DNA from: an uncultured Hormoscilla sp.
GTDB taxonomy: Bacteria; Cyanobacteriota; Cyanobacteriia; Cyanobacteriales; Desertifilaceae
Assembly: GCA_963921275.4 (NCBI GenBank)
Contig: OZ001293.3
Coordinates: 5,408,001 to 5,472,000 of the forward strand
Direction of reading: 5' to 3'
Length of the DNA stretch: 64,000 nt
The translations under genes were made by a program, and so were the position numbers. The notes below the pieces were generated by a model. The model saw only the letters and a list, made by a program, of their open reading frames with translations, made no database searches and had not been told where the DNA came from. Shown here piece by piece: positions 1 to 64,000 of this stretch. Every line of letters starts with the position of its first letter. The stretch's first letter is position 1.

Positions 1-47
1 GGCTGAGTGGCATTCTCTGGTAGGAACTGGGATTACATTGCCTCTGA

Positions 48-557
48 TTAAATATGCATAAAAACACTATTCCCATATTGTTCGGGTAATTCTCTGTGCT
101 TCTCATTATCCATAAGACTCCATTGATAAATTTTATGCTCTTCTGTTCCCAGGTATATTGAACTCTGTCCTCTCAAAAATACTAATCTTTTTCCCTGTTT
201 TTCCAGGGCCATAACCAGGTTATCATAAGCATCAAGATAATCAGGCTTCACTGCGATCGCCTGTTTGTAGGCAGCGATCGCCTGTTCGATTTTTCCCTGT
301 TCCCAGAAGCAAGCCCCCAGATTATTATAAGTCTCAGGCCAATCTTGCTTTATAGATATCACCTGTTGGAAATAGTTGATCGCCCGATCGTATTCCCTCG
401 TCCGATAAGCAATAATTCCCAGCAGAAGCATAGCCTCTACCTGGTGAGGCTGCTGTTCTAGCATCGCCAAATAAACAGCCCTCGCTTCATTCAGACGTCC
501 GGCTTTGTAGTGACCCAAAGCCTCTCTTAACCAATCATTATCCGCTTGCTGTACCAT
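48..557 (-). CDS. TPR repeat protein, probably truncated or frameshifted at the C-terminus
   Basis: TPR motifs (AMLLLGIIAY, TYNNLG, AIAAYKQAIAVKPDY, AYDNL) followed by a non-TPR tail. Confidence 0.7.
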   Translation of the reverse strand: MVQQADNDWLREALGHYKAGRLNEARAVYLAMLEQQPHQVEAMLLLGIIAYRTREYDRAINYFQQVISIKQDWPETYNNLGACFWEQGKIEQAIAAYKQAIAVKPDYLDAYDNLVMALEKQGKRLVFLRGQSSIYLGTEEHKIYQWSLMDNEKHRELPEQYGNSVFMHI

Positions 558-821
558 TTCACCTCCTAATCATAACAGACAAACCAACGGCTCGTAACGA
601 CGAAATCGGCTATGTGAACTACGAACTGACCGATTTGACTGAGCTGTAAAGTTCGACGGTTATCGCCCAAAACAAGCAAATAAGACAAATGCGATCGCAC
701 CCAAAGAGCGTTTTCCCGAGATGTTTTCAAAACAAAATCTCAAAAATGTTGCACGGTGCGATCGCGCGAGATGATCGCCCAAACAACAACAAAAAACCAT
801 TTATTCATAGAGGAGTTTTCC

Positions 822-3098
822 ATGACCCAAATACGTTCCAAACTAGCTGCCGACTATGCCAGCGAAGGGCAACTCGCTCTGAAGAAAACCATCGGCAAAC
901 TGCTAGCCGACCGCGTCCGTGCCAAACTGGCTGCCAAAAAGCCAGCAACCGCCCCAACTACCCAGGAAATCCTCGGCGGCGAAACCGAAACCGATCACGC
1001 AGTGGCCGCCTGGTTCCTGGGGCCACGCGGCGAAAACGTGGATCTGTTCTCAGAACTCGTCTCCGTTGCTCTCAACGATCATGTCTTTTGGCGGCGCAAC
1101 TTCCACCCCAGCGACCCCTCTCCTATCACCGAAAGCATGAAGCGGGAACCCGGGTATCTGGACGCCGTAGATCTTCTGAAAACCGAGTTCTACAACCTGC
1201 TGGCAGAGCTGAAAAAATCCGGACCGTTTGCTAGCATACGCTACCAGGGGCACATGACCTGGGATCAGACCATGCCCGGTATGGCTGGTTATTTCGCCGC
1301 CATGCTCTACAACCAGAACAACGTGGCCCTGGAAGCTTCCCCCATCACCACCGTCCTGGAAGTGGAAGCCTCCCAGGACCTGTGCGAGATGTTGGGCTAT
1401 CGCGAGACTACACCGAAGCCTTGGGGACACTTAACCTGTGGCGGTTCCACCGCAAATATTGAAGCCCTGTGGGCGGCCCGCAACCTGAAGTTTTATCCCC
1501 TCTCCCTGCGCCAGGGTCTCACCGAGCTCGACCCCACCGTAGCCGCTGCCTTCACAGTCACCCGGCCCGACGGCACCACGGCCAAAATGGCGGGATTGGA
1601 TGCTTGGCAGATGCTGAACCTGCCCGTGGATGAGGTATTAGACCTTTACAATCGTCTGGTGGACCCGAACGGGGCGTATAAGGTCGATGCGGTCGCCCTC
1701 GACAGCGCCATTGCTCCCTACTCCCTCCAGAACATAGGCTTCCTGGGTTATGCCCAGCAATTCCTCGCGGGCACCGAGGTAGGCGAACCCGTCGTCCTTG
1801 TTCCCGCTTCTAAACACTACTCCTTGCCCAAGGGGGCTGCCGTTCTGGGGCTGGGGGCAAATAACATGCTTACCGTGCCCTTAGACGTATACGGTCGCAT
1901 GGATGTGGAGGCCCTGACAGCGGCGATCGAGAGCTGCGTTAGCAAAAAGCAGCCCATCATCGCCGTTGTTGCTGTCTTTGGCACCACGGAAGAGGGCTGC
2001 GTCGATCCCCTGACGAGCATCTTAGACCTGCGGAATGAAAACCGTCTCAACAACAATGTGGAATTTGCCGTCCACGGAGACGCAGCTTGGGGCGGTTACT
2101 TTGCTGTCTTGCTGTGGGATAGTGCGGATCCCCCCCAAGGAACGGAGTCTGGGTTGCCCATGAGCGACTACGTCATTGAGCAGTATCAAAACCTCAAGCA
2201 TACGGATACGATCACGATCGATCCCCACAAAACTGGCTACTTGCCCTATCCTGCCGGTGCTTTGTGTTATCGCAACATGGCCATGCGCAGCCTGATTGCT
2301 TTTGAAGCGCCTTACATCAACACGGGCGACGACAACGATACACCCGACGAGCTGATTTTGGGCACCTACGGCATTGAAGGCTCGAAGCCGGGTGCCGCCG
2401 CTGCCGGGGTGTATCTCAGCCACGCTGCGATTTCCCTCACGCGCCAGGGCTACGGCAAAATTCTCGGCCGCACGATTTTCAACTGCAAAGCATTCCACTT
2501 GTCTTTGATGAAGGCGAGCCTGAAGAGCGAAGAGAAGGATGGTTTTATTGTCGTTCCTACGCCCAAACTCGAACCTTCGGTGATTCCATTCTTCCAGAAA
2601 TTGGTGCTGGGTAAAACCCCGAAGGAGATCCTGAACGATACTAGCGGCGCGTTGCTCGATGTCCTGCGTCAAACTGGCTCGGATTTGAACATCATTACCT
2701 ATGCCTTCAACTACAAGGTCAACGGTATCCTCAATCGAGATCTGGCTCAGGTGAATGCTTTCAACAAGCGCATTTACGATCGCGTCAGCGTCAAAGCCGA
2801 CGGTCGCGACATTTACAACTACGAAATCCTCTTGAGTACGACAGATTTCGTCAAGGCATACTACGGCGAGGTCTTCTTCAACGATTACCGCAACCGCTTG
2901 CTTGACTTGAGCGACGACGCGCCAGACAATCCTGCGGAGATGAAGATTTCGGTGATGCGATCGACCATCATGGATCCGTGGATTACGGAATACGTCGATG
3001 GTGCTCCTTTTGTGGAATACATCGTTGCCAAACTCTTCGACATCGTGCGCGAAGTGGTGGCTGAAGTGCGAGGTGATTCTGCTATGTCTGTGGGCTAG
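822..3098 (+). CDS. Group II PLP-dependent decarboxylase, tyrosine-decarboxylase-like
   Basis: RYQGHM, GHLTCGGSTAN, HGDAAWGGY, PLP lysine motif DPHKTGYLPYPAG, EGSKPGAAA; AGAGGAG RBS before ATG 822. Confidence 0.85.
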   Translation: MTQIRSKLAADYASEGQLALKKTIGKLLADRVRAKLAAKKPATAPTTQEILGGETETDHAVAAWFLGPRGENVDLFSELVSVALNDHVFWRRNFHPSDPSPITESMKREPGYLDAVDLLKTEFYNLLAELKKSGPFASIRYQGHMTWDQTMPGMAGYFAAMLYNQNNVALEASPITTVLEVEASQDLCEMLGYRETTPKPWGHLTCGGSTANIEALWAARNLKFYPLSLRQGLTELDPTVAAAFTVTRPDGTTAKMAGLDAWQMLNLPVDEVLDLYNRLVDPNGAYKVDAVALDSAIAPYSLQNIGFLGYAQQFLAGTEVGEPVVLVPASKHYSLPKGAAVLGLGANNMLTVPLDVYGRMDVEALTAAIESCVSKKQPIIAVVAVFGTTEEGCVDPLTSILDLRNENRLNNNVEFAVHGDAAWGGYFAVLLWDSADPPQGTESGLPMSDYVIEQYQNLKHTDTITIDPHKTGYLPYPAGALCYRNMAMRSLIAFEAPYINTGDDNDTPDELILGTYGIEGSKPGAAAAGVYLSHAAISLTRQGYGKILGRTIFNCKAFHLSLMKASLKSEEKDGFIVVPTPKLEPSVIPFFQKLVLGKTPKEILNDTSGALLDVLRQTGSDLNIITYAFNYKVNGILNRDLAQVNAFNKRIYDRVSVKADGRDIYNYEILLSTTDFVKAYYGEVFFNDYRNRLLDLSDDAPDNPAEMKISVMRSTIMDPWITEYVDGAPFVEYIVAKLFDIVREVVAEVRGDSAMSVG

Positions 3099-3225
3099 CG
3101 CGCTCGAATTAACTTTGGGGTCCTGGGCGATCGCATCGGACCCCATTGCTCTCAGATGTTTTCACCACGAAATCTCGGATCCTGGGGAAAGCGATACGGA
3201 AGTTGTATGTTGTCGGTCCAGTCTA

Positions 3226-4121
3226 GGGCGTGTCATCAGTTAAGCCAAACAACAGTAGCAGCCAGGTAGATAGCAGCCAAGAAATTCTGAGCCCTCTTAT
3301 CGTAACGGGTGGCAATGGCTCGATATTGCTTGAGTTTGGCAAAAAAATTCTCAATCAAATGACGTGCTTTGTATAGATATTTGTCATAACGGCGTTGTTC
3401 TTTTCGATTGGATTTAGGCGGAATCACAGGTTCGCATTGCTGGGCTTCAAGACGTTTCAAAACCCGTTCGTCAGCATCAGAAGCTTTGTCTGCGAGTAAC
3501 GCATCAGCCTTAATATTATCAAGTAACACATCAGCCCCTTCCAAATCGTGAGCTTGACCGGCTGTTAAATGAAAACCCGTTGGGTTCCCCAATGCGTCAC
3601 AGGTCGCGTGAATTTTGGTACTCAAACCCCCTTTACGGCGTCCGATGGCTTGGTCGCAATCTTTTTTTTTGAGCACCTGCACTATGTTGATGAGCCCTTT
3701 ATATCGTGGCATCAATCATCGCATATTCGTTATCGGCATCGGACGCAAGTACCTTGAATACTCTTTCCCATACCCCGGATTTTGACCACCTACTATGGCG
3801 CGTATGAATTACCCTCAAGTCCCCAAATCGCTCGGGTAAGTCCCGCCAAGGTATCCCAGCTCTATATCGATACAAGACAGCATAGACAAATAAGCGGTTA
3901 TCCTTAGCTGTCCCCCCCACATAACCCTCCCGACCTGGCAATAGGTCCCTGATTCTCTCCCACTGGTCATCTCTTAAAGCATAGCGACGCATTTCTCAAA
4001 TTCTCCTGCTCTAACCTTTACCCTCTTAGATCACACCAATATATCCTGGTTGTCAACTCAATCATCTTGTTATATATTTTTGGTGGGGACCCATATCGTT
4101 AATCTAACTGATGACACGCCC
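3226..4121 (-). mobile_element. IS5-family (IS427-like) element with inactivated split transposase
   Basis: Terminal IRs GGGCGTGTCATCA / TGATGACACGCCC flanked by TA; ORFs 3699-3992 ([12 protein letters not shown]) and 3236-3715 (KLKQYRAIATRYDK); A-run frameshift window; stop after DATI. Confidence 0.92.
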
Positions 4122-5372
4122 TAGCAAGTGGGGGGTCATGATCTTGGGAGCTGACGGAGAAGCCAATGTTACCTTAGCGAATCTTGGTAGAGCTACATCT
4201 GAGAACCAAACTACTAATCCAGTGCCATTTCGCGATCCTCGGGATGATTACGTATATATTATGACGAGTCCTGCTGTCTTAGAAAAGGCAGCAGCGCAGG
4301 TGGGAACGTCAGTCGAAGAGTTCTCTCCTAAAATAGATACCCCTACAGGTAGTGCGATTATTGCTGTTGAGGTGGAGGGTAGCAGCCCCGAGGAAGCTCA
4401 GAAAAAATCTCAGGCTCTTTATCAGGTAACGAGACAGGAGATTGACCGGTTAAGAGAGACTGTATTAAAACAGCGGGAGCCAGATAATAGAGCTACCTTA
4501 CAAGCAGCTCGCCATAGGCTAAAGGCCACAGAGAGAAATCTTTCCAGCTTTCAGGAAAACTCGGTTTTACTTTCTGACGAACAACTCAAACAAATTGCCT
4601 TGAACCTGGAAAATTTGCGCCGCGACAGGGCTGAATTAAGGGCCCGAGAGCGGGGACTGAGAAGCCGCATAGAACAGTTATCTAGAGAATTAAAGCTGTA
4701 AAATTTATTTCCCCAGAAGTAAATGATGGTTATATTCTGCAAGCGGATGAAGTTTATCAGCAATACCTCCAAGAATACGGAGAACTCAGCGCTGAACTTG
4801 CCAATTTGGAATCTCTGCTAGGACCATTGCATCCTCAGGTGCTGTCCAAACGCGCCGCCGTGGAGGCTGCTACCGCAACTTTGCAAGGGCGAGGTTCTTT
4901 TCTTTTAGGCAGACCGGTTACTCAAAAAACACTGGTGCTGATTAAACATCTCACCCTCGACCCCAATATCAGGATAATGCGGCAAGAACTGTATGGGAAT
5001 TTAGTGAACAATCGGGCAAACTGGCGTAAACTGGCCATCGAGATCGAAACTCTAGAGCCGGAAATTGCCCTGTTTGAGAGTCGCCTCAAGGGTCTGACTC
5101 AACAACAGGTTACGGTGGATAACCTGCAGCGGGAGATTCAAATTGCTCAAGCTATCTTTGCCAGCACTATAGCTAAGTTAGATTTGGGGAAAGGAAACAT
5201 CTATTCTATTTATCCCATCATGCAGTTGGTGGCACCGCCGAGTTTGCCCGATCGGGACAAACCGACTGCTCCCAGACCTCAACTTATTTTCCTGGGTGGC
5301 GCAGCAGCTTCAATCATCGTTACTATTGCCTTAATTTTACTCTGGTTGGAAAGGCCCAGATCTCCAGAATGA
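4122..5372 (+). pseudogene. GumC/Wzz-like polysaccharide chain-length regulator, N-terminus lost at the IS5 and frameshifted near 4700
   Basis: Coiled-coil ORFs 4111-4701 and 4806-5372; HPQV motif; C-terminal YPIMQLVAPPSLP plus TM helix. Confidence 0.75.
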
Positions 5373-5975
5373 TCTTCGACCTGAAGGTAGAATGATTAAT
5401 GCTGTTGCATAGTTTGGGGATGTTACTAGCAACTTGAGGAGAATTGAAAATTGAAAATTGAAAATTGAGCAAGAGTTAATTGACAATTGTTCCATTTTCC
5501 ATTCGCCATTCGCAATTAGCCATTTGATCTGAGCTTCCACAGATCTGGACAGTGGGAAGTTCTTTGGGGAACTGCTCAAGCATGGAAGCGGATTTGGGCC
5601 AGATAGACCTATAGCAATTCGCTGGCTCCTAAAGGCTTACAGCCTTTAGGAGCCAGCGGTTCAGCTTTTAGAATAGGTTCTATTTTCAGAGAACTTCGCA
5701 CTCTCCAGTAAGGATATTAAGAGTTAATAATGATTGGCAATCCTATTGGTTAAATTTGAGCCAAGAAAATTCGTCCCTTACCCAAGCCGTCTAACAGTTA
5801 TTGAGACTCTCACCTTCTCGACATCAGTTTTCTGCCATGATAGCGCTCTGAACATATATAAATCTCGGGCGTCAATATTGCCAGATGTTCACCGGCGATA
5901 TTGAGGCTCTGTCCTACCAACTACTTTTGACCACATCACCGGTTCATGATTAAGTGTCACTGACCATTACACCCC

Positions 5976-7955
5976 CTATAAAGAGCACTTGGGGCGAAGG
6001 GGAATGGCGATCGCAAACTCAGTGCCAGCATCGGGGTCCGAGAGGCAGCGCAATTGCCCGCCGTGCCGATCGACAACAATCTGGTAACTAATAGATAATC
6101 CCAAACCGGTCCCCTTGCCCACAGGTTTAGTAGTGACGAAACAGTCAAATAGGCGATTCTGCACATCTGAGGGGATACCCGAGCCATTATTCTTAATTTT
6201 AATCGCCACCTGGTCAGATTCTCCCAAACTGGTACTAATCCAAATTTTACCAGGTTGCGGGGCTGATTCTCTGATAATTGTTGATGATTTAACTCCTCCA
6301 TAGCGTCAATGGCATTGAGGAGGATATTCATAAACACCTGATTTAACTGACCGGGGTAACATTCCACCAAAGGCAGTTCACCATACTCTTTGATAATTTC
6401 AATACTAGGGCGATCTGGTTTCTCCTTCAGGCGACTGTCGAGAATCATCAAGGTGCTGTCAATGCCTTCATGGAGATCGACCTGTTTCATGTCGGCTTCA
6501 TCTAAGCGCGAGAAAGTCCGCAGGGACTTGACTATCTCCCTGATGCGAGCGGCCCCTACTTTCATCGACGCCAACAGTTTAGGAAAATCGGCGAGCAGGA
6601 ATTCCAAATCTATTTCTTCAGCAGCAGATTTAATTTCTGGATGAGGGTGAGGATAATGTTGAGCGTAAAGCTGAATCATTTCGATTAAGTCGGAAGCATA
6701 GTTTGTAGCTGGGGCAATATTACCATAGATAAAGCTAGTGAGATTATTGATTTCATGAGCAACTCCAGCGACCAACTGACCCAAAGCTGCCATTTTCTCA
6801 TTCTGAACCAACTGATTTTGAGTGTACTTGAGTTCTTGCAAGGCAACTGTCTTTTCCTGGACTTGCTGATCCAATGCATCTGTATGAATAAGCACCCGAC
6901 CTGTGAGAGGACGCAGCAACAGCACTAGACCTCCAGTACCCAGGAGACTGAGAAATGCGATCGCTATGCCGACAATTACCAGTTGCCGATTGACTGGCCC
7001 ATAAAGATCCCGGCGATCGATCTTGATAGCTAGCCCCCAGTTGCTATTTTTAATTGGCTCAATGGCAAGGATTACCGTTTCTCCTGAGGCGGCGGAAACC
7101 TTTAGCAACCCCGCCTCCCGTGATGCTACGGATTTTTCTATTGCCTGCAAGATGCCTCCCGATGCCTGAACTTGATTTCGCAAAGGGAAAAACAACTGCA
7201 CTTGGTTATTATTGACAGCGCCGAGAAGGGTTTCCCCAGTTTCTCCCAAACCCGTGTAATCTGTGACAATCCTTTGCAAACCGGTAATTTTGAACAAAAC
7301 GATGTCCGTTCCCACCCGCTGTTTAGAGATTGGGTTGATAATTGGGGATCCCACCACTAAATAGGACTCACCCTCTAGCCCGATCGGTTCTTCAACCAAG
7401 GCTTTTTTAGAACCCGCTGGCAGTATCGACCAAAATTCAGATGGAATAGGCAACCCCACCTGGGCGATCTGCTTACCAGTCGCGTCGAGGCGCGTTATCC
7501 CGACAACATCCTCGGCTTGGTTAAGGGCGTCAGTCAAGATGCTGGAGACTTCTTTACCAACCTCATCCAGGTTGATGGTTCCCCTGTTGTATTCTTGCAA
7601 CATTTTACGGGCTTTAGTGCGGCTGGCGATCTGCTCGCGGTGTCTCTCGGGAGCTCGATGTCTCCGGAGAGCGCTAATCGCACTACTCCGGAGACATCGT
7701 AGGAGCACTACCCGAGAGACACCGCGGCGACATCTTTAGCTCTGGAGAGGAATTGAGCAACCGTCATGGTGCGGGTATGCAGGGCGAACTGAATATTTCT
7801 TTCCTCCTGTTTTTTCAATTGGTTGTACAGGGGCATGATGCTCATCAGCGCCACGACGGCACCCATGCCTGCCCAAAAATACCCAGATCCCAATAAAGGA
7901 TCGGAAGACGCTGTAATTGTTTCGAGTTAGTGGGATAATTGTAATTGCTTTTCAT
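5976..7955 (-). pseudogene. Membrane sensor histidine kinase broken by frameshifts and a hairpin mini-element
   Basis: H-box LGQLVAGVAHEINN, N-box QVFMNILLNAIDA, G-box TTKPVGKGTGLGLSIS in a separate frame (5976-6227); 89-bp insertion at 7637-7725. Confidence 0.85.
7637..7725. repeat. Doubly nested hairpin mini-element
   Basis: Outer arms GCGGTGTCTCTCGGG / CCCGAGAGACACCGC; inner CGATGTCTCCGGAG-AGCGCTAATCGCACTA-CTCCGGAGACATCG. Confidence 0.85.
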
Positions 7956-8027
7956 ATTAGACTACACTACTACAATAACAAGGGATCTCATATTGCCTGT
8001 CGGGCTTCAAAGGAGGAAGCATAATAG

Positions 8028-10034
8028 ATGATATCACTTTGGCGTGAATTTCAACCCTTAGCTGCGATCGCCGTCACCTCCACTGCCACTTTTCGCCTTC
8101 AGTTTGTTACGAACCTTTGGGTGCCAGCATCTTTAGGTAATATTCCCGGGACGCAGGTTTACCAAGGTTCTCTCAAAGAACATCTTGCCACCCTGTGGTC
8201 AAACCATCGGGCTTTAATCTTCTGTCTGGCAACTGGGGCAGTTGTGCGCCTCATTGCTCCCTTGCTAAAGGATAAATCTCGCGACCCCGCTGTCATAGTT
8301 ATAGATGAAGGGGGAAAATTTGTCATCAGTTTGTGTAGCGGACATCAAGGGGGCGCTGACAAATTAGCAAGGTTAATTGCACAGCAACTGGGGGCAACTC
8401 CTATCTTAACAGGGGCATCTGCTGCCTTACAATTACCAGGAGTAGATATGCTGGGGGTTCCCTTTGGTTGGCAGCGGGGCCCAGGGGACTGGACGGAGGT
8501 AAGTGCAGCAGTTGTCAGGGGAGAACCCGTCCAGGTAATGCAAGAAGTGGGCACAACCCTTTGGCAAAAGCATCTTCCCGAAGGACATCAATTCTCTTTT
8601 CACTTGGATAATGATAAAATATCCCCCCAAGGTAGGATTTGGATTAGCCACCGCCGATTAGATCCAGAGGATGATATCCTCCAGGTACAGTGGCATCCGA
8701 GAGTGTTGTGGGTGGGAATAGGTTGCGAACGAGGAACTTCTCGTCAGCTGATTGAAAGGGCAATTACAGAAGTGATGCAGACTCATGCTTTGGCAGAAGG
8801 GGCGATCGCAGGTATTGCGACAATTGACCTAAAAGCTGATGAAGTCGGGTTGGTGGAACTCTGTCGCGATCGCCTCTTTCCCCTACGCACTTTCCCCGCA
8901 GAAGTCCTGGGTTCTGTGGCTGTTCCTACCCCTTCAGCTGTAGTCGAAAAAGCAGTAGGAACTCCCAGCGTCGCCGAAGCAGCTGCTGTACAAGCTGCGG
9001 GTGCAGAACCTTTCGATATCTCTGGTCGCTCGATGTCTTCTGGTGCTGCATCTCGTGGGAGCGCTACTCGCACTACCCACGAGATGCAGCGCGCTAGTCG
9101 CACAAAAGAGAAGACATCGTATTCGCACTACCCCAGAGACATCGAAGCATCCCTATTGGTTGCCAAGCAAATTTTTAGAACAGAAGGGGAACCAGGGGTA
9201 GTCACAGTGGCGATCGCTCAAGCTGCTGTAGAATATACAGGACGCCCAGGTAAACTATTACTTGTGGGCATCGGACCGGGGCAATTAGACCAAATCACCC
9301 CAGCTGCTCAAACTGCGATCATTAGTGCCGATGCGCTCGTCGGTTATTCTCTCTATATCGACTTAATTGCTTCTTTACGGCGTCCTGGACAAATTGTCGA
9401 AGCATTTCCTATTACACAGGAACGCCAACGGGGAGAAAGGGCGATAGAACTTGCGAAATGGGGTTTAACAGTAGCAGTAATATCTTCAGGAGATTGCGGC
9501 ATTTATGGCATGGCCGGATTAGTCATGGAACAATTGCGATCGTCCTTTTGGGATGGGAAAATCCCCATAGTGGAAGTCTTGCCCGGCATCACAGCCATGC
9601 AAGCAGCAGCAGCGAAGGTGGGTGCGCCGTTAATGCATGATTTCTGTGCCATCAGTTTGAGTGACTTGCTGACACCTTGGGAGGTAATCGAAAAGCGCCT
9701 ACACGCCGCCGCCCAAGCATATTTTGTTACCGCACTCTATAATCCCCGCTCGGCTAACCGGACTCAGCAAATAGTCACAGCCCAGCAGATATTCCTACAA
9801 TACCGTAAACCAGATACTCCTGTGGCGATCGTCCGTTCAGTTTACCGAGAATCAGAACAAATTACCCTGACAACCCTTGACAAATTCCTGGAAATTCCCA
9901 TTGATATGCTCACCACCGTGCTGATCGGCAATCAAAGTACCTACATCCACAGTGATTGGATGATTACTCCGCGCGGTTATCTATCACAAAGTTCCGCTAT
10001 TAGCCCGGGGTTCAAACCCCCGCGTCATAGCTAA
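8028..10034 (+). CDS. cobJ: CbiG-CobJ(CbiH) fusion, precorrin-3B C17-methyltransferase, with a 45-codon in-frame insertion
   Basis: CbiG motifs (DPAVIVIDE, SGHQGGA, GIGCERG, TPSVAEAAA) and CobJ motifs (VGIGPG, SSGDCGIYGMAG, HDFCAISLSDLLTPW, TPRGY). Confidence 0.93.
   Translation: MISLWREFQPLAAIAVTSTATFRLQFVTNLWVPASLGNIPGTQVYQGSLKEHLATLWSNHRALIFCLATGAVVRLIAPLLKDKSRDPAVIVIDEGGKFVISLCSGHQGGADKLARLIAQQLGATPILTGASAALQLPGVDMLGVPFGWQRGPGDWTEVSAAVVRGEPVQVMQEVGTTLWQKHLPEGHQFSFHLDNDKISPQGRIWISHRRLDPEDDILQVQWHPRVLWVGIGCERGTSRQLIERAITEVMQTHALAEGAIAGIATIDLKADEVGLVELCRDRLFPLRTFPAEVLGSVAVPTPSAVVEKAVGTPSVAEAAAVQAAGAEPFDISGRSMSSGAASRGSATRTTHEMQRASRTKEKTSYSHYPRDIEASLLVAKQIFRTEGEPGVVTVAIAQAAVEYTGRPGKLLLVGIGPGQLDQITPAAQTAIISADALVGYSLYIDLIASLRRPGQIVEAFPITQERQRGERAIELAKWGLTVAVISSGDCGIYGMAGLVMEQLRSSFWDGKIPIVEVLPGITAMQAAAAKVGAPLMHDFCAISLSDLLTPWEVIEKRLHAAAQAYFVTALYNPRSANRTQQIVTAQQIFLQYRKPDTPVAIVRSVYRESEQITLTTLDKFLEIPIDMLTTVLIGNQSTYIHSDWMITPRGYLSQSSAISPGFKPPRHS
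9012..9146. repeat. Triply nested hairpin mini-element, in frame within cobJ
   Basis: TCGATATCTCTGG...CCAGAGACATCGA encloses CGATGTCTTCT...AGAAGACATCG, which encloses TGCATCTCGTGGG-AGCGCTACTCGCACTA-CCCACGAGATGCA; 135 bp. Confidence 0.85.
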
Positions 10035-10232
10035 AGTCGGTTAAAACCGACTTAAAAAAATAGTTTTTAGTACAACAATTTTAGGACTATAATATTGTTA
10101 AAGCCCGATTGCCCAATCGCCAGCCCGCGCAGGCGGGCTTGTAACTGTAGCCGCACCCCTTGTTCCCTGGGGACCGCCTGGGAACGGTGACGGCCCCATT
10201 CCCAGGCAGAGCCGTGGGAACGGGTGACGGCG

Positions 10233-12016
10233 TTATTCTTCAGCATCGGGGTTACCACCCAATGCCCGTAGCCGAATGGCACTGACGACGAAGGAGTGAA
10301 AAAAAGCTCCAAGGCATGCTAGATAAGGATTATAGCCCTGAAGCCTAGTAAGCTATTACCCATAATCATGCCCAATCGAGCTTAGATTCTCAAGTGTCAA
10401 TTGGCTTCAAAGCAATCGCTTTACCATTCCGACAGGTGCTGCCAGAATCAGACATTCAACAGGTATGCCGAGCAAGAAAACGTCCCTCGTTCGCCATCGA
10501 TTGTTTTCGCCGGTGGTTACCCTGTGGATGTTCTTGCTGTGGATGCAGGTCATCGATATGGCTGCGCTACCCTATGGGATCAGCCTCTACTCGCACATTA
10601 GCAGTCAGTAAGGTTGTGGCCTGGTGCAGCGGGGGAGCAGGCCCCCATGGCGCAGCTATGGACACGCTTTGCCGGAGGCAAAGCCAGAAAACGTCTACCC
10701 GATCGCGTAGCGTGGCGCAGCCATACGAGTAGTGGAGCGTATGCACGACCTTACCGTACAAAAGCTAGAGCTTGGTCGCTGTAGAACTTCTTTATGGCTG
10801 CGCCCCCAGCGCAGCGCTATGGGTAAAGTGATGAGGGACTGAGGGGGTGAGGGGGTGAGGGGGTGATGAGAAAATGTTAATTTTTCGTTGATTCACAGAT
10901 ATTTTAAAATGTCGGCGTATTATTAATGGACCGATGCTCTAGAAGCTCAAGTTACTGCGAGGGCAGCTATGGCTGCGCCCCCAGGGGAGATATCTCTGCT
11001 CCTTGCTCTTGTCCCAAGGTCCATAGGGCACACAGGAGACATCGCAGCGCTATTGGTGCTAATTAAGAAGTGTGCCTGCTAGATGGCTCTTCCGTGATTA
11101 TGAGCGACACAACATGGCTGCGCCCCAGCGCAGCGCTATCAACAATCTTAAGGCTTATCGGAAACACTTCATACAACTAAAGGGCAGCATCACAAGACAA
11201 TTGCGTGATAATATATTAAATCACGCAATTGTCTTGTGATACTGGGTTGTGGTTTTCGTTTGAGCGCTCTTCGTCTTTATGTTTAGCTTGGATGAAAGTA
11301 TTGATTGCACCATTCTGCAGTTGTGAACTAGCTCCTGCACGACAGACAAAAGTATACAACCAGGAGCAAAAGTGACTGCTCTCAGGGGTAAGAAGTATTG
11401 CTGCGCCACGCTACGCGATAGGTAAGTTAGGTATTGGCGACCAGATTATTAGCCTCTACAAACCCAAAAAACGTCCCAATCACATAAGTGCTCAAGAGTG
11501 GGCAGATTTACCTGATACTGTGCAGGTATGGCTGCGCCCCCAGCAGAGATATCGAAAATGAGGCAACGGCGTCAAGAGTTGAAAGCACAGTTACTCAAAT
11601 GATGCAGGCTTAAGGTCAGTGCCATTCGCCCGTAGCCTTTCTGCCAGTCGTGCGGCCTTGGCTTCAGCCTCTTGGGCTCGGGCTTCAGCCTCTTGGGCTT
11701 TGGCTTCAGCCTGTGCAGTTCTTTGTTTTTCCAGTTCGGCTCGTTCCGAACCAGTCAACAACAGATTTCCCTGCAAATCCCACCAACGCAGCCATGGCTG
11801 TGTTTGATTCTGATAGCTTCCCTGCCAGAGTCCCAACTCTACTTCTAAGGACTCGATCGGATAGTGACCCCGTGAGTTGGGCTCCAGCTTCTGATAAACA
11901 AAATCTACCAGGTGATAGACCTCTAACTGGCTATTATCGATCTGAAAGATGCCATAGTAAGGAATCCTGATAATCTTCTCATACACCCAAAACTTGCCCG
12001 GTTTTCGTTTCACCCC
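10233..12016 (-). pseudogene. Uma2-family endonuclease fragment, interrupted by one IS4 and truncated by another
   Basis: GKFWVYE...IPYYGIF, LELGLWQGSYQ, WLRWWD, AERLRA; the native tail LGGNPDAEE* resumes at 10233-10263 beyond the IS. Confidence 0.8.
10274..11627 (+). mobile_element. Decayed IS4-family element
   Basis: IRs GAATGGCACTGAC / GTCAGTGCCATTC; 10-bp target duplication GCCCGTAGCC (10264-10273, 11628-11637); transposase remnants (LPFRQVLPESDIQQ). Confidence 0.85.
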
Positions 12017-13260
12017 TAACCCTGTCAAGGTGGGTCTGATGGGTGCTGCTCTGCGTATCTACGGTAGTGATCGGCATATTGCATCATTTTTTCTGTAGGG
12101 TCTCTAGTTTTTTATGTCATTTATTTACAAATATTCATTTTATTCCAAATAGAGAGCCCGAGGGTGATTAATGCGGCAATGTCTGCTATGTATAAGAGAG
12201 TGTCGTAGCCTATCAATGGAAGTTGGGGGGGTGAAATGCTGAATGTCATAGCAGAAGCGTTTTGTGCAAGAAAGTCCTGTTAGTGTCATGATGCGTGGCC
12301 TAATGGAACACATTTTTAATAGTAGGCATATAGACTCAATCTTTGAGCAACACGCTCTCAACCAATACACGGGAGAGTTGATGTTCTCAAATCTAGTAGA
12401 TTTGATGAGAAAGCGTGGTCTGTGGCATTTTCAAGAGTGTAAATGCTACCTAGAGAGCTAAAGCAAAAGAGCTCCAAGTCAGTCCCACAGCCGTTTATGA
12501 TAAAATTAACAGGGTTGACAAGCGTGTTAGTGCAGCTCTATTACACTCGACAAGAGCGTGAGATGGTTAAATTGATTGAGCTAATAGGAGGCTAAAATGA
12601 GCAGATGTTGCCTGGTTATAGTATGAAAATTATAGACGGAAACGGCGGCCACTGACGGTCGAATAGAAGTCCTCAGATATATAGGTTTAGGTCCGATCAA
12701 AACCTAACCCTTGCAAATCTTTAGTAGTCCTAGAGCCGCAGTTACATAAGAGCGATAGATATATTTCCCTGTGAAGATGGACCAAGAAAGAGCTTTATTC
12801 GACCAAGTTATAGAAAGAGTAAAAACCGTCCAGGATTGCCGACCGGAATATCTGTAGGAATAAATTTTTATTTGGGCTCCTTGATAAAGGAGCGAATTTT
12901 ATCATTAGAGAGCATGGCCTGCCTCAAGAAGCTATAACTCAATGGTTATGCGGGCGGTAGGAGTTGTGAAGACAGGAAGGCTTTTTGAACAAATGGTACC
13001 TCTGACCTACTCGTGATAAAACATTGCTGGTGCGTCCAGTGGTTCTGGGTCTCAAAAAAAATGCCCGTAATGGAGAAAATTTTCATTGCCATTCTCTGTA
13101 GTCTAGCAGCAGATGTTGTTAGTACAGCCCCAGTGGCTGTACTGTATCGAGGACCCGCTTCGTATTGAAGGATTATTCCAAACAGTGACAGAAAATTTTC
13201 ACTGCTCCCTTCAGACTTTGGGTTATCCGCATCTCGGTCACCTTTCCCATCACATTCTCG
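12017..13260 (+). mobile_element. Decayed IS4-family transposase of a second type
   Basis: End motif CCCTGTCAAGGT; fragments SPVSVMMRGLMEHIF...QYTGELMFS and RIEGLFQTVTENFHCSLQTLGYP; many stops. Confidence 0.75.
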
Positions 13261-13475
13261 ACCCACTCATCGATGTCGCGTCGGAGGTAGGAAAGGAGTA
13301 TCATAACTAATTTTACTGCTTGAGGCCATCTCTGATTCTCAACAGATTTAAATAAATTGAGAATCAGCTAGCATCATTGATTATCAATTGCCTCAATTAA
13401 TTGAGAATCATCTGACAAAGAAGTGGAACTAACAAAGACGCGAATTCCCAAACAATTCGAGATTTTAAATTTTGC

Positions 13476-13841
13476 CTATATATTGAGAAAATTTCGCCAA
13501 GGAACTGAACAATTCGATGTCTCTGCGCCAGAAACCAGAGACAAAACGATCGAACCAAACAAGGCCGGGAAGAAACCATTAACTGTAAAACCGGGAGTGA
13601 AGTATCCGACCATCGAAAGACTGATCCCATTAACCACCAACAGAAACAGACCCAAGGTCAAGATCGTTAACGGCAAGGTGAGAATTGTCAGAATGGGTTT
13701 GACGATCGCATTAACCAACCCCATCACCGCCACACCGATGGCTGCGGCCTGCCAACTGGCGATCGTCAGACCTGGAACAAGATAGGCTGTAATTGTTAGG
13801 GAGATAGCAGCCAGTACCCAAGTTAAGAAGAAATTAAGCAT
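13476..13841 (-). CDS. YvlD / phage-holin-family (DUF360) membrane protein
   Basis: VNAIVKPILTILTLPLTILTLGLFLLVVN signature; C-terminus altered beside a half mini-element (TCGATGTCTCT near 13514). Confidence 0.85.
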   Translation of the reverse strand: MLNFFLTWVLAAISLTITAYLVPGLTIASWQAAAIGVAVMGLVNAIVKPILTILTLPLTILTLGLFLLVVNGISLSMVGYFTPGFTVNGFFPALFGSIVLSLVSGAETSNCSVPWRNFLNI

Positions 13842-13992
13842 GAGCCTCTCATAATTCGATAATTATCATGATTATAGCAAATTTCCGCCCGATTATCTGG
13901 GTACTAATACAGTTTCACCTCCGGACCGCCCTAGCGCCCTATCTCCCGCTGATATCTGCTAGCGCTTTAGTCCTGACTGCGAACCCATCACC

Positions 13993-14358
13993 TTAAGCCT
14001 CTTCCCCGCTGACAAACCAGTCGATCGACCCATAAACCAGAGACAGAACGATCGCACCCAACAAGGCCGGGGAAAAACTGTCAACCTTAAAATACTCAGG
14101 GAAGGAGTGTCCAACCCTCAAAAGCACGATCGCAATAATCACAGACCTAAATATACCCAAGGTCAAGATGGTTACAGGCAACCTGATAATTTTCAGAATG
14201 GGTTTGACGATCGCATTGACCAACCTCATGACAATCACCATGACAATCACACCGATGGCGGCGCCCTGCCAACTGGCGATCGCCAGACCTTTGACAATAG
14301 AGGTTGTAATTCCTAGGGAGATAGCAGCCAGCACCCAAGTTAAGAAGAAATTAAGCAT
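13993..14358 (-). CDS. Diverged tandem paralog of the YvlD-family membrane protein
   Basis: Identical N-terminus MLNFFLTWVLAAISL and shared VNAIVKPIL. Confidence 0.8.
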   Translation of the reverse strand: MLNFFLTWVLAAISLGITTSIVKGLAIASWQGAAIGVIVMVIVMRLVNAIVKPILKIIRLPVTILTLGIFRSVIIAIVLLRVGHSFPEYFKVDSFSPALLGAIVLSLVYGSIDWFVSGEEA

Positions 14359-14439
14359 GATCCTCAAGTAAGCTCGATAATTATCATGATTGTAGCGATT
14401 TTAAATATCAAATTACAAATCGGTATGAGATCGAAGCAA

Positions 14440-15570
14440 ATGAAGCGAGTAGGTGTGATAGGTGGCGGACAGCTGGCCTGGATGATGGCGGGTGCAGCTA
14501 AGTGTTTGGATATAGAACTGGTGGTGCAAACTCCCAACAAGTCAGATCCAGCAGTGGCGGATGCTGCTGATGTCATCCTGGCACCAATAGATGATGCCGC
14601 CGCTACCGCCCAACTAGCAGATCGCTGTGATGTAATAACCTTTGAAAATGAGTTTATTAACCTGGATGCCCTCAAACCTCTAGCCCACCAGCAGGCGGTC
14701 TGTTTCCGCCCCGGACTGGAGGCGATCGCCCCACTGCTAGATAAGTACGATCAGCGCTGTTACTTGCAGCAACTGGGTTTACCTGTCCCTAAGTTTATCG
14801 CCCTGGATGGAGAACTTGACCAACTTGCCAATTGGTCTTTCCCGGTGGTAGTCAAAGCCCGACGCCACGGTTATGATGGTCAAGGGACTTTTACCCTTAA
14901 AGACCGTCAGGCCCTAGAATTAACTTTACAACAACTGGGACAAACCCCTGCATTACTCGAAGAGTTTATCCCTTTTGCACGGGAGTTGGCCGCGATCGCG
15001 GCCCGTTCGGTCACCGGCGAGGTGGTGGTGTATCCAGTGGTGGAAACCCAGCAGGAAGATCGGGTTTGCCGTCGGGTGCTAGTTCCTGCCCAGATTAGTA
15101 TAGCTGTTCGCACAGAGATAGAGGCGATCGCCCGCACCCTTTTGGACAGTCTGGAAGTGGTGGGCGTCTTTGGCATTGAGCTATTTTTAACCAGTTCTGG
15201 CAAGCTATTAGTAAATGAAATTGCCCCTCGGACCCATAATTCTGGCCATTTTACCCTGGATGCTTGCCAAACTTCCCAATTTGAACAGCATCTGAGAACG
15301 ATCTGTCAGCTGCCGGTGGGCAACCCAGCCTTAAACTGTACTGGTGCAGTCATGGTCAACTTGCTGGGCTATAAATTAGCAATACATGACTATTTTGTCA
15401 AGCGTCAAGAGTTGGCAGCAATTCGGCAAGCTCAGGTATATTGGTACGGTAAGAAAGAATCCCGTCCTGGTCGGAAGTTGGGACATGTGACGGTGCTGCT
15501 TGAGACGCCCGAAAGAGATCGGGCACTGGCGATCGCCCGCAAAATAGAATCTATATGGTACAAACCGTAG
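14440..15570 (+). CDS. purK: N5-carboxyaminoimidazole ribonucleotide synthase
   Basis: GVIGGGQLAWMM, ITFENE, HGYDGQG, NEIAPRTHNSGH, SQFEQHLR, RPGRKLGHVT. Confidence 0.96.
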   Translation: MKRVGVIGGGQLAWMMAGAAKCLDIELVVQTPNKSDPAVADAADVILAPIDDAAATAQLADRCDVITFENEFINLDALKPLAHQQAVCFRPGLEAIAPLLDKYDQRCYLQQLGLPVPKFIALDGELDQLANWSFPVVVKARRHGYDGQGTFTLKDRQALELTLQQLGQTPALLEEFIPFARELAAIAARSVTGEVVVYPVVETQQEDRVCRRVLVPAQISIAVRTEIEAIARTLLDSLEVVGVFGIELFLTSSGKLLVNEIAPRTHNSGHFTLDACQTSQFEQHLRTICQLPVGNPALNCTGAVMVNLLGYKLAIHDYFVKRQELAAIRQAQVYWYGKKESRPGRKLGHVTVLLETPERDRALAIARKIESIWYKP

Positions 15571-15586
15571 GGTGGGCGGTGCCCAC

Positions 15587-15714
15587 CAGTCAAGCACGGC
15601 TTCGTGCTTACTACGAACAGTCAAGCACGCTTCGTGCTTACTGCGAACGGCGAACGGTCAAGCACGCTTCGTGCTTACTCGAACGGTCAAGCGCTTCGTG
15701 CTTACTACGAACGG
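15587..15714. repeat. Tandem REP-like hairpin repeats, about 4 units of about 30 bp
   Basis: GTCAAGCAC-GCTTC-GTGCTTACTACGAAC units; same family as 50529 and 52413. Confidence 0.85.
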
Positions 15715-15783
15715 ATCTCAAGCACTTTGGAAAGATAAGTAGCCACAAAAGCAAAAATCATGCTAAGATACTTTGCAGGTTCT

Positions 15784-15959
15784 ACTGCGGTGTTGGTGAC
15801 TGCCAATAAAGTTTTATGATCTATGCCTTGAGATAAACGGGAACCTGTGTAGTTCTAGCGGCAGTAGGCCGGGCCAGTAACCGGAAACGAAAGCTATCGA
15901 AACCTAGGTACCCACCTGGTGCAACCAGGTCAAAAACTGAGGTAAGACGGCACTGCGGT
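15784..15959 (+). ncRNA. ssrS: 6S RNA
   Basis: Complementary ends ACTGCGGTGTTG / CGGCACTGCGGT, internal hairpin ACCTGGT-GCA-ACCAGGT, location downstream of purK as in many cyanobacteria, TGcTAAGAT extended -10 upstream. Confidence 0.85.
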
Positions 15960-16165
15960 GAACCTCCTGTGTCTCCCATGTATGTGCTTTTAGCGCTCCC
16001 GGGAGACACAGGGCCCATTGGCCGTTGTATGCATTACAGGGGTATTGTGGTCTCGATCGGCTTATGACCAATTATTAAATAAATCATTTAATGGCTAATT
16101 GTCCTGTTCGTGAAAAAATAAGCAGATGTTGTTTTGTAACAGGCAGTTGCCCCTAAACCGAAGTT

Positions 16166-16489
16166 ATGCCTCAGACTTATACCGTCGAAATTAACCACCA
16201 AGGCAATATCCATACCCTGGAAGTACCAGAAGATAAAAAGATCCTGAAAGTTGCTGAGGCCGCAGGACTGGACTTGCCTAATTCCTGTAATGCGGGTGTT
16301 TGTACTACCTGTGCGGCCCTGCTAGAGACGGGAACTGTAGAGCAAAGTGAGGGTATGGGACTTAGTCCAGATTTGCAAAAGGAAGGTTATGCATTGCTGT
16401 GCGTATCATTCCCCCGATCGGATCTGAAAATTGTCACGGAAAAGGAAGATGAGGTGTATGATCGCCAGTTTGGTCGTCCGCAAAAGTAG
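16166..16489 (+). CDS. 2Fe-2S ferredoxin (Fed2/FdC2 type)
   Basis: SCNAGVCTTC...LLC cluster motif; C-terminal extension EDEVYDRQFG. Confidence 0.9.
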   Translation: MPQTYTVEINHQGNIHTLEVPEDKKILKVAEAAGLDLPNSCNAGVCTTCAALLETGTVEQSEGMGLSPDLQKEGYALLCVSFPRSDLKIVTEKEDEVYDRQFGRPQK

Positions 16490-16533
16490 TCCTGCATGGG
16501 AAGATGACAAATAGATAGCGTGAGAATTACCCG

Positions 16534-16731
16534 ATGACAACCCATTTTATTACGGCAGAGATTGATTTGCAAGCAACGCCATCCCAACTGCATCACGAAA
16601 TTGAAGCTGAGTTGCAGCGCCGGGGCGAACCCCTACGCTGGGCAGTTACTAGCGTTGACACCGAACGGCAAACAGCCCAGGTTGAGGCTATTGTGACGGT
16701 AGAATCTCAGAAGTCTGCTGTATCAAGGTGA
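16534..16731 (+). CDS. Conserved small cyanobacterial protein
   Basis: GEPLRWAVT motif; sits between the ferredoxin and DUF3326 genes with an overlapping stop/start. Confidence 0.75.
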   Translation: MTTHFITAEIDLQATPSQLHHEIEAELQRRGEPLRWAVTSVDTERQTAQVEAIVTVESQKSAVSR

Positions 16732-17816
16732 ACAAGCGTCCTTACACTGTGGTGTTGATCGTTCCTACGGGGGTGGGGGCGGCAATAGGTGGCTATGCTG
16801 GAGATGTAATGCCGGTAGCTAGGGCGATCGCCCAAATCTGCGATCGCCTGATTACTCACCCCAATGTGCTCAACGGTGCCCAGCTGTACTGGAATTTACC
16901 TAATGCCTTCTATGTGGAAGGCTATGGACTTGACAAATTTGCGGCAGGATGCTATGGACTGCGACCGGTACATCAGAACCGGGTGGGTTTAATTCTCGAT
17001 CGGGGGATAGAACCAGAACTGCGCCTGCGGCACCTGCAAGCAGCGGACGCTACGAGAGCAACTTTGGGACTGTCTCTGACGGACTATGTGGTGACGGACG
17101 CACCGTTACAGGTGGAATTGCGCAGCTCGGCAACCGGTGCCAGTTGGGGGACAATTGCCAATCCCGATAGTCTGTTGCGGGCCGCAGAAGCACTGATAAG
17201 TCAGGCCCAAGCAGAGGCGATCGCGGTGGTGGCCCGGTTCCCGGACGACACGGAAAGCGATGAGTTGCAAAACTATCGCCACGGACGGGGAGTGGACCCG
17301 ATCGCGGGTGCGGAAGCGGTAATCTCTCACCTAGTTGTGCGCCAATTCCAAATTCCCTGCGCCCATGCACCGGCACTATTGCCATTGCCCCTGGATCCGC
17401 AACTGTCCCCCCGCTGCGCCGCCGAAGAATTGGGCTATACTTTCTTACCCTGCGTGTTAGTAGGACTGAGTCGCACTCCCCAATTTGTAGTCAAGGGTGC
17501 GGACTCCCAACCAGGGGATATTTGGGTAGATGGAGTAGATGCAGTGGTAGTGCCGGCAACTGCTTGCGGCGGTAGTGGCCTGCTGAGTTTGAGTCAGTCA
17601 CGGGCAAAATTTATTGCGGTGACCGATAATGTAACTCGGATGAATGTGCCCCCAGATGCGCTCGGAATCAATGCTTTGCGAGTAAAATCGTATTTAGAGG
17701 CATTGGGCGTCTTGGTGGCCGATCGGGCAGGCATTAGTCCTGATGCACTTAGCCTTAGCATATCATCATTAAATTGTTTATCCACCATTAGCGATAAATG
17801 CCCAGCCGACAGCTAA
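16728..17816 (+). CDS. DUF3326 family protein
   Basis: IVPTGVGAAIGGYAGD, ITHPNVLNGA, GVDPIAGAEAVISH, AAEELGYTFLPCVL. Confidence 0.88.
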   Translation: MNKRPYTVVLIVPTGVGAAIGGYAGDVMPVARAIAQICDRLITHPNVLNGAQLYWNLPNAFYVEGYGLDKFAAGCYGLRPVHQNRVGLILDRGIEPELRLRHLQAADATRATLGLSLTDYVVTDAPLQVELRSSATGASWGTIANPDSLLRAAEALISQAQAEAIAVVARFPDDTESDELQNYRHGRGVDPIAGAEAVISHLVVRQFQIPCAHAPALLPLPLDPQLSPRCAAEELGYTFLPCVLVGLSRTPQFVVKGADSQPGDIWVDGVDAVVVPATACGGSGLLSLSQSRAKFIAVTDNVTRMNVPPDALGINALRVKSYLEALGVLVADRAGISPDALSLSISSLNCLSTISDKCPADS

Positions 17817-17833
17817 CAAATAACAACTGACAA

Positions 17834-18418
17834 ATGACAAATGAGAATCCAGAAATAGAACCCATGACGCGCACGCAAGTTTTGATTGCGATGGGGGTAA
17901 CAGCAGTGATATTGCTGATAGTGGCAAAGGTGTGGCTACACTTCGATCCTGTGCCGCAACTGCCGCTGTTCTGGAAACCGGAATTTTTGCTCTTGGGTGC
18001 GGGAGTGGGACTGGGCGTGACCGGGTTGAGTGCGATCGTTTATAAAATTTGGCCAGCTTACCGCGAAAGTGCTGATTTATATTTAAGATTGGTGCTGGAA
18101 CCTTTATTCTTTGTTGATTTTATTTGGCTAGGATTATTACCGGGATTGAGTGAGGAATTGCTCTTTAGAGGCGTGATCCTGCCAGCCTTCGGGTTGAATG
18201 TTTTAGGTTTAATTGTATCGAGTGTCTGCTTTGGGGTTTTGCACTTTAGCGGCATGGAAAGATGGCCTTATGTGGTTTGGGCGACGGCAGTGGGGTTGGT
18301 GCTGGGATATACTGCCTTAGAAACTGGCAATTTGTTAGTCCCGATCGTCGCTCATATCATCATTAATGTAGTTTCTAGTCTGACTTGGAAGCTGGGAGAA
18401 GAGGCAAAAACTGGGTAA
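17834..18418 (+). CDS. CPBP/Abi family intramembrane metalloprotease
   Basis: EELLFRG, FGVLH, PIVAH motifs and multiple TM segments. Confidence 0.9.
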   Translation: MTNENPEIEPMTRTQVLIAMGVTAVILLIVAKVWLHFDPVPQLPLFWKPEFLLLGAGVGLGVTGLSAIVYKIWPAYRESADLYLRLVLEPLFFVDFIWLGLLPGLSEELLFRGVILPAFGLNVLGLIVSSVCFGVLHFSGMERWPYVVWATAVGLVLGYTALETGNLLVPIVAHIIINVVSSLTWKLGEEAKTG

Positions 18419-18508
18419 TGGTGAATGGTGAATAGCAAATTGAGAATGGTGAATTGAGAATGGTGAATCTCTCGATCCCAGATACCACGCCCGAACCCTA
18501 AAGGGTCC

Positions 18509-19379
18509 GTGCGATTCGTTCTAGCCTAACGTGGTCAAACACGGAACGCTAGCCCGGTTTCATTAGCCAGGAACTCTGACCGCATGGGGGTTAAATTCCC
18601 CTCCCCCCAGGTACGGGGGTGACACCGGTCCTCGGTGCTACGAAGCGACATCATCGTGGTGCTAAGCGAGGACTCAAATGTAGGATAACTGGCAGCCTAA
18701 GCCGGTGACGCCGCTAGGAAAGATATCCAAGGTTAGAGCAGGCAAACATGTGCAAGCCTCGTTATAAGGAACCAGCGAAATAAGGCTATATGCGCTGGCC
18801 TAAAAAGGAAATGGTAGCTAGTATTAGTTTTAGACTCTGGCTAATATAGTACTCAAATAGCTCCCGGGGTATAGTGTGGACCTAAAGGTATCGCGAAATG
18901 TTGTTAGGGAACGAAGTAACCTCTCGTGTGCTGTCCATCAGGACAAGTTAGATGTTAAGCGCAAGCCACGGGGGGAGGGATGGCCCAAGAAGCGAATGCC
19001 CGGGGTAATTCCTGGGATAACATCTACAGTAATGTAGATGATGCTGGGTAGCCAGCGCTGACGTGGGTCGGTGATACTAGGAAGCTGCTGGAATGAGTAA
19101 TCCTAAAAAGCCACGGAACTAATCCGAAACGCAAGTGGAGGATAAGGTATGGATAACTGGTAAAACTGACTTGAAAATGGTGATACTAACGGTTATCAGA
19201 ACAACCACTCGCTAAACCAGGAAAGGGAAGAAAAGACAGGCGGCAAGGGCTAACGGAAGTAATTCCTATTAAGTCTACCTATGAAAAGGGCCTAGTACCC
19301 AGTAGCCGGATGCGGTGAAAATCGCAAGTCCGGTTCCTCAAGGGAGGGTCGGGAAGCGATTCCCGGCTCGACCCCATCC
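18509..19379 (+). ncRNA. ORF-less group II intron (IIB/CL-like), copy A
   Basis: 5' GTGCG; domain V AGCCGGATGCGGT-GAAA-ATCGCAAGTCCGGTT (about 19304-19335); domain VI hairpin with bulged A (CGACCCCAT); short domain IV with no ORF; interrupts a REP. Confidence 0.93.
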
Positions 19380-19504
19380 AGCTACACGAACAAAGCCCGC
19401 CTGCGCGGGCTAGATTACTTGCATCATCGATGCTCTCCGGTCGCTTCGGGTGTGGTCAAAACCCGTCGATCTAACATGGGCCTTCCCAGTCGTCGGATCC
19501 CCCT

Positions 19505-19555
19505 TGCGATGTCTCGCGAAGGCCACGCTAAAAGCACTACCCAAGAGACATCGCA
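19505..19555. repeat. Degenerate hairpin mini-element inside a CCCCCTTAAAAAGGGGG-type repeat
   Basis: TGCGATGTCTC...GCACTACCCAAGAGACATCGCA. Confidence 0.7.
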
Positions 19556-19794
19556 CCCCCCTTAAAAAGCCTTAAAAAGGGGGGCTTCCATAGCCCCCCC
19601 CCTCGTTCCCTGGCTCTGCCTGGGAACGTAAGGGGGGGTTTGGGGGGGATCCCTATGCAACAAATGCATGACCACACCCGTTCGCAGTTAGGGTACATTC
19701 GCAGTTCGGGCACATTCGCAGTTCGCCCCGACCGGGCAGTTCTAGGGTACTTTTACCTCAACCGGCACCTATTAGCTGCTAACCGGTGCCCCAC

Positions 19795-19957
19795 TGTTGG
19801 GGTTTAAAACCTCTCTGTTGGGGTTTAAAACCTCTCTGTTGGGGTTTAAAACCTCTCTGTTGGGGTTTAAAACCTCTCTGTTGGGGTTTAAAACCTCTCT
19901 ATTTTGGTTTTAAACCTCTCCATTGGGGTTTTAAACCTCTCCATTGGGGTTTTAAAC
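19795..19957. repeat. 21-bp tandem repeat, about 8 units
   Basis: TGTTGGGGTTTAAAACCTCTC x5 followed by three variant units; no spacers. Confidence 0.95.
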
Positions 19958-20293
19958 CGGTGTGGTCTTGCGCACGTTGGCAACCGTTCACCGTGAGCTG
20001 TAAGCCGTTCGCCGTGAGCTGCGAGGGAGTTCCCCGTTTCCTGTGAGCCGTTCGCCGTTCTCCGTTAAGAGTTCCCCACTAATACAACCACTTTTGACCA
20101 CACCCGGTCGCTTCTCTCGATCCCAGGCAGAGCCTGGGATTGGTAGTTTGGAGGCAGAGCCTCCAGAGAAGATTACCAGACGGCGGTCACTTGATAAACC
20201 ATCGGAAATATCTCGCCAGTGCGCGAACTCTGTAAACCCAGGCAGAGTGAGTCAAGGAGCGAGAGAAAATGTACAATGAGGATGCTGAACAGC

Positions 20294-21280
20294 TTATCCA
20301 TTTACCAAGACTGGCTGAATCCAGCGCCATTCACGTTCTTGCCGTTGTTCCCCTAATGCCACCCGTCGCCAATGACCGCGCCGCCAGTGAGTGCGGGGGG
20401 AGGCATGAATTGAATGAGGCGAAGTGGAGACACGCTCAGTTTTGGGCTGAAACTGCTGTCCGATAATGAGTGGATTAAGGAAGCCATTTTTTGATGTTTT
20501 TTTACTGAACCCTTGGTTTTTGGTAGAAATAGCAGGTGTTGTCAAGTCATCAGGACGTATTTGCAGGTACAGCAGCGTTTGTATGACAATCTTTTCTATG
20601 CGTAACAGAAATTGTTCTTCAAGATTCAGGTCTTCATTAGAGCCTAATATTCTACCATTATTTATTTCAAAATCACCACGAATAATCTGGTCTCCTAGCA
20701 GCCTTACTGTGTTGACATAGGCAACCCCGCTTCTCAAAATCGTTACCCAACGAAGTTGGTCGTATTTGGCAGGCATGTCGGAGGAAATTGTGATTGACCC
20801 AAATTGTATATCTGGCAACTTAAATCCTTGGGGCAAATGCTGAAAGAAAACCCAATCACACTGATCGCCATCGGGATTGATGATGCGATCGCGTGGCAGC
20901 ATGATAATCCCAAATGGCACAGGCATCTTTAAGTCTGCGATTATTTTGGGCAAGTCCGACTCATCAAATGCATTGAACAAATTCTTATGTAGCCACCACA
21001 CCGGAAACGGATTGTGCGCTAACTGCCATGCAGAGCAAATCGTTAAAGTCCAGCTAAAATCAGAAGTTATCTGGTTAATTAAAACACTTTTAGGTACTTC
21101 TGATTCAAATGATTCAAAGATAAACAGTTGGTATGCTAGACTCTTGCTCACAGTGAAGAATGGCTCATATCCATCTACTTTTCGGTATCGACGTTCGAGC
21201 TTTTTGTACCAATGCGATCGCTTTGCACGTTCAAGCCCTTGACGATATATAACTTTTGCTTCAGCTAAAGTGGAGTTCAT
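20294..21280 (-). CDS. Hypothetical protein
   Basis: 328-aa uninterrupted, relatively AT-rich ORF; C-terminal SPRTHWRRGHWR...WIQPVLVNG motif. Confidence 0.75.
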   Translation of the reverse strand: MNSTLAEAKVIYRQGLERAKRSHWYKKLERRYRKVDGYEPFFTVSKSLAYQLFIFESFESEVPKSVLINQITSDFSWTLTICSAWQLAHNPFPVWWLHKNLFNAFDESDLPKIIADLKMPVPFGIIMLPRDRIINPDGDQCDWVFFQHLPQGFKLPDIQFGSITISSDMPAKYDQLRWVTILRSGVAYVNTVRLLGDQIIRGDFEINNGRILGSNEDLNLEEQFLLRIEKIVIQTLLYLQIRPDDLTTPAISTKNQGFSKKTSKNGFLNPLIIGQQFQPKTERVSTSPHSIHASPRTHWRRGHWRRVALGEQRQEREWRWIQPVLVNG

Positions 21281-21536
21281 TGCGATCGAATTTTGATACT
21301 TTTCTTTTTAGTTACTGTAGCTCATTTTGGGGTTTTTGTCCATCCATAATAAGCGCACAATCACTGGTCGCAGGACGCTCGCTCGCAACTCGCTCGGACT
21401 TCCCTAACGCCAGTAGCCAGGATAAAAGTGACGCAGGAGGCAGAGCCTCGGTGCGACGTTCCCTGCCAGAGTCAGGGAACCAGAGAATAAAAGAGTCAGA
21501 GAACGAGAGAACCGAGAGCATCTCACTTTTAGAATT

Positions 21537-21592
21537 TAGCCCGCGTAGGCGGGCTTTGTTTGTGTAGCCGGACCCTTTAGGGTTCGGGCGGG
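21537..21592 (-). repeat. Uninterrupted REP-like element, equivalent to the empty site of intron copy A
   Basis: Reverse complement reads CGCCCGAACCCTAAAGGGTCC-GGCTACACAAACAAAGCCCGCCTACGCGGGCTA; related copy at about 47342-47399. Confidence 0.85.
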
Positions 21593-21603
21593 GCAGCTTA
21601 TCA

Positions 21604-22263
21604 CTAGGACTGAAGGGCCATTGCCGGGAAAGTAACTTTGATGCCACCCAGACCGCAATAGCCATTGGGGTTTTTGGCCAGGTACTGCTGATGGTAGTCC
21701 TCGGCGTAGTAGAATTCGGGAGCCTCAAGAATCTCTGTTGTGATTTGACCCTTACCTGCCTTGTTTAGGGCTTGCTGATAAATGTCTCGTGAGGCAACGG
21801 CGAGTTTCTTCTGCGCCTCGGAATAGACGTAAATGCCCGATCGATACTGGGTGCCGGTGTCATTGCCCTGGCGCATTCCTTGGGTAGGGTCGTGACTTTC
21901 CCAGAAGACTTGCAGCAGGGTTTCGTAACTGATGACTTTGGGGTCGAACACGACGCGCACTACTTCATTGTGCCCCGTCATCCCAGTACAGACTTCCCTA
22001 TAGGTAGGGTTGGGAGTTAAACCTGCTGCGTAACCCACTGCGGTGGTGAAAACTCCTTCTTGTTGCCAGAATTTGCGTTCTGCGCCCCAGAAACAGCCCA
22101 GACCAAACATTGCCATTTCCAGTCCCTCGGCATAGGGAGGTTTGAGGGGGTTGCGGTTGACATAATGTTGAGAGGGGACGGGCATCGTCTCTGTCCGTCC
22201 TGGCAAGGCAGTTTCAGGAGTGGGGAGGGTGAGTTTTTTCTGACTGAGTCCAAATAGCGCCAT
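21604..22263 (-). CDS. msrA: Peptide methionine sulfoxide reductase A
   Basis: [37 protein letters not shown]. Confidence 0.96.
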
Positions 22264-22365
22264 AATTTTCTGCTTGTTGGCTGAGTTGTTTACTTTTCTT
22301 AATATTCTAATATACAAAGGCTGTCATGGGGGCGGGCCCAATACTTCAAGGTTTTGCATTTTAGA

Positions 22366-22576
22366 TGTCATTGCGAGGGGGGGTACGTAGCGATTAACTT
22401 ATGATCGACCGAGTTAACCCCCCCGTTAGCGCAGCGGCCCGACGCCAGGAGGGCTAGCAATCGAGACGCCGACGCCAAAGCGCTCTTCCTCTCATACAGG
22501 GTGAGGGGATTGCTTCGGGGGGAGATCCTGGTGGCGAACCCCATAATGTTAGTTTGTATCCCCCCTCGCAATGACA
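22366..22576. repeat. Palindromic repeat / MITE with TGTCATTGCGAG termini
   Basis: TGTCATTGCGAGGGGG...CCCCCTCGCAATGACA with internal AGCAATC/GATTGCTTCG; second copy 27750-27905, half copy near 30277-30294. Confidence 0.85.
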
Positions 22577-22581
22577 AATTA

Positions 22582-23517
22582 TTAACCGAGAAGTATTGGG
22601 GGCGGGGCCACTGTACTGAGGACAGTCATGGGACCGCAATCTTTGAGGATCTGCATTTGCTGCTGGTTGCGGACTAGCAGGGCCCCAGCAAATCCCAGGG
22701 AGTTAACTGAAATTGATTGGAAATCTTCGCGCGATCGGGGGACGACGAGCATCCATTCCCTGGTAGCGAGGAGATTGTAGGCACCGGATTGCCTGTCGCC
22801 AGTTACCTCTATCCCTACAGCACCTAACAGATTATGATAGCACTGCTGGGTGATTTTAGCAGCCTCTTGGGGGGATTTTACCAGATCGGGGTCTCCCCGG
22901 GCGATCGCATGTCGGAACGGAAAGCTCGGTATCCTGCCCACGGTATCGTCAAATGTCGCCGATGCGATCGCCTCATCGATAGGTGTCTGAGGTCCGTCAC
23001 CGAGGGGCAGGGGGACAATTTGCAAATGCTTGTGTCGCTGACTAGCACCTGCAATTTTCCCACCATTATAAAATGCCAAGCACTCAAATTCAGCCATGCA
23101 AGCCCACATCGCCTCAAAATCATGCTCTGTGAGCCAGGTTTCCTGTTCCTCAAACGAGCGCGTGACTATCAGTATATGACTATCTACAACATTGTATTTA
23201 TTTAACAGACATAGGTGAGTCTCAGAAATGTCAGCAACAAACAGTTCCTCCTCGTAGGAAAGGAAGGGGTTAAATTCCTTACCCGAACTAGCGGTTTTCT
23301 TGTCTTGCTGCTTTTTGGCTGCATCCTTGCGGGCGAGGTTGGACAAGATGCGCACTAAAAAGCGAATACCAGAGTTTTCCACGAACTCGCACTCTGTTGG
23401 AATGGGTTGGAGGGCACCGCAGGCGAGTGCATGGGCGGTGCGTTCAGTTATCTTTTGCCACAAGCTGCCTGGTTGCAGCATCAAGATGTCCCGTGTAATT
23501 GGTTTTGACTCGGACAT
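22582..23517 (-). CDS. ATP adenylyltransferase / Ap4A phosphorylase II family (start uncertain)
   Basis: FNPFL, LLNKYNVV, FYNGGKIAGASQRHKHLQ, YNLLATREWMLVVPRS, VNSLGFAG. Confidence 0.88.
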   Translation of the reverse strand: MSESKPITRDILMLQPGSLWQKITERTAHALACGALQPIPTECEFVENSGIRFLVRILSNLARKDAAKKQQDKKTASSGKEFNPFLSYEEELFVADISETHLCLLNKYNVVDSHILIVTRSFEEQETWLTEHDFEAMWACMAEFECLAFYNGGKIAGASQRHKHLQIVPLPLGDGPQTPIDEAIASATFDDTVGRIPSFPFRHAIARGDPDLVKSPQEAAKITQQCYHNLLGAVGIEVTGDRQSGAYNLLATREWMLVVPRSREDFQSISVNSLGFAGALLVRNQQQMQILKDCGPMTVLSTVAPPPILLG

Positions 23518-23607
23518 GGAAGTTCGATCGACTGTACTTGTGCCACTCTTTGATTTTAGCAGCATTATCTAGCGGTTTCAAATCCTTCACTACGCTTTTA
23601 ACCCGCC

Positions 23608-23655
23608 TTCAGTGTCTCGTGGGAGCGCTACTCGCACTACCCACGAGACACCGAA
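23608..23655. repeat. Single-unit hairpin mini-element inserted in a REP
   Basis: TTCAGTGTCTCGTGGG-AGCGCTACTCGCACTA-CCCACGAGACACCGAA. Confidence 0.85.
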
Positions 23656-23831
23656 GGTTCAAACCCCCGGCTAATAGCTAAAGTCGGTTTTAACCGACTA
23701 ATAAATTTTGAAAAATTTTCCTCTACGTGAAATTAGATCGTAATCAATTTAATGTTTTATTGTGGACCATTTTTTCAAAATGGTATTACAATAATGGGTT
23801 GTCGGCAACCAGCGCAATTCACAATTAGCAA

Positions 23832-24293
23832 TTAACAATTCACAATTAACAAACCACGCTGAACTGCTTCCGCTAATGCTTCTGATTTTCGGAGCTGTCC
23901 GATCTGGTAAATTTGCATCAGGGCTAGTAGTTCCATTTGCTCTGCTTCAGTCAGTCCTGTAGCTTTCCCCCTTGCTTGCAGTTCGCCGAGGCGATCGTTT
24001 TGCACGGCATCCATCTTAGCATCGGCTAATTTTAGTACCTCTGCATCTGAAAGACTTGATACTGGTGGGTAAAAGCTACTATCCGGCTGACCCTCTAATG
24101 CGGACCATAGCATTGACAGTGTATCTGCGATCACCTCTGCTTCGATGTACTCCGGGCGCACTACATGCGCTGCGCGCACGCTGCGCGATCGTACTGCCCG
24201 TCGCACATCGACATCTCGCAGGGTGGCATTTCCCAGCCATTTCGCCTGTTCGACTACGCTTTCTGGCAATGCAATCGTTACTTCAACAGTCAT
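23832..24293 (-). CDS. Hypothetical antitoxin-like protein with an in-frame repeat insertion of about 23 codons
   Basis: LSDAEVLKLA, GQLRKSEALAEAVQRGL; insertion 24142-24211 bounded by TCGATG/CATCGA. Confidence 0.65.
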   Translation of the reverse strand: MTVEVTIALPESVVEQAKWLGNATLRDVDVRRAVRSRSVRAAHVVRPEYIEAEVIADTLSMLWSALEGQPDSSFYPPVSSLSDAEVLKLADAKMDAVQNDRLGELQARGKATGLTEAEQMELLALMQIYQIGQLRKSEALAEAVQRGLLIVNC

Positions 24294-24519
24294 TGTTTAA
24301 TCTGTCCTAGAGTGCTTATCTCTAGTATACACCCCGATCGGGCGATCGTCTCCCTAATCTTAAATCGGCAGGTTCAAACCTGCCGCTACACAGACAAAGT
24401 CCGCCTGCGCGGACTATAATTGTTTGATAACTGTTCTTCGGGATTTTATCTCATGGGTCGATCGCTGTTACACAAGGGCGGGATGAAGGGCGAGCGCCAA
24501 TTCTCAAAATTACCCTATT

Positions 24520-24858
24520 TCAGTCTTCATCTAGAGCCATAAAAGCTTCTTCAATCCTCCACAAATTATCTTTATTGTCAATCAACCACTTCCGACTTTC
24601 TGGGGTCAATTGTTCCCAAATTATTTCCATCGGCACGTGGGGAGATGCATATCGATACTTCTGCCCCAGGGATTTCAGATTTTTCTCAACTTCAGGAGGA
24701 ATATCAAACTCTTGCCAGTCAACTTCTAAATCTTTTCCCGAAACTCCGCCACCCGGGTTATCAACCACTTGTGCTACTCTGATGAAGTCTGCAAAATGTC
24801 TGGGTTTCAGTCCCGTTGTCTTCTGAATTTCCAGTGCTTTTTCTTTCTCTTGCGTCAT
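24520..24858 (-). CDS. Hypothetical protein
   Basis: Clean 112-aa ORF with an acidic C-terminus. Confidence 0.65.
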   Translation of the reverse strand: MTQEKEKALEIQKTTGLKPRHFADFIRVAQVVDNPGGGVSGKDLEVDWQEFDIPPEVEKNLKSLGQKYRYASPHVPMEIIWEQLTPESRKWLIDNKDNLWRIEEAFMALDED

Positions 24859-24980
24859 GTTCGCTTATGGGTGAATATCAATCATCCATCTTTTATACGA
24901 TAACTCTTTCCCACCCCCCGATTTTTCCAACTTTCTTAATCTTTGCAGCAGTTGCGAGTCGATCGTAGGATGAACCAACA

Positions 24981-25490
24981 CTATTTCAGAACTATCTCCA
25001 TAAATACACAGTACTTTCGATATTCTTGAGGAATCTCACTTTCAGCATATGGCTCTATTTCTTGGAAGCCTAAGGAACGATAAAGCGCTTGTGCTTCTTT
25101 TGTGAAAGGGGTACTGTATAATCTAATTTTTTGGTAACAAATTTGACTAGCTGCGGCCATGATGGCTGTTAATAAAGACCGACCTATCTCTTGGCGGCAA
25201 TATTCATATCTCATGTACATTCTCTTAATCTCACCAACATCTTGACCAATCTTTTTCAGTCCAACGCAACCAACTATTTTCGTCTCATATTCTGCTAGAA
25301 ACAATCTTCCTGCCGGCGGAGCAAATTGATGGAGTTTAGCCATATCCTGCTCTAAGGTCGCCTGCATGTCAAAACTAATCTTAAATTCTCGGATGACCAT
25401 CCCATTAACTTATATCAGATATTCCCAGAACATTTCCTGCACGTGAGATTTATGTGCTTCGGTTTCTGCTTGAATAATCTTCACTTCCAT
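24981..25490 (-). pseudogene. GNAT acetyltransferase with an in-frame stop
   Basis: MEVKIIQAE...WEYLI*VNGM; VGCVGL, GEIKRMY, AQALYRSLGF. Confidence 0.8.
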
Positions 25491-25769
25491 CTATTACTTC
25501 TGTCCTAGATTGGGTATCTATAGTAGACAACATGAGCGGGCGTTTGTCCCCTTAATCTTAAATTAAGAAACCCGGTAATTCCGGCAAAACCGGGTTTCTG
25601 AGCTACTAGAGAATAGGCCCCGTGCGAAGAATCTCAAGCTCCTGACAAAGTCCGCCGTATTTTTCCCGCTCGCAACCCAAGCAGGCCATCCCCAAGACAG
25701 GGGATAGAGATTGCGATCGTTCCATTCTTGATGTCCTCGCAATCAATAAAATTACAAGTCATAGAGATA

Positions 25770-26397
25770 TTTAAACTAGTTAACAAATATCTGTGCATTT
25801 GGGTGGTTAGGATCTATAATTCGCTCCATAACACCATTATGCAGTTGGCGTCCTGGCGGATCTTGCCATGCTAGCCATGTGTGAATGTAAGCCTTGTCAG
25901 TCTGCTCTTATTTGAACGGCGCACCTTGATGTTTAGCTTCTTGAACTACCGACTGCGTGTAGGTCCACAGTAACTCACCTTGACTGGGAATCATATTAGC
26001 CAAAAACGTCTCAAGCATACCGCTTATCTTGTTATCTGGCAAAATCCAAACCCCGAACTTAACGCCAAAACTGGTGTTATGAATCAAACCTGTTTCCGGT
26101 ATCTGTTCGGGAATATCGGGAATGCTTCTCTTGCATGCATTCCGAATGCTTTGCCATCGACTTGCTGGATATTCGTCAGCATCGACCATTAGTCCTAAAA
26201 CAGAAAGTCCGGAGGCTTTCAACTCGGTATAAATTACGTCTGGATCGAGGATCAGGGTGACGCCACCATAAGATTTGATGTAGACATTCGGATTTTTTTT
26301 CTCTCCAAGAAATGCCATTAGCTTCAATCAATACTGGTATGACTCGCTTATCAGAGTCACCTTCTACTAAGAGCTTCTTTCTGTGCAGACCTGCCAT
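25770..26397 (-). pseudogene. DUF3226-like protein, frameshifted and with an internal stop
   Basis: LLVEGDSDK, LGLMVDAD, FGVWILPDN...GMLETFL; reading continues KAYIHTWLAWQDPPG after a stop. Confidence 0.75.
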
Positions 26398-26401
26398 ATA
26401 A

Positions 26402-27425
26402 TTAACGCACCTCTATACCACGTTCTGCAGCAATGGCGATTTCCCGTTCATTAAAGACTACCGCAGTTGTCTTGCCTTGCTCTATTCGTTGAATAGTAAT
26501 GCCATGCCGATCTACATTTTCATTGTTAGCGATGCTAGCTAAACTGGTCCAGCAGTCACTGTTATGGGTAGTCGCGAAAACCTGAACATCCAGCTTTATG
26601 GCTATTTCCCAGATGACTCTCCACATGTCAGACATAGTAGTAAAGTGAAGTCCACTGTCGATCTCGTCAACCAGTAACACTCCTCCTTGGGTGCATAGGA
26701 TCGCGAGTACGAGTCCCAGCATCCGCCAGACCCCATCTCCCATACTACCGATCGGTATGGGTTGGTTGCGATCGGAGCATCGTACCAAAAAACCACCGCG
26801 TTCTCTCCGTTCCCTAGTGCTATACCGAGATTTATCAGGACCAACTGAAGCGATGCGCTCAATTGTGGGTTCGATCGCCTGAAGCGTCTAGATCGCGATC
26901 GCCTCTTCGGGGGTCAATACAACCCGATCGAACATAGCAATAAGATTCGCTACTTCTAAGGAACACGGGGTTCAGAATTGCGTCTTCGTCACGCTGCCAA
27001 GTTTCCGCCACTTTCGGATATAATTGGTAGAAAGACCTGCACGGGGTTATCAAGGCAGCTTGATATCTTCTTCCACTTCCTGTCCAGTCCAGTTAACAAC
27101 CAGATTTAGTTCTCCTAAGTCTCTATCCTCATCCCAGTTTACTTGTTCGGACTGTTCTATGGGATGAATTGATGCCACCAGCTTCTCCTGATAGTTGCTA
27201 TGCACTCCCACTATCGATAATTTCCTGCCTGGTGCGGTATCCTGTCCGTAAAAAAGGTGACGAATGTCCAATTCCAAAGCGCCATTTTTCCTACTGTCTG
27301 TCTCAGTCTACCAATACTCTCCTCGGTAAGTCATTAACCGCTGAAGTGAAACCATATACGTGCGGAAGCAGAGGATTTGGATTGCTTCTAAAATCGAAGT
27401 TTTTCCGCTATTATCGTTCACCCCG
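26402..27425 (-). pseudogene. AAA/ABC-type ATPase, partner of the DUF3226 gene, fragmented
   Basis: Walker A remnant GVNDNSGKTSILEA near 27400; SMGDG signature, Walker B LLVDEIDSGLH, QVFATTH. Confidence 0.8.
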
Positions 27426-28115
27426 ATGGCAAGTGAATCTCTGGATGCATGCCACAGACTAACCTAGGATTTACGTAAGCGCTGACTACAAGAGTTCAAA
27501 GAAAAACTAGAGGCGACTCGCCTCTATTCGCAAAGGTGCAAAATGTAGTATATTTATTGTCAAGTCATCCTTAAAAAGCGGCAACTATCCTGGGAAATAT
27601 TTCCTCCGGGATATATTGTCCGATCGCCCCATAGATTGGCTGTATATGATAGAATATCATCAACATTTATAGTTTAAGCTATACTCGCAAAGGGATTGCG
27701 CTGCGCGCACGCTACGCGAACGACTTGCGCTTTTTTGCTAGATTGAATGTGTCATTGCGAGGGGGGCCAACGCGAGATTACCTTGCACTCACGCGGCCAG
27801 TCCCCCGAAGCAATCTCCGGCGGTCGTGCCCTTTAGGAGATTGCTTCGGGGGGAGTCACTCAAGAGGCACAAGGATCTCTCAATTATCCCCCCCTCGCAA
27901 TGACACTATTGACCCCTTAAGCGTAGTTCCTGACCGTTCGGAGTATAGTTGTTAGGGCAATTAAATAACCAGAGGTGAACTGGAATTCAGATTGCTATAC
28001 TGTAACTGGGCATGAAAATTGCTATGGGAAGGCGGCGGACAGTTGGGAAGTGCCTTCAGACTTCGGACTAATTACCGCGTACATATACAGAGAAAGCGTT
28101 CAAAGGAAATAGACC

Positions 28116-29225
28116 ATGACAGAAAACACCAACAACTCTAATGGGAAGCATAATGATACTCAAACTGAAACTAGCGGAGAAAGTCTAACCAAGATTATCC
28201 GCAATCTCAACTCAGATAATAAAGAGGTTCGTAGCTAGGCTTTATGGAAGCTGTTCGCTCTCTGTTGGCATAAGAAAAAACAGTTGGATCGGGACGCATT
28301 TTTCCTGGTCCAATTTCTAGTTGAATGCCTGCAAAAGGAGTCGGAACCAGAAATATTAGACCTAATTCTCTTCCATCTGGCACACTTGGCGACGGTATCT
28401 CCTTGTCGTCCCACGCAGGTTGCTTTAGAATGGGTGCTTGCCACTTATGATGAAGTTTACGAAGGGATTGATATTTACCTGGATTTGCTCGCACACCCCT
28501 CGCCCCAAGTCAGAATTGCGGCAGCATACACCCTGTCCTGCTGCAAGTCAGAGGTCGCCACCAGAATCTGTAGCCAATTGTCTAGACGGTTTGACGGCGA
28601 ACCGGATGTGATGGTAAGATCGACAATCCTGTTGTGTCTGGCATTTCTCAACGAGAAAATCTCTGTGAGTCCTGGGTTATTTGAGTCTATATTGAACTCA
28701 AAGGAAGAAGAAATTGTGAAGCTGGCGGGGGTCTGCGCCCTTGCCTATGTGACCGGGGAAAACATGCCGGACTACGCCTGTGACTTACTCGTGCATCTGT
28801 GGGACAAACCTCAATGGTTGAAAAGACTGGCTAATCACTACGATCGGAGAATGGTAAAAATTCATCGCCAGAGACTCGTGGACTTTATCAGACCTCTCGG
28901 TCATCGGCACGCTGGCCAGACGATCCCGGTTCTCTGGAAAGGGATACAATACTACCAATTTGAGGCGATCGATCTCGCTTTTGCAGAAATAGCTTTCGGC
29001 ATTGAAAAACTCCCAGAGGGAATCAGGATTCATGACTTGACAGATAACCAGCAACTGGTTTTAAGGTTAATTGCAGATACCACCAAAACCGGACAAGAAC
29101 CAATTTATAGGAAACGAACATTAAAGTTTATCGGCATTGGTCAAGTTTCTCCCAGTGATGGGTACTATGCGCGGAAAAAGCTCTTGAGCTTTCTCAATGG
29201 TGCGAAAGTGAAATATGATAAATAG
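28116..29225 (+). pseudogene. HEAT-repeat protein, paralog 1, N-terminus frameshifted
   Basis: YLDLLAHPSPQVRIAAAYTL, EPDVMVRSTILLCL; colinear with paralog 2. Confidence 0.65.
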
Positions 29226-29310
29226 GAATGAGTCCGAATGGGGAGGCGATCTTGGCATCAAGAAACCCGGGTTTCTAGGCGACCGGTGAAGAGGCAGGAG
29301 GAAATAGACT

Positions 29311-30210
29311 ATGAGCGATCGTCGATTAACGGTATCTGTGAAATTTCCCAATAATGGTAAAGGTTGGTGTTTTTTACTGGCGGATATAGTCAATGATATC
29401 CGCCATCTCGCCTCAGACAATAAAAAGGTTAGGGAGAAGGCTTTATGGGATCTGTTTGAGCTATGCTGGCATCAGGGAACTTTGTATTGGCAAGCAGCTT
29501 TCGTCGCACCATTTCTAATTGAACGCCTCCCACATGAGTCAGAACCAGAGCTATTGGAGATAATTCTGTGGATTTTTGCACCGCTGGCGTGTCGGGAGGC
29601 CCTACTGGTAATACGTCTGAGGAACTCTATTGGGCCCGTGCCACTTATGGGCAAGTTTACAGAGAAATCGATGTTTACCTCGATTTGCTGGAACATTCCT
29701 CGTCCGAAGTTAGAATTGCAGCAATATACATGCTTGCATTCTGTAAGCGAGATGCTGCGATGATTGGCGATAAACTCGGTATAAATTTTCGCAACGAACC
29801 AGAAGAAATGGTGAGAGCAACCATTCCGTATTGTCTGGCATTTATCAGCGACAATACGCCTGTAGATACTATGTTTTTTGAGGAAATATTAAACTCAGAT
29901 GATGCCGAGATTGTGAAACTAGCCGCAGGGAACACTCTGGCCTATGTTGCTGGCGAAAATATGCCGGAGTATGCCTTGTCAATCCTCCAGCGTCTGTGGG
30001 AAAATACTAAGTTAGTGGATAGACTCGCTAAGCATTCCGATCCTATTGAAACAATTCATGACAAGAGATTACTAGACTTTTTGAAGCCTCTTAACGATCG
30101 GCAAATTGCTAAGATTATCCCCAGGATCTGGCAAGAATGGGGTGAATACTACCGCGATTTGGATGCGATCGAACTAGCTTTCGGAGACCTATTTAGGAAA
30201 AAGAAAAAAG
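29311..30210 (+). pseudogene. HEAT-repeat protein, paralog 2, frameshifted near 29570 with displaced C-terminus
   Basis: WHQGTLY, YLDLLEHSSSEVRIAAIYML; the matching C-terminal segment is at 31425-31648. Confidence 0.7.
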
Positions 30211-31156
30211 CCGAGATCCTTGTTCTCAGGGACTTTCCCAATTTTGAATTTTGAATTTTGAATTTTGAATTGCTTACCCCCCCCTCGCAATGACGCCCTA
30301 TATCCAAAACCTTGAAGTATTGGGACTACCGGGACAAGAACAGCGATGGCGACGATCGTATGCCAGTAGTGCCGTGATTGATATGGCTGCTGATGGGTGG
30401 AAGTGATGCCAACTTGATGCAGTGAGTGCCGGTGCTTTTGGCTTCGGGGACCGGCTAATCCGGGATTGGGGCTGCGCAACAATACTCAAGTTATTCGCTG
30501 CGATATATAGTAGACTTTGGTGTTTATACCTTGGCGGATGATGGTGAAACACAGAATTTGTACGGCTATTTCAGTTGGGAGCCTACAATTGTCGTACAAT
30601 AAGTCTGTTTGCTTGAGCCGGTATAGTAGAGCGCAGAGCTTGTAGGGTGCGCCAGCGAAAGCGTAACGCACCAATTCCTACCACTATCATCTAAGGGCAA
30701 ACCGTTTTTAAAACGGTTTGCCCTTTTGAGAAAGGAGCGATCGCATCCTATAAGTTTCCTAACTTGGCTTGAGAGTACTGGCAAGCCAGATTAATGACCG
30801 TTAAAAAAACGCAAAGCTGCGATCGCTATTTCTCTGGGGATGGAGATGTTGCGATCGCACCCGAGATCTCGACTTGGAGAATTCCAGTCATAACAAAAAT
30901 AGTTACAACTCAGATACAACTCAGATACAACTCAGATACAACTCAGTCGATCTCGAGTTAAACCATTGCTCTCACCTGAAATGTAGGCTTTTCTGGAAAA
31001 ATCTAAGTCATAACGAAAACAGATACAAGTCAGATACAAGTCAGTCATTCTCGGGTTTGAACTCGGGTAGCTGTGGAGGGGTGTGGTCAAAACCAGTTGG
31101 TAAAGAAAAGGTAAAATTATGACGATTTCACTGGTTGATAAGCGGCTCCCGCCCGG

Positions 31157-31313
31157 CTTTGTATTATATTTACTACATGTAAACAGAAATTTAGTATTAC
31201 GTTCGCTACGATGTAATCTGTCAGCGTCGATCGCGTTTTGTATTATATACTACAAATAATCCGCAAATTTAGTATTACGTTCGCTACGATGTAATCTGTA
31301 AGCGTCGATCGCG
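31157..31313. repeat. Tandem duplication of about 79 bp
   Basis: TTTGTATTATAT...AAATTTAGTATTACGTTCGCTACGATGTAATCTGT-AGCGTCGATCGCGT occurs twice. Confidence 0.85.
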
Positions 31314-31424
31314 TAGGCGTAGCCGTGTGCTCGGCGTCTCCACCGAAGCACTATTCGTACTACCCAGGAGACATCGGCAGCGCAATCCTTTTGGCCAGGA
31401 TATCAACTACTTTTGACCACACCC

Positions 31425-31648
31425 AGAAAAAACTCCCCGAGGGAACAACCATCCATGACTTGACAGATAGTCAGCAACTTGTGTTAAAGTTGATTGCAGA
31501 TGATACCAGTACTGGACAAGAAAGTCGTTACAGGTATACATTAGAATCGATCGGGATTAGCAGTCCAGTCCATCGAAAGGATGAGTCGTCTGCACGGGAA
31601 AATCTGATGCGCTTTCTCAATGGAGAGAAGCTGGAATATGATAGATAG
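31425..31648 (+). pseudogene. C-terminal fragment of the HEAT-repeat paralog family
   Basis: KLPEGTTIHDLTDSQQLVLKLIADDT...FLNGEKLEYDR matches the end of paralog 1. Confidence 0.75.
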
Positions 31649-31661
31649 AGAGGTAGATATA

Positions 31662-31967
31662 ATGAATCAAAGACAGATAATTTCATCCCTATCGACAGAA
31701 GAACGAGAAAGTCTTGACAAAAGAATCAATTTACTAGCCATATCGGGAACTGTTCCTAAGTCTATTCAAGCGGAACTATTGGAATTAGAGAAGCGCTTAC
31801 AAACATTTGAATCCCAATATCAGATGTCGTCTGCAGAATTTTACCGCCGCTTTCGTGCCGGCGAGTTAGGTGATGCAATGGACTTTTTTGAATGGAGTGT
31901 ATTCTATGAAATGTGGATTAATTTTCCTGCACGGCCTTCGCCGCTTCCCGTTCCGCCTTTATCTTGA
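31662..31967 (+). CDS. Hypothetical antitoxin-like protein
   Basis: FESQYQMSSAEFYRRFRAGELGDAMDFFEW motif; GAGG RBS. Confidence 0.6.
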   Translation: MNQRQIISSLSTEERESLDKRINLLAISGTVPKSIQAELLELEKRLQTFESQYQMSSAEFYRRFRAGELGDAMDFFEWSVFYEMWINFPARPSPLPVPPLS

Positions 31968-32256
31968 GAAGTCGTTTGACAACTGGGGGCGGATTTTGAT
32001 CGTACTCTTCCTGTGCTTTCCTCGCGTACTCAATCCAATTATATAGGTACTTGCCTACAGTTTCTTTATCGTGCAGGTAGTAGAGAATTGTCGCATAAAC
32101 AGATTCCAAATTTAGGGTTGAATACATAGACGCGATCGCCTCTGGAGATTTGCCGTTATAGAGGTATTCGTCCAGAACCGTTTCTATCCCAACGCGGGTT
32201 CCTTCGATCCGAATGTCATCGGGTCCTAGAAATTAAAAATAGTCTTCTAATTGCAT
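31918..32256 (-). pseudogene. DUF433 family protein with an early in-frame stop
   Basis: MQLEDYF*FLGPDDIRIEGTRVGIETVL...VYATILYYLH. Confidence 0.8.
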
Positions 32257-32341
32257 CGCCCCCTCCTTTTTACAATTGTTAATGGAAGATTGTTAATCAT
32301 TAATTCTCCATTAAAAATTCACCATTGACAATTCACCATTC

Positions 32342-34360
32342 TCAAAGAGTTGATTCCAGGATATGTTGGAAATGAACTACATCTTGGCGGGGGTCGACGT
32401 AAGTTACCTTCAGTTCGATCCGATCGCCCGGTTCGACAGAATTAGTAAAACGCATGCCCAACTCCAGACCCAGTTCTTCCAATAATACTAGGGCCAGATT
32501 ATCATCTTCTCGCAGCCAGCGCAGCACTAATCCTTGCCACACCCGATCGGGATTACGTCGCAGATATTCCAAACCCCAATAGCGATTTGTCTGGCGTTCT
32601 ACCCAGACCGCTTCCTGGGCGATCGGGCCAATACTGACCATCACTTCTCGCAGCTGTTCTTCGGAAAAAGGCGGGGGTTCTCCGCGCAAATGGGCCTTCA
32701 ATTGAAAATGAGTCAAGAGGTCAGTATAGCGGCGGATAGGGGAGGTTACCTGAGTGTAGCAATCCAAGCCTAAACTAGCATGACGAGTCGGCGTGATACT
32801 CATTTCACTTTTCGGCATGCAGCGGCGGATGGCAGAGGCCCGGACTGGTCCAGCTGGTAATAGTAGCAGTTCTTCTGCTGGAGGCAACTCCGGTTGCGGT
32901 TGACCCCGAAAGGGTAAGAGGAGATTGTGGGTTTGACCGTAGCGGGCCGCTACTTCACCCCCCAGAATCATCATTTCGGCCACGGTGCGCCGGGACACCG
33001 AGTCTTCTAAGACCTCGATGGTGATTTCATCATCTTTGACTTTAATTGACGCCTCTGGCATGGAGATATTGATCGCCCCTTGAGAGTCACGCCATTGCTT
33101 GCGCAGTTGCGCTAAGGAGGCGATCGCCTCTATTTCCGGTTCCGCCTTTACCCCCAGTTGCAGCATTTCATCGACCTCATCGTAGGTGAGGCGATAGGTT
33201 GGTTTAATCAGGCTAGCGTGGATGCTATAATCTTGCACGGCCCCTGTCTCATCCAAGACCACGCCAAAGCTGACCGCACAGCAAATTTTCCCCTGAACCA
33301 GACTCATCGGGCCCGTTGCCATCTCTCCGGGAAACATGGGAATCATGCCCGTCGGCAGATACATCGTCGTTCCCCGGCGTCTCGCTTCCAAGTCCAACTC
33401 ATCTCCTGGGGATATCCATCGGGTCGGGTCAGCAATATGGATCCACAGTCGCTGCTGACCATCGGACAACTCTTCCCAACTCAAACCGTCATCTATTTCC
33501 TTCGTGCTTTCATCATCAATGGTGTACACCTTGAGATGGGTGAGGTCTAAGCGATTAGTGTCTAGATCCGCAGGCGTTGCATTCAGATAGCATTGAACCA
33601 CTTCCAGTACCTTTGTAGAGAACTCTGTTGGTATTTGACTCCGCCGCAGAAACAGGTTTTCATGAAGACTCCACACACCTAATTGAACCAATAGATCGAA
33701 AGCTGCTTGGGGGGTTTGCGGGCGTTCTAGGATACTCAGAGTTTCCGTCGCCACCGGGGCCGGTTTGAAACCCTCTGTTACCCCGCCCTTGGCCGCTAAC
33801 TGTTCTAAGGCTTCTAAACGGGGGCGATCGCTACTTTCCCACTCTACTACCTCACCTGTTAATGCCTGCTGCAGGCGAGTCAAAAATTCCTGGGACTCCT
33901 GCTGGCGCTGCTTTTCCACCTCCTGCTGGTGCTTTAGTTCCGCCACCATCGCTACGGAACGCGGTTCGTAGCGATCGCCCTTTTGTTTGAAATACAATTT
34001 ATCCGTACAGAGCATACAATAGGCTGCATAGCATTGGGCAGGACTTTGCTCTGAAAATAGCAGCTGTGCCATCTCTTGGGGGTCGATCGCTTCCGCATCT
34101 TCCACCAGTAACTCCCAGGCCACTTCTATACTTGAGGGGTCTATGTAACCTTCTACTTCCCCCATGAAGCCCGCTATTTCTGCCGGTTTATATGTCTCCC
34201 CCTCCACCTCATAGCTTACCTGCTGCGGTTTGATCGAATGGGCCTGACCTCGTTCATCTACCACGATCCAGTTTTTTTTGCCCTCTGGACGGTCTGCTAC
34301 TGCCAGACGCCGGTCTCCTTGCAGCCTAAATTCTATCAGCCTTCCCTTTTCCAGAGCCAT
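32342..34360 (-). CDS. rnb: Ribonuclease II (RNB domain)
   Basis: TIDDESTKEIDDGLS, HIADP, HASLGLDCYTQVTSPIRRYTDL. Confidence 0.93.
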   Translation of the reverse strand: MALEKGRLIEFRLQGDRRLAVADRPEGKKNWIVVDERGQAHSIKPQQVSYEVEGETYKPAEIAGFMGEVEGYIDPSSIEVAWELLVEDAEAIDPQEMAQLLFSEQSPAQCYAAYCMLCTDKLYFKQKGDRYEPRSVAMVAELKHQQEVEKQRQQESQEFLTRLQQALTGEVVEWESSDRPRLEALEQLAAKGGVTEGFKPAPVATETLSILERPQTPQAAFDLLVQLGVWSLHENLFLRRSQIPTEFSTKVLEVVQCYLNATPADLDTNRLDLTHLKVYTIDDESTKEIDDGLSWEELSDGQQRLWIHIADPTRWISPGDELDLEARRRGTTMYLPTGMIPMFPGEMATGPMSLVQGKICCAVSFGVVLDETGAVQDYSIHASLIKPTYRLTYDEVDEMLQLGVKAEPEIEAIASLAQLRKQWRDSQGAINISMPEASIKVKDDEITIEVLEDSVSRRTVAEMMILGGEVAARYGQTHNLLLPFRGQPQPELPPAEELLLLPAGPVRASAIRRCMPKSEMSITPTRHASLGLDCYTQVTSPIRRYTDLLTHFQLKAHLRGEPPPFSEEQLREVMVSIGPIAQEAVWVERQTNRYWGLEYLRRNPDRVWQGLVLRWLREDDNLALVLLEELGLELGMRFTNSVEPGDRIELKVTYVDPRQDVVHFQHILESTL

Positions 34361-34513
34361 TTTCTAGTTAGCCATAGCGTTTGCCACTAGCTTAGCCCAA
34401 TTTGGGATTTTCTCTTGTCAGTTGTTGGTTGTCAGTTGTTGGTTGTCAGTTGACCGTCTATAGCCTTTGGTGGGCCGTGCCCTAGATTCTTTGGTGGGCC
34501 GTGCCCTCTTCTA

Positions 34514-34732
34514 TTACGCTTCTTTATTCACGAATGGCAACAGTGCCATTATTCTAGCACGCTTGATTGCTTGAGTCAAGTCTCTTTGTTGCTTACAAGT
34601 CAGACCCGTTATCCGGCGCGGCAATATTTTTCCCCGTTCGGTTATATATTTCCGCAACAGATCTACATCTTTATAGTCGATCGGATCTTTTGGTGAAATG
34701 GGGGAAACGCGGTTACGATAGAAACCTGCCAT
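34514..34732 (-). CDS. rpsR: 30S ribosomal protein S18
   Basis: [26 protein letters not shown]. Confidence 0.98.
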
Positions 34733-34782
34733 ATCAGTTGTCCTTTGCTAATTGTCAATTCCTAGGGGTAGTACAGACTATA

Positions 34783-34980
34783 CTACTTGATTTCCTTGTG
34801 GACCGTGTGCTTGTTACAGTGGGTACAGAACTTTTTCAGTTCTAACCGGGCTGTGGTGTTACGGCGATTCTTGGTGGTGGTGTACCGGGATACTCCTTTC
34901 GATCGCTTATCAGTGTTAGTGCGACACTCAGTGCATTCGAGGGTCACGACCAGACGGACATCCTTACCCTTTTTTGCCAT
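34783..34980 (-). CDS. rpmG: 50S ribosomal protein L33
   Basis: LECTEC...[24 protein letters not shown]. Confidence 0.98.
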
Positions 34981-35014
34981 TTTCCCTTTTTGGTCTAGAA
35001 TTTAACGCAATTTC

Positions 35015-35542
35015 TCATTTTCGCACATCCCGATTAAAATCGGCAAATAATCTTTTCAGTCTCAGGTCGAGGGAGTAACCCCGGCGGGTGCCGACTACAA
35101 TAGTATCGGCGATCTGGTCGTGGAAAGCTTGCCTGAGTTCCCGATCGACATAGGCAAAACCACAGTCTACCAGCAAAGGAATCACCAGCAGGAGGGCCCA
35201 GGCATTCACGGGAGAAAGGTAGGAAATGCCAATCAGAGCTAACATGGCCCCAGTCCCGAGGATGCCCTCCCGCTGGCATAACTCTATAATACCGGGAACT
35301 CTACCGTATTGGGGGTCTACAACCTTCAGATCCAGAGCATAGCGTCATGGGAGACGATGGCCTTTATTTTTGGCCGCGACGATTACCCGCATGCTCAACC
35401 AGGCTAGGATAAATGCTGGTACGAGCAGATTGGCCAAAAATAAGCTTAGCAGTCCTGCGAGGAAAAAGTCAATGCCAAAGGCGGCACTCCGACGCCACAG
35501 CGGTACTCTGGGAAGGCGAGTATAAGCCAGTTCATTCAGCAT
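35015..35542 (-). pseudogene. RDD family membrane protein with an in-frame stop at 35345-35347
   Basis: PLWRRSAAFGID; KNKGHRLP*RYALDLKVVD; RQAFHDQIA. Confidence 0.8.
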
Positions 35543-35565
35543 CTTGGGAATTACGAACTATAAAA

Positions 35566-36801
35566 ATGTTACCAGTATTTCAAGCGGAAACGATCATTTT
35601 AGACTTGGTGCAACCCCTGTCCGGACAGGAGGATGTAGAAGTATTAAACTCGCCTGATGTCAGGGGTCGCATTTTAGCTGCCCCGGTAAGCAGTAATCTG
35701 GACTTTCCCCACTGGGATAACTCGGCGATGGACGGGTATGCGGTGCGGTTTGCGGATGTAAGCAGTTGCAGTGCCGAACATCCTGCTGTCTTAGAAGTTG
35801 TCGAAGAAATTCCCGCAGGATATCAGCCTCAACGTACCATTGGCCGGGGACAAGCAGCCATAATTTTGACTGGTTCGATGATGCCCGATGGTGCGGATAC
35901 GGTGGTAATGCAGGAAGAAACGAAACGAGAGGGTACGCGCTTGTTTATCTTCTCTTCTCCAGAGTCGCCGCAAGCATTTGTACGACATCAAGGCGCTTTT
36001 TACCAGGCGGGAAACCCCTTGTTAATGCCAGGAATAGCTTTAAATGCCCCGGAAATTGCGGTGCTAGCAGCGGCCCAATGTACCCAAGTTCCCGTTTACA
36101 GGCGTCTCCGAGTAGGGATTTTATCTACGGGTAGCGAGTTGGTAAGGCTAGAACAACCTTTACAACCCGGTCATATTGTAGATTCTAATCAATATGCTTT
36201 GGCAGCTTTAGTCCGGCAGGCGGGTGCTATTCCCCAAATGTTAGGTATTGTCCCAGACGATCGGGAGGCAATTCAAGAGGAGATCGGGTCGATCTTGCCC
36301 GAGGTTGATATGGTACTATCATCTGGGGGAGTTTCCGTGGGAGATTACGACTATGTAGAGCAAATATTATCAACTCTGGGGGCAGAAATTCAAATTCAAT
36401 CTGTTGCGATCAAACCAGGCAAACCTCTGACAGTAGCAACATTCAAGCAACCCCATTTTGTGTTATACTTTGGTTTGCCAGGAAACCCCGTATCCGCTTT
36501 GGTAAGTTTTTGGCGGTTTGTTCGACCGGCAATTAAAAAAATGTCAGGACTGGCCCGAGGATACTTACCAGAGTTTGTCCAGGCGGTGACCCAGAATGAA
36601 TTGCGTGCAGGTGGCAAACGAGAAACCTATCTGTGGGGGACATTGCATTTGTCAGAGAGTGAATGTGAATTTGAGTTGGCAACAGGCAGTCATAGTTCTG
36701 GTAATTTGATTAATCTAGCAGGAACGAATGCTTTAGCAGTTGTGCCAGTGGGAGAACGGGCGATCGGGCCGGGTTCTGTAGTGCGGGTGTTACGCATGTA
36801 G
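35566..36801 (+). CDS. moeA: Molybdopterin molybdenumtransferase
   Basis: DNSAMDGYAV, GADTVVMQE, STGSEL, SSGGVSVGDYD, IKPGKP, GLPGNPVS. Confidence 0.96.
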   Translation: MLPVFQAETIILDLVQPLSGQEDVEVLNSPDVRGRILAAPVSSNLDFPHWDNSAMDGYAVRFADVSSCSAEHPAVLEVVEEIPAGYQPQRTIGRGQAAIILTGSMMPDGADTVVMQEETKREGTRLFIFSSPESPQAFVRHQGAFYQAGNPLLMPGIALNAPEIAVLAAAQCTQVPVYRRLRVGILSTGSELVRLEQPLQPGHIVDSNQYALAALVRQAGAIPQMLGIVPDDREAIQEEIGSILPEVDMVLSSGGVSVGDYDYVEQILSTLGAEIQIQSVAIKPGKPLTVATFKQPHFVLYFGLPGNPVSALVSFWRFVRPAIKKMSGLARGYLPEFVQAVTQNELRAGGKRETYLWGTLHLSESECEFELATGSHSSGNLINLAGTNALAVVPVGERAIGPGSVVRVLRM

Positions 36802-36911
36802 GGCACCGCCCACCATCCCGGTAGAGATAAGGAAAAATGGTGTCATAGCTAAAATATCAAGCAAGCATGAAAAATAATGCTTAACTTGAGTTAACAGAGG
36901 AAGGGAAAGCA

Positions 36912-37808
36912 ATGAAAAAGATCATAGACTGGAGTAAGCCTGTGGTTTGCTGGACAATAGTGGCGATCGCCTCCATGCAGGGGACTGCGTTGAGTCAAGT
37001 CCAGAGGGTAGCGGTATCCCCTGGGAGCTTGATGTCCCCCGGACGCACTCCGATGCCTTCGGGATGCTTCGCAAAAACCCCGAAGGCATCGTCGAAACCC
37101 GGGAGACATCATCTGAGCACTACCCAGGGGGATACCGCACAGGCATTTCCGGGAAAATGTGCGATGGCGAGAGAGGAGATATTTGTGTACAACTCCCCTG
37201 CTACCTCGGGACGGAGAATTAGAAGTCTGCGTCCGGAAGAACAGGTCGCGTTGGTAGATGAGGGGATAAATGGATGGATAGCGATCAATTCTCCGATCAA
37301 GGGGTTCGTACAGATAAAAGACCTGAAACCATGCAGCCCGATCGGGGAATGCCGGGCTGCCAAACAGGGGATATTTGTGTACGACAAACCTGACAGTTCG
37401 GGACGAAAAATTAGAAGCATACTGACTAACGAAGAAGTTACCATTGCCGGGACGAATGAGAATGGTTGGATAGCGATTAGTTCTCCGGCGAACGGGTTTG
37501 TCCAGACGGTGGACCTGAAAAGCTGCGAGGGAGGCAATCGGCCCCCTGGGGAGAATACAGGATCCTGTCGCCGAGTTACAGACCTTGTGGGTCAGGGACT
37601 GAATATCCGGGCACAACCAAATACTGAATCTGATATTATCGGATCGTTGTTTGCAGGAGATATAGTCAGACTCAAAAGCACCGAGAACAGGGTAGATCCA
37701 ACGGGGCGGAACTGGGTGGCGATCGCATCCCCTTAAGAAGGGTGGATATCTGAGGGGTTCCGGGACTCCGAGAGGAGAAATCTGGAAGCGGCTGCTTGTC
37801 CGCGTTAA
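36912..37808 (+). pseudogene. Secreted multi-SH3b-domain protein with an in-frame mini-element and a premature stop at 37734
   Basis: Signal peptide, three GWIAI.SP..GFV-type repeats, GLNIRAQPN; frame continues EGWISEG after TAA. Confidence 0.75.
37011..37138. repeat. Triply nested hairpin mini-element, in frame
   Basis: GCGGTATCCCCTGGG / CCCAGGGGGATACCGC encloses TGATGTCCCCCGG / CCGGGAGACATCA, which encloses CGATGCCTTCGGG / CCCGAAGGCATCG. Confidence 0.85.
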
Positions 37809-37839
37809 TTCCAGTATGTTAAAAAGGATCGGATATAAG

Positions 37840-38326
37840 ATGAGCAAAACGGTTTCAGGCGTTAGCGTCAAAGCCATCAATAGGGAGGAAAAGCAAAAAG
37901 CAGTTGGGAGAGTACAAGGTTCTCCTGATCGTGAATTTGGCTTCCTACTGCGGTTACACTCCTCAATACAAAGGACTAGAAGCTTTGAACCAGAAGTATG
38001 CCGATGGGGGTTTGCGGGTCCTGGGGTTCCCCTGCAACGACTATGGCGATCGGGAACCAAAAAGCAATCCCGAAATTCTGGAGTTTGCTACTAAAAACTA
38101 TGGCGTCACCTTTGAACTGTTTGACAAGGTGCATGCAAAAGGTTCCGAACAGCATCCGCTTTATGCTATACTGACCAAAGCTGTAGAACCAACGGTCGAT
38201 GTAGCAGAGAATTTTGAGAAGCTTTTGGTGAGTAAACAAGGTGAAGTCGTGGCGCGATTTAACAGCGGTGCCAGTCCCGACTCCTCAGAATTGATTGCCG
38301 CGATAGAGCAAGAGTTTGCTTCATAG
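37840..38326 (+). pseudogene. Glutathione peroxidase family, frameshifted by a 7-bp duplication near 37890
   Basis: VNLASYCGYTPQY, LGFPCNDYG, NFEKLLV; AAAAGCA duplicated. Confidence 0.85.
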
Positions 38327-38339
38327 TCTGACATAATAA

Positions 38340-38431
38340 TAGACCTCTTGCAAAAGTAGATTTAGGCTACGCAATAGCAATACTTTCAGCATCCCGTTTG
38401 GATCCATTTTGGCATTTATGCAAGAGGTCTA
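38340..38431. mobile_element. MITE
   Basis: TIRs TAGACCTCTTGCA / TGCAAGAGGTCTA about 90 bp apart. Confidence 0.8.
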
Positions 38432-38439
38432 CTATATAT

Positions 38440-39370
38440 AACTCAAGTTGCTACCTATTAAAAAAAAATGTATTACCCACTTAGAGATTTCCGATATTTG
38501 TGTTTTTTGGTAGTCACAGAAATATATTATTTTTATGCTATCAGTAGCCATCCCTGTTTATAGGTTATAATGTACTAAAATAACAGTTGATTGCGGTAGA
38601 TTATGGAAAATATGATTATAACAATTTTTGTTCTTGGCGATGAACTGCTAAAAGCACTCAATATCAAAGAAGATCCACAAGTAAAAATGAATAATGCGGA
38701 GGTGATGACAGTAGGATTAGTTGCTGCTTATTTTTGGGAGGGCGCTCGTCAATTTATGGCAGAACATAACTAGATCAAAAATCTGTCAAGTAAAAGTAGG
38801 TTTAATCGTCGAAAACATAAGATTGATGAAACAATTGTATGGGAGTTTATTTCAAGCAATGGCTCAATCATTCGCTAAATCCGGGTCAAGAATATATTAT
38901 CGATAGTTTCCCTGTGCCAGGATGTGACAACACGATCGATGTAAAATTTATACAGAAGAAGAATATAGAGGATATATCGCCAGCAAAAAACGTTATTTTT
39001 ATTGAGAGTTCATATGTTAGTCAACAAAACTGGTAAACCAATAGAATTTTATTTTGCTCCTGGTAGTTGTAATGATGCGAAAATTATCCAATTGCTTTGA
39101 TTTGCCATCAAAAGTTTATGGAGACAAAATTTATAACAATTATCAAGATTTACTAAAAGAGTCAATGAATATAATGTTCAAACATTTGCGTAAAAAGAAC
39201 GCGGGTTCAATATGTACAGAACGTAACTAGAAAACAAGTAGGAACATGCTTTAGTCGAATAACTAATTTGTTTCCTAAGTCCTGCTGTTACATCCAAAGG
39301 GTTCGAGTTAAAATTAATTCTCTTTATCATAGCTTTTTGTGTTCAATTTTTATAGGTCGCAACTTAAGTT
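38440..39370 (+). mobile_element. Decayed IS982-family element
   Basis: IRs AACTCAAGTTGCTACCTAT / ATAGGTCGCAACTTAAGTT with TATATA flanks; remnants KMNNAEVMTVGLVAAYF, IIDSFPVPGCDN. Confidence 0.8.
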
Positions 39371-39655
39371 ATATATATTAGGGTAGGTGAGCGGCAGGCG
39401 GAGTTTGCAGCCTGGTAACCCACCCACTGGAAAGCCCTAGTGTATGGGGTGGCGCTTGGCATGGAACATTCGGGAAGTCTAGAGGTCTAATGTAAATAGA
39501 CAAGTCCCAGGGGCCGCCGAGGGGTCAAACCCAAAGGCCTTGGGAGCATCTCACTTTTGCATTTTTGCAACAATTATCGCTAATGGCTAATTGCTAATGG
39601 CTAATGGAGAATTGTTTGATTTCACCCACTTTGCCTGCCCAACCTTTCGGAGTCT

Positions 39656-40526
39656 GTGCGATTCGTTCTAGCCTAACGTGGTCAAACACGGAACGCTAGC
39701 CCGGTTTCATTAGCCGGGAACTCTGACCGCATGGGGGTTAAATTCCTCTCCCCCCAGGTACGGGGGTGACACCGGTCCTCGGTGCTACGAAGCGACATCA
39801 TCGTGGTGCTAAGCGAGGACTCAAATGTAGGATAACTGGCAGCCTAAGCCGGTGACGCCGCTAGGAAAGATATCCAAGGTTAGAGCAGGCAAACATGTGC
39901 AAGCCTCGTTATAAGGAACCAGCGAAATAAGGCTATATGCGCTGGCCTAAAAAGGAAATGGTAGCTAGTATTAGTTTTAGACTCTGGCTAATATAGTACT
40001 CAAATAGCTCCCGGGGTATAGTGTGGACCTAAAGGTATCGCGAAATGTTGTTAGGGAACGAAGTAACCTCTCGTGTGCTGTCCATCAGGACAAGTTAGAT
40101 GTTAAGCGCAAGCCACGGGGGGAGGGATGGCCCAAGAAGCGAATGCCCGGGGTAATTCCTGGGATAACATCTACAGTAATGTAGATGATGCTGGGTAGCC
40201 AGCGCTGACGTGGGTCGGTGATACTAGGAAGCTGCTGGAATGAGTAATCCTAAAAAGCCACGGAACTAATCCGAAACGCAAGTGGAGGATAAGGTATGGA
40301 TAACTGGTAAAACTGACTTGAAAATGGTGATACTAACGGTTATCAGAACAACCACTCGCTAAACCAGGAAAGGGAAGAAAAGACAGGCGGCAAGGGCTAA
40401 CGGAAGTAATTCCTATTAAGTCTACCTATGAAAAGGGCCTAGTACCCAGTAGCCGGATGCGGTGAAAATCGCAAGTCCGGTTCCGAAAGGGAGGGTCGGG
40501 AAGCGATTCCCGGCTCGACCCCATCC
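39656..40526 (+). ncRNA. ORF-less group II intron, copy B1
   Basis: GTGCG...CGACCCCATCC, near-identical to copy A; preceded by GAGTCT, complementary to the putative EBS1 AGACTC. Confidence 0.93.
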
Positions 40527-41396
40527 GTGCGATTCGTTCTAGCCTAACGTGGTCAAACACGGAACGCTAGCCCGGTTTCATTAGCCGGGAACTCTGACCG
40601 CATGGGGGTTAAATTCCCCTCCCCCCAGGTACGGGGGTGACACCGGTCCTCGGTGCTACGAAGCGACATCATCGTGGTGCTAAGCGAGGACTCAAATGTA
40701 GGATAACTGGCAGCCTAAGCCGGTGACGCCGCTAGGAAAGATATCCAAGGTTAGAGCAGGCAAACATGTGCAAGCCTCGTTATAAGGAACCAGCGAAATA
40801 AGGCTATATGCGCTGGCCTAAAAAGGAAATGGTAGCTAGTATTAGTTTTAGACTCTGGCTAATATAGTACTCAAATAGCTCCCGGGGTATAGTGTGGACC
40901 TAAAGGTATCGCGAAATGTTGTTAGGGAACGAAGTAACCTCTCGTGTGCTGTCCATCAGGACAAGTTAGATGTTAAGCGCAAGCCACGGGGGGAGGGATG
41001 GCCCAAGAAGCGAATGCCCGGGGTAATTCCTGGGATAACATCTACAGTAATGTAGATGATGCTGGGTAGCCAGCGCTGACGTGGGTCAGTGATACTAGGA
41101 AGCTGCTGGAATGAGTAATCCTAAAAAGCCACGGAACTAATCCGAAACGCAAGTGGAGGATAAGGTATGGATAACTGGTAAAACTGACTTGAAAATGGTG
41201 ATACTAACGGTTATCAGAACAACCACTCGCTAAACCAGGAAAGGGAAGAAAAGACAGGCGGCAAGGGCTAACGGAAGTAATTCCTATTAAGTCTACCTAT
41301 GAAAAGGGCCTAGTACCCAGTAGCCGGATGCGGTGAAAATCGCAAGTCCGGTTCCTCAAGGGAGGTCGGGAAGCGATTCCCGGCTCGACCCCATCC
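40527..41396 (+). ncRNA. ORF-less group II intron, copy B2
   Basis: Directly abuts B1 (CCCCATCC|GTGCG); one G missing in domain VI. Confidence 0.93.
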
Positions 41397-42268
41397 GTGC
41401 GATTCGTTCTAGCCTAACGTGGTCAAACACGGAACGCTAGCCCGGTTTCATTAGCCGGGAACTCTGACCGCATGGGGGTTAAATTCCCCTCCCCCCAGGT
41501 ACGGGGGTGACACCGGTCCTCGGTGCTACGAAGCGACATCATCGTGGTGCTAAGCGAGGACTCAAATGTAGGATAACTGGCAGCCTAAGCCGGTGACGCC
41601 GCTAGGAAAGATATCCAAGGTTAGAGCAGGCAAACATGTGCAAGCCTCGTTATAAGGAACCAGCGAAATAAGGCTATATGCGCTGGCCTAAAAAGGAAAT
41701 GGTAGCTAGTATTAGTTTTAGACTCTGGCTAATATAGTACTCAAATAGCTCCCGGGGTATAGTGTGGACCCTCAAGGTATCGCGAAATGTTGTTAGGGAA
41801 CGAAGTAACCTCTCGTGTGCTGTCCATCAGGACAAGTTAGATGTTAAGCGCAAGCCACGGGGGGAGGGATGGCCCAAGAAGCGAATGCCCGGGGTAATTC
41901 CTGGGATAACATCTACAGTAATGTAGATGATGCTGGGTAGCCAGCGCTGACGTGGGTCGGTGATACTAGGAAGCTGCTGGAATGAGTAATCCTAAAAAGC
42001 CACGGAACTAATCCGAAACGCAAGTGGAGGATAAGGTATGGATAACTGGTAAAACTGACTTGAAAATGGTGATACTAACGGTTATCAGAACAACCACTCG
42101 CTAAACCAGGAAAGGGAAGAAAAGACAGGCGGCAAGGGCTAACGGAAGTAATTCCTATTAAGTCTACCTATGAAAAGGGCCTAGTACCCAGTAGCCGGAT
42201 GCGGTGAAAATCGCAAGTCCGGTTCCTCAAGGGAGGGTCGGGAAGCGATTCCCGGCTCGACCCCATCC
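41397..42268 (+). ncRNA. ORF-less group II intron, copy B3
   Basis: Directly abuts B2; private variant GGACCCTCAAGG. Confidence 0.93.
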
Positions 42269-42486
42269 ATTTACAAATATGAGATGCACCCAAGGCTTTT
42301 AGCTAAAGTCTGTTTTCAACCGACTCAAAAATTTTCTCTGTTAAACGAGATACGAGCGTTCGGGTAAACAAATCATGACGGAACAAATGCGAGATGTCAA
42401 TTAGAAGAGACTCGCTATAGCAATTAGCAATAGCGCTACGCGCACTACATAAAAGCAATTAGCAATTCACAATTCACAATTCACAA

Positions 42487-43305
42487 ATGAAGAACATTGC
42501 AATAATTGGGTGTGGTTACGTAGGGACAGAAGTGGCCCGCTATTGGCATCAGTTAGGATATGTGCTGACTGTAACCACGACGACACCCGATCGGGTGGCA
42601 GAATTAGAAGCAGTAGCCCAAGGAGTGGTAATTGTCAAAGGAAATGATGCGATCGGGCTGCGATCGGTGTTAGAAAAGCAGGATACAGTGGTGGTGACGG
42701 TGGGTGCTGCTAATCGCCAAATGTATGCAGAAGCGTACCTAGAAACGGCCCAAACTCTCGTATCTGTGCTGAGGGAAGTTCCCAGGGTCAGACAAGTTAT
42801 TTATACGGGAAGTTATGCGGTTTACGGGGACAAAGATGGGGTGTGGGTAGATGAATCATCCCCCGTCGATCCTGCTAACCCAAATGTACAGATTCTCTGC
42901 GATACGGAGGAGGTGTTACTGTCAGCAGCAAGGGAAAACCTGCGGGTTTGTATTCTCCGCCTGGGGGGAATTTACGGTCCCGGACGGGAAATTATCAAGA
43001 TATTTCGTCGCGCTGCTGGTACGACTCGTCCTGGAAAGGGCACAGAGGCAACAAATTGGATTCATTTGGATGATATTGTGGGGGCGATCGCCTTTGCCGA
43101 CGATCAGCAATTGGAAGGCATATACAACTTAGTGGATGACGAACATTTGACCAATAGAGAATTTCTGGACAGGGTATTTGCCAAGCATAGCTTACCGAAT
43201 GTTACTTGGGATGCCAGGAGTAAGCGATCGTATAATGCCTGGGTATCGAATCAGAAGATCAAAGCAGCGGGTTATCAGCTAATTCATCCTCAAAGGATGG
43301 TTTAA
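42487..43305 (+). CDS. NAD-dependent epimerase / atypical SDR (YeeZ-like)
   Basis: IAIIGCGYVG, VYGD, LRLGGIYGPGR, NWIHLDDI. Confidence 0.9.
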   Translation: MKNIAIIGCGYVGTEVARYWHQLGYVLTVTTTTPDRVAELEAVAQGVVIVKGNDAIGLRSVLEKQDTVVVTVGAANRQMYAEAYLETAQTLVSVLREVPRVRQVIYTGSYAVYGDKDGVWVDESSPVDPANPNVQILCDTEEVLLSAARENLRVCILRLGGIYGPGREIIKIFRRAAGTTRPGKGTEATNWIHLDDIVGAIAFADDQQLEGIYNLVDDEHLTNREFLDRVFAKHSLPNVTWDARSKRSYNAWVSNQKIKAAGYQLIHPQRMV

Positions 43306-43466
43306 TGGTATTGTAGAATATGTCAGAATTGAGGAGAGAACCATTAGACCAACTAACGACCAAGCACAATCCCAATACTTCGTAGGCTGACTGCCTGACA
43401 CAAGTGGCTCAAAGCTCGCAATTACGTCGAAAGCGAGAAAAGGGGCAGAGTGCTATGCTTGTGCTA

Positions 43467-44578
43467 GTGGTCTGTCAAGGCAATGATGACGGATAATCTA
43501 ACAGTGTATAAATTCACTTCCATGAAGTCATGCCAGCCAAAAGATATATTGTCTCCCTGACTGTCGATGAGCGCCAAAGTCTAGCAACTTACCAAAATAG
43601 GTAAAGCAGCAGCCAGAAAAATTAATCATGCTCGGATCTTATTAAAAGCAGATATCAACCAACCGAATGGGGGTTGGACAGATCAAGCCATCAGTGATGC
43701 TTTGAATATCAGCACCAGAACGATTGAGAGGGTGAGACAAAGGTTTGTTGAAGAGAGCTTAGAGAACGACCCCTCTCAATCACCACTCATTGAAGCTCTC
43801 TAAGCTAGACGGAGAGGCAGAAGCACATTTAGTAGCACTCGCTTGTTCCAAAGCACCTGAAGGTTATAACCGTTGGACATTACGACTACTTGCAAACCAA
43901 ATGGTGGTGTTAGGATATGTAGAAAGTATTTCTCATGAAACTGTGCGACAAGTGTTAAAAAAAAACCAGCAGCCTTGGTTAAAGGAATGTTGGGTAATTC
44001 CACCTGAAGCGAATGCCTCCTTTGTTTGTCAAATGGAAGAGGTTTTACAAATATACACCAGTACCTATGACTCTGATTATCCGGTAGTTGCTTTGATGAA
44101 AGCTCAAAACAGCTAATTTCAGAAACGAGACAGCAAATCAGCCCCAAACCAGGACAGCTTGAACGTTTTGACTATGAATACCAGCGCGAGGGGTCTGTAA
44201 CATGTTCATGTTTTTTGAGCCTTTAACTGGTTGGAGACATGTAGAAGTAACTGACCGACGCACTCAAATTGACTAGGCTCAACAGATGAAATATTTGGTT
44301 GATGAAGCTTTTCCATTAGCCAAGAAAATTAAAATTGTTCAGGACAACTTAAATACCCATGTGAAAGCGTCTCTTTATCAAGCATTTCAACCGGCTGAAG
44401 CCAGACTGATTCTTGACAAGTTAGAATTTCATTATACCCCCAAGCATGGAATTTGGTTGAATATGGCAGAAATTGAGTTAAGTGTTTTAAGCAGACAATG
44501 CCTTAACCAACGGATTCAAGACAAGGAGCTTTTAATTAAGGAAGTTGCGGCTTGGGAAAAGCGTAGAAATGAAATTTA
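43467..44578 (+). mobile_element. Decayed IS630-family element, 3' end cut by an antisense intron
   Basis: RWTLRLLA, FDYEYQREG, VQDNLNTH, HYTPKHGIWLNMAEIELS in shifting frames. Confidence 0.88.
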
Positions 44579-45150
44579 GTCGGGGTCGAGCCTATTGTCA
44601 CCCCCCAACCTTCCCATTCGGAACCGGACTCTCTTTACCGCATCCGGCTACTGGGAAGCAGGGCATTGTCATTGCTAGGATTACTAAGGATTACTCCCAT
44701 TGTCCCTCATCTCACGAGATTTCTCCCCTTTCCTGGTTGGTAAGTGGCGCTGCCAGATAACCTTAAGTATTACCATTTTTCTTTTCTCTGTTTTACCAGT
44801 CATCCCACCTTCTAGAGGTTTCGGGGCTTCTTAGAGATACTTTTTCCCAAGATTTCCTACTTTCACCAACCCGCGTCTGCATGTTGAGGCAGTCCTCAAC
44901 TTATCCATAGGAATTACCCTAGGCATTAGCTTCTCGGGCTATCTCTCCCCTCGTGGCTTGCGCTATGCGCTGCGCGCACGCTACGCGGACGTACATCTAA
45001 CTGGTTCGGCCCCGTTGAGCCGAACTGCACACAAGAGGTTACTTCGTTCCCTGGTATCATTTCTCGATGCTTTTAAACCCCTGCTATACCCCGGGAGCTA
45101 TTCGAGTGCGATGTTGGCCAGACAATACGCAGAGATATCGAAGTAGCTAT
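44579..45150 (-). ncRNA. 5'-truncated relic of a diverged ORF-less group II intron
   Basis: Reverse complement has CCCAGTAGCCGGATGCGG...GTCCGGTTCCGAA, 3' end CTCGACCCCGAC, and domain I motifs ATAGCTCCCGGGGTATAG and GGGAACGAAGTAACC shared with copies A/B. Confidence 0.85.
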
Positions 45151-45218
45151 TTGGGATTTGGTCCATGACTACAATAAATGTTTATCGGGTTAGTTGTGCC
45201 ATCACTATATGTTTATCA

Positions 45219-45504
45219 CTACCCGTCATCATTAGAGCCGGAGCAAGATTTCAAGGTTAGTCCGTAGCGCTTCAGGGTCTGGTCAAATTGGTCCTTTTCT
45301 ATGTCCAGCTCAATTTCCCCGACTTTAATCTCTGCCTCTTTTCGGTTTGCGGGATTATCTTGCAGTCCTAGGGAAATTCTTTTTTGCTGCCCGCCAAAAA
45401 GAAACCGAGGTAGACGCAGACTGAGCATACCCGAGAATGACCAGACCCCTACCTTTCCTTTGTACTGGTGATTGAGTTTTTTTTTGAGATATTTTCTTTG
45501 TCAT
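45219..45504 (-). pseudogene. Arm-type DNA-binding N-terminal fragment of a tyrosine integrase
   Basis: LRLPR..FGG.QKRISLGL.D.PANRK.AE....EIELDI....FD.TL.RY pattern; no catalytic domain. Confidence 0.7.
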
Positions 45505-45675
45505 GTCAGGTTTGAGTAGGATTATGAAACTCTCCTAAGTTTCCTATCTAAACACCTAGATTCCTTATGTTGTAAGGGTCTCGGGAAAATATTCTCAAAA
45601 GTTTTACTATTTTCCAGCCCGCGCTGGCGGGCTTTGTTCGGTAGGGCTACTACAAACCTGGACTACAAACTTGGA

Positions 45676-46998
45676 CTACGAGTCTACTGGCACCCGCTGC
45701 AATTTAGCGCCCAACTGTTGCAGCTTCAGATCCAGCCTCTCATAACCCCGATCCATGTGATGTAACCCCTCAATCCGAGTTGTTCCTTCTGCGGCCAGTC
45801 CTGCTAGCACCAATGCCGCCGAAGCCCTTAAATCCGTTGCTACCACTGGCGCACCTGATAACATCGGCACTCCCCGGATCGCAGCATTATTTCCTTTCAC
45901 TCGAATATCTGCCCCCATGCGATTTAACTCCGCTGCGTGACGCATCCGGTTCTCAAACACCGTTTCCGTCATCACGCAACTCCCCTGAGACAAGCTCAGT
46001 AATGCCATAAATGGAGCTTGCATATCCGTAGGAAAACCTGGATAGGGCTGAGTTTCAATGTCCGTGGCCTGGTGATTTTCTGCTGGCACGATTCGCAGCT
46101 GGTTGGGAGCTTCTGCGATCGTTTCTGCCCCCATAGCTTGCAGTTTCGCGATTATGGGGGTGATATGCTCTGGCACCACTGGAGCTAAACTGATGGGTGA
46201 GTGGGTAATTGCCCCTGCTATTAAAAATGTCCCTGTCTCAATCCGATCGGGAATGATTGTGTAATCTGTCGAGTGGAGTTTGACTACACCTGAGATGGCG
46301 ATCTTTTTCGTCCCCGCACCCTGAATTTTCGCCCCCATTGACTGACAGAAAGCCGCCAAATCTATCACTTCGGGCTCTTGAGCCGCATTTTCGATCGTCG
46401 TTTCCCCCTCTGCTAGGGTAGCAGCCATCATCAAGGTTTCCGTCGCCCCCACGCTAGGGTAATCTAGATATATTTTGGCACCTTTTAATCCTCCTGGAGG
46501 GGCATAGGCATGGACCATCCCGCCATCGATTTGCACCGTCGCCCCCATCCCTTGCAAACCCCTGACATGGAAGTCCACTGGCCGCGCACCGATCTCGCAG
46601 CCCCCTGGTAGGGGAACCCGGGCTAATCCCAGGCGAGCTAGGATCGGTCCTATACAGAAGAAACTGGCTCTCAGCTGGCTGACTATTTCGTAGGGAGCGC
46701 GATCGGAGCTAATCTGACTGGCATTGATATCCAAAATATCCCCCTGCCGTTCGATTTTTACTCCCAAAGCTTCCAGTATTTGACTCATCCGATTTACGTC
46801 CACCAGGGATGGTACATTCCGCAGACGACAATTTTCCGGACAAAGCAATGCTCCCGCCACGATCGCCAGGGCGGCGTTTTTGGCCCCGCTGATTTTTACC
46901 TGTCCCTGTAATTGGGATTTCCCCCAAATCTCCAACACTGACTGATCGGCCTCCAATGCTTCTCCGGGGGGGGTTGATAGTTTCTGCGTGGGATTAAT
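45676..46998 (-). CDS. murA: UDP-N-acetylglucosamine 1-carboxyvinyltransferase (probable ATT start; alternative TTG at 46956)
   Basis: [45 protein letters not shown]. Confidence 0.96.
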
Positions 46999-47530
46999 AG
47001 GTCTATCCTCCGTTACTTAACTTTATCTGTACCATAACTTTTCTCTTCGCTTCTGATTCTACCGGAAAACTTGCATAACGGGACTTTGAGATTTTCTCAG
47101 GCAAAAAACGGCTTCTTAGCTTACCGGGTGTGGGTTTTACGTCGAAGGGTATCAAATGGCAGCAAACCCGCTCCCCTGGGTCGAGGGAGACCAGGGAGAC
47201 CCCACTGTGGCTCTGTGAAAGGGTTTGATGTCATTTTACGCCTATTTTTTCTCAAAGTCCCGATAAAAATGTCTTGACGCCTTTCATTCTGACTATCTGT
47301 GCATTCCCAGATCGGTGCTGTGATCGCCAACCGCTACCACTCCCTCACCCTAAAGGGTGAGGCTAAACAAACAAAGCCCGCCTGCGCGGGCTAGATTACA
47401 TTAAAGAGATAGTCCCGATCGGGTCAAACATGGGTGGCCTGAAAACTATGCTGGGAGGCAGGAGATCGCCTATCGCCTTGAGCGAACGCCACCGATATTT
47501 TAACCTCCCCAGTGAGTCAGAGCAACTCTC

Positions 47531-47859
47531 AGAGATACTCAACGCGACCACTCATCTCTTCGAGCGTAAATTTCTCATAAATTCAGGCGACGGATGATTT
47601 GACCAATCGATCAAGTCCTCTGCTGACAATAGGCGATACCGGGATGTTCGCTAGTGCGGCTAGCAATGCGATGTAAGTCATCATCATGAGTAACGATTAC
47701 GCGCTGTTCTTGGCGGGCAAACTCTAAATGTGCTTCATCCACCTGTGTGCGCAACCCCGCCTCAACTGTTGTTGTCACATCGATGCCGTGACGACGCAAC
47801 CCAATAGCAATAGCAGAGTCTACCTGTTCGTCTAGGTGAAAGCGAAGGCGCGTACTCAT
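47531..47859 (-). pseudogene. DUF5615 PIN-like toxin with a premature stop at 47611
   Basis: RFHLDEQV, GIDVTTT, VIVTHDDD, HPGI; frame continues to RVEYL. Confidence 0.78.
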
Positions 47860-48164
47860 AAGAGCTGTTTCCTCCGTTTTTCCTCCAGAGGCGAGGAATG
47901 AGTACGCTTAAACTCTTCGACAAATGCTTCTCCTTCTGCCGCGCGTCGGTCAATTTTTTCCCGATGATCGTAATAGTATACCATTGCCGCATGAATTGAT
48001 GCCAGGGATAGATCGTATCTGCCCGCAATTTCTTCTACCGATTGCCCCATCCGCAAATACATATCCGCGATCGCTATCACTGACAGGCGCGTACCAGCAA
48101 TACGCGGTTTCCCGAAACATACATCCAGAGTAATTTCAATATGTTCTGAGATTACCGAGTCTAT
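47856..48164 (-). CDS. DUF433 antitoxin (apparent start is ATA; may be inactivated)
   Basis: GKPRIAGTR, SVEEIA..YDLSLASIHAAMVYYYDH; AGGAG RBS upstream of ATA. Confidence 0.75.
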   Translation of the reverse strand: MDSVISEHIEITLDVCFGKPRIAGTRLSVIAIADMYLRMGQSVEEIAGRYDLSLASIHAAMVYYYDHREKIDRRAAEGEAFVEEFKRTHSSPLEEKRRKQLL

Positions 48165-48290
48165 AACTCTCCTGACTTAGTTTACACCGATTACACTCAT
48201 CTCCTCTATCCTACCACAAAAACATTGCGATCGTCAGTTGTGATTTGTCAGTTGTTGGTTGTCAGTTGTTGGTTATCAGTTGTTGGTTGT

Positions 48291-50380
48291 CAGGGCTACC
48301 AACTTAAGCCGGGACAGTCAGTCTGGGTAAGGGATTCGGCGGTTGTGCTAAAGATAACTGTCGTGGTCGGGGGAGTTCACCCATATGGTCTACCACCCAC
48401 TCTGAGAGATTTGGAAAAGAATGCCCAAATATTCCTTGTGCAGGCGTGCTACCATCCGCTCGTCTGATGTCAAAATTGTGGATGAGGGTAAGCACGGCTA
48501 AAGTTTGAACAGAGAAACCGCGAGAGCTATGATGGATACCAGACAAATAGCCATTGTGCCCTTCCACGGCTGAGGTGGTGCGTTGATATTTAAGAGCGAT
48601 CCAGTTTGCCCACTCTACCCACTGTTGATGCTTCGCCGCCTCTAATTGTTGAGTGAGAGGGTGAGCAAGCAAGCGCTCCTTGGCTTGCTCCGCAGCCACC
48701 TGATAGACAAGTTTGACTCATTTTTGTCTAGTTTTGTCTGCTTGTTGATGCCAATAGGCCCAGGGCAACAAAAGTTCCACCACCCACTGCTGCAACTCTA
48801 AATCGTCAGTTTTGGCATGGAGCGCTTCGCTGACCCAGCGCACAAGAGCATGAATTCCTTCAGCAAAGGAAGGAATGTGTCGTTCAAAGGTATCAATGGC
48901 GGTTTGGGCTTTGTTGATGCCGTAGCGCATCGCCAGGGAACGCAGCTGTGAGAGGGAAGAACTCAGACAACTAGATAGTTCCGGCCTCAGTTGCCAGCCA
49001 AGGAGTGGTAATGTTAAACGGATGAATCGCCTGGGTGATGGCATGGAGGGTCTGGTGATAGGTGATCTGGGTGGACTTCCATTGCTTGCCGCTGCATAGT
49101 GAGCTGTTCTAGCAGCTCCATGAGTTGAGTACCCTTGGTCTCATTGATAGTCTTGGCCAATTGCTCGCTCAGTTTTTGAAGAAAGTTTTTTCAGTTGGCT
49201 GAGCTGACTACCAATTGCACTGCCCAAGGGTTGGCCTAAATCGCGTAGGGCATGAAACAAGTCCGGCACGCTGGTACAGCTCAAGCCTTCTAGGGCCAGT
49301 TTAATCAGTGATGAAAGCTCCATCACTGACCATGAAGTGACAGTGCCATCCCGCCGTTCGTCCACCACGATTGAATTTGCTGTTGCCACGTTTCGTAGGG
49401 CGTGTCATCAATTAAGCCATATTACAGCTGCCGCGAGGTAGATGGCACCCAAGAAATTGCGAGCGGTTTTATCGTAGCGTGTCGCCAGAGCCCTGTATTG
49501 CTTGAGTTTTTGGAATAGATTTTCAATTAGATGCCGCCACTTGTACATTTCTTCATCGTATTCTCTGTGTTCTGTGCGGTTACTTTTTGGAGGAATGACA
49601 GCCATCCAATCCGCCTCTTTCAGGCGCTCGAGCACACGTTGTTCCGCATCATAGGCTTTATCTGCAAGCAGCGCGCCAATCTCACCGATTTTATCCAATA
49701 GCACGTCAGCGCCTTTCCCGTCGTGGGCTTGGCCAGGGGTAAGATGAAATCCTGTGGGATTGCCTTGGGCAATCGCAAGTGGCATGAATCTTTGTCGATA
49801 GTCCCCCTTTACTACGGCCTATGGCTTGGGTTTCGCACGTATCTGAGGGTGTTTTTTTTTGCACCCGCACGCTCGTTGATGGGCACGCAGGATGGTGGCA
49901 TCAATCGCGGCGTATTCGTTATCGGCGTCTGAGGCCAAGACATCGAATACCTGCTTCCAAACTCCCTTTTCAGACCAACGGGTATGGCGGGTATGAACAA
50001 CCCGAAAATCCCCAAAACACTCCGGTAAATCCCGCCAGGGAATGCCAGCACGATATCGATATAACACGGCAGAACACGAATAATCTATTGTTCTTGGCTG
50101 TAGCGCCTGGGTCACCCTCTTTACCAGGTAAAAGGTGTTCGATCCGTTCCCACTGGTCGTCTCGCAAGCCATAGCGTCTCATATCATGCCCTCTTGATTG
50201 TTATTGCTGGATAAGGACTCCATACCGTATCCATCTATTTCTGTTAAGCAATTTGATTGATGACACACCCTAGGTACGATTGTCACTTTCGACAAGGCGT
50301 GAAAATGTAGCCACGCTCTCAATTCCACCGAAAAACCTGCTTTCTGGTTTCCTGCGCGAATATGCCAGCAGCTTTCATTG
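48291..50380 (-). mobile_element. Decayed DUF6399-type transposase-like element interrupted by IS5
   Basis: QRTTSAVEGHNGYLS, HNFDIRRADGSTPA, SVPDLFHA fragments. Confidence 0.65.
49398..50270 (-). mobile_element. IS5-family (IS427-like) element, frameshifted
   Basis: IRs GGGCGTGTCATCAA / TTGATGACACACCC with TA duplication; [25 protein letters not shown]. Confidence 0.92.
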
Positions 50381-50528
50381 AGATGCGGGAGGGATCTCTA
50401 GAGGTCTAGAACGTCGGTCAGAAACCAGGTTTCTTTTGTCAGAGTATTGATATTTCGTTGATGGCCGCACCATAAACCCGGTTTCTAGCTTCTACTTGAC
50501 GGATGTCCTAGGCGCTTTCGCGCCTGGC

Positions 50529-50611
50529 AAGCACTAAAGTGCTTACTACGAACCCGGAAGCACTAAAGTGCTTACTACGAACCCGGAAGCACTAAAGTGC
50601 TTACTACGAAC
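50529..50611. repeat. REP-like 29-bp hairpin repeat x3
   Basis: AAGCAC-TAAA-GTGCTTACTACGAACCCGG. Confidence 0.9.
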
Positions 50612-50667
50612 GGCAAGTTTATTGCTACACTTGGCTCAGGACTGTAACAGACGATCGTAGTTAAGAT

Positions 50668-52239
50668 ATGTTTTGGGCTGACAAAATCGCGACAGACGCA
50701 CAAGGCGACCAAGTAGTCAACGACTCCAAGACCCCCTCGGGCCGGGTTCATGTGGGATCCTTGCGGGGTGTAGTCATTCACGAGGTGATCTACCGGGCAT
50801 TGAAACAGGCGGCCAAACCTGCTAAGTTCCTATATGGCTGCGATGACTATGACGCCCTGGATACAGTACCTAAATATCTGGACCAGAGCAAGTTTGCCCC
50901 TTATCTAGGCTTTCCCCTCTGCAACGTGCCCTCCCCAGGAGACAGCGCTAGCGATTACGCGAAGTATTTCATGGGTGAGTTCCTGGAAGTGTTTGACTAT
51001 CTGGGCATTAAGCCAGAAGTATACTACCTGCGAGACCTCTATCGGACGGGGAAGCTGAACAATTATATAGATAAGTTTCTGCAAAATGCCCATCTGGTCA
51101 GAGAAGTATACAAACAGGTGTCTAAGGCAGAACGGGCCGAGAACTGGTATCCCTTTCAGGCGATCTGTGAGAATTGCGGCAAAATTGCCACCACCGCCGT
51201 CACGGACTACAATGGTTCGGAAGTATTTTACACTTGCCAGCCGGACGGGACAGATTGGGTGCAAGGTTGCGGGCATTCCGGTTGGGTTTCCTCCTTTGAT
51301 GGCAACGGCAAGCTGCCCTGGAAGGTAGAATGGGTGGCAAAATGGGATTTGTTGGGGGTGACGATCGAGCTAGCAGGTAAGGACCACTCCCAAAAAGGCG
51401 GTTCCAGGGATGTGGCAAACGGCATCTGCCGAAAGGTGTTACAAAAACAACCGCCGTTCCATTCTCCTTATGAATTTATCCTCGTGAACGGCACCAAGAT
51501 GAGTTCGTCTAAGGGTGTAGGTTCTTCCGCTAAGGAGATGGCAGCATTATTACCGGCCGAACAACTGCGGTTTTTGATGCTGCGGACTCAACCCAAAACG
51601 GCGATTAATTTTGCCCCCAACTATGAAACCATCACTCGCCTGTTCCGAGATTATGATACTCTTAATAGTAAGTATCAAGAACGGCCAGAGTTGTCTCAAG
51701 AGCTAATGCCCCTCTTTTATTCCCAGTTGGACTCCGAGATTAAAACTTACCAGCCCTTTGAGTTGAGCACGATTATTTCCCTGTTGCAAATTCCCCGTCT
51801 GGAAATCAAGCAAGAAGTGGCCAAACGGATCGGCAAACCCTTGAGTGAGTTTGACTGGAACATATTAAACCAAAGAATCGCTGTGGCCCAAAAATGGCTG
51901 GCGGATTATGCTGATGAAGAGGAAAAGCTGGTAATATATTGGGATGCGGTGCCCGAACAGGCCCGATCTCTCGCGGCAGAACAGCTGACATACCTGAGTA
52001 AGTTAGCAGAAAAGTTGTCGGCGGCGACAACCTGGGATGCAGAAGATTTGCAAACCACGATCTTTGCCACGGCCAAAGAGTTGGAGATTAAACTCAATGT
52101 GGCTTTTCCGGCAATCTACTTGTCCTTGCTCGGCAAGGAACGGGGTCCGAAAGCAGGAGGACTGCTGTCATACTTGGAAAAAGAGTTCGCGATCGCGAGA
52201 ATAAAAGAGGTAATATCAAATCAGATTGAATACCCATAA
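50668..52239 (+). CDS. lysS: Lysine--tRNA ligase, class I
   Basis: FWAD start, TPSGRVHVGSLR (HIGH-like), CxxC zinc knuckle, GKLPWKVEW, GKDH, KMSSSKG, GKERGPK. Confidence 0.93.
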   Translation: MFWADKIATDAQGDQVVNDSKTPSGRVHVGSLRGVVIHEVIYRALKQAAKPAKFLYGCDDYDALDTVPKYLDQSKFAPYLGFPLCNVPSPGDSASDYAKYFMGEFLEVFDYLGIKPEVYYLRDLYRTGKLNNYIDKFLQNAHLVREVYKQVSKAERAENWYPFQAICENCGKIATTAVTDYNGSEVFYTCQPDGTDWVQGCGHSGWVSSFDGNGKLPWKVEWVAKWDLLGVTIELAGKDHSQKGGSRDVANGICRKVLQKQPPFHSPYEFILVNGTKMSSSKGVGSSAKEMAALLPAEQLRFLMLRTQPKTAINFAPNYETITRLFRDYDTLNSKYQERPELSQELMPLFYSQLDSEIKTYQPFELSTIISLLQIPRLEIKQEVAKRIGKPLSEFDWNILNQRIAVAQKWLADYADEEEKLVIYWDAVPEQARSLAAEQLTYLSKLAEKLSAATTWDAEDLQTTIFATAKELEIKLNVAFPAIYLSLLGKERGPKAGGLLSYLEKEFAIARIKEVISNQIEYP

Positions 52240-52369
52240 TAAAAAATTCCCAAGTTGTAGGTTTGGTTTCGTGCCTCAACCCAATCGGTTGCTGGCTTTT
52301 GCTGACGATATCGATGGTGAGAGTCTGGTTTTATTAATTGTGGGGAATTCCCCGGATTTGATCTAATAG

Positions 52370-52501
52370 GTTCGTAGTGAGGACTTCAGTCCTCAAGCAG
52401 TTAGGGGTGAGGGAAGGACTAAAGTCCTTACTACGAACGGAGGGAAGGACTTTAGTCCTTACTATGAACGGAGGGAAGGACTAAAGTGCTTACTACGAAC
52501 G
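52370..52501. repeat. REP-like hairpin repeats, 3 direct and 1 inverted
   Basis: GGAAGGAC-TAAA-GTCCTTACTACGAACGGAG units. Confidence 0.85.
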
Positions 52502-52528
52502 AGGAGAACGAACAATGAGCAATTGACA

Positions 52529-53863
52529 ATGAGCAAGAAACCAAAGATAATAGTAATAGATGACGACCCCACAGGTTCTCAAACAGTACATAGCTGCTTG
52601 CTGCTGTTGCGGTGGGATGTGGAAACTTTGCAGTTGGGACTTGCTGATGAAGCGCCGATCTTCTTTGTGCTGACGAATACCCGGGCCCTGACACCAGAAA
52701 AAGCTGAGGCGGTGACCTCAATTGTATGCCAGAATCTTAAAGAGGCGATCGCCCTAGAAGGAATAGAAGATTTCCTCGTAGTCAGTCGTTCGGACTCTAC
52801 CCTGCGGGGACATTATCCGATAGAAACGGATGTCATAGCAGCAGAAGTCGGTCCCTTCGACGCCCATTTTCTGGTGCCAGCATTCTTTGAAGGAGGGCGC
52901 ATAACCCGGGATAGCATACATTACCTGACGGCAAACGGCGTCGAGACGCCAGTACATGAAACAGAATTTGCCCGAGATTCAGTTTTTGGCTACCATAACT
53001 CCTATCTCCCAGATTATGTAGAGAAAAAGACAAAAGGAAAAATTCCTGCCGACAAGGTAGAAAAATTTTTACTGGCAGATATTCGCAGCGGTACTCAGTC
53101 GCGCCTGATGCAACTGGAAAAGAACCAATGTGTAGTAGTGGATGGGGAAACCCAAGGAGACTTAGATAAGTTTGCCGCTGATGTCCTGGCAACAGCAGCT
53201 AAGGGGAAACGTTTTCTATTTAGAAGTGCAGCGAGTATTTTAACCTCTCTGGCAGCATTACCACCACAACCAGTAATGCCCACACATATGAATCAATATG
53301 TGCGGGAAGGCAAACCGGGTATAGCGATAGTGGGTTCCCACGTGAAAAAAACTAGCCAGCAGTTAGAACGTTTGCTGCCCCAACCAGGTATAGTAGGGAT
53401 TGAGGTGAAGGTTACCGATCTGCTAACAGAGTCGGCAGGACAACGAGAGGAATTGTTGGATGAGACCCTCATCAAGGTGCGGCAAGTCCATGGCACGGGG
53501 AAAACACCGGTAGTATATACGAGTCGCGAGGAAATTACCTTCTCAGATGTACAGACTAGGTTAGAATTTGGGGCAGCAGTCTCGGGTTTGCTGATGGATA
53601 TCCTGCGGGGTCTGCCAATGGATATCGGTTATTTGATTAGTAAGGGTGGCATTACCTCTAATGATACCTTATCCAAAGGTCTGCTGTTACAATCGGCAAG
53701 GCTACTGGGTCAAATTATCCCCGGATGTTCGATGGTCCGTACACCCATAAACCATCCTCAATTTCCCAATTTGCCAGTAGTGCTGTTTCCTGGTAATGTC
53801 GGAGATGCAGACGCGCTGGTCACAGTTTACGAACGGTTGATGGTTGATGGCAATGAACAATGA
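52529..53863 (+). CDS. Four-carbon acid sugar kinase family (DUF1537)
   Basis: DDDPTG, RSDSTLRGH, VGSHV..T, KGGITS, FPGNVG. Confidence 0.9.
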   Translation: MSKKPKIIVIDDDPTGSQTVHSCLLLLRWDVETLQLGLADEAPIFFVLTNTRALTPEKAEAVTSIVCQNLKEAIALEGIEDFLVVSRSDSTLRGHYPIETDVIAAEVGPFDAHFLVPAFFEGGRITRDSIHYLTANGVETPVHETEFARDSVFGYHNSYLPDYVEKKTKGKIPADKVEKFLLADIRSGTQSRLMQLEKNQCVVVDGETQGDLDKFAADVLATAAKGKRFLFRSAASILTSLAALPPQPVMPTHMNQYVREGKPGIAIVGSHVKKTSQQLERLLPQPGIVGIEVKVTDLLTESAGQREELLDETLIKVRQVHGTGKTPVVYTSREEITFSDVQTRLEFGAAVSGLLMDILRGLPMDIGYLISKGGITSNDTLSKGLLLQSARLLGQIIPGCSMVRTPINHPQFPNLPVVLFPGNVGDADALVTVYERLMVDGNEQ

Positions 53864-54840
53864 ACAATGAACGAGATGCCGAAAAGCAATTGATTGTCAA
53901 GAATGCCGAACAGGAGTCGGAGGCGGCAGCATCCTCTCTATCCATGGAAACAAAAGAGTCGGCTGAAAATGTGGAGAATAAGGGAGAGGCAGAAAATGCT
54001 GTAGGGTCTGGGGAAGCGGCGACTATTAGCGCCTCGAAGTCGCCGTCGGCACCAGAGTCGGGGGAAAAACTTCCAGAGTCGTCCGAAAAAATCCAGGGAA
54101 AAACAACAGGCGATCTGCATCTGCAAGTACGGTTGAAAGCAGCAGGGGACCACCTGCTGTTAATGCTGCCTCCAGAAACAGAATTCGGGGGAACCTGGAA
54201 CGAGTTGTGGCAGCAGTTGCAACTGCGGTTTCAAGGGGGAGTAAAGTTTTGGCAACCCCAAAGTCAAGTGCATCTGATGGCCAGAGAAAGGTTACTGGAT
54301 GGGCGGCAGTTACAGGCGATCGCGGACGCCCTGTCCCAAGTGCAGTTGCAACTGAAGCGAGTGGAGACAAGTCGGAGGCAAACGGCAGTAGCAGCGGCCA
54401 CCAGTGGCTACTCAGTAGAACAGATATCACCCGATCGTCACCTACAGCAAGCACCAGAGGCAGAACCCCTAGCAGAACCACTATATCTGGAAACAACCGT
54501 GCGATCAGGAGTAGAGATCCGTCACCCAGGAAATGTGGTAATCTTAGGAGATATCAACCCAGGGGGTGCAGTAATCTGCCAAGGAGATATCCTAGTATGG
54601 GGGCGTCTGCGGGGAGTGGCCCATGCAGGAGTAGATGGGAACAGCGACTGCCTCATCATGGCCCTGCAAATGGAACCAACCCAACTGCGGATCGCTAATT
54701 ATTTGGCCAGAGCGCCCCAGGAACCACCAGCCCAATATTACCCGGAAGTTGCCTACGCGACCACAGAGGGGATTAGAATAGCCAGAGCCTCGGATTTTAT
54801 GAAAAAGCCAACGGACGAGCAGCGAAGGAAAGAATCATGA
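53860..54840 (+). CDS. minC: Septum site-determining protein MinC
   Basis: TVRSGVEI, GDINPGG, WGRLRGVAHAG; operon with minD and minE. Confidence 0.95.
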   Translation: MNNERDAEKQLIVKNAEQESEAAASSLSMETKESAENVENKGEAENAVGSGEAATISASKSPSAPESGEKLPESSEKIQGKTTGDLHLQVRLKAAGDHLLLMLPPETEFGGTWNELWQQLQLRFQGGVKFWQPQSQVHLMARERLLDGRQLQAIADALSQVQLQLKRVETSRRQTAVAAATSGYSVEQISPDRHLQQAPEAEPLAEPLYLETTVRSGVEIRHPGNVVILGDINPGGAVICQGDILVWGRLRGVAHAGVDGNSDCLIMALQMEPTQLRIANYLARAPQEPPAQYYPEVAYATTEGIRIARASDFMKKPTDEQRRKES

Positions 54841-55637
54841 GCCGTATCATTGTGATCACATCTGGGAAAGGAGGGGTGGGAAAAACCACCTGTACCGCCA
54901 ATTTGGGCATGGCACTAGCGCAGCGGGGTCGGCAAGTGGTACTGGTGGATGCTGACTTTGGACTGCGGAATTTGGACCTACTGCTGGGGTTGGAAAATCG
55001 GATCGTTTACACGGCAGTGGAAGTGATAGCTGGGGAATGCAGGTTGGAACAAGCTTTAGTCAGAGATAAGCGCGAACCCCGGGTGACCCTGCTGCCAGCA
55101 GCTCAAAATCGCACGAAAGATGCTATTAACTCCGAGCAAATGGCCCAGTTGATCGAAAAGTTGGCAGCAGGTGGCTACGATTACATTATCATAGATTGCC
55201 CCGCTGGCATAGAGACGGGCTTTAAAAATGCGATCGCCGCTGCGGAGGAGGCAGCGATCGTGACGACGCCAGAAATAGCGGCAGTCCGGGACGCGGACAG
55301 GGTGGTAGGCTTGTTAGAAGCAAGCAATATCAAAAAAATTAATTTAATAGTCAACAGGCTGAAACCAGCAATGGTAGAAGCGAATGATATGATGTCAGTA
55401 CAGGACGTGCAAGAAATTCTGGCAATTCCCCTCATGGGGGTGATTCCCGACGATGAGTGCGTGATTGTATCTACTAACAAGGGAGAACCTGTAGTCTTAT
55501 CGGCAAATAGTTCCCTCCCGAAGGCGGCATTTGCCAATATTGCTGGCCGTCTGGAAGGGGAAAAGGTTGACTTTCTGGAGCTCAAAGAACAAAATGAAGG
55601 TTTCTTAGCCCGGATCAAACGCCTGTTTTGGAAATAG
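54837..55637 (+). CDS. minD: Septum site-determining ATPase MinD
   Basis: SGKGGVGKTT, DFGLRNLDLLLGLENR, AVRDADRVVG, C-terminal membrane-targeting helix. Confidence 0.97.
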   Translation: MSRIIVITSGKGGVGKTTCTANLGMALAQRGRQVVLVDADFGLRNLDLLLGLENRIVYTAVEVIAGECRLEQALVRDKREPRVTLLPAAQNRTKDAINSEQMAQLIEKLAAGGYDYIIIDCPAGIETGFKNAIAAAEEAAIVTTPEIAAVRDADRVVGLLEASNIKKINLIVNRLKPAMVEANDMMSVQDVQEILAIPLMGVIPDDECVIVSTNKGEPVVLSANSSLPKAAFANIAGRLEGEKVDFLELKEQNEGFLARIKRLFWK

Positions 55638-55700
55638 TGGAACAAGCATTGAAGAGTTCGGTAAAGCAGTGACAAGTTGTAAAAATATCCCCCGCCAGCG

Positions 55701-55994
55701 ATGCTAAGCGAAATATTAGAAAAATTGTTTCCCTGGACAAGCAATCCGAATAGTCGCGAGGAAGTAAAGCGTCGCCTGAAAGTAGTGCTAGCATACGATC
55801 GGGCGGGTTTGAACCCGGAGATGGTGAGGAAAATGAGGGAGGAAATATTAGAGGTAGTATCTCGCTACGTGGAAATTAATTCCGAAGAGTTGGAGTTTTT
55901 GATCGAAAACAACGATCGGGCGACAGCATTAATAGCAAATATGCCAATTAGAAGAGTGAAAGTCAGGGAATTTGAGTCGGAAGCGGAAGGGTAG
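55701..55994 (+). CDS. minE: Cell division topological specificity factor MinE
   Basis: [27 protein letters not shown]. Confidence 0.95.
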
Positions 55995-56010
55995 TAGCAG
56001 AGAGAAGAGG

Positions 56011-56499
56011 ATGACAGATATTAAAGAAACTATGAGTTGCGACTCTTTAGCAGAATGCGTGAAGGCATTGTCTATGTCGGCGATAGAACGTCACGTATTT
56101 ATATGTGCAGATCAGACAGTGCCGAAATGCTGCGATAAAGAAGCGAGTTTAGAATCATGGAATTACTTGAAAAAGCGCCTGAAAGAACTGCAACTTGATA
56201 GGCCCACAGAGGCCCGATCGGGTAGCATATTCCGCACGAAGGCCAATTGCCTGCGAGTTTGTCAACAAGGACCGATTGTAGTTGTTTACCCCGATGGAGT
56301 ATGGTATCATAGCTGCACGCCCGCAGTGCTGGAGCGGATTATCGCATCCCATCTGCTGGGTGGGGAGGTACTGTCGGAATATGCCTTCCTGACCCACCCC
56401 TTACCAGAAGTAGCGCCCGGCCAACAGGAAATGGCCATAGAGGAATCTGAGGAATCTGAGGAATCTGAGGAATTTACAGGTTCAGAGACCGGGGCATAG
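56011..56499 (+). CDS. Thioredoxin-like (2Fe-2S) ferredoxin
   Basis: HVFIC...[24 protein letters not shown]. Confidence 0.88.
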
Positions 56500-56585
56500 G
56501 AAAAAGAACACGTTAGAATAGGTATAACCCCGTTAATACTGTATAATAGATATAAAGCGAGTAAAGCAAAAAGAGGGAAAAGAAG

Positions 56586-57224
56586 ATGGAAAATCAGAAG
56601 CGACTGCTACTGGTTGACGACGACCCTAACCTAATCTTGCTAGTCAGGGACTATCTAGAATTTCGAGGGTACGGCGTCATGACGGCAGATAATGGTAGAC
56701 AGGCGTTAGAGATTCTAGAACAGGAATATCCGGACATGATTATCTGCGATGTGATGATGCCGGAAATGGACGGATACACACTAGTAAAACAGGTGAGGGA
56801 AAACCCGAAAACAAATTTAATCCCATTTGTATTTCTATCGGCGAAAGGTCACAGTGCAGACAAGGTGAAGGGATTGAATAGGGGGGCTGATGTCTATATG
56901 GCGAAGCCCTTTGAGCCAGAAGAGTTGGTGGCGCAAGTAGAATCATCCCTGAAGCAGGCATTGCGCTTGCTGGTTCACAAGCCTCCGAGGGCAATTTCGA
57001 CAGAATCAATATTCCAGAACGTGCCTGCGGACGTAACCTTGACCCCCACAGAGTTAAAGGTGGTACAATTTGTATCCCAGGGGATGGCGAATCGGGAAAT
57101 TGCGGAGGAAATGAATATCAGTCAGCGGACAGTGGAAAGCCACGTGTCCAATATGCTGGGTAAAACTGGCCTGCATAACCGCACGGAATTGGCTCGCTGG
57201 GCCATGGAAAATAATATGGCTTGA
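56586..57224 (+). CDS. NarL/LuxR-family response regulator (Ycf29/Rre1-like)
   Basis: VDDD, CDVMMP, KPF receiver motifs; HTH RTVESHVSNMLGKTGLHNRTELARWA. Confidence 0.92.
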   Translation: MENQKRLLLVDDDPNLILLVRDYLEFRGYGVMTADNGRQALEILEQEYPDMIICDVMMPEMDGYTLVKQVRENPKTNLIPFVFLSAKGHSADKVKGLNRGADVYMAKPFEPEELVAQVESSLKQALRLLVHKPPRAISTESIFQNVPADVTLTPTELKVVQFVSQGMANREIAEEMNISQRTVESHVSNMLGKTGLHNRTELARWAMENNMA

Positions 57225-57609
57225 AAATAGGATGACCAGGGATCGGAGTCAGCAATCGCACTCCGATTCCTGCTAAGTACATAGGCAAAATTATTTTGAT
57301 ATTTTTTCCAGCCGTCAATTCCATAGAAGTTAAATCCATGAAAGCCTTATGGGATAGGGATTTCAGTCATAATTTTCTTGCAAGCTCGCCTAAACCACAA
57401 ATATAAAAATAATTTTGCACAACTACTTATGAGATCCGTTCGATCTGGAGCGCCGCGCCTGCGGCCTGCTAGTAGACCACGCCGCAAATAATTCCGATAA
57501 CTTAGATGAGCAACGGCTTACCGATATAAGTCCAGCGAAACGGTTTAGCTAAGGTATCATTAAAGAAATCAATGAATGCGAGAATACGAATGCATGAGTT
57601 CTTCAACCT

Positions 57610-57748
57610 TCGATGTCTCCTGGGATCTCGATGTTCCCCGGGAGCTTGATGTCCCCCCACCAGGGGACGTGCTAGGCGCACCACCCCCAAGACATCATAT
57701 TCGCACTACTTGGGGAACATCGTACTCGCACAAAAGGGGAGACATGGA
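57610..57748. repeat. Triply nested hairpin mini-element
   Basis: Three successive (C/T)GATGT left arms and three ACAT(C/G) right arms separated by TA.TCGCAC. Confidence 0.85.
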
Positions 57749-58207
57749 CGTGAAGTTGCCAGCTGTGAGCAAGCGGCGGGTCAAAATCCCAAACCTTCTT
57801 TCCACCTGATTGAGCCATGAGCAATGTTTAAGAGTATACACTTGCGCGGATGCTAGGCTAGCGATTTTGCCAAAAATCTGCACGGGAAGCCATGCTTTGG
57901 AGAATACCCGACTTCCCCTTCAAACCTAATGTCTCTTCAATGCCGCACAACTCAGCCACAAGATTAACCAGACTTTCTTCTTTGTGGGTATTCAACTGGT
58001 CGCAAATAAATATCCATTGACCCTGGGGGTCGGTTTCCACAGCGGATATGGCAGTTCTCATATTACTGTAATATGTCGGAGATTGCGTCGGGGGGGGGTA
58101 ACTCTATGAAGGCATAAGTGACTCGCCTTACTCCCCCCCTCGCTCCGGCCCTGAATATGCCAGGGCTTCCAGGGCGCGGTTTGTCTGCCTTTAGCTTGCC
58201 AATCCGC

Positions 58208-58297
58208 TACGATGTTTCCCGAGAGCTCGATGTTTCCCGGGAGCGCTAATCGCACAAAAGGGGAAACATCGTAGTCGCACAAAAGGGGAAACATCTA
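58208..58297. repeat. Doubly nested hairpin mini-element
   Basis: CGATGTTTCCCG x2, AGCGCTAATCGCAC loop, AAAAGGGGAAACATC x2. Confidence 0.85.
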
Positions 58298-58830
58298 CCC
58301 GCAATTCTTTAGACTTACCCGTGAATTTTTCGTTCCTCATGGGCACCCTCTATCCACCTCTTCCGCCAAAGACCGACAGGATCTTCCCACATGTCGTCTT
58401 GGCTAACGTTTTGTTATTATCGCCGGCGGCCGCTTTCAGGACAATCTGTGTCCGCACCACCTGTGCGGCGTTTCACGACTGCGGGCAATCCCTGAGAGCA
58501 GTTCGGGAGTGTTCTGGCATGAGGTTGAGCGGTTTCGTCGGTCGGGCCATGTTCTTTCGTTTTGTGTTTTTGTAACTTAGCTGTGATTATAACACACTAG
58601 CCAACATTTGTGCTCTTATTGCGGTAGGGAGCACCACTGAAATTATGGCCCGGCAAGGGTTTCAGCCAATCCTGATGCGAGTTATTGCCTCGGCTAGCTA
58701 TATTATCAGATATATTTGCGGTGTGGGCTACTAGTCATTTATTTTCGCCATGCTATACTAGGGAAGAGCATTTTTACTTTTGACTCGCGTGGGGGAATGT
58801 AAAGAAAAGTAAAATAATCCTGAAATAGGG

Positions 58831-58860
58831 TTGCCGATCGGACCGAGGCTTTGCTATAGT
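58831..58860 (+). promoter_or_regulatory. Sigma70-type promoter of the tRNA gene
   Basis: TTGCCG-N18-TATAGT with TG extension, 12 nt upstream of the tRNA. Confidence 0.6.
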
Positions 58861-58872
58861 GTTTATATAAAT

Positions 58873-58944
58873 GCCGGTGTGACTCAGGGGTAGAGTAGCT
58901 GATTTGTAATCAGCCTGTCGCAGGTTCAAATCCTGTCACCGGCT
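58873..58944 (+). tRNA. trnT: tRNA-Thr(UGU)
   Basis: Acceptor stem GCCGGTG/CACCGGC, anticodon arm GCTGA-TTTGTAA-TCAGC, T-loop GGTTCAAATCC; CCA not encoded. Confidence 0.96.
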
Positions 58945-59305
58945 TTGTTTCACTGATTCGGATGATTCGTAATTGATTCGTAAGCTAATTGAAAGCGATC
59001 GCATGTTTAACATGCCCACACCTCTATCGGCCGCACCCAAGATTCCAGGGTTTTCTTGGCAGTCGCGATCGCCTCTTGGGTGGGATCTGCTGCGAAGCTT
59101 AACAGGTTAATTAACTCCCAATGTTGATAGACCGGTGATTGCTATGACGCTTCACGCCTCGCTACCTTTGCTAACAGCCCTGTTCTTAGTAATGCCCATC
59201 GCCACCGCTGGGCGGCCATCTCGTCCAGACATTTAACCTCGATCTACCAGAATCTCAATCGCCAGGATATCGATGGGGTCTGAACCGTAGCAATCAGTAT
59301 TCGCA

Positions 59306-59536
59306 CTACTCCGGAGACATCACTCGCTCAATCTGGTGTTGATGATGTTCAACCCAAGCCTTGACGACAGTGCCGTGTAGGCGATCGCGTGTTCCATACC
59401 CAAGGGATAAAGTGACCTCTCTTCCGCAATTATCAAAAGTGAACTGCCTGCCAACTCTGCGGTATTCGACAGGCTTTTTGCCTACTTGAAAATCCTCAAA
59501 GTATTGGCGCTTCAATGGGATAAATAATGGTTTCAT
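59306..59536 (-). pseudogene. ASCH-domain-like protein truncated by a mini-element arm
   Basis: LFIPLKRQYFEDF..GKK.VEYR, LSLGYG; ends in TGATGTCTCCGGAGTAG. Confidence 0.6.
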
Positions 59537-59594
59537 AATTTTCTGTTGTTCAGTAGTAGTGCAGCGGCGAGCATCTTTGGAGTAGGTAGGCTAA

Positions 59595-59780
59595 AGAGGT
59601 TAATGTTCAATAGCACCCGAGCGCTCTGAGGAAATAAAAACCTTGGGGCGGTCCGACATCGTTTACCAGGCAATCGGTCCTTCTGTGAACATCAGAGGTT
59701 AATGTTCAATAGCACCCGAGCGCTCTGAGGAAATAAAAACCTTGGGGCGGTCCGACATCGTTTACCAGACAATCGGTCCT
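59595..59780. repeat. 99-bp tandem duplication whose second unit is interrupted by the ISKra4-like element
   Basis: AGAGGTTAATGTTC...CAATCGGTCCT twice; the remainder TCTGTGAACATC resumes at about 61039. Confidence 0.88.
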
Positions 59781-61027
59781 GGGTGCATCTCACTTTTGCA
59801 TCTGTGACCTATCATAGACTTTTATCATAGATAAAATTTATTGGCTTTTGCCAAGGATGCATCTTACTTTTGCAAAAACATCATGTAGAAAGGGCCCCAT
59901 TTATATAAGCACAACGTCAAGAAAGTATTTGGAAAATGTTGGATATATTCCATTGAGCCTCTGAAATTTTTATCCGTGTTCCAATACGTTTAATCACTGA
60001 TTCTATTGAACCAGAACCGATATAACTCACTGATTCTAACTGATAATACTGATAATCAATTATTCAAAAACGATGTTTTTCCAAATAATTACATAAATTC
60101 TGAGTTTCTTTTTGATCCGATTGAATAATAGTATTGTTTCATCAACTTTTCCCGACCAGAGGATATTTTTAGCTTTTTTTATCCTCGTAGCCTCCCACTT
60201 TATGAAGATTTTGAGATGATACCAATCTAATATTTCTCTTCTCTTGCCTGGTTCGCCTATCTGTTTAAATAATTTCCAAATTCCTTGCATGTCCATCTCC
60301 TAGACAATAAAATGGAGCCAAAAGTTTTTGACAATTTACCCAGTTGGCTTGAAAAAATGCTCCGCAATATATCCCACTGACTGCTTTATAATCTTTCCAT
60401 TCACAAGCTTGTCCTTTTTCTTCTGTTCTAATCCTTGCTTTTCCTCCAGGCGACTTCTTTCACTCCCAATACTGATGTTGGCAACTCAAAATCCTGCCTT
60501 TGAACTAATCTATGTAATGTACTATGACTAATTTTTATTCCCGTGAGCTCTGCTAAATCATCTTTTGATAAGATTCATTCGCACAAATTAACATAGCATT
60601 TTTCTCCATTTTGGGACTGGATTTCACATGAGACTTCAAAATAATTAGCTTGTCGATTGGTGATTGATATCTTTCCCACATGTCAATTGACGTTTTTTTC
60701 CTGTTTTTATCCCCGTATTCAATAATTTGTGAGTTCTGGACCCACTCTTTCGAGCAGAAAATCGTTCAATTTCTAAATCTTAAAAATTTTCCTTGGAAAA
60801 TTTTTACCAGTAGAGCCAAATTTGTTTTTGTCTATACATTCGTCAATTTCAAATTCCTCCATATCAAAAAGTTGTTCTGGGTTCATAGCAGCAAGAAAAT
60901 AACTTCAATCTATCATAGATAATGTATAAATATCCAAAAGACTGCAAGTTTTTATTAGATAAATATCGAAGACTCATCATAGATATTTATCTATGATGAG
61001 TCACAGATGCAAAAGTGAGATGCACCC
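59781..61027 (-). mobile_element. Decayed ISKra4-like element
   Basis: Long IRs GGGTGCATCTCACTTTTGCATCTGTGAC; 11-bp duplication CAATCGGTCCT; REILDWYHLK and GSGSIESVIKRIG remnants. Confidence 0.85.
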
Positions 61028-61116
61028 CAATCGGTCCTTCTGTGAACATCTCAGCTAAAGCTATGGGGGCCTAGTAGGCCCCGGCTTCAGGGTATCGTCC
61101 GATCGGCGTAGCTACT

Positions 61117-62141
61117 AGACATCTCCAAAAATAAAACCCTTGTCAGCTCTGGGTTTTAAGCTCTACCTCCCATGCTCACATATGTTACTCAAACGGCAGA
61201 ATCGGGGTTTGATAGATTTCCTGTTAATAAAGAGATCCAAAGGTGGTACTGGTTAATCTCAAGTTTTTCAGAGCTATCAACAGATTCTAATACTTCTAAA
61301 ATTCGCGCAATCTAACCAACCCAACTTTTGTCGAAATTACCGATTCATATTTATCAATATTTAACCGAAATCGCTCGCTGGCAACCCGGAAAAATTTTAC
61401 CAATGACCTGTTCAACGAAAACGGGAAGAAAAATCTCTATTTTCTTCTTTTTGTTTAGCTGTTAATTCTTGTTTTTTCGGTTGTTTTTATTTGAGGTTCT
61501 CCAATATAGGCTTTATCCCCTGCAAAAATTTGATCTGGATCGAAAACGACGCTCGCAAGATTTATATCGCTTGCTGGGCCTCTTTCTCCAGATACAACAT
61601 CGACAAGATATGCACGCTACCAGGTAAAACAATTAATTGATTTTTCAAAGTATTTCTTCTTACCTGAGTAAAACTTTTTCTGCTCTTCATAGTCTTTAGG
61701 TCTTGGTATGGCTTGCGCTATCGACTATCAACTCATATTCTGTGTTTGGATAAATATTCTTCTCGATTTTTTTTGTTTGTTCAAGTAAACAGCAAAAGAT
61801 CTTGCCAATAATTAAAAATCTCATTAGCTTTCACCCAAAAAGTATACCTAATACTTGAAATGTTAATCCTTGACACATCAAAGTTTATTTGCTCTTATAC
61901 TAATAATTTAGGTTTCGCCCCCACGACGTATCAATCTAGTTTTGTGTTCTTCCACCTTTTCTTTATGATTTTTATCCAATTTTTTAGCAATTGCAATAAG
62001 TTGTATTAAGTTTTCATAGCTGATACCGATGAGCCGTTTTGCTTCTTTAGGCTTGGCTTGCAAATATGTCCAGGTAATACTCGTCACAAAATTAAATTTT
62101 CAAATCTTATTATAGCATAAATTTCTATTTTGGAGATGTCT
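61117..62141 (-). mobile_element. Decayed IS5-family (ISL2-like) element
   Basis: IRs AGACATCTCCAAAA / TTTTGGAGATGTCT with ACT duplication; KRLIGISYE, FYSGKKK, DKAYIG remnants. Confidence 0.8.
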
Positions 62142-62468
62142 ACTCGGTTGACATCATCTCGATCGAAAATTACAGCAGTAGTTCGACTGAAGCCCGCATC
62201 AGCCGCTTCCATTACATCTCTATATCCATATCCTTAATGGAAATGGCAAAATCGAAATAGTTGGCTGCATTGACGAGGCAGCGAATCTTGTCTCCATCGG
62301 CATAGACCAAAAACTGAGTGCGATTAGCTTTTTTTTCAGACTTGCGTCTAGTTTCTGTTTTCTTTTCTCGAAACTGCTCGCTGTTACCTCCACATCTAGA
62401 TAAATTATAACTCCTGCGTTCCCTCGATTGGGGCTGCGATAGGTTAAAACCGACTAAAAACATGATGC

Positions 62469-64000
62469 TTAAAATGATTGTAGCCACCCTTGACAAAATT
62501 GTCTTGGCAGATGACTGTTATTCAAAATTGCTGAGCACCACTTGCGCACTGAGTTTACGACGTAGATGCGATCGCACTTTGGCAGAGCCTCTAGGGCGAT
62601 CGTTTGTTCCCGGACTTTTCCCCGTGCGAGCAAATGGGCGCGAAAGGTACCGGGCAACAACCCGCACTTGACTGGCGGCGTCAGCAGTTCGCCGTGCATT
62701 TGCACGACAATATTCCCAAAGCAGGTTTCTGTAATCTCGCCCCGATGATTGTACAAGAGAACATCGTCGCAGTCAAGACCAGCAGAACGGGCCCGATCGT
62801 ATACCTGACGATTAGTAGTTTTGTGATATAAAAATGTATTAGTAGCATCAACTGGGCTTGCAGCTAAACTCAGTCTTACTGGTTCAGTAGTTGCATCTAA
62901 GGTCGTCGCCTCCCAGGTTATATTACCATCTTGGGCTACAAGTAGCCGGACCTTATGGGGTTCATGGGGCAAGGATGTTGCCAATGTATCCAGCTGATTT
63001 TTCACCTCTTCGAGCTCGCAGGAGATGCTAAAATAAATAGCTGAATCTTGCAGACGTTGGAGATGATAACTTAGCAAAAAGTAGCCAGTATCCGGCGTCC
63101 ATAGCATGGTCTCTAGCAGGGAGAAGTTGGGGCGATTTATCGTGAGAACTCCCGCCTTTACCTGACATTCTACATACTCCTCCTGACTGACTGAGTCCCA
63201 GACAATGCCACTACCAACACCATATTCGGCTTGGCCTGCTTGTTTGTCAATCAATACAGTTCTAATAGCGACGTTAAATTGAGCCTGACGCTGGGGAGAG
63301 ATAAAACCGATGCATCCGGTATAGATCCGACGTGGTGTCCTTTCCAAATCGCGAATAATCTCCATGGTGCGAGATTTAGGTGCTCCGGTAATAGAAGCGC
63401 AAGGAAAAAGAGCAGCCATGATATTATCTATTGAGGCACTTGTGGTGGCTGTAACGGTAGATGTCATTTGCCAGAGGGTGGGGTAGCGTTCTACATCAAA
63501 CAAACTGGGAACTCCCACGCTGTTGATCTCTGCAACTCGCCCCATGTCATTGCGGATCATATCTACAATCATCACATTCTCAGCCCGGTTTTTTTCGGAA
63601 TAAGCCAACCACTCCGCCATCATGTTATCTTCAGCTAAGGTCAGACCCCGTGCTGCTGTCCCTTTCATCGGACGGCAGGTTAACTGCTTGCCTGATAGAC
63701 GGAAAAATAGTTCTGGGGATGCCGAACAGATGGTAAACCGATCGGTCTCCACATAGGCGGCATAATTGGCCTGCTGCGATCGCGCCAATTTTCCGAACAA
63801 TGAGTAGGGGTTGCCCGCAAAAGGGGCATGGAGGCGGAGGGTATAATTTACCTGGTACGTTTCCCCCCGGGCAATCTGTTCCTTGATAGTTGCGAGCGCC
63901 AGATCGTATTCTTCCCGACTGACTGAAGAATACCAGTTCAGATTATAATTTCCATTAGCCTCTGGAAGTTGAATGACTTTCGGTTTCTGGTAAAGTCCAA
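62469..64000 (-). CDS. pabB: Aminodeoxychorismate synthase component I fused to an aminotransferase class IV (PabC-like) domain; 5' end outside the window
   Basis: GETYQVNYT, SASPELF, PMKGT, KNRAENVMIVDMIRND, SITGAPK, then LLETM, HKTTNR, GLLPGTFR. Confidence 0.92.
   Translation of the reverse strand, partial: GLYQKPKVIQLPEANGNYNLNWYSSVSREEYDLALATIKEQIARGETYQVNYTLRLHAPFAGNPYSLFGKLARSQQANYAAYVETDRFTICSASPELFFRLSGKQLTCRPMKGTAARGLTLAEDNMMAEWLAYSEKNRAENVMIVDMIRNDMGRVAEINSVGVPSLFDVERYPTLWQMTSTVTATTSASIDNIMAALFPCASITGAPKSRTMEIIRDLERTPRRIYTGCIGFISPQRQAQFNVAIRTVLIDKQAGQAEYGVGSGIVWDSVSQEEYVECQVKAGVLTINRPNFSLLETMLWTPDTGYFLLSYHLQRLQDSAIYFSISCELEEVKNQLDTLATSLPHEPHKVRLLVAQDGNITWEATTLDATTEPVRLSLAASPVDATNTFLYHKTTNRQVYDRARSAGLDCDDVLLYNHRGEITETCFGNIVVQMHGELLTPPVKCGLLPGTFRAHLLARGKVREQTIALEALPKCDRIYVVNSVRKWCSAILNNSHLPRQFCQGWLQSF

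Follow-up and report, generated by a model that had tools for sequence, protein, structure and literature searches.

A self-nesting mobile DNA hairpin in Hormoscilla and a target motif at a fixed distance from its insertion point

Hairpin units in the window and their structure

The window, which is the whole stretch of 64,000 nucleotides analyzed here, contains single, nested, and decayed copies of a short hairpin, two of the nests lying in frame within protein-coding genes (Table 1). On inspection, the eleven coordinates given by a preliminary description of this DNA all hold what it claimed, although its term "remnants" applies to the orphan 3' half at 59298-59322 and the decayed sibling at 13515, and not to 31332-31376, which is nearly a whole unit, or to 24143-24210, which is a whole one. 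All 11 window copies lie on one strand, which fits a chance run. The triple nest in the cbiG-cobJ-like gene is in frame, so the ORF stays open, and sequence matches from other genera run on across its insertion site.

Table 1. Hairpin copies and host gene in the window
Position	Strand	Feature	Target motif	Further observations
7638..7724	+	Double nest, inner unit 7656-7699 at host position 19, the commonest junction (window inspection)	CATC at 7731-7734	Empty allele in congener G001 (L005), net +89
8028..10034	+	Host gene cbiG fused to tetrapyrrole methylase, cobJ-like (Pfam, translation)		
9012..9144	+	Triple nest: outer 9014-9144, middle 9031-9119 (position 19), inner 9046-9089 (position 14)		Adds 132 nt net (44 codons) and keeps the frame; site empty in G002, G003, and G004
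10988..11044	+	Sibling hairpin of the type with a 54-56-nt loop; stem ends of the same kind		Missed by the preliminary description
13515..13552	+	Decayed sibling that shares the left arm but has another short loop		
19507..19553	+	Single unit, left arm disturbed by a short insertion		
23610..23653	+	Canonical single unit		Insertion site is an arm of a different hairpin repeat
24143..24210	+	Whole unit		A 24-nt repeat from a different family lies in the loop
31332..31376	+	Single unit, almost complete		A paralogous site in this genome is empty
37012..37137	+	Triple nest; outer unit canonical, both inner units with sibling loops	CATT at 37144-37147	In frame in SH3-domain ORF 36912-37736
57611..57747	+	Triple nest; each inner unit sits at position 19 of its host		
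58210..58296	+	Double nest	AATT at 58303-58306	This genome has two paralogues, one filled and the other empty
59298..59322	+	Orphan 3' half, comprising the right arm and the tail of the loop		

The core of the mobile unit is 42 nt long, made up of 13-bp arms around a 16-nt loop; a C-G pair closes it, and TT forms a 5' tail. Counting the closing pair, the stem has 14 bp and the hairpin 44 nt, and the inserted length is usually 45 nt. A weight matrix built on the 3' half of the unit finds 747 units in the Hormoscilla genome G000 at a score >14, as against 2 matches at the same threshold in the reversed chromosome used as a control, and the family is real and not a product of chance. Five window hairpins tested on the plus strand gave folding z values of −3.7 to −10.9, and none of the 8 Rfam matches in the window overlaps a unit. 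The left end reads TTC in 87 of 203 single units. Sibling hairpins carry other loops on the same kind of arms and stem ends, the 54-56-nt loop type being one example. Among the genomes searched the family is confined to the genus Hormoscilla, with 24 exact loops of the unit in G001. The host genus comprises sponge-associated cyanobacteria.

Units are found on both strands of the genome (301 plus, 284 minus), and 159 of 547 loci lie inside crudely called ORFs, in sense orientation in 118 cases and antisense in 41. A single linker-like reading frame accounts for 29 of the 54 cases in long ORFs, so this bias points to selection and not to mechanism. Mismatches in the stem (A.C 104, G.T 66) favor folding of the opposite strand, and the loop-sense strand is therefore not singled out as the folded intermediate.

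Mobility, junctions, and the target motif

The hairpin unit is mobile. We found 68 distinct pairs of filled and empty alleles, a count limited by a comparison with G002 that covered 2.4 of 6.4 Mb and including some pairs that are paralogues of one event, the congeners being 92-95% identical; for most pairs insertion and later loss are unpolarized. The net insertion is 43-47 nt with a mode of 45, and the bases beyond the 42-nt core number three in 33 pairs, one in 11, four in 9, two in 8, and some other number in 7. The empty alleles, which are found both in paralogues and, in congeners, in unique genes, bear out the earlier proposal of a structure-defined mobile unit. That the units are instead immobile, with nests and copies arising only by recombination among old repeats or as assembly artefacts, is scarcely credible, for while conversion between units does occur, it is contradicted by the clean empty alleles, by five independent assemblies, and by a target motif present on one side only.

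The comparisons reveal no constant target-site duplication. Insertion replaces 0-3 target bases, is in frame within some genes, and takes one orientation relative to the target motif. The 3' end of the unit keeps a fixed register to the target and the 5' end is ragged, with TTC in some units and target-derived or duplicated letters in others, which together suggest one-ended joining. The letters at the 3' junction itself vary, the filled and empty alleles differing at +1 in 39 of 62 cases and at +2 in 23 of 62. Snap-back templating of the 5' tail was rejected as a general rule, since few cases fit it, and the targets show only a weak shift toward being hairpins themselves (69 empty alleles, p=0.04).

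What is new in this analysis is a target motif. V-A-T-Y occupies positions +8 to +11 from the 3' end of the unit core, a fixed distance from the insertion. Of 429 non-nested sites, 171 have VAT at +8, the background being 5.4% and other offsets giving 4-27, and the motif is seen in all five Hormoscilla genomes; no comparable motif occurs on the other (5') side of the insertion. Among 62 empty alleles, A is at +9 in 36 and T at +10 in 38, with T at +9 in only 3, so the motif is present in empty alleles as well. Sibling hairpins share it, with VATY in 18 of 32 cases for one loop type and percentages of C72 A61 T50 T56 for another. Two other repeat families of this genome, of 15 and 24 nt, lack the motif, and the 3' exons of group II introns (125 sites) do not have it at +8. 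Guide pairing between loop and target was rejected, because the motif is equal for all arm types and covariation with the variable loop base is absent among the top pairs.

The motif might also be read with no dedicated enzyme at all, as a primase start on the lagging-strand template, with the polymerase switching from a primer of 9-10 nt to a free hairpin and then returning. Its trinucleotide-like character, T+10 being dominant and T+9 avoided, is consistent with such a start, as are its distance, which fits primer length, and the template switching evidently common at these hairpins. Nevertheless, we regard this as quite improbable, given that the register is a single sharp peak without shoulders, that the 15- and 24-nt families lack the motif, and that the strong conservation of the loop suggests a specific binding protein.

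Self-nesting and arm copying

Nesting is frequent, 162 of the 747 units having a parent unit, and the tabulated insertion positions within units are non-random. The preliminary description had placed inner units usually at one loop position; 61 of 106 simple direct nests are at exactly that junction, and 22 are at the arm/loop border. By host position, the nests fall at 19 (117), 14 (50), 33 (12, ~1 of them false), and 44 (1), among 615 paired units. When a matrix trained without nested sites was applied to the unit, the top host positions of 88 were 33, 44, opposite-strand 33, 14, opposite-strand 14, and 19, and one inverted insertion fits opposite-strand position 33. Nesting is thus accounted for by the matches to the motif that the unit itself contains, at positions 14, 19, and 33, so the idea that the unit targets its own loop holds in that self-nesting is non-random, but what is used is a general motif, and one of the three matching positions lies in an arm. 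The motif alone predicts that 0.36% of insertions would be in units, compared with ~29% observed, making nesting ~80 times commoner than it explains. The excess likely comes from homing-like copying between units together with hairpins being preferred substrates.

It had also been claimed that the arms differ between copies yet remain complementary, and this stands: in 73 copies from five genomes, two-sided arm changes fill 202 cells versus 45.9 in shuffles, and 0 of 500 shuffles reach 202. Perfect 13-bp arms occur in 117 of 265 distinct units, in 66 different sequences, although the arm parser demanded pairing and the percent-paired figure is inflated accordingly. At one orthologous locus a 5-nt arm block is A/A in G000, A/B in G004, and B/B in G003, at another the loop is flipped between genomes, and at a further one a unit that is single in G000 and G002 is nested in G004. 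Arm covariation is thus partly the result of one arm being copied onto the other in place, and not of selection alone; template switching is described as a cause of arm homogenization and spacer inversion (PMC8604942). One-sided arm changes outnumber two-sided ones (34 against 9) in 32 equal-length orthologue pairs, which indicates that arm correction is not immediate. That hairpin covariation can arise by in-place copying is a caution for the inference of RNA structure from repeats.

Candidate mechanisms and relation to known systems

The reading that we favor, with a probability of about 0.45, is that a non-coding hairpin of ~45 nt has its 3' end set a fixed distance upstream of V-A-T-Y, likely by a one-ended reaction. 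A motif-reading protein would place the cut at the target, the 3' end of the unit would be joined or copied first at the cut, and the 5' end would be sealed afterwards by imprecise repair. The unit may travel as a single strand in folded form, TTC-core-G, to which 1-3 flanking bases would sometimes be attached, and the likeliest chemistry would be target-primed synthesis across the hairpin. A candidate enzyme becomes testable on a defined donor and target, since the family offers hundreds of copies, empty alleles, a target rule, and an asymmetry of ends.

As the polymerase, a group II intron reverse transcriptase (RT) borrowed in trans is the leading named candidate, although a tentative one. 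Linear group II intron RNA offers a precedent, in that its 3' end is joined precisely and its 5' end with errors (PMC3280974), and serves as a model for how the unit may work, while such RTs are described as annealing microhomologies and snapping back (10.1101/2022.03.14.484287). RT matches number 93 in G000, 79 in G002, and 46 in G004 versus 2-6 in sister genera; counting against the candidate, G001 carries the unit yet has only 2 intron and 3 RT matches. The absence of the +8 motif from intron 3' exons suggests that the intron endonuclease is probably not the motif reader. An RT acting in trans, as put forward earlier, may still be involved. The unit itself differs from an intron in having no ribozyme domains (no Rfam match on any unit) and a motif unlike this genome's intron targets.

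The other mobilizer put forward was a REP-associated HUH transposase (RAYT/TnpA), which the evidence does not support. A Y1 enzyme of this type would cut and paste a folded single strand at replication forks, with the variation at junctions arising by later repair or conversion. The hairpin with its bulge and strand asymmetry, the absence of a constant duplication, the presence of Y1 genes in 5/5 Hormoscilla genomes, with one intact RAYT-like ORF in G000 and 213-aa Y1 genes in G001, G002, and G004, and a GTAG on the opposite strand of the unit all accord with such an enzyme. However, different repeats flank all three Y1 loci of G000, the nearest unit being 3-10 kb away, and 44 of 271 units have lost the GTAG, which sits inside the stem. 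Known Y1 enzymes recognize bases adjacent to the cut and make exact joins at both ends, whereas the VATY motif lies 6-7 nt from the join. Orientation is common to only 86 of 163 neighboring pairs within 2 kb, a comparison of low power; the GC skew is flat, there is no neighbor correlation, and replication-strand bias is uninformative. We consider a Y1 mobilizer rather unlikely, even though the 5' tail resembles the proposed REPIN intermediate (PMC3116915).

A DDE transposase or uncharacterized nuclease might instead recognize the 14-bp stem, which has a 2-nt 5' overhang, as if it were one processed end of a transposon, transferring one 3'-OH and leaving repair to finish. The stem-end geometry, the one-sided register, and the many IS genes in the genome are in keeping with this, but it appears improbable, since in G000 no transposase ORF is bracketed by unit ends within 4 kb and the IS607 ends and IS110 fragments are unrelated to the unit; IS607 and IS110 were themselves rejected. 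Also rejected were a tyrosine recombinase acting on an integron attC-type substrate (PF00589 has 0 matches in G000, G001, G002, and G004, which are 93-97% complete, and 2 in G003), a Cas1/CRISPR spacer product (cas1 in 0/5 genomes), IscB/IsrB (0 in G000), and TnpB, which is present but without a guide.

It is possible, if doubtful, that an undescribed one-ended integration system moves a whole class of minimal elements. Its protein would read the 4-nt motif, measure 6-7 nt, and join any hairpin whose stem end is right by its single 3' end, and the cargo would swap loops and arms freely and carry decoy targets that drive Russian-doll growth.

The closest known system is the small dispersed repeats (SDR1-8) of Nostocaceae, and the kinship in kind suggested by the preliminary description is supported: both are dispersed, mobile, non-coding, <100 nt, and cyanobacterial, with compensatory structure. 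SDRs, reported by Elhai et al. in 2008, are said to be 21-27 nt long, with SDR1 and SDR4 reportedly nesting, so that our unit shares the self-nesting at about twice the size. Unlike SDRs as described, it is a single long hairpin with a distal target motif. SDR5 is described as inserting between nt 3 and 4 of HIP1 (PMC4390886), whereas HIP1 targeting is rejected for our unit because 0 of 478 junctions rebuild HIP1; and its host lies outside Nostocaceae, beyond which no SDR-like repeat had been found according to one account (PMC5861425).

REPs and REPINs are similar in being hairpin-forming, non-autonomous, and asymmetric with a 5' tail, and in inserting into or beside other copies, as described (PMC3116915, PMC6006769). 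They are extragenic, whereas our unit is often in genes, cbiG being one case; it has variable arms and a conserved loop and no GTAG/GTGG at its 5' foot, and it flanks no RAYT at the Y1 loci of G000. MITEs likewise have terminal inverted repeats, are non-autonomous, and leave empty and filled sites (PMC3184786). Our unit differs from them in being orientation-specific, without a constant target duplication, and without a parent IS sharing its ends in G000. Rickettsia palindromic elements insert in frame, and our unit resembles them in placing palindromic DNA in frame in protein genes. Those elements are given as 105-146 bp (PMC3184786), and our unit, at less than half that size and self-nesting, is set apart by the descriptions; it adds 15-codon segments to core genes.

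Architecture and distribution of the hairpin family

The window (positions 5408001-5472000 of contig C1 in the Hormoscilla source genome, G000) lies in a 7.0-Mb cyanobacterial genome rich in HIP1, and every site listed in the preliminary description was confirmed as real. At the centre of the unit is a 42-nt core, 13-bp arms enclosing a loop of 16 nt; one more C-G pair closes the hairpin, and its 5' tail usually reads TT. A weight matrix of the 3' half recovered 747 units in G000, compared with 2 in the reversed chromosome, and a heuristic parser, which mis-paired some long spans, placed 585 of them at top level and 162 inside another unit. The claim that arms vary between copies yet stay complementary held, with strong co-variation measured. 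The loop prolongs the stem through a bulge and a C.A mismatch that hardly varies; the opposite strand has a G.T wobble there and gives the better fold, in 249 of 271 units when folded as RNA and in 220 of 271 as DNA. Sibling hairpins of 40-56 nt carry different loops on the same kind of stem ends as the unit, and orphan halves of the unit are common.

Exact copies of the loop 18-mer number 129 in G000 and 24, 41, 42, and 61 in four congeners, and 0 of 56 genomes outside these five contain one. Among the exact matches to the loop pattern listed from a species-wide collection, 78 of 78 bear Hormoscilla titles, and a covariance-model scan of 140 other genomes of the order, scoring 43 candidates per genome, gave a single weak match (E 3e-4). 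The family is real, mobile, and confined to the genus among the genomes searched, and the literature searched (titles and abstract openings, with subscription papers outside coverage) held no description of it. In behaviour it resembles the Nostoc SDRs but, by their description, differs from them in size and HIP1 insertion; as a REP/REPIN, MITE, attC, or intron fragment, it fails in each case on the features tested.

Locations of individual features (bare positions count from the start of the window)
Location	Feature	Observation
9012	Triple nest in cbiG-cobJ	+132 nt, in frame; empty in three congeners
10700-11560; 24161-24185; genome-wide	Micro-repeats of other families (15 nt, 24 nt, GC-rich)	>100 distinct sites each; local targets without distal motif
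18509-19379; 40448-42266	Group II introns without an ORF	Four D5/D6 matches
19376 to 18506	Intron 3' end linked back to 5' end in one contig	Circle or tandem copy
19389-19412; 47370-47393	Rfam CRISPR-DR28 matches	Match the repeat flanking the Y1 gene at G000:C1:241795
G000:C1:49880-51690	IS607, with four or five more copies	Serine TnpA and 564-aa TnpB-like ORF; copies >99% identical, recently active
G000:C1:676277-678190	Two half-composites 1.9 kb apart, inverted relative to each other	As expected from inversion between two elements
G000:C1 ~2007194-2007730 (minus)	RAYT-like ORF, 179 aa, intact	Not detected by Pfam genome search
G000 2804024-2806499	ORF	Four elements within it
G000:C1:4718103-4718871	Thymidylate-kinase-like ORF	Two elements in frame
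G000 genome		>150 group II introns, 93 RT matches

Target motif and mode of insertion

Extended flank logos on the loop-sense strand, with the G after the core taken as +1, yielded a testable target rule, T-V-A-T-Y at +7 to +11. VAT at +8 occurs in all five Hormoscilla genomes and in 171 of 429 non-nested sites (443 minus 14 set aside as arm-nested), where the background is 5.4% and other offsets give 4-27. The motif is already present in empty alleles, is unchanged across all arm types and net lengths, and is common to the sibling hairpins; there is none on the other side of the unit, nor in the 15- and 24-nt repeat families of G000. The G at +1 is mostly brought by the element: of 62 empty alleles, it is present in only 23.

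An all-against-all search of flanks, covering G000, 2.4 of the 6.4 Mb of congener G002, and ~115 short loci of congeners G001, G003, and G004, found an empty allele for 81 of the 615 top-level elements examined (68 once identical flanks were removed). In these 68 filled/empty pairs, some of them noisy or paralogues stemming from a single event, the bases beyond the core were 3 in 33, 1 in 11, 4 in 9, 2 in 8, -1 in 3, 5 in 2, -3 in 1, and 6 in 1; the net insert is therefore mostly 43-47 nt, without a constant duplication. Asymmetric units too have empty alleles, and movement thus does not require perfect arm pairing. By crude ORF calling, 159 of 547 unit loci lie within ORFs.

Our leading reading, held at a probability of roughly 0.45, is a one-ended join in which the 3' end would be placed first in a fixed register and repair would then close the 5' end, because the 3' register is fixed and the 5' end ragged, with short deletions or duplications and flank bases carried over. 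PMC3280974 describes the same join pattern in linear group II intron retrohoming, and group II RTs can anneal microhomologies according to bioRxiv 2022.03.14.484287. Such RTs are plentiful in three of the five Hormoscilla genomes and few in G001, and the targets of the introns differ from those of the unit, whose motif is absent from 125 group II intron 3' exons in G000.

Candidate mobilizers

Movement by an HUH (Y1) transposase, the REP-associated (RAYT/TnpA) form of which had been proposed earlier, now seems unlikely, as the three Y1 loci of G000 have other repeats around them and no hairpin unit within 3 kb. The hairpin repeat family flanking the RAYT-like ORF is found inserted in the unit's loop as well, on its 3' side, and the CRISPR-DR28 matches are probably REP-like and not CRISPR, because the genus lacks cas1. 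A single-ended DDE transposase or unknown nuclease is less probable again, no transposase having been found between unit stem ends within 4 kb, and insertion of the unit by a primase jump ranks slightly lower still. The 16 ORFs with units on both flanks are, by eye, ordinary-looking genes and one IS transposase. Other candidates were rejected: tyrosine recombinase is missing from four of the five genomes (PF00589 has no match in the whole genomes of G000, G001, G002, and G004, from which XerC/D is apparently absent, while every one of 14 control genomes and the sister genera have a match), Cas1 from all five, and IscB-type genes from G000; IS110 is fragmentary, and the ends of IS607 are unrelated to the unit.

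Self-nesting and exchange between units

The recurrent position of inner units was borne out, since four junction classes at two cut points, host positions 19 and 14, account for 96 of 106 simple direct nests, and 57 different outer-inner arm pairs are represented among the 61 cases of the most frequent class. The proposal that the unit targets its own loop stands in that nesting is non-random, but it is the general target motif that sets the positions, and ~11 further nests lie at host position 33, in the right arm. In motif score, positions 19, 14, and 33 all come within the six best of 88; position 19 is used far more often than 33, though 33 scores higher, and ~29% of insertions are in units compared with 0.36% expected from the motif. 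The motif explains where nesting falls, not its frequency.

Nesting also arises in place among orthologues, one locus being single in G000 and G002 and nested in G004; one inner unit came with altered flanking loop bases, and in one junction class 8 of 8 nests have an identical loop base at an otherwise variable position. Together these point to homing-like copying between units, added to new insertion. At one orthologous locus a 5-nt arm block reads A/A, A/B, and B/B in three genomes, at another the loop is inverted, and parts lie in opposite orientation at 7 G000 loci; arm changes in 32 orthologue pairs were two-sided in 9 cases and one-sided in 34. Arm homogenization and spacer inversion are, according to PMC8604942, exactly what template switching yields.

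Follow-up and report, generated by a model that had tools for sequence, protein, structure and literature searches.

What would bring three complete group II ribozymes to stand head-to-tail, with nothing between them, in the genome of a cyanobacterium? In the window analyzed here, the whole stretch of 64 kb, three units of 871, 870 and 872 nt abut with zero spacer, each starting with GTGCGA and ending in CCCCATCC (Table 1). The earlier note on this DNA had described three complete units of these lengths joined by spacer-free junctions, an intact domain V in each, and no reverse transcriptase (RT) ORF in the units or elsewhere in the window. Our coordinates, unit starts and unit ends agree with this description: Rfam Intron_gpII (RF00029) scored 46.4, 44.8 and 44.4 bits on the three units, above the gathering score of 40, and our RT search yielded no match in the entire window and no RT remnant in the intron unit. 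All three units open with GTGCG, in keeping with the GUGYG start of group IIB introns, and we confirm the array as three stacked copies of a genuine ORF-less group IIB intron. Its units abut and thus do not form a twintron, in which one intron lies within another. A fourth Intron_gpII match in the window (19301–19377) is part of a solo unit of the same family. Tandem Repeats Finder missed the array because it was run with a period limit of 500.

Table 1. Positions in the window of the array units, of the target and pairing elements assigned to unit 1, and of the solo copy (numbers in parentheses in the first column count from the first base of the unit).
Feature	Position	Strand	Basis or remark
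Solo copy, array's family	18509..19379	+	inside a short repeated palindromic-type element
DNA target: IBS2a A (-14), IBS2 CCTTT (-13 to -9, 4/5 pair), IBS1 GAGTCT (6/6 pair)	39642..39655	+	sequence; pairing score 11/12
Unit 1	39656..40526	+	871 nt; ORF-less group IIB intron of the minority G830/A831 haplotype
EBS2a (U255) and EBS2 (UAAGG, 257-261), unit 1	39910..39916	+	covariation
EBS1 (AGACUC, 324-329), ID3 loop of unit 1	39979..39984	+	covariation, target logo, fold
EBS3 = U (364), unit 1	40019	+	covariation; pairs with A at +1, or with G by wobble
gamma (G470, J2/3), unit 1	40125	+	covariation; partner is the terminal C
Domain IV, unit 1, ~220 nt	40222..40441	+	boundaries inferred from fold
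Domains V and VI, unit 1	40451..40526	+	Rfam RF00029, fold; nested copies for 3' end
Unit 2	40527..41396	+	870 nt; majority T830/C831 haplotype; one-base deletion near 41363
Unit 3	41397..42268	+	872 nt; majority haplotype
IBS3 (A) of the site before any insertion, Watson-Crick partner of EBS3 U	42269	+	sequence, covariation

The pairing elements were assigned by covariation, for which one representative from each of 33 ORF-less families was aligned against its own flanks. EBS1 covaried with target positions -1 to -6 (0.52–0.82, lowest at -2), EBS2 with -9 to -13 (0.64–0.82) and EBS2a with -14 (0.88), the latter being a feature of IIB1/IIB2 introns as defined in PMC8643678. Covariation was found in 0.91 of the 33 families between EBS3 and position +1 (three pair types) and in 0.94 between gamma and the last intron base (two pair types). 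The logo of 136 target sites reads CCTTA at -13 to -9 and GAGTCT at -6 to -1, with A at +1 in 97 sites, G in 23, C in 10 and T in 6. GAGTCT had been recognized before as standing in front of unit 1 only and as complementary to AGACTC in a stem-loop regarded as a putative EBS1; both observations hold, and covariation over the 33 families, the target logo and the fold establish this loop as EBS1. The internal junctions pair as poorly as had been stated, with 2 of 6 EBS1 positions matched and a score of -16.4 bits, and unit 1 alone has an exon-binding partner. In the fold, domain V displays the AGC triad, a GAAA loop and a 2-nt bulge. Domain VI has its bulged A at position -9 from the 3' terminus, which reads ATCC. 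Domain IV of unit 1 is devoid of RT remnants and holds the family's own self-target at unit position 768/769. The minimum free energy fold of the entire unit gave a z score of -5.2; the domain assignment was made without it.

Group IIB introns have a consensus 3' end of AY with the branch A 7–8 nt from the end. The units of the array deviate from this consensus by their ATCC end and a bulged A at -9. We rejected the idea that the terminal CC represents a target duplication or an exon-derived addition to a circle: the CC belongs to the intron, because copies nested in the family's own sequence restore that sequence exactly and because EBS3 and gamma covary with an end placed after ATCC. Five such copies, inserted at the intron's own position 768/769, delimit a mobile unit that ends at ATCC and leaves no duplication. 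A 3' tail of 4 nt is found throughout the clade (ATCC, GACT, GACC, TAAT), and the longer tail is evidently a clade-wide variant compatible with mobility, given 139 precise copies.

These 139 full copies of the array's unit reside in a genome of 7.03 Mb in 7 contigs, all of them on a single contig (C1) and at an identity of at least 98.7%; 61 equal the consensus exactly, and 64 lie on the plus and 75 on the minus strand. A census by 3'-end pattern counted 426 group II ends, 366 of them belonging to the ORF-less clade and the other 60 to a second type, and an iterated profile search returned 488 domain V hits, from which duplicates were not removed. As far as the accessible parts of the publications go, the highest group II intron count in Arthrospira is given as 101 in one (PMC8919778) and as at least 150 in another (PMC2853384). 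To us, the swarm in this host is more striking than the trimer itself. In line with trans mobilization of the TeI3 type, there is no IEP in domain IV, and many precise recent copies lie at EBS-matched sites. Self-nested insertions at unit position 768 comprise the five complete ones and a collapsed one.

Against this background we consider it probable, with fair confidence, that the array arose by repeated retrohoming of the ORF-less group IIB intron at one DNA target, each new copy being placed before the previous one. Insertion retains IBS2 and IBS1 and exchanges the +1 base for the G of the intron. Unit 3 would have been the first to enter, at GAGTCT/A. Since EBS3 is a U, the first G of the resident intron can act as IBS3 by wobble, and particles from other genomic copies would have reverse-spliced at GAGTCT/G via this U-G wobble to give rise to unit 2 and then to unit 1. 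The array has the features expected of tandem retrohoming: the joint is precise, end to start, IBS1/IBS2 precede the 5'-most copy only, and EBS3 can pair with the G that opens the intron. G at +1 is found in 33 of 240 copies with EBS3=U (array junctions counted in), and EBS3=C in none of 353 motif matches within the clade. The array site pairs at 11 of 12 positions, a score reached by 3 of 145 sites in all; it ranks second of 145, or second of 131 upon leave-one-out scoring, and four sites genome-wide score as high. Repeated retrohoming into an occupied site, one of two routes that the earlier note had offered, is thus backed by the identity of EBS3, the frequency of G at +1, the rank of the site and laboratory precedent discussed below.

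The other route, rolling reverse transcription of a single intron circle, fares less well. Units copied from one template would be identical except for RT errors, and the haplotype of unit 1 differs: its G830/A831 is common to 21 of the 139 copies, 20 of them dispersed, whereas units 2 and 3 carry T/C. Separate donors are therefore favored and rolling-circle copying is disfavored, as the markers that tell the units apart are polymorphic among dispersed copies, too; with units 2 and 3 both of the majority haplotype, separate donors are supported for unit 1 only. The same result qualifies the notion of private variants in each unit, in that the units do differ, but the variant of unit 1 is shared with dispersed copies and the deletion in unit 2 is probably an assembly error.

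To relate the array to chance, we ran 300 simulations with 144 insertions, weighted by the site matrix alone, the matrix having been trained on those same sites. The simulated genomes contained 3.8 tandem junctions (5–95%: 1–7) versus 3 observed, and 4.1 self-nested insertions (1–8) versus 5 complete plus 1 collapsed; a trimer arose in 32% of the runs. When 30% or 10% of the empty sites were taken as usable, 13 or 26 junctions were obtained, which is above the observed number, so that either the model overrates occupied sites as targets or recombination removes arrays. Most likely, then, the array formed at about the neutral-model rate by a known mechanism, and it has the look of a side effect of a large burst, not of a device.

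Further arrays, the search for which had been proposed earlier, do exist in this genome. Among the 139 copies of the array's family there are 3 head-to-tail junctions, accounted for by the trimer and one dimer (C1:824934-826675), of which one unit carries A61, a variant common to 6 of the 139 copies. The site of this dimer ranks an unremarkable 41 of 131, which counts against the argument from target quality. Over all families, 4 of the 426 3' ends abut an intron start, namely two in the trimer, the one in the dimer and one at C1:525459. The latter is a dimer of another family; its 5' unit lacks ~280 nt, and its EBS3, an A, cannot pair with G and departs from the wobble rule. A genome of the same genus, G004, harbors two dimers from other families, the units of each being identical (at 907/907 and at 903/903 positions); because of this identity they fit circle or recombination models equally well. 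By the junction patterns used, arrays were absent from the same-genus genomes G001–G003, G001 and G003 being fragmented. The patterns matched 11 times in a collection of genome contigs, with one real dimer and ten matches that we treated as chance since the domain V motif was absent, and they had 0 matches in a collection of metagenome contigs. At the level of the order, 3 of 401 genomes matched; the sole match outside the genus, in G590, was discarded as no intron match was found there. Junctions of the RT-bearing type occurred in 0 of the 401 genomes.

Several other explanations have to be weighed against repeated retrohoming. With 139 near-identical repeats, the array or its copy number might be an artefact of assembly, or else a minority allele of a mixed population; we regard this as quite unlikely. 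As far as the assembly goes, which is the sole source for it, a copy number of three is confirmed. For an independent view we used the contigs of four public short-read runs from one study, which cover at most three samples and are possibly the source of the assembly; the runs contain 86–87% of words. In these contigs both unique flanks abut an intron end, and the intron depth is roughly 80–230 times the flank depth, depth being no measure of copy number in such contigs. Contig pieces spanning the whole array were absent from all four runs, and among the 8 longest pieces per run the head-to-tail junction was bridged in none of the four, where a piece of ~55 nt would be expected by our estimate. 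This speaks for an artefact. On the other side, the self-nested junctions (5–6 in the assembly, at a site that EBS pairing predicts) are likewise missing from the contig joints; short links between one repeat and another thus seem to be lost from these contigs, and a missing bridge proves nothing either way. Residual homopolymer errors do occur in the assembly: the G that unit 2 lacks in a G run is present in the contigs of 4/4 runs, as is an A of which the assembly is short near 42326, and some indels, including the unit 2 deletion, are probably errors of the long-read assembly. Further points against an artefact are the haplotype difference between the units, with a separate contig carrying the unit 1 marker at ~17 times the flank depth in run X3, the top-ranked target and the presence of dimers in G004.

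An intron circle, by rolling reverse transcription or as circular DNA recombining with a resident copy, or unequal exchange between chromosome copies could also have produced the array, with later gene conversion mixing the markers; we hold this to be unlikely. The junction of the array is that of a perfect circle, and group II intron circles have been published (PMC4770220, PMC4478347). The genome displays direct-repeat rearrangements, in that the nested copy at C1:3454542 has collapsed and C1:6460376-6461611 carries an internal duplication whose joint is a short shared word, and the identical units of the G004 dimers fit in here, too. Four two-copy variants are each present on both haplotypes, which recombination or recurrent mutation could explain. 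However, the two-base change that separates unit 1 from units 2 and 3 matches a haplotype of dispersed copies, and unequal exchange starting from a dimer of units 1 and 3 would have endowed unit 2 with G/A, unless the crossover fell within the last 40 of the 871 nt. Recombination would, moreover, be blind to target quality, yet the site ranks second of 131. Finally, a selected device, be it for amplification, with three intron particles from each transcript, or for control of the gene downstream, appears highly improbable. It could be read from the NAD-dependent epimerase ORF that starts 218 nt downstream on the same strand (+) and from the absence of plus-strand terminator-like sites in 38300–43400, but the array is intergenic, its frequency fits the neutral model, and it is absent from the orthologous region of G001–G004 (sequence read for G002–G004). 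An empty orthologous site was not found in the sequences of G002–G004, because G001–G004 lack the part of the window from ~37950 to 42450 at this locus.

A related issue is the RT that would have driven repeated retrohoming. TIGR04416 gave 123 RT matches in the genome, 44 of them above the cut-off, and 21 open RT frames of at least 550 aa contain YADD. In one RT that we analyzed, RT, maturase and HNH domains were recognized; its closest match is PDB 6me0_C (E 2.5e-109), which we take to be the T. elongatus intron RT. Among 114 RT loci of at least 300 nt, 45 are followed by the second 3' type, 67 are without a recognized end and 2 are false matches. The related RT-encoding donor that the earlier note had hoped to find by a genome-wide search did not turn up: all RT loci with a recognizable end belong to the second 3' type, and no RT-encoding member of the array's ribozyme clade was found in the genome. 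A single RT-intron ribozyme compared with the array unit was alike in short blocks only, at ~70–90%. The helper RT may be borrowed from the genome's RT-encoding group II introns, which belong to a different ribozyme family.

Abutting arrays, a pattern that the earlier note did not recognize, have precedents, since tandem insertion has been published for two introns, EcKTE56.groEL and RmInt1; here and below, comparisons refer to the accessible parts of the papers cited. Gomes et al. (2025; PMC12584367) studied EcKTE56.groEL, an IIB1 intron of E. coli, and reported tandem copies in 22.4% of the positive colonies with the ORF-deleted form and in 4.2% with the full-length form; they ascribed the tandems to EBS3(U)-G. 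Our array resembles these tandems in the spacer-free head-to-tail copies at the 5' exon-intron junction and in the EBS3 U opposite the first G; the tandems were commoner with the ORF-deleted form, and the array units are likewise ORF-less. The differences are that EcKTE56.groEL was over-expressed from a plasmid, with one target and dimers only, whereas the array is natural, consists of three copies, is naturally ORF-less, and combines relaxed targeting with more than one donor haplotype. Retargeted RmInt1 inserted in tandem with EBS3(C)-G, the second copy taking the first intron's G as IBS3, as proposed here; this case was engineered and involves a Watson-Crick C-G pair, the EBS3=C of which has no counterpart in the array's clade (0/353; PMC4075523). 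With TeI3 of Thermosynechococcus elongatus, for which TeI4 RTs act as drivers (Mohr et al. 2010; PMC2882425), the array's family has in common that these are cyanobacterial ORF-less IIB introns in EBS-defined families, with weak 3'-exon preference and nested insertions. T. elongatus harbors 28 introns (25 intact and 3 fragments; PMC2882425), whereas here a single family numbers 139 and the 3' ends total 426; TeI3 has ORF remnants and close RT-bearing kin, none of which were found for the array's family. The word 'tandem' occurs nowhere in PMC2882425 in the form available to us.

Twintrons (Trichodesmium, PMC4649490; Methanosarcina, in PMC4424553) resemble the array in repeated insertion at sites that an intron provides, and ordered splicing and recombinational loss may be shared as well; they differ in being nested in another intron, whereas in the array the splice junction is where one copy meets the next. 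In Clostridium tetani C.te.I1 (PMC4024640, PMC4424553), several domain V/VI modules similarly come after a single 5' exon, an arrangement that can serve as a model for block excision, but there only domains V/VI repeat and coding exons are joined, whereas here whole ribozymes are repeated in an intergenic location. As to natural arrays or recursive splicing, the matches listed in our literature survey are laboratory cases only; supplements and subscription papers may report natural arrays. The array would thus be a natural instance of a behavior otherwise known from laboratory assays.

What the array would do once transcribed depends on the order of splicing. Upstream of the array lie a glutathione peroxidase ORF (37904–38326) and a repeated, IS-like stretch (~38430–39380), the latter so termed on account of many matches in relatives; a sigma-70 promoter scan of the array region gave hits at chance level. 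Given a sense transcript, unit 2 would gain its target once unit 1 is removed, and unit 3 in its turn. If the units arrived by reverse splicing, the forward order 1, 2, 3 would simply be that chemistry reversed, and stepwise splicing from 3 to 2, 1 and 0 units is plausible as such a reversal, with no selected function needed. In a competing route, by analogy with C.te.I1, domain I of unit 1 might cooperate with a downstream domain V/VI, so that the block would be removed at once. We therefore put forward only tentatively, as a possible yet doubtful reading, that the array is a natural, ribozyme-only substrate of recursive splicing, its sense transcript shedding units 1, 2 and 3 while each ligation rebuilds the next exon-binding site, to release three mobile lariats. 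Since an intron circle would show the very junction that the genomic array has, evidence for circles from RT-PCR or RNA-seq would be confounded in this genome.

For the biology of this intron family, the 139 copies make it possible to set the rate of tandem formation against a neutral model, with which it agrees. The array itself may provide a ready substrate on which to study whether ribozymes that abut are spliced in order, as a simple counterpart to recursive splicing. Should recursive splicing indeed take place, then top-ranked sites would act as amplifiers of the swarm, and the lack of EBS3=C in the clade would be a brake on runaway self-stacking.

The group II introns of this genome form a swarm. 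A genome-wide pattern census counted 366 3' ends of the ORF-less clade to which the array's family belongs and 60 of the RT-bearing type, and the three largest intron families have 145, 73 and 18 members. The swarm as a whole exceeds the maxima given in two published accounts of Arthrospira, 101 (PMC8919778) and at least 150 (PMC2853384).

Throughout the clade, the 3' tail consists of the four bases that follow CCCC, either ATCC, GACT, GACC or TAAT, an assignment that is supported by covariation of gamma and EBS3. The 3' end (in unit 1, window 40518–40526) carries a bulged A at −9, and the penultimate A is usually absent. In the predicted fold, the minority G/A of unit 1 (window 40485–40486), a haplotype that is also present in the congeneric relative G004, can pair with the terminal TC (40524–40525) at the base of domain VI; the majority T/C form cannot make this predicted pairing, yet dominates with 118 of the 139 copies.

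EBS3 (unit position 364, window 40019), as tallied by its motif in the genome holding the window, is T in 267 cases, A in 39 and G in 7. C was never found, against 353 non-C motif matches in this genome and three relatives (G002, G003 and G004), among which the intron families are not independent. A C at this position would give a perfect pair with the intron's own first G, and its lack could mean that self-stacking is selected against or that folding constrains the position; the strong G>A and C>T bias, for which 65 such changes were counted, is a third candidate cause.

Around the array, an imperfect 17-nt inverted repeat (window 39541–39557 and 42280–42296) has arms matching a family of short repeats that is dispersed in the genome; the target of the array may therefore lie within a small MITE-like element. 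At the orthologous locus in G002–G004, the glutathione peroxidase gene (window 37904–38326) is truncated beyond its first part. Two isolated CRISPR-DR28 matches have the appearance of palindromic repeats of a dispersed kind, not of an array.

One copy has an internal duplication (contig C1, 6460376–6461611, minus strand): its sequence jumps back from about position 835 to position 468, two points that have a short word in common. A template switch, recombination or an assembly error could account for it. In a 903+903 dimer of G004, the last six intron bases agree with the intron's own IBS1 in five of six positions, and for this reason the internal junction may itself be usable as both splice site and target.

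Introns also serve as targets. Domain IV of the array's family is itself a target of that family: at position 768/769 we found five complete self-twintrons and one copy that collapsed when its outer 5' part was lost. A family-B copy (C1, about 5243282–5244117, minus strand) interrupts another intron directly behind its fifth base, and a contig of the public short-read run X2 shows the same joint, at a depth about five times that of the flank. Many copies of the array's family lie antisense within the RT genes of RT-bearing introns, at two recurring sites, and the RT genes thus interrupted are likely to be the helper enzymes.

Coordinates of features in the window, in the genome holding it (contig C1) and in G004 (contig C32)
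Feature	Location	Strand or state
6S RNA	window 15779–15965	
CRISPR-DR28 matches (two, isolated)	window 19389–19412 and 47370–47393	
tRNA (one)	window 58873–58944	
Self-twintrons, array's family	C1 1325884, 4743593, 5180205, 6031315, 6411996	complete
Self-nested copy, array's family	C1 3454542	collapsed
RT genes holding antisense copies (examples)	C1 614359, 826675, 1060678, 1148426, 1665452, 3401339, 5180205	
903+903 dimer (L046/L053)	G004 C32, about 28140–29950	minus
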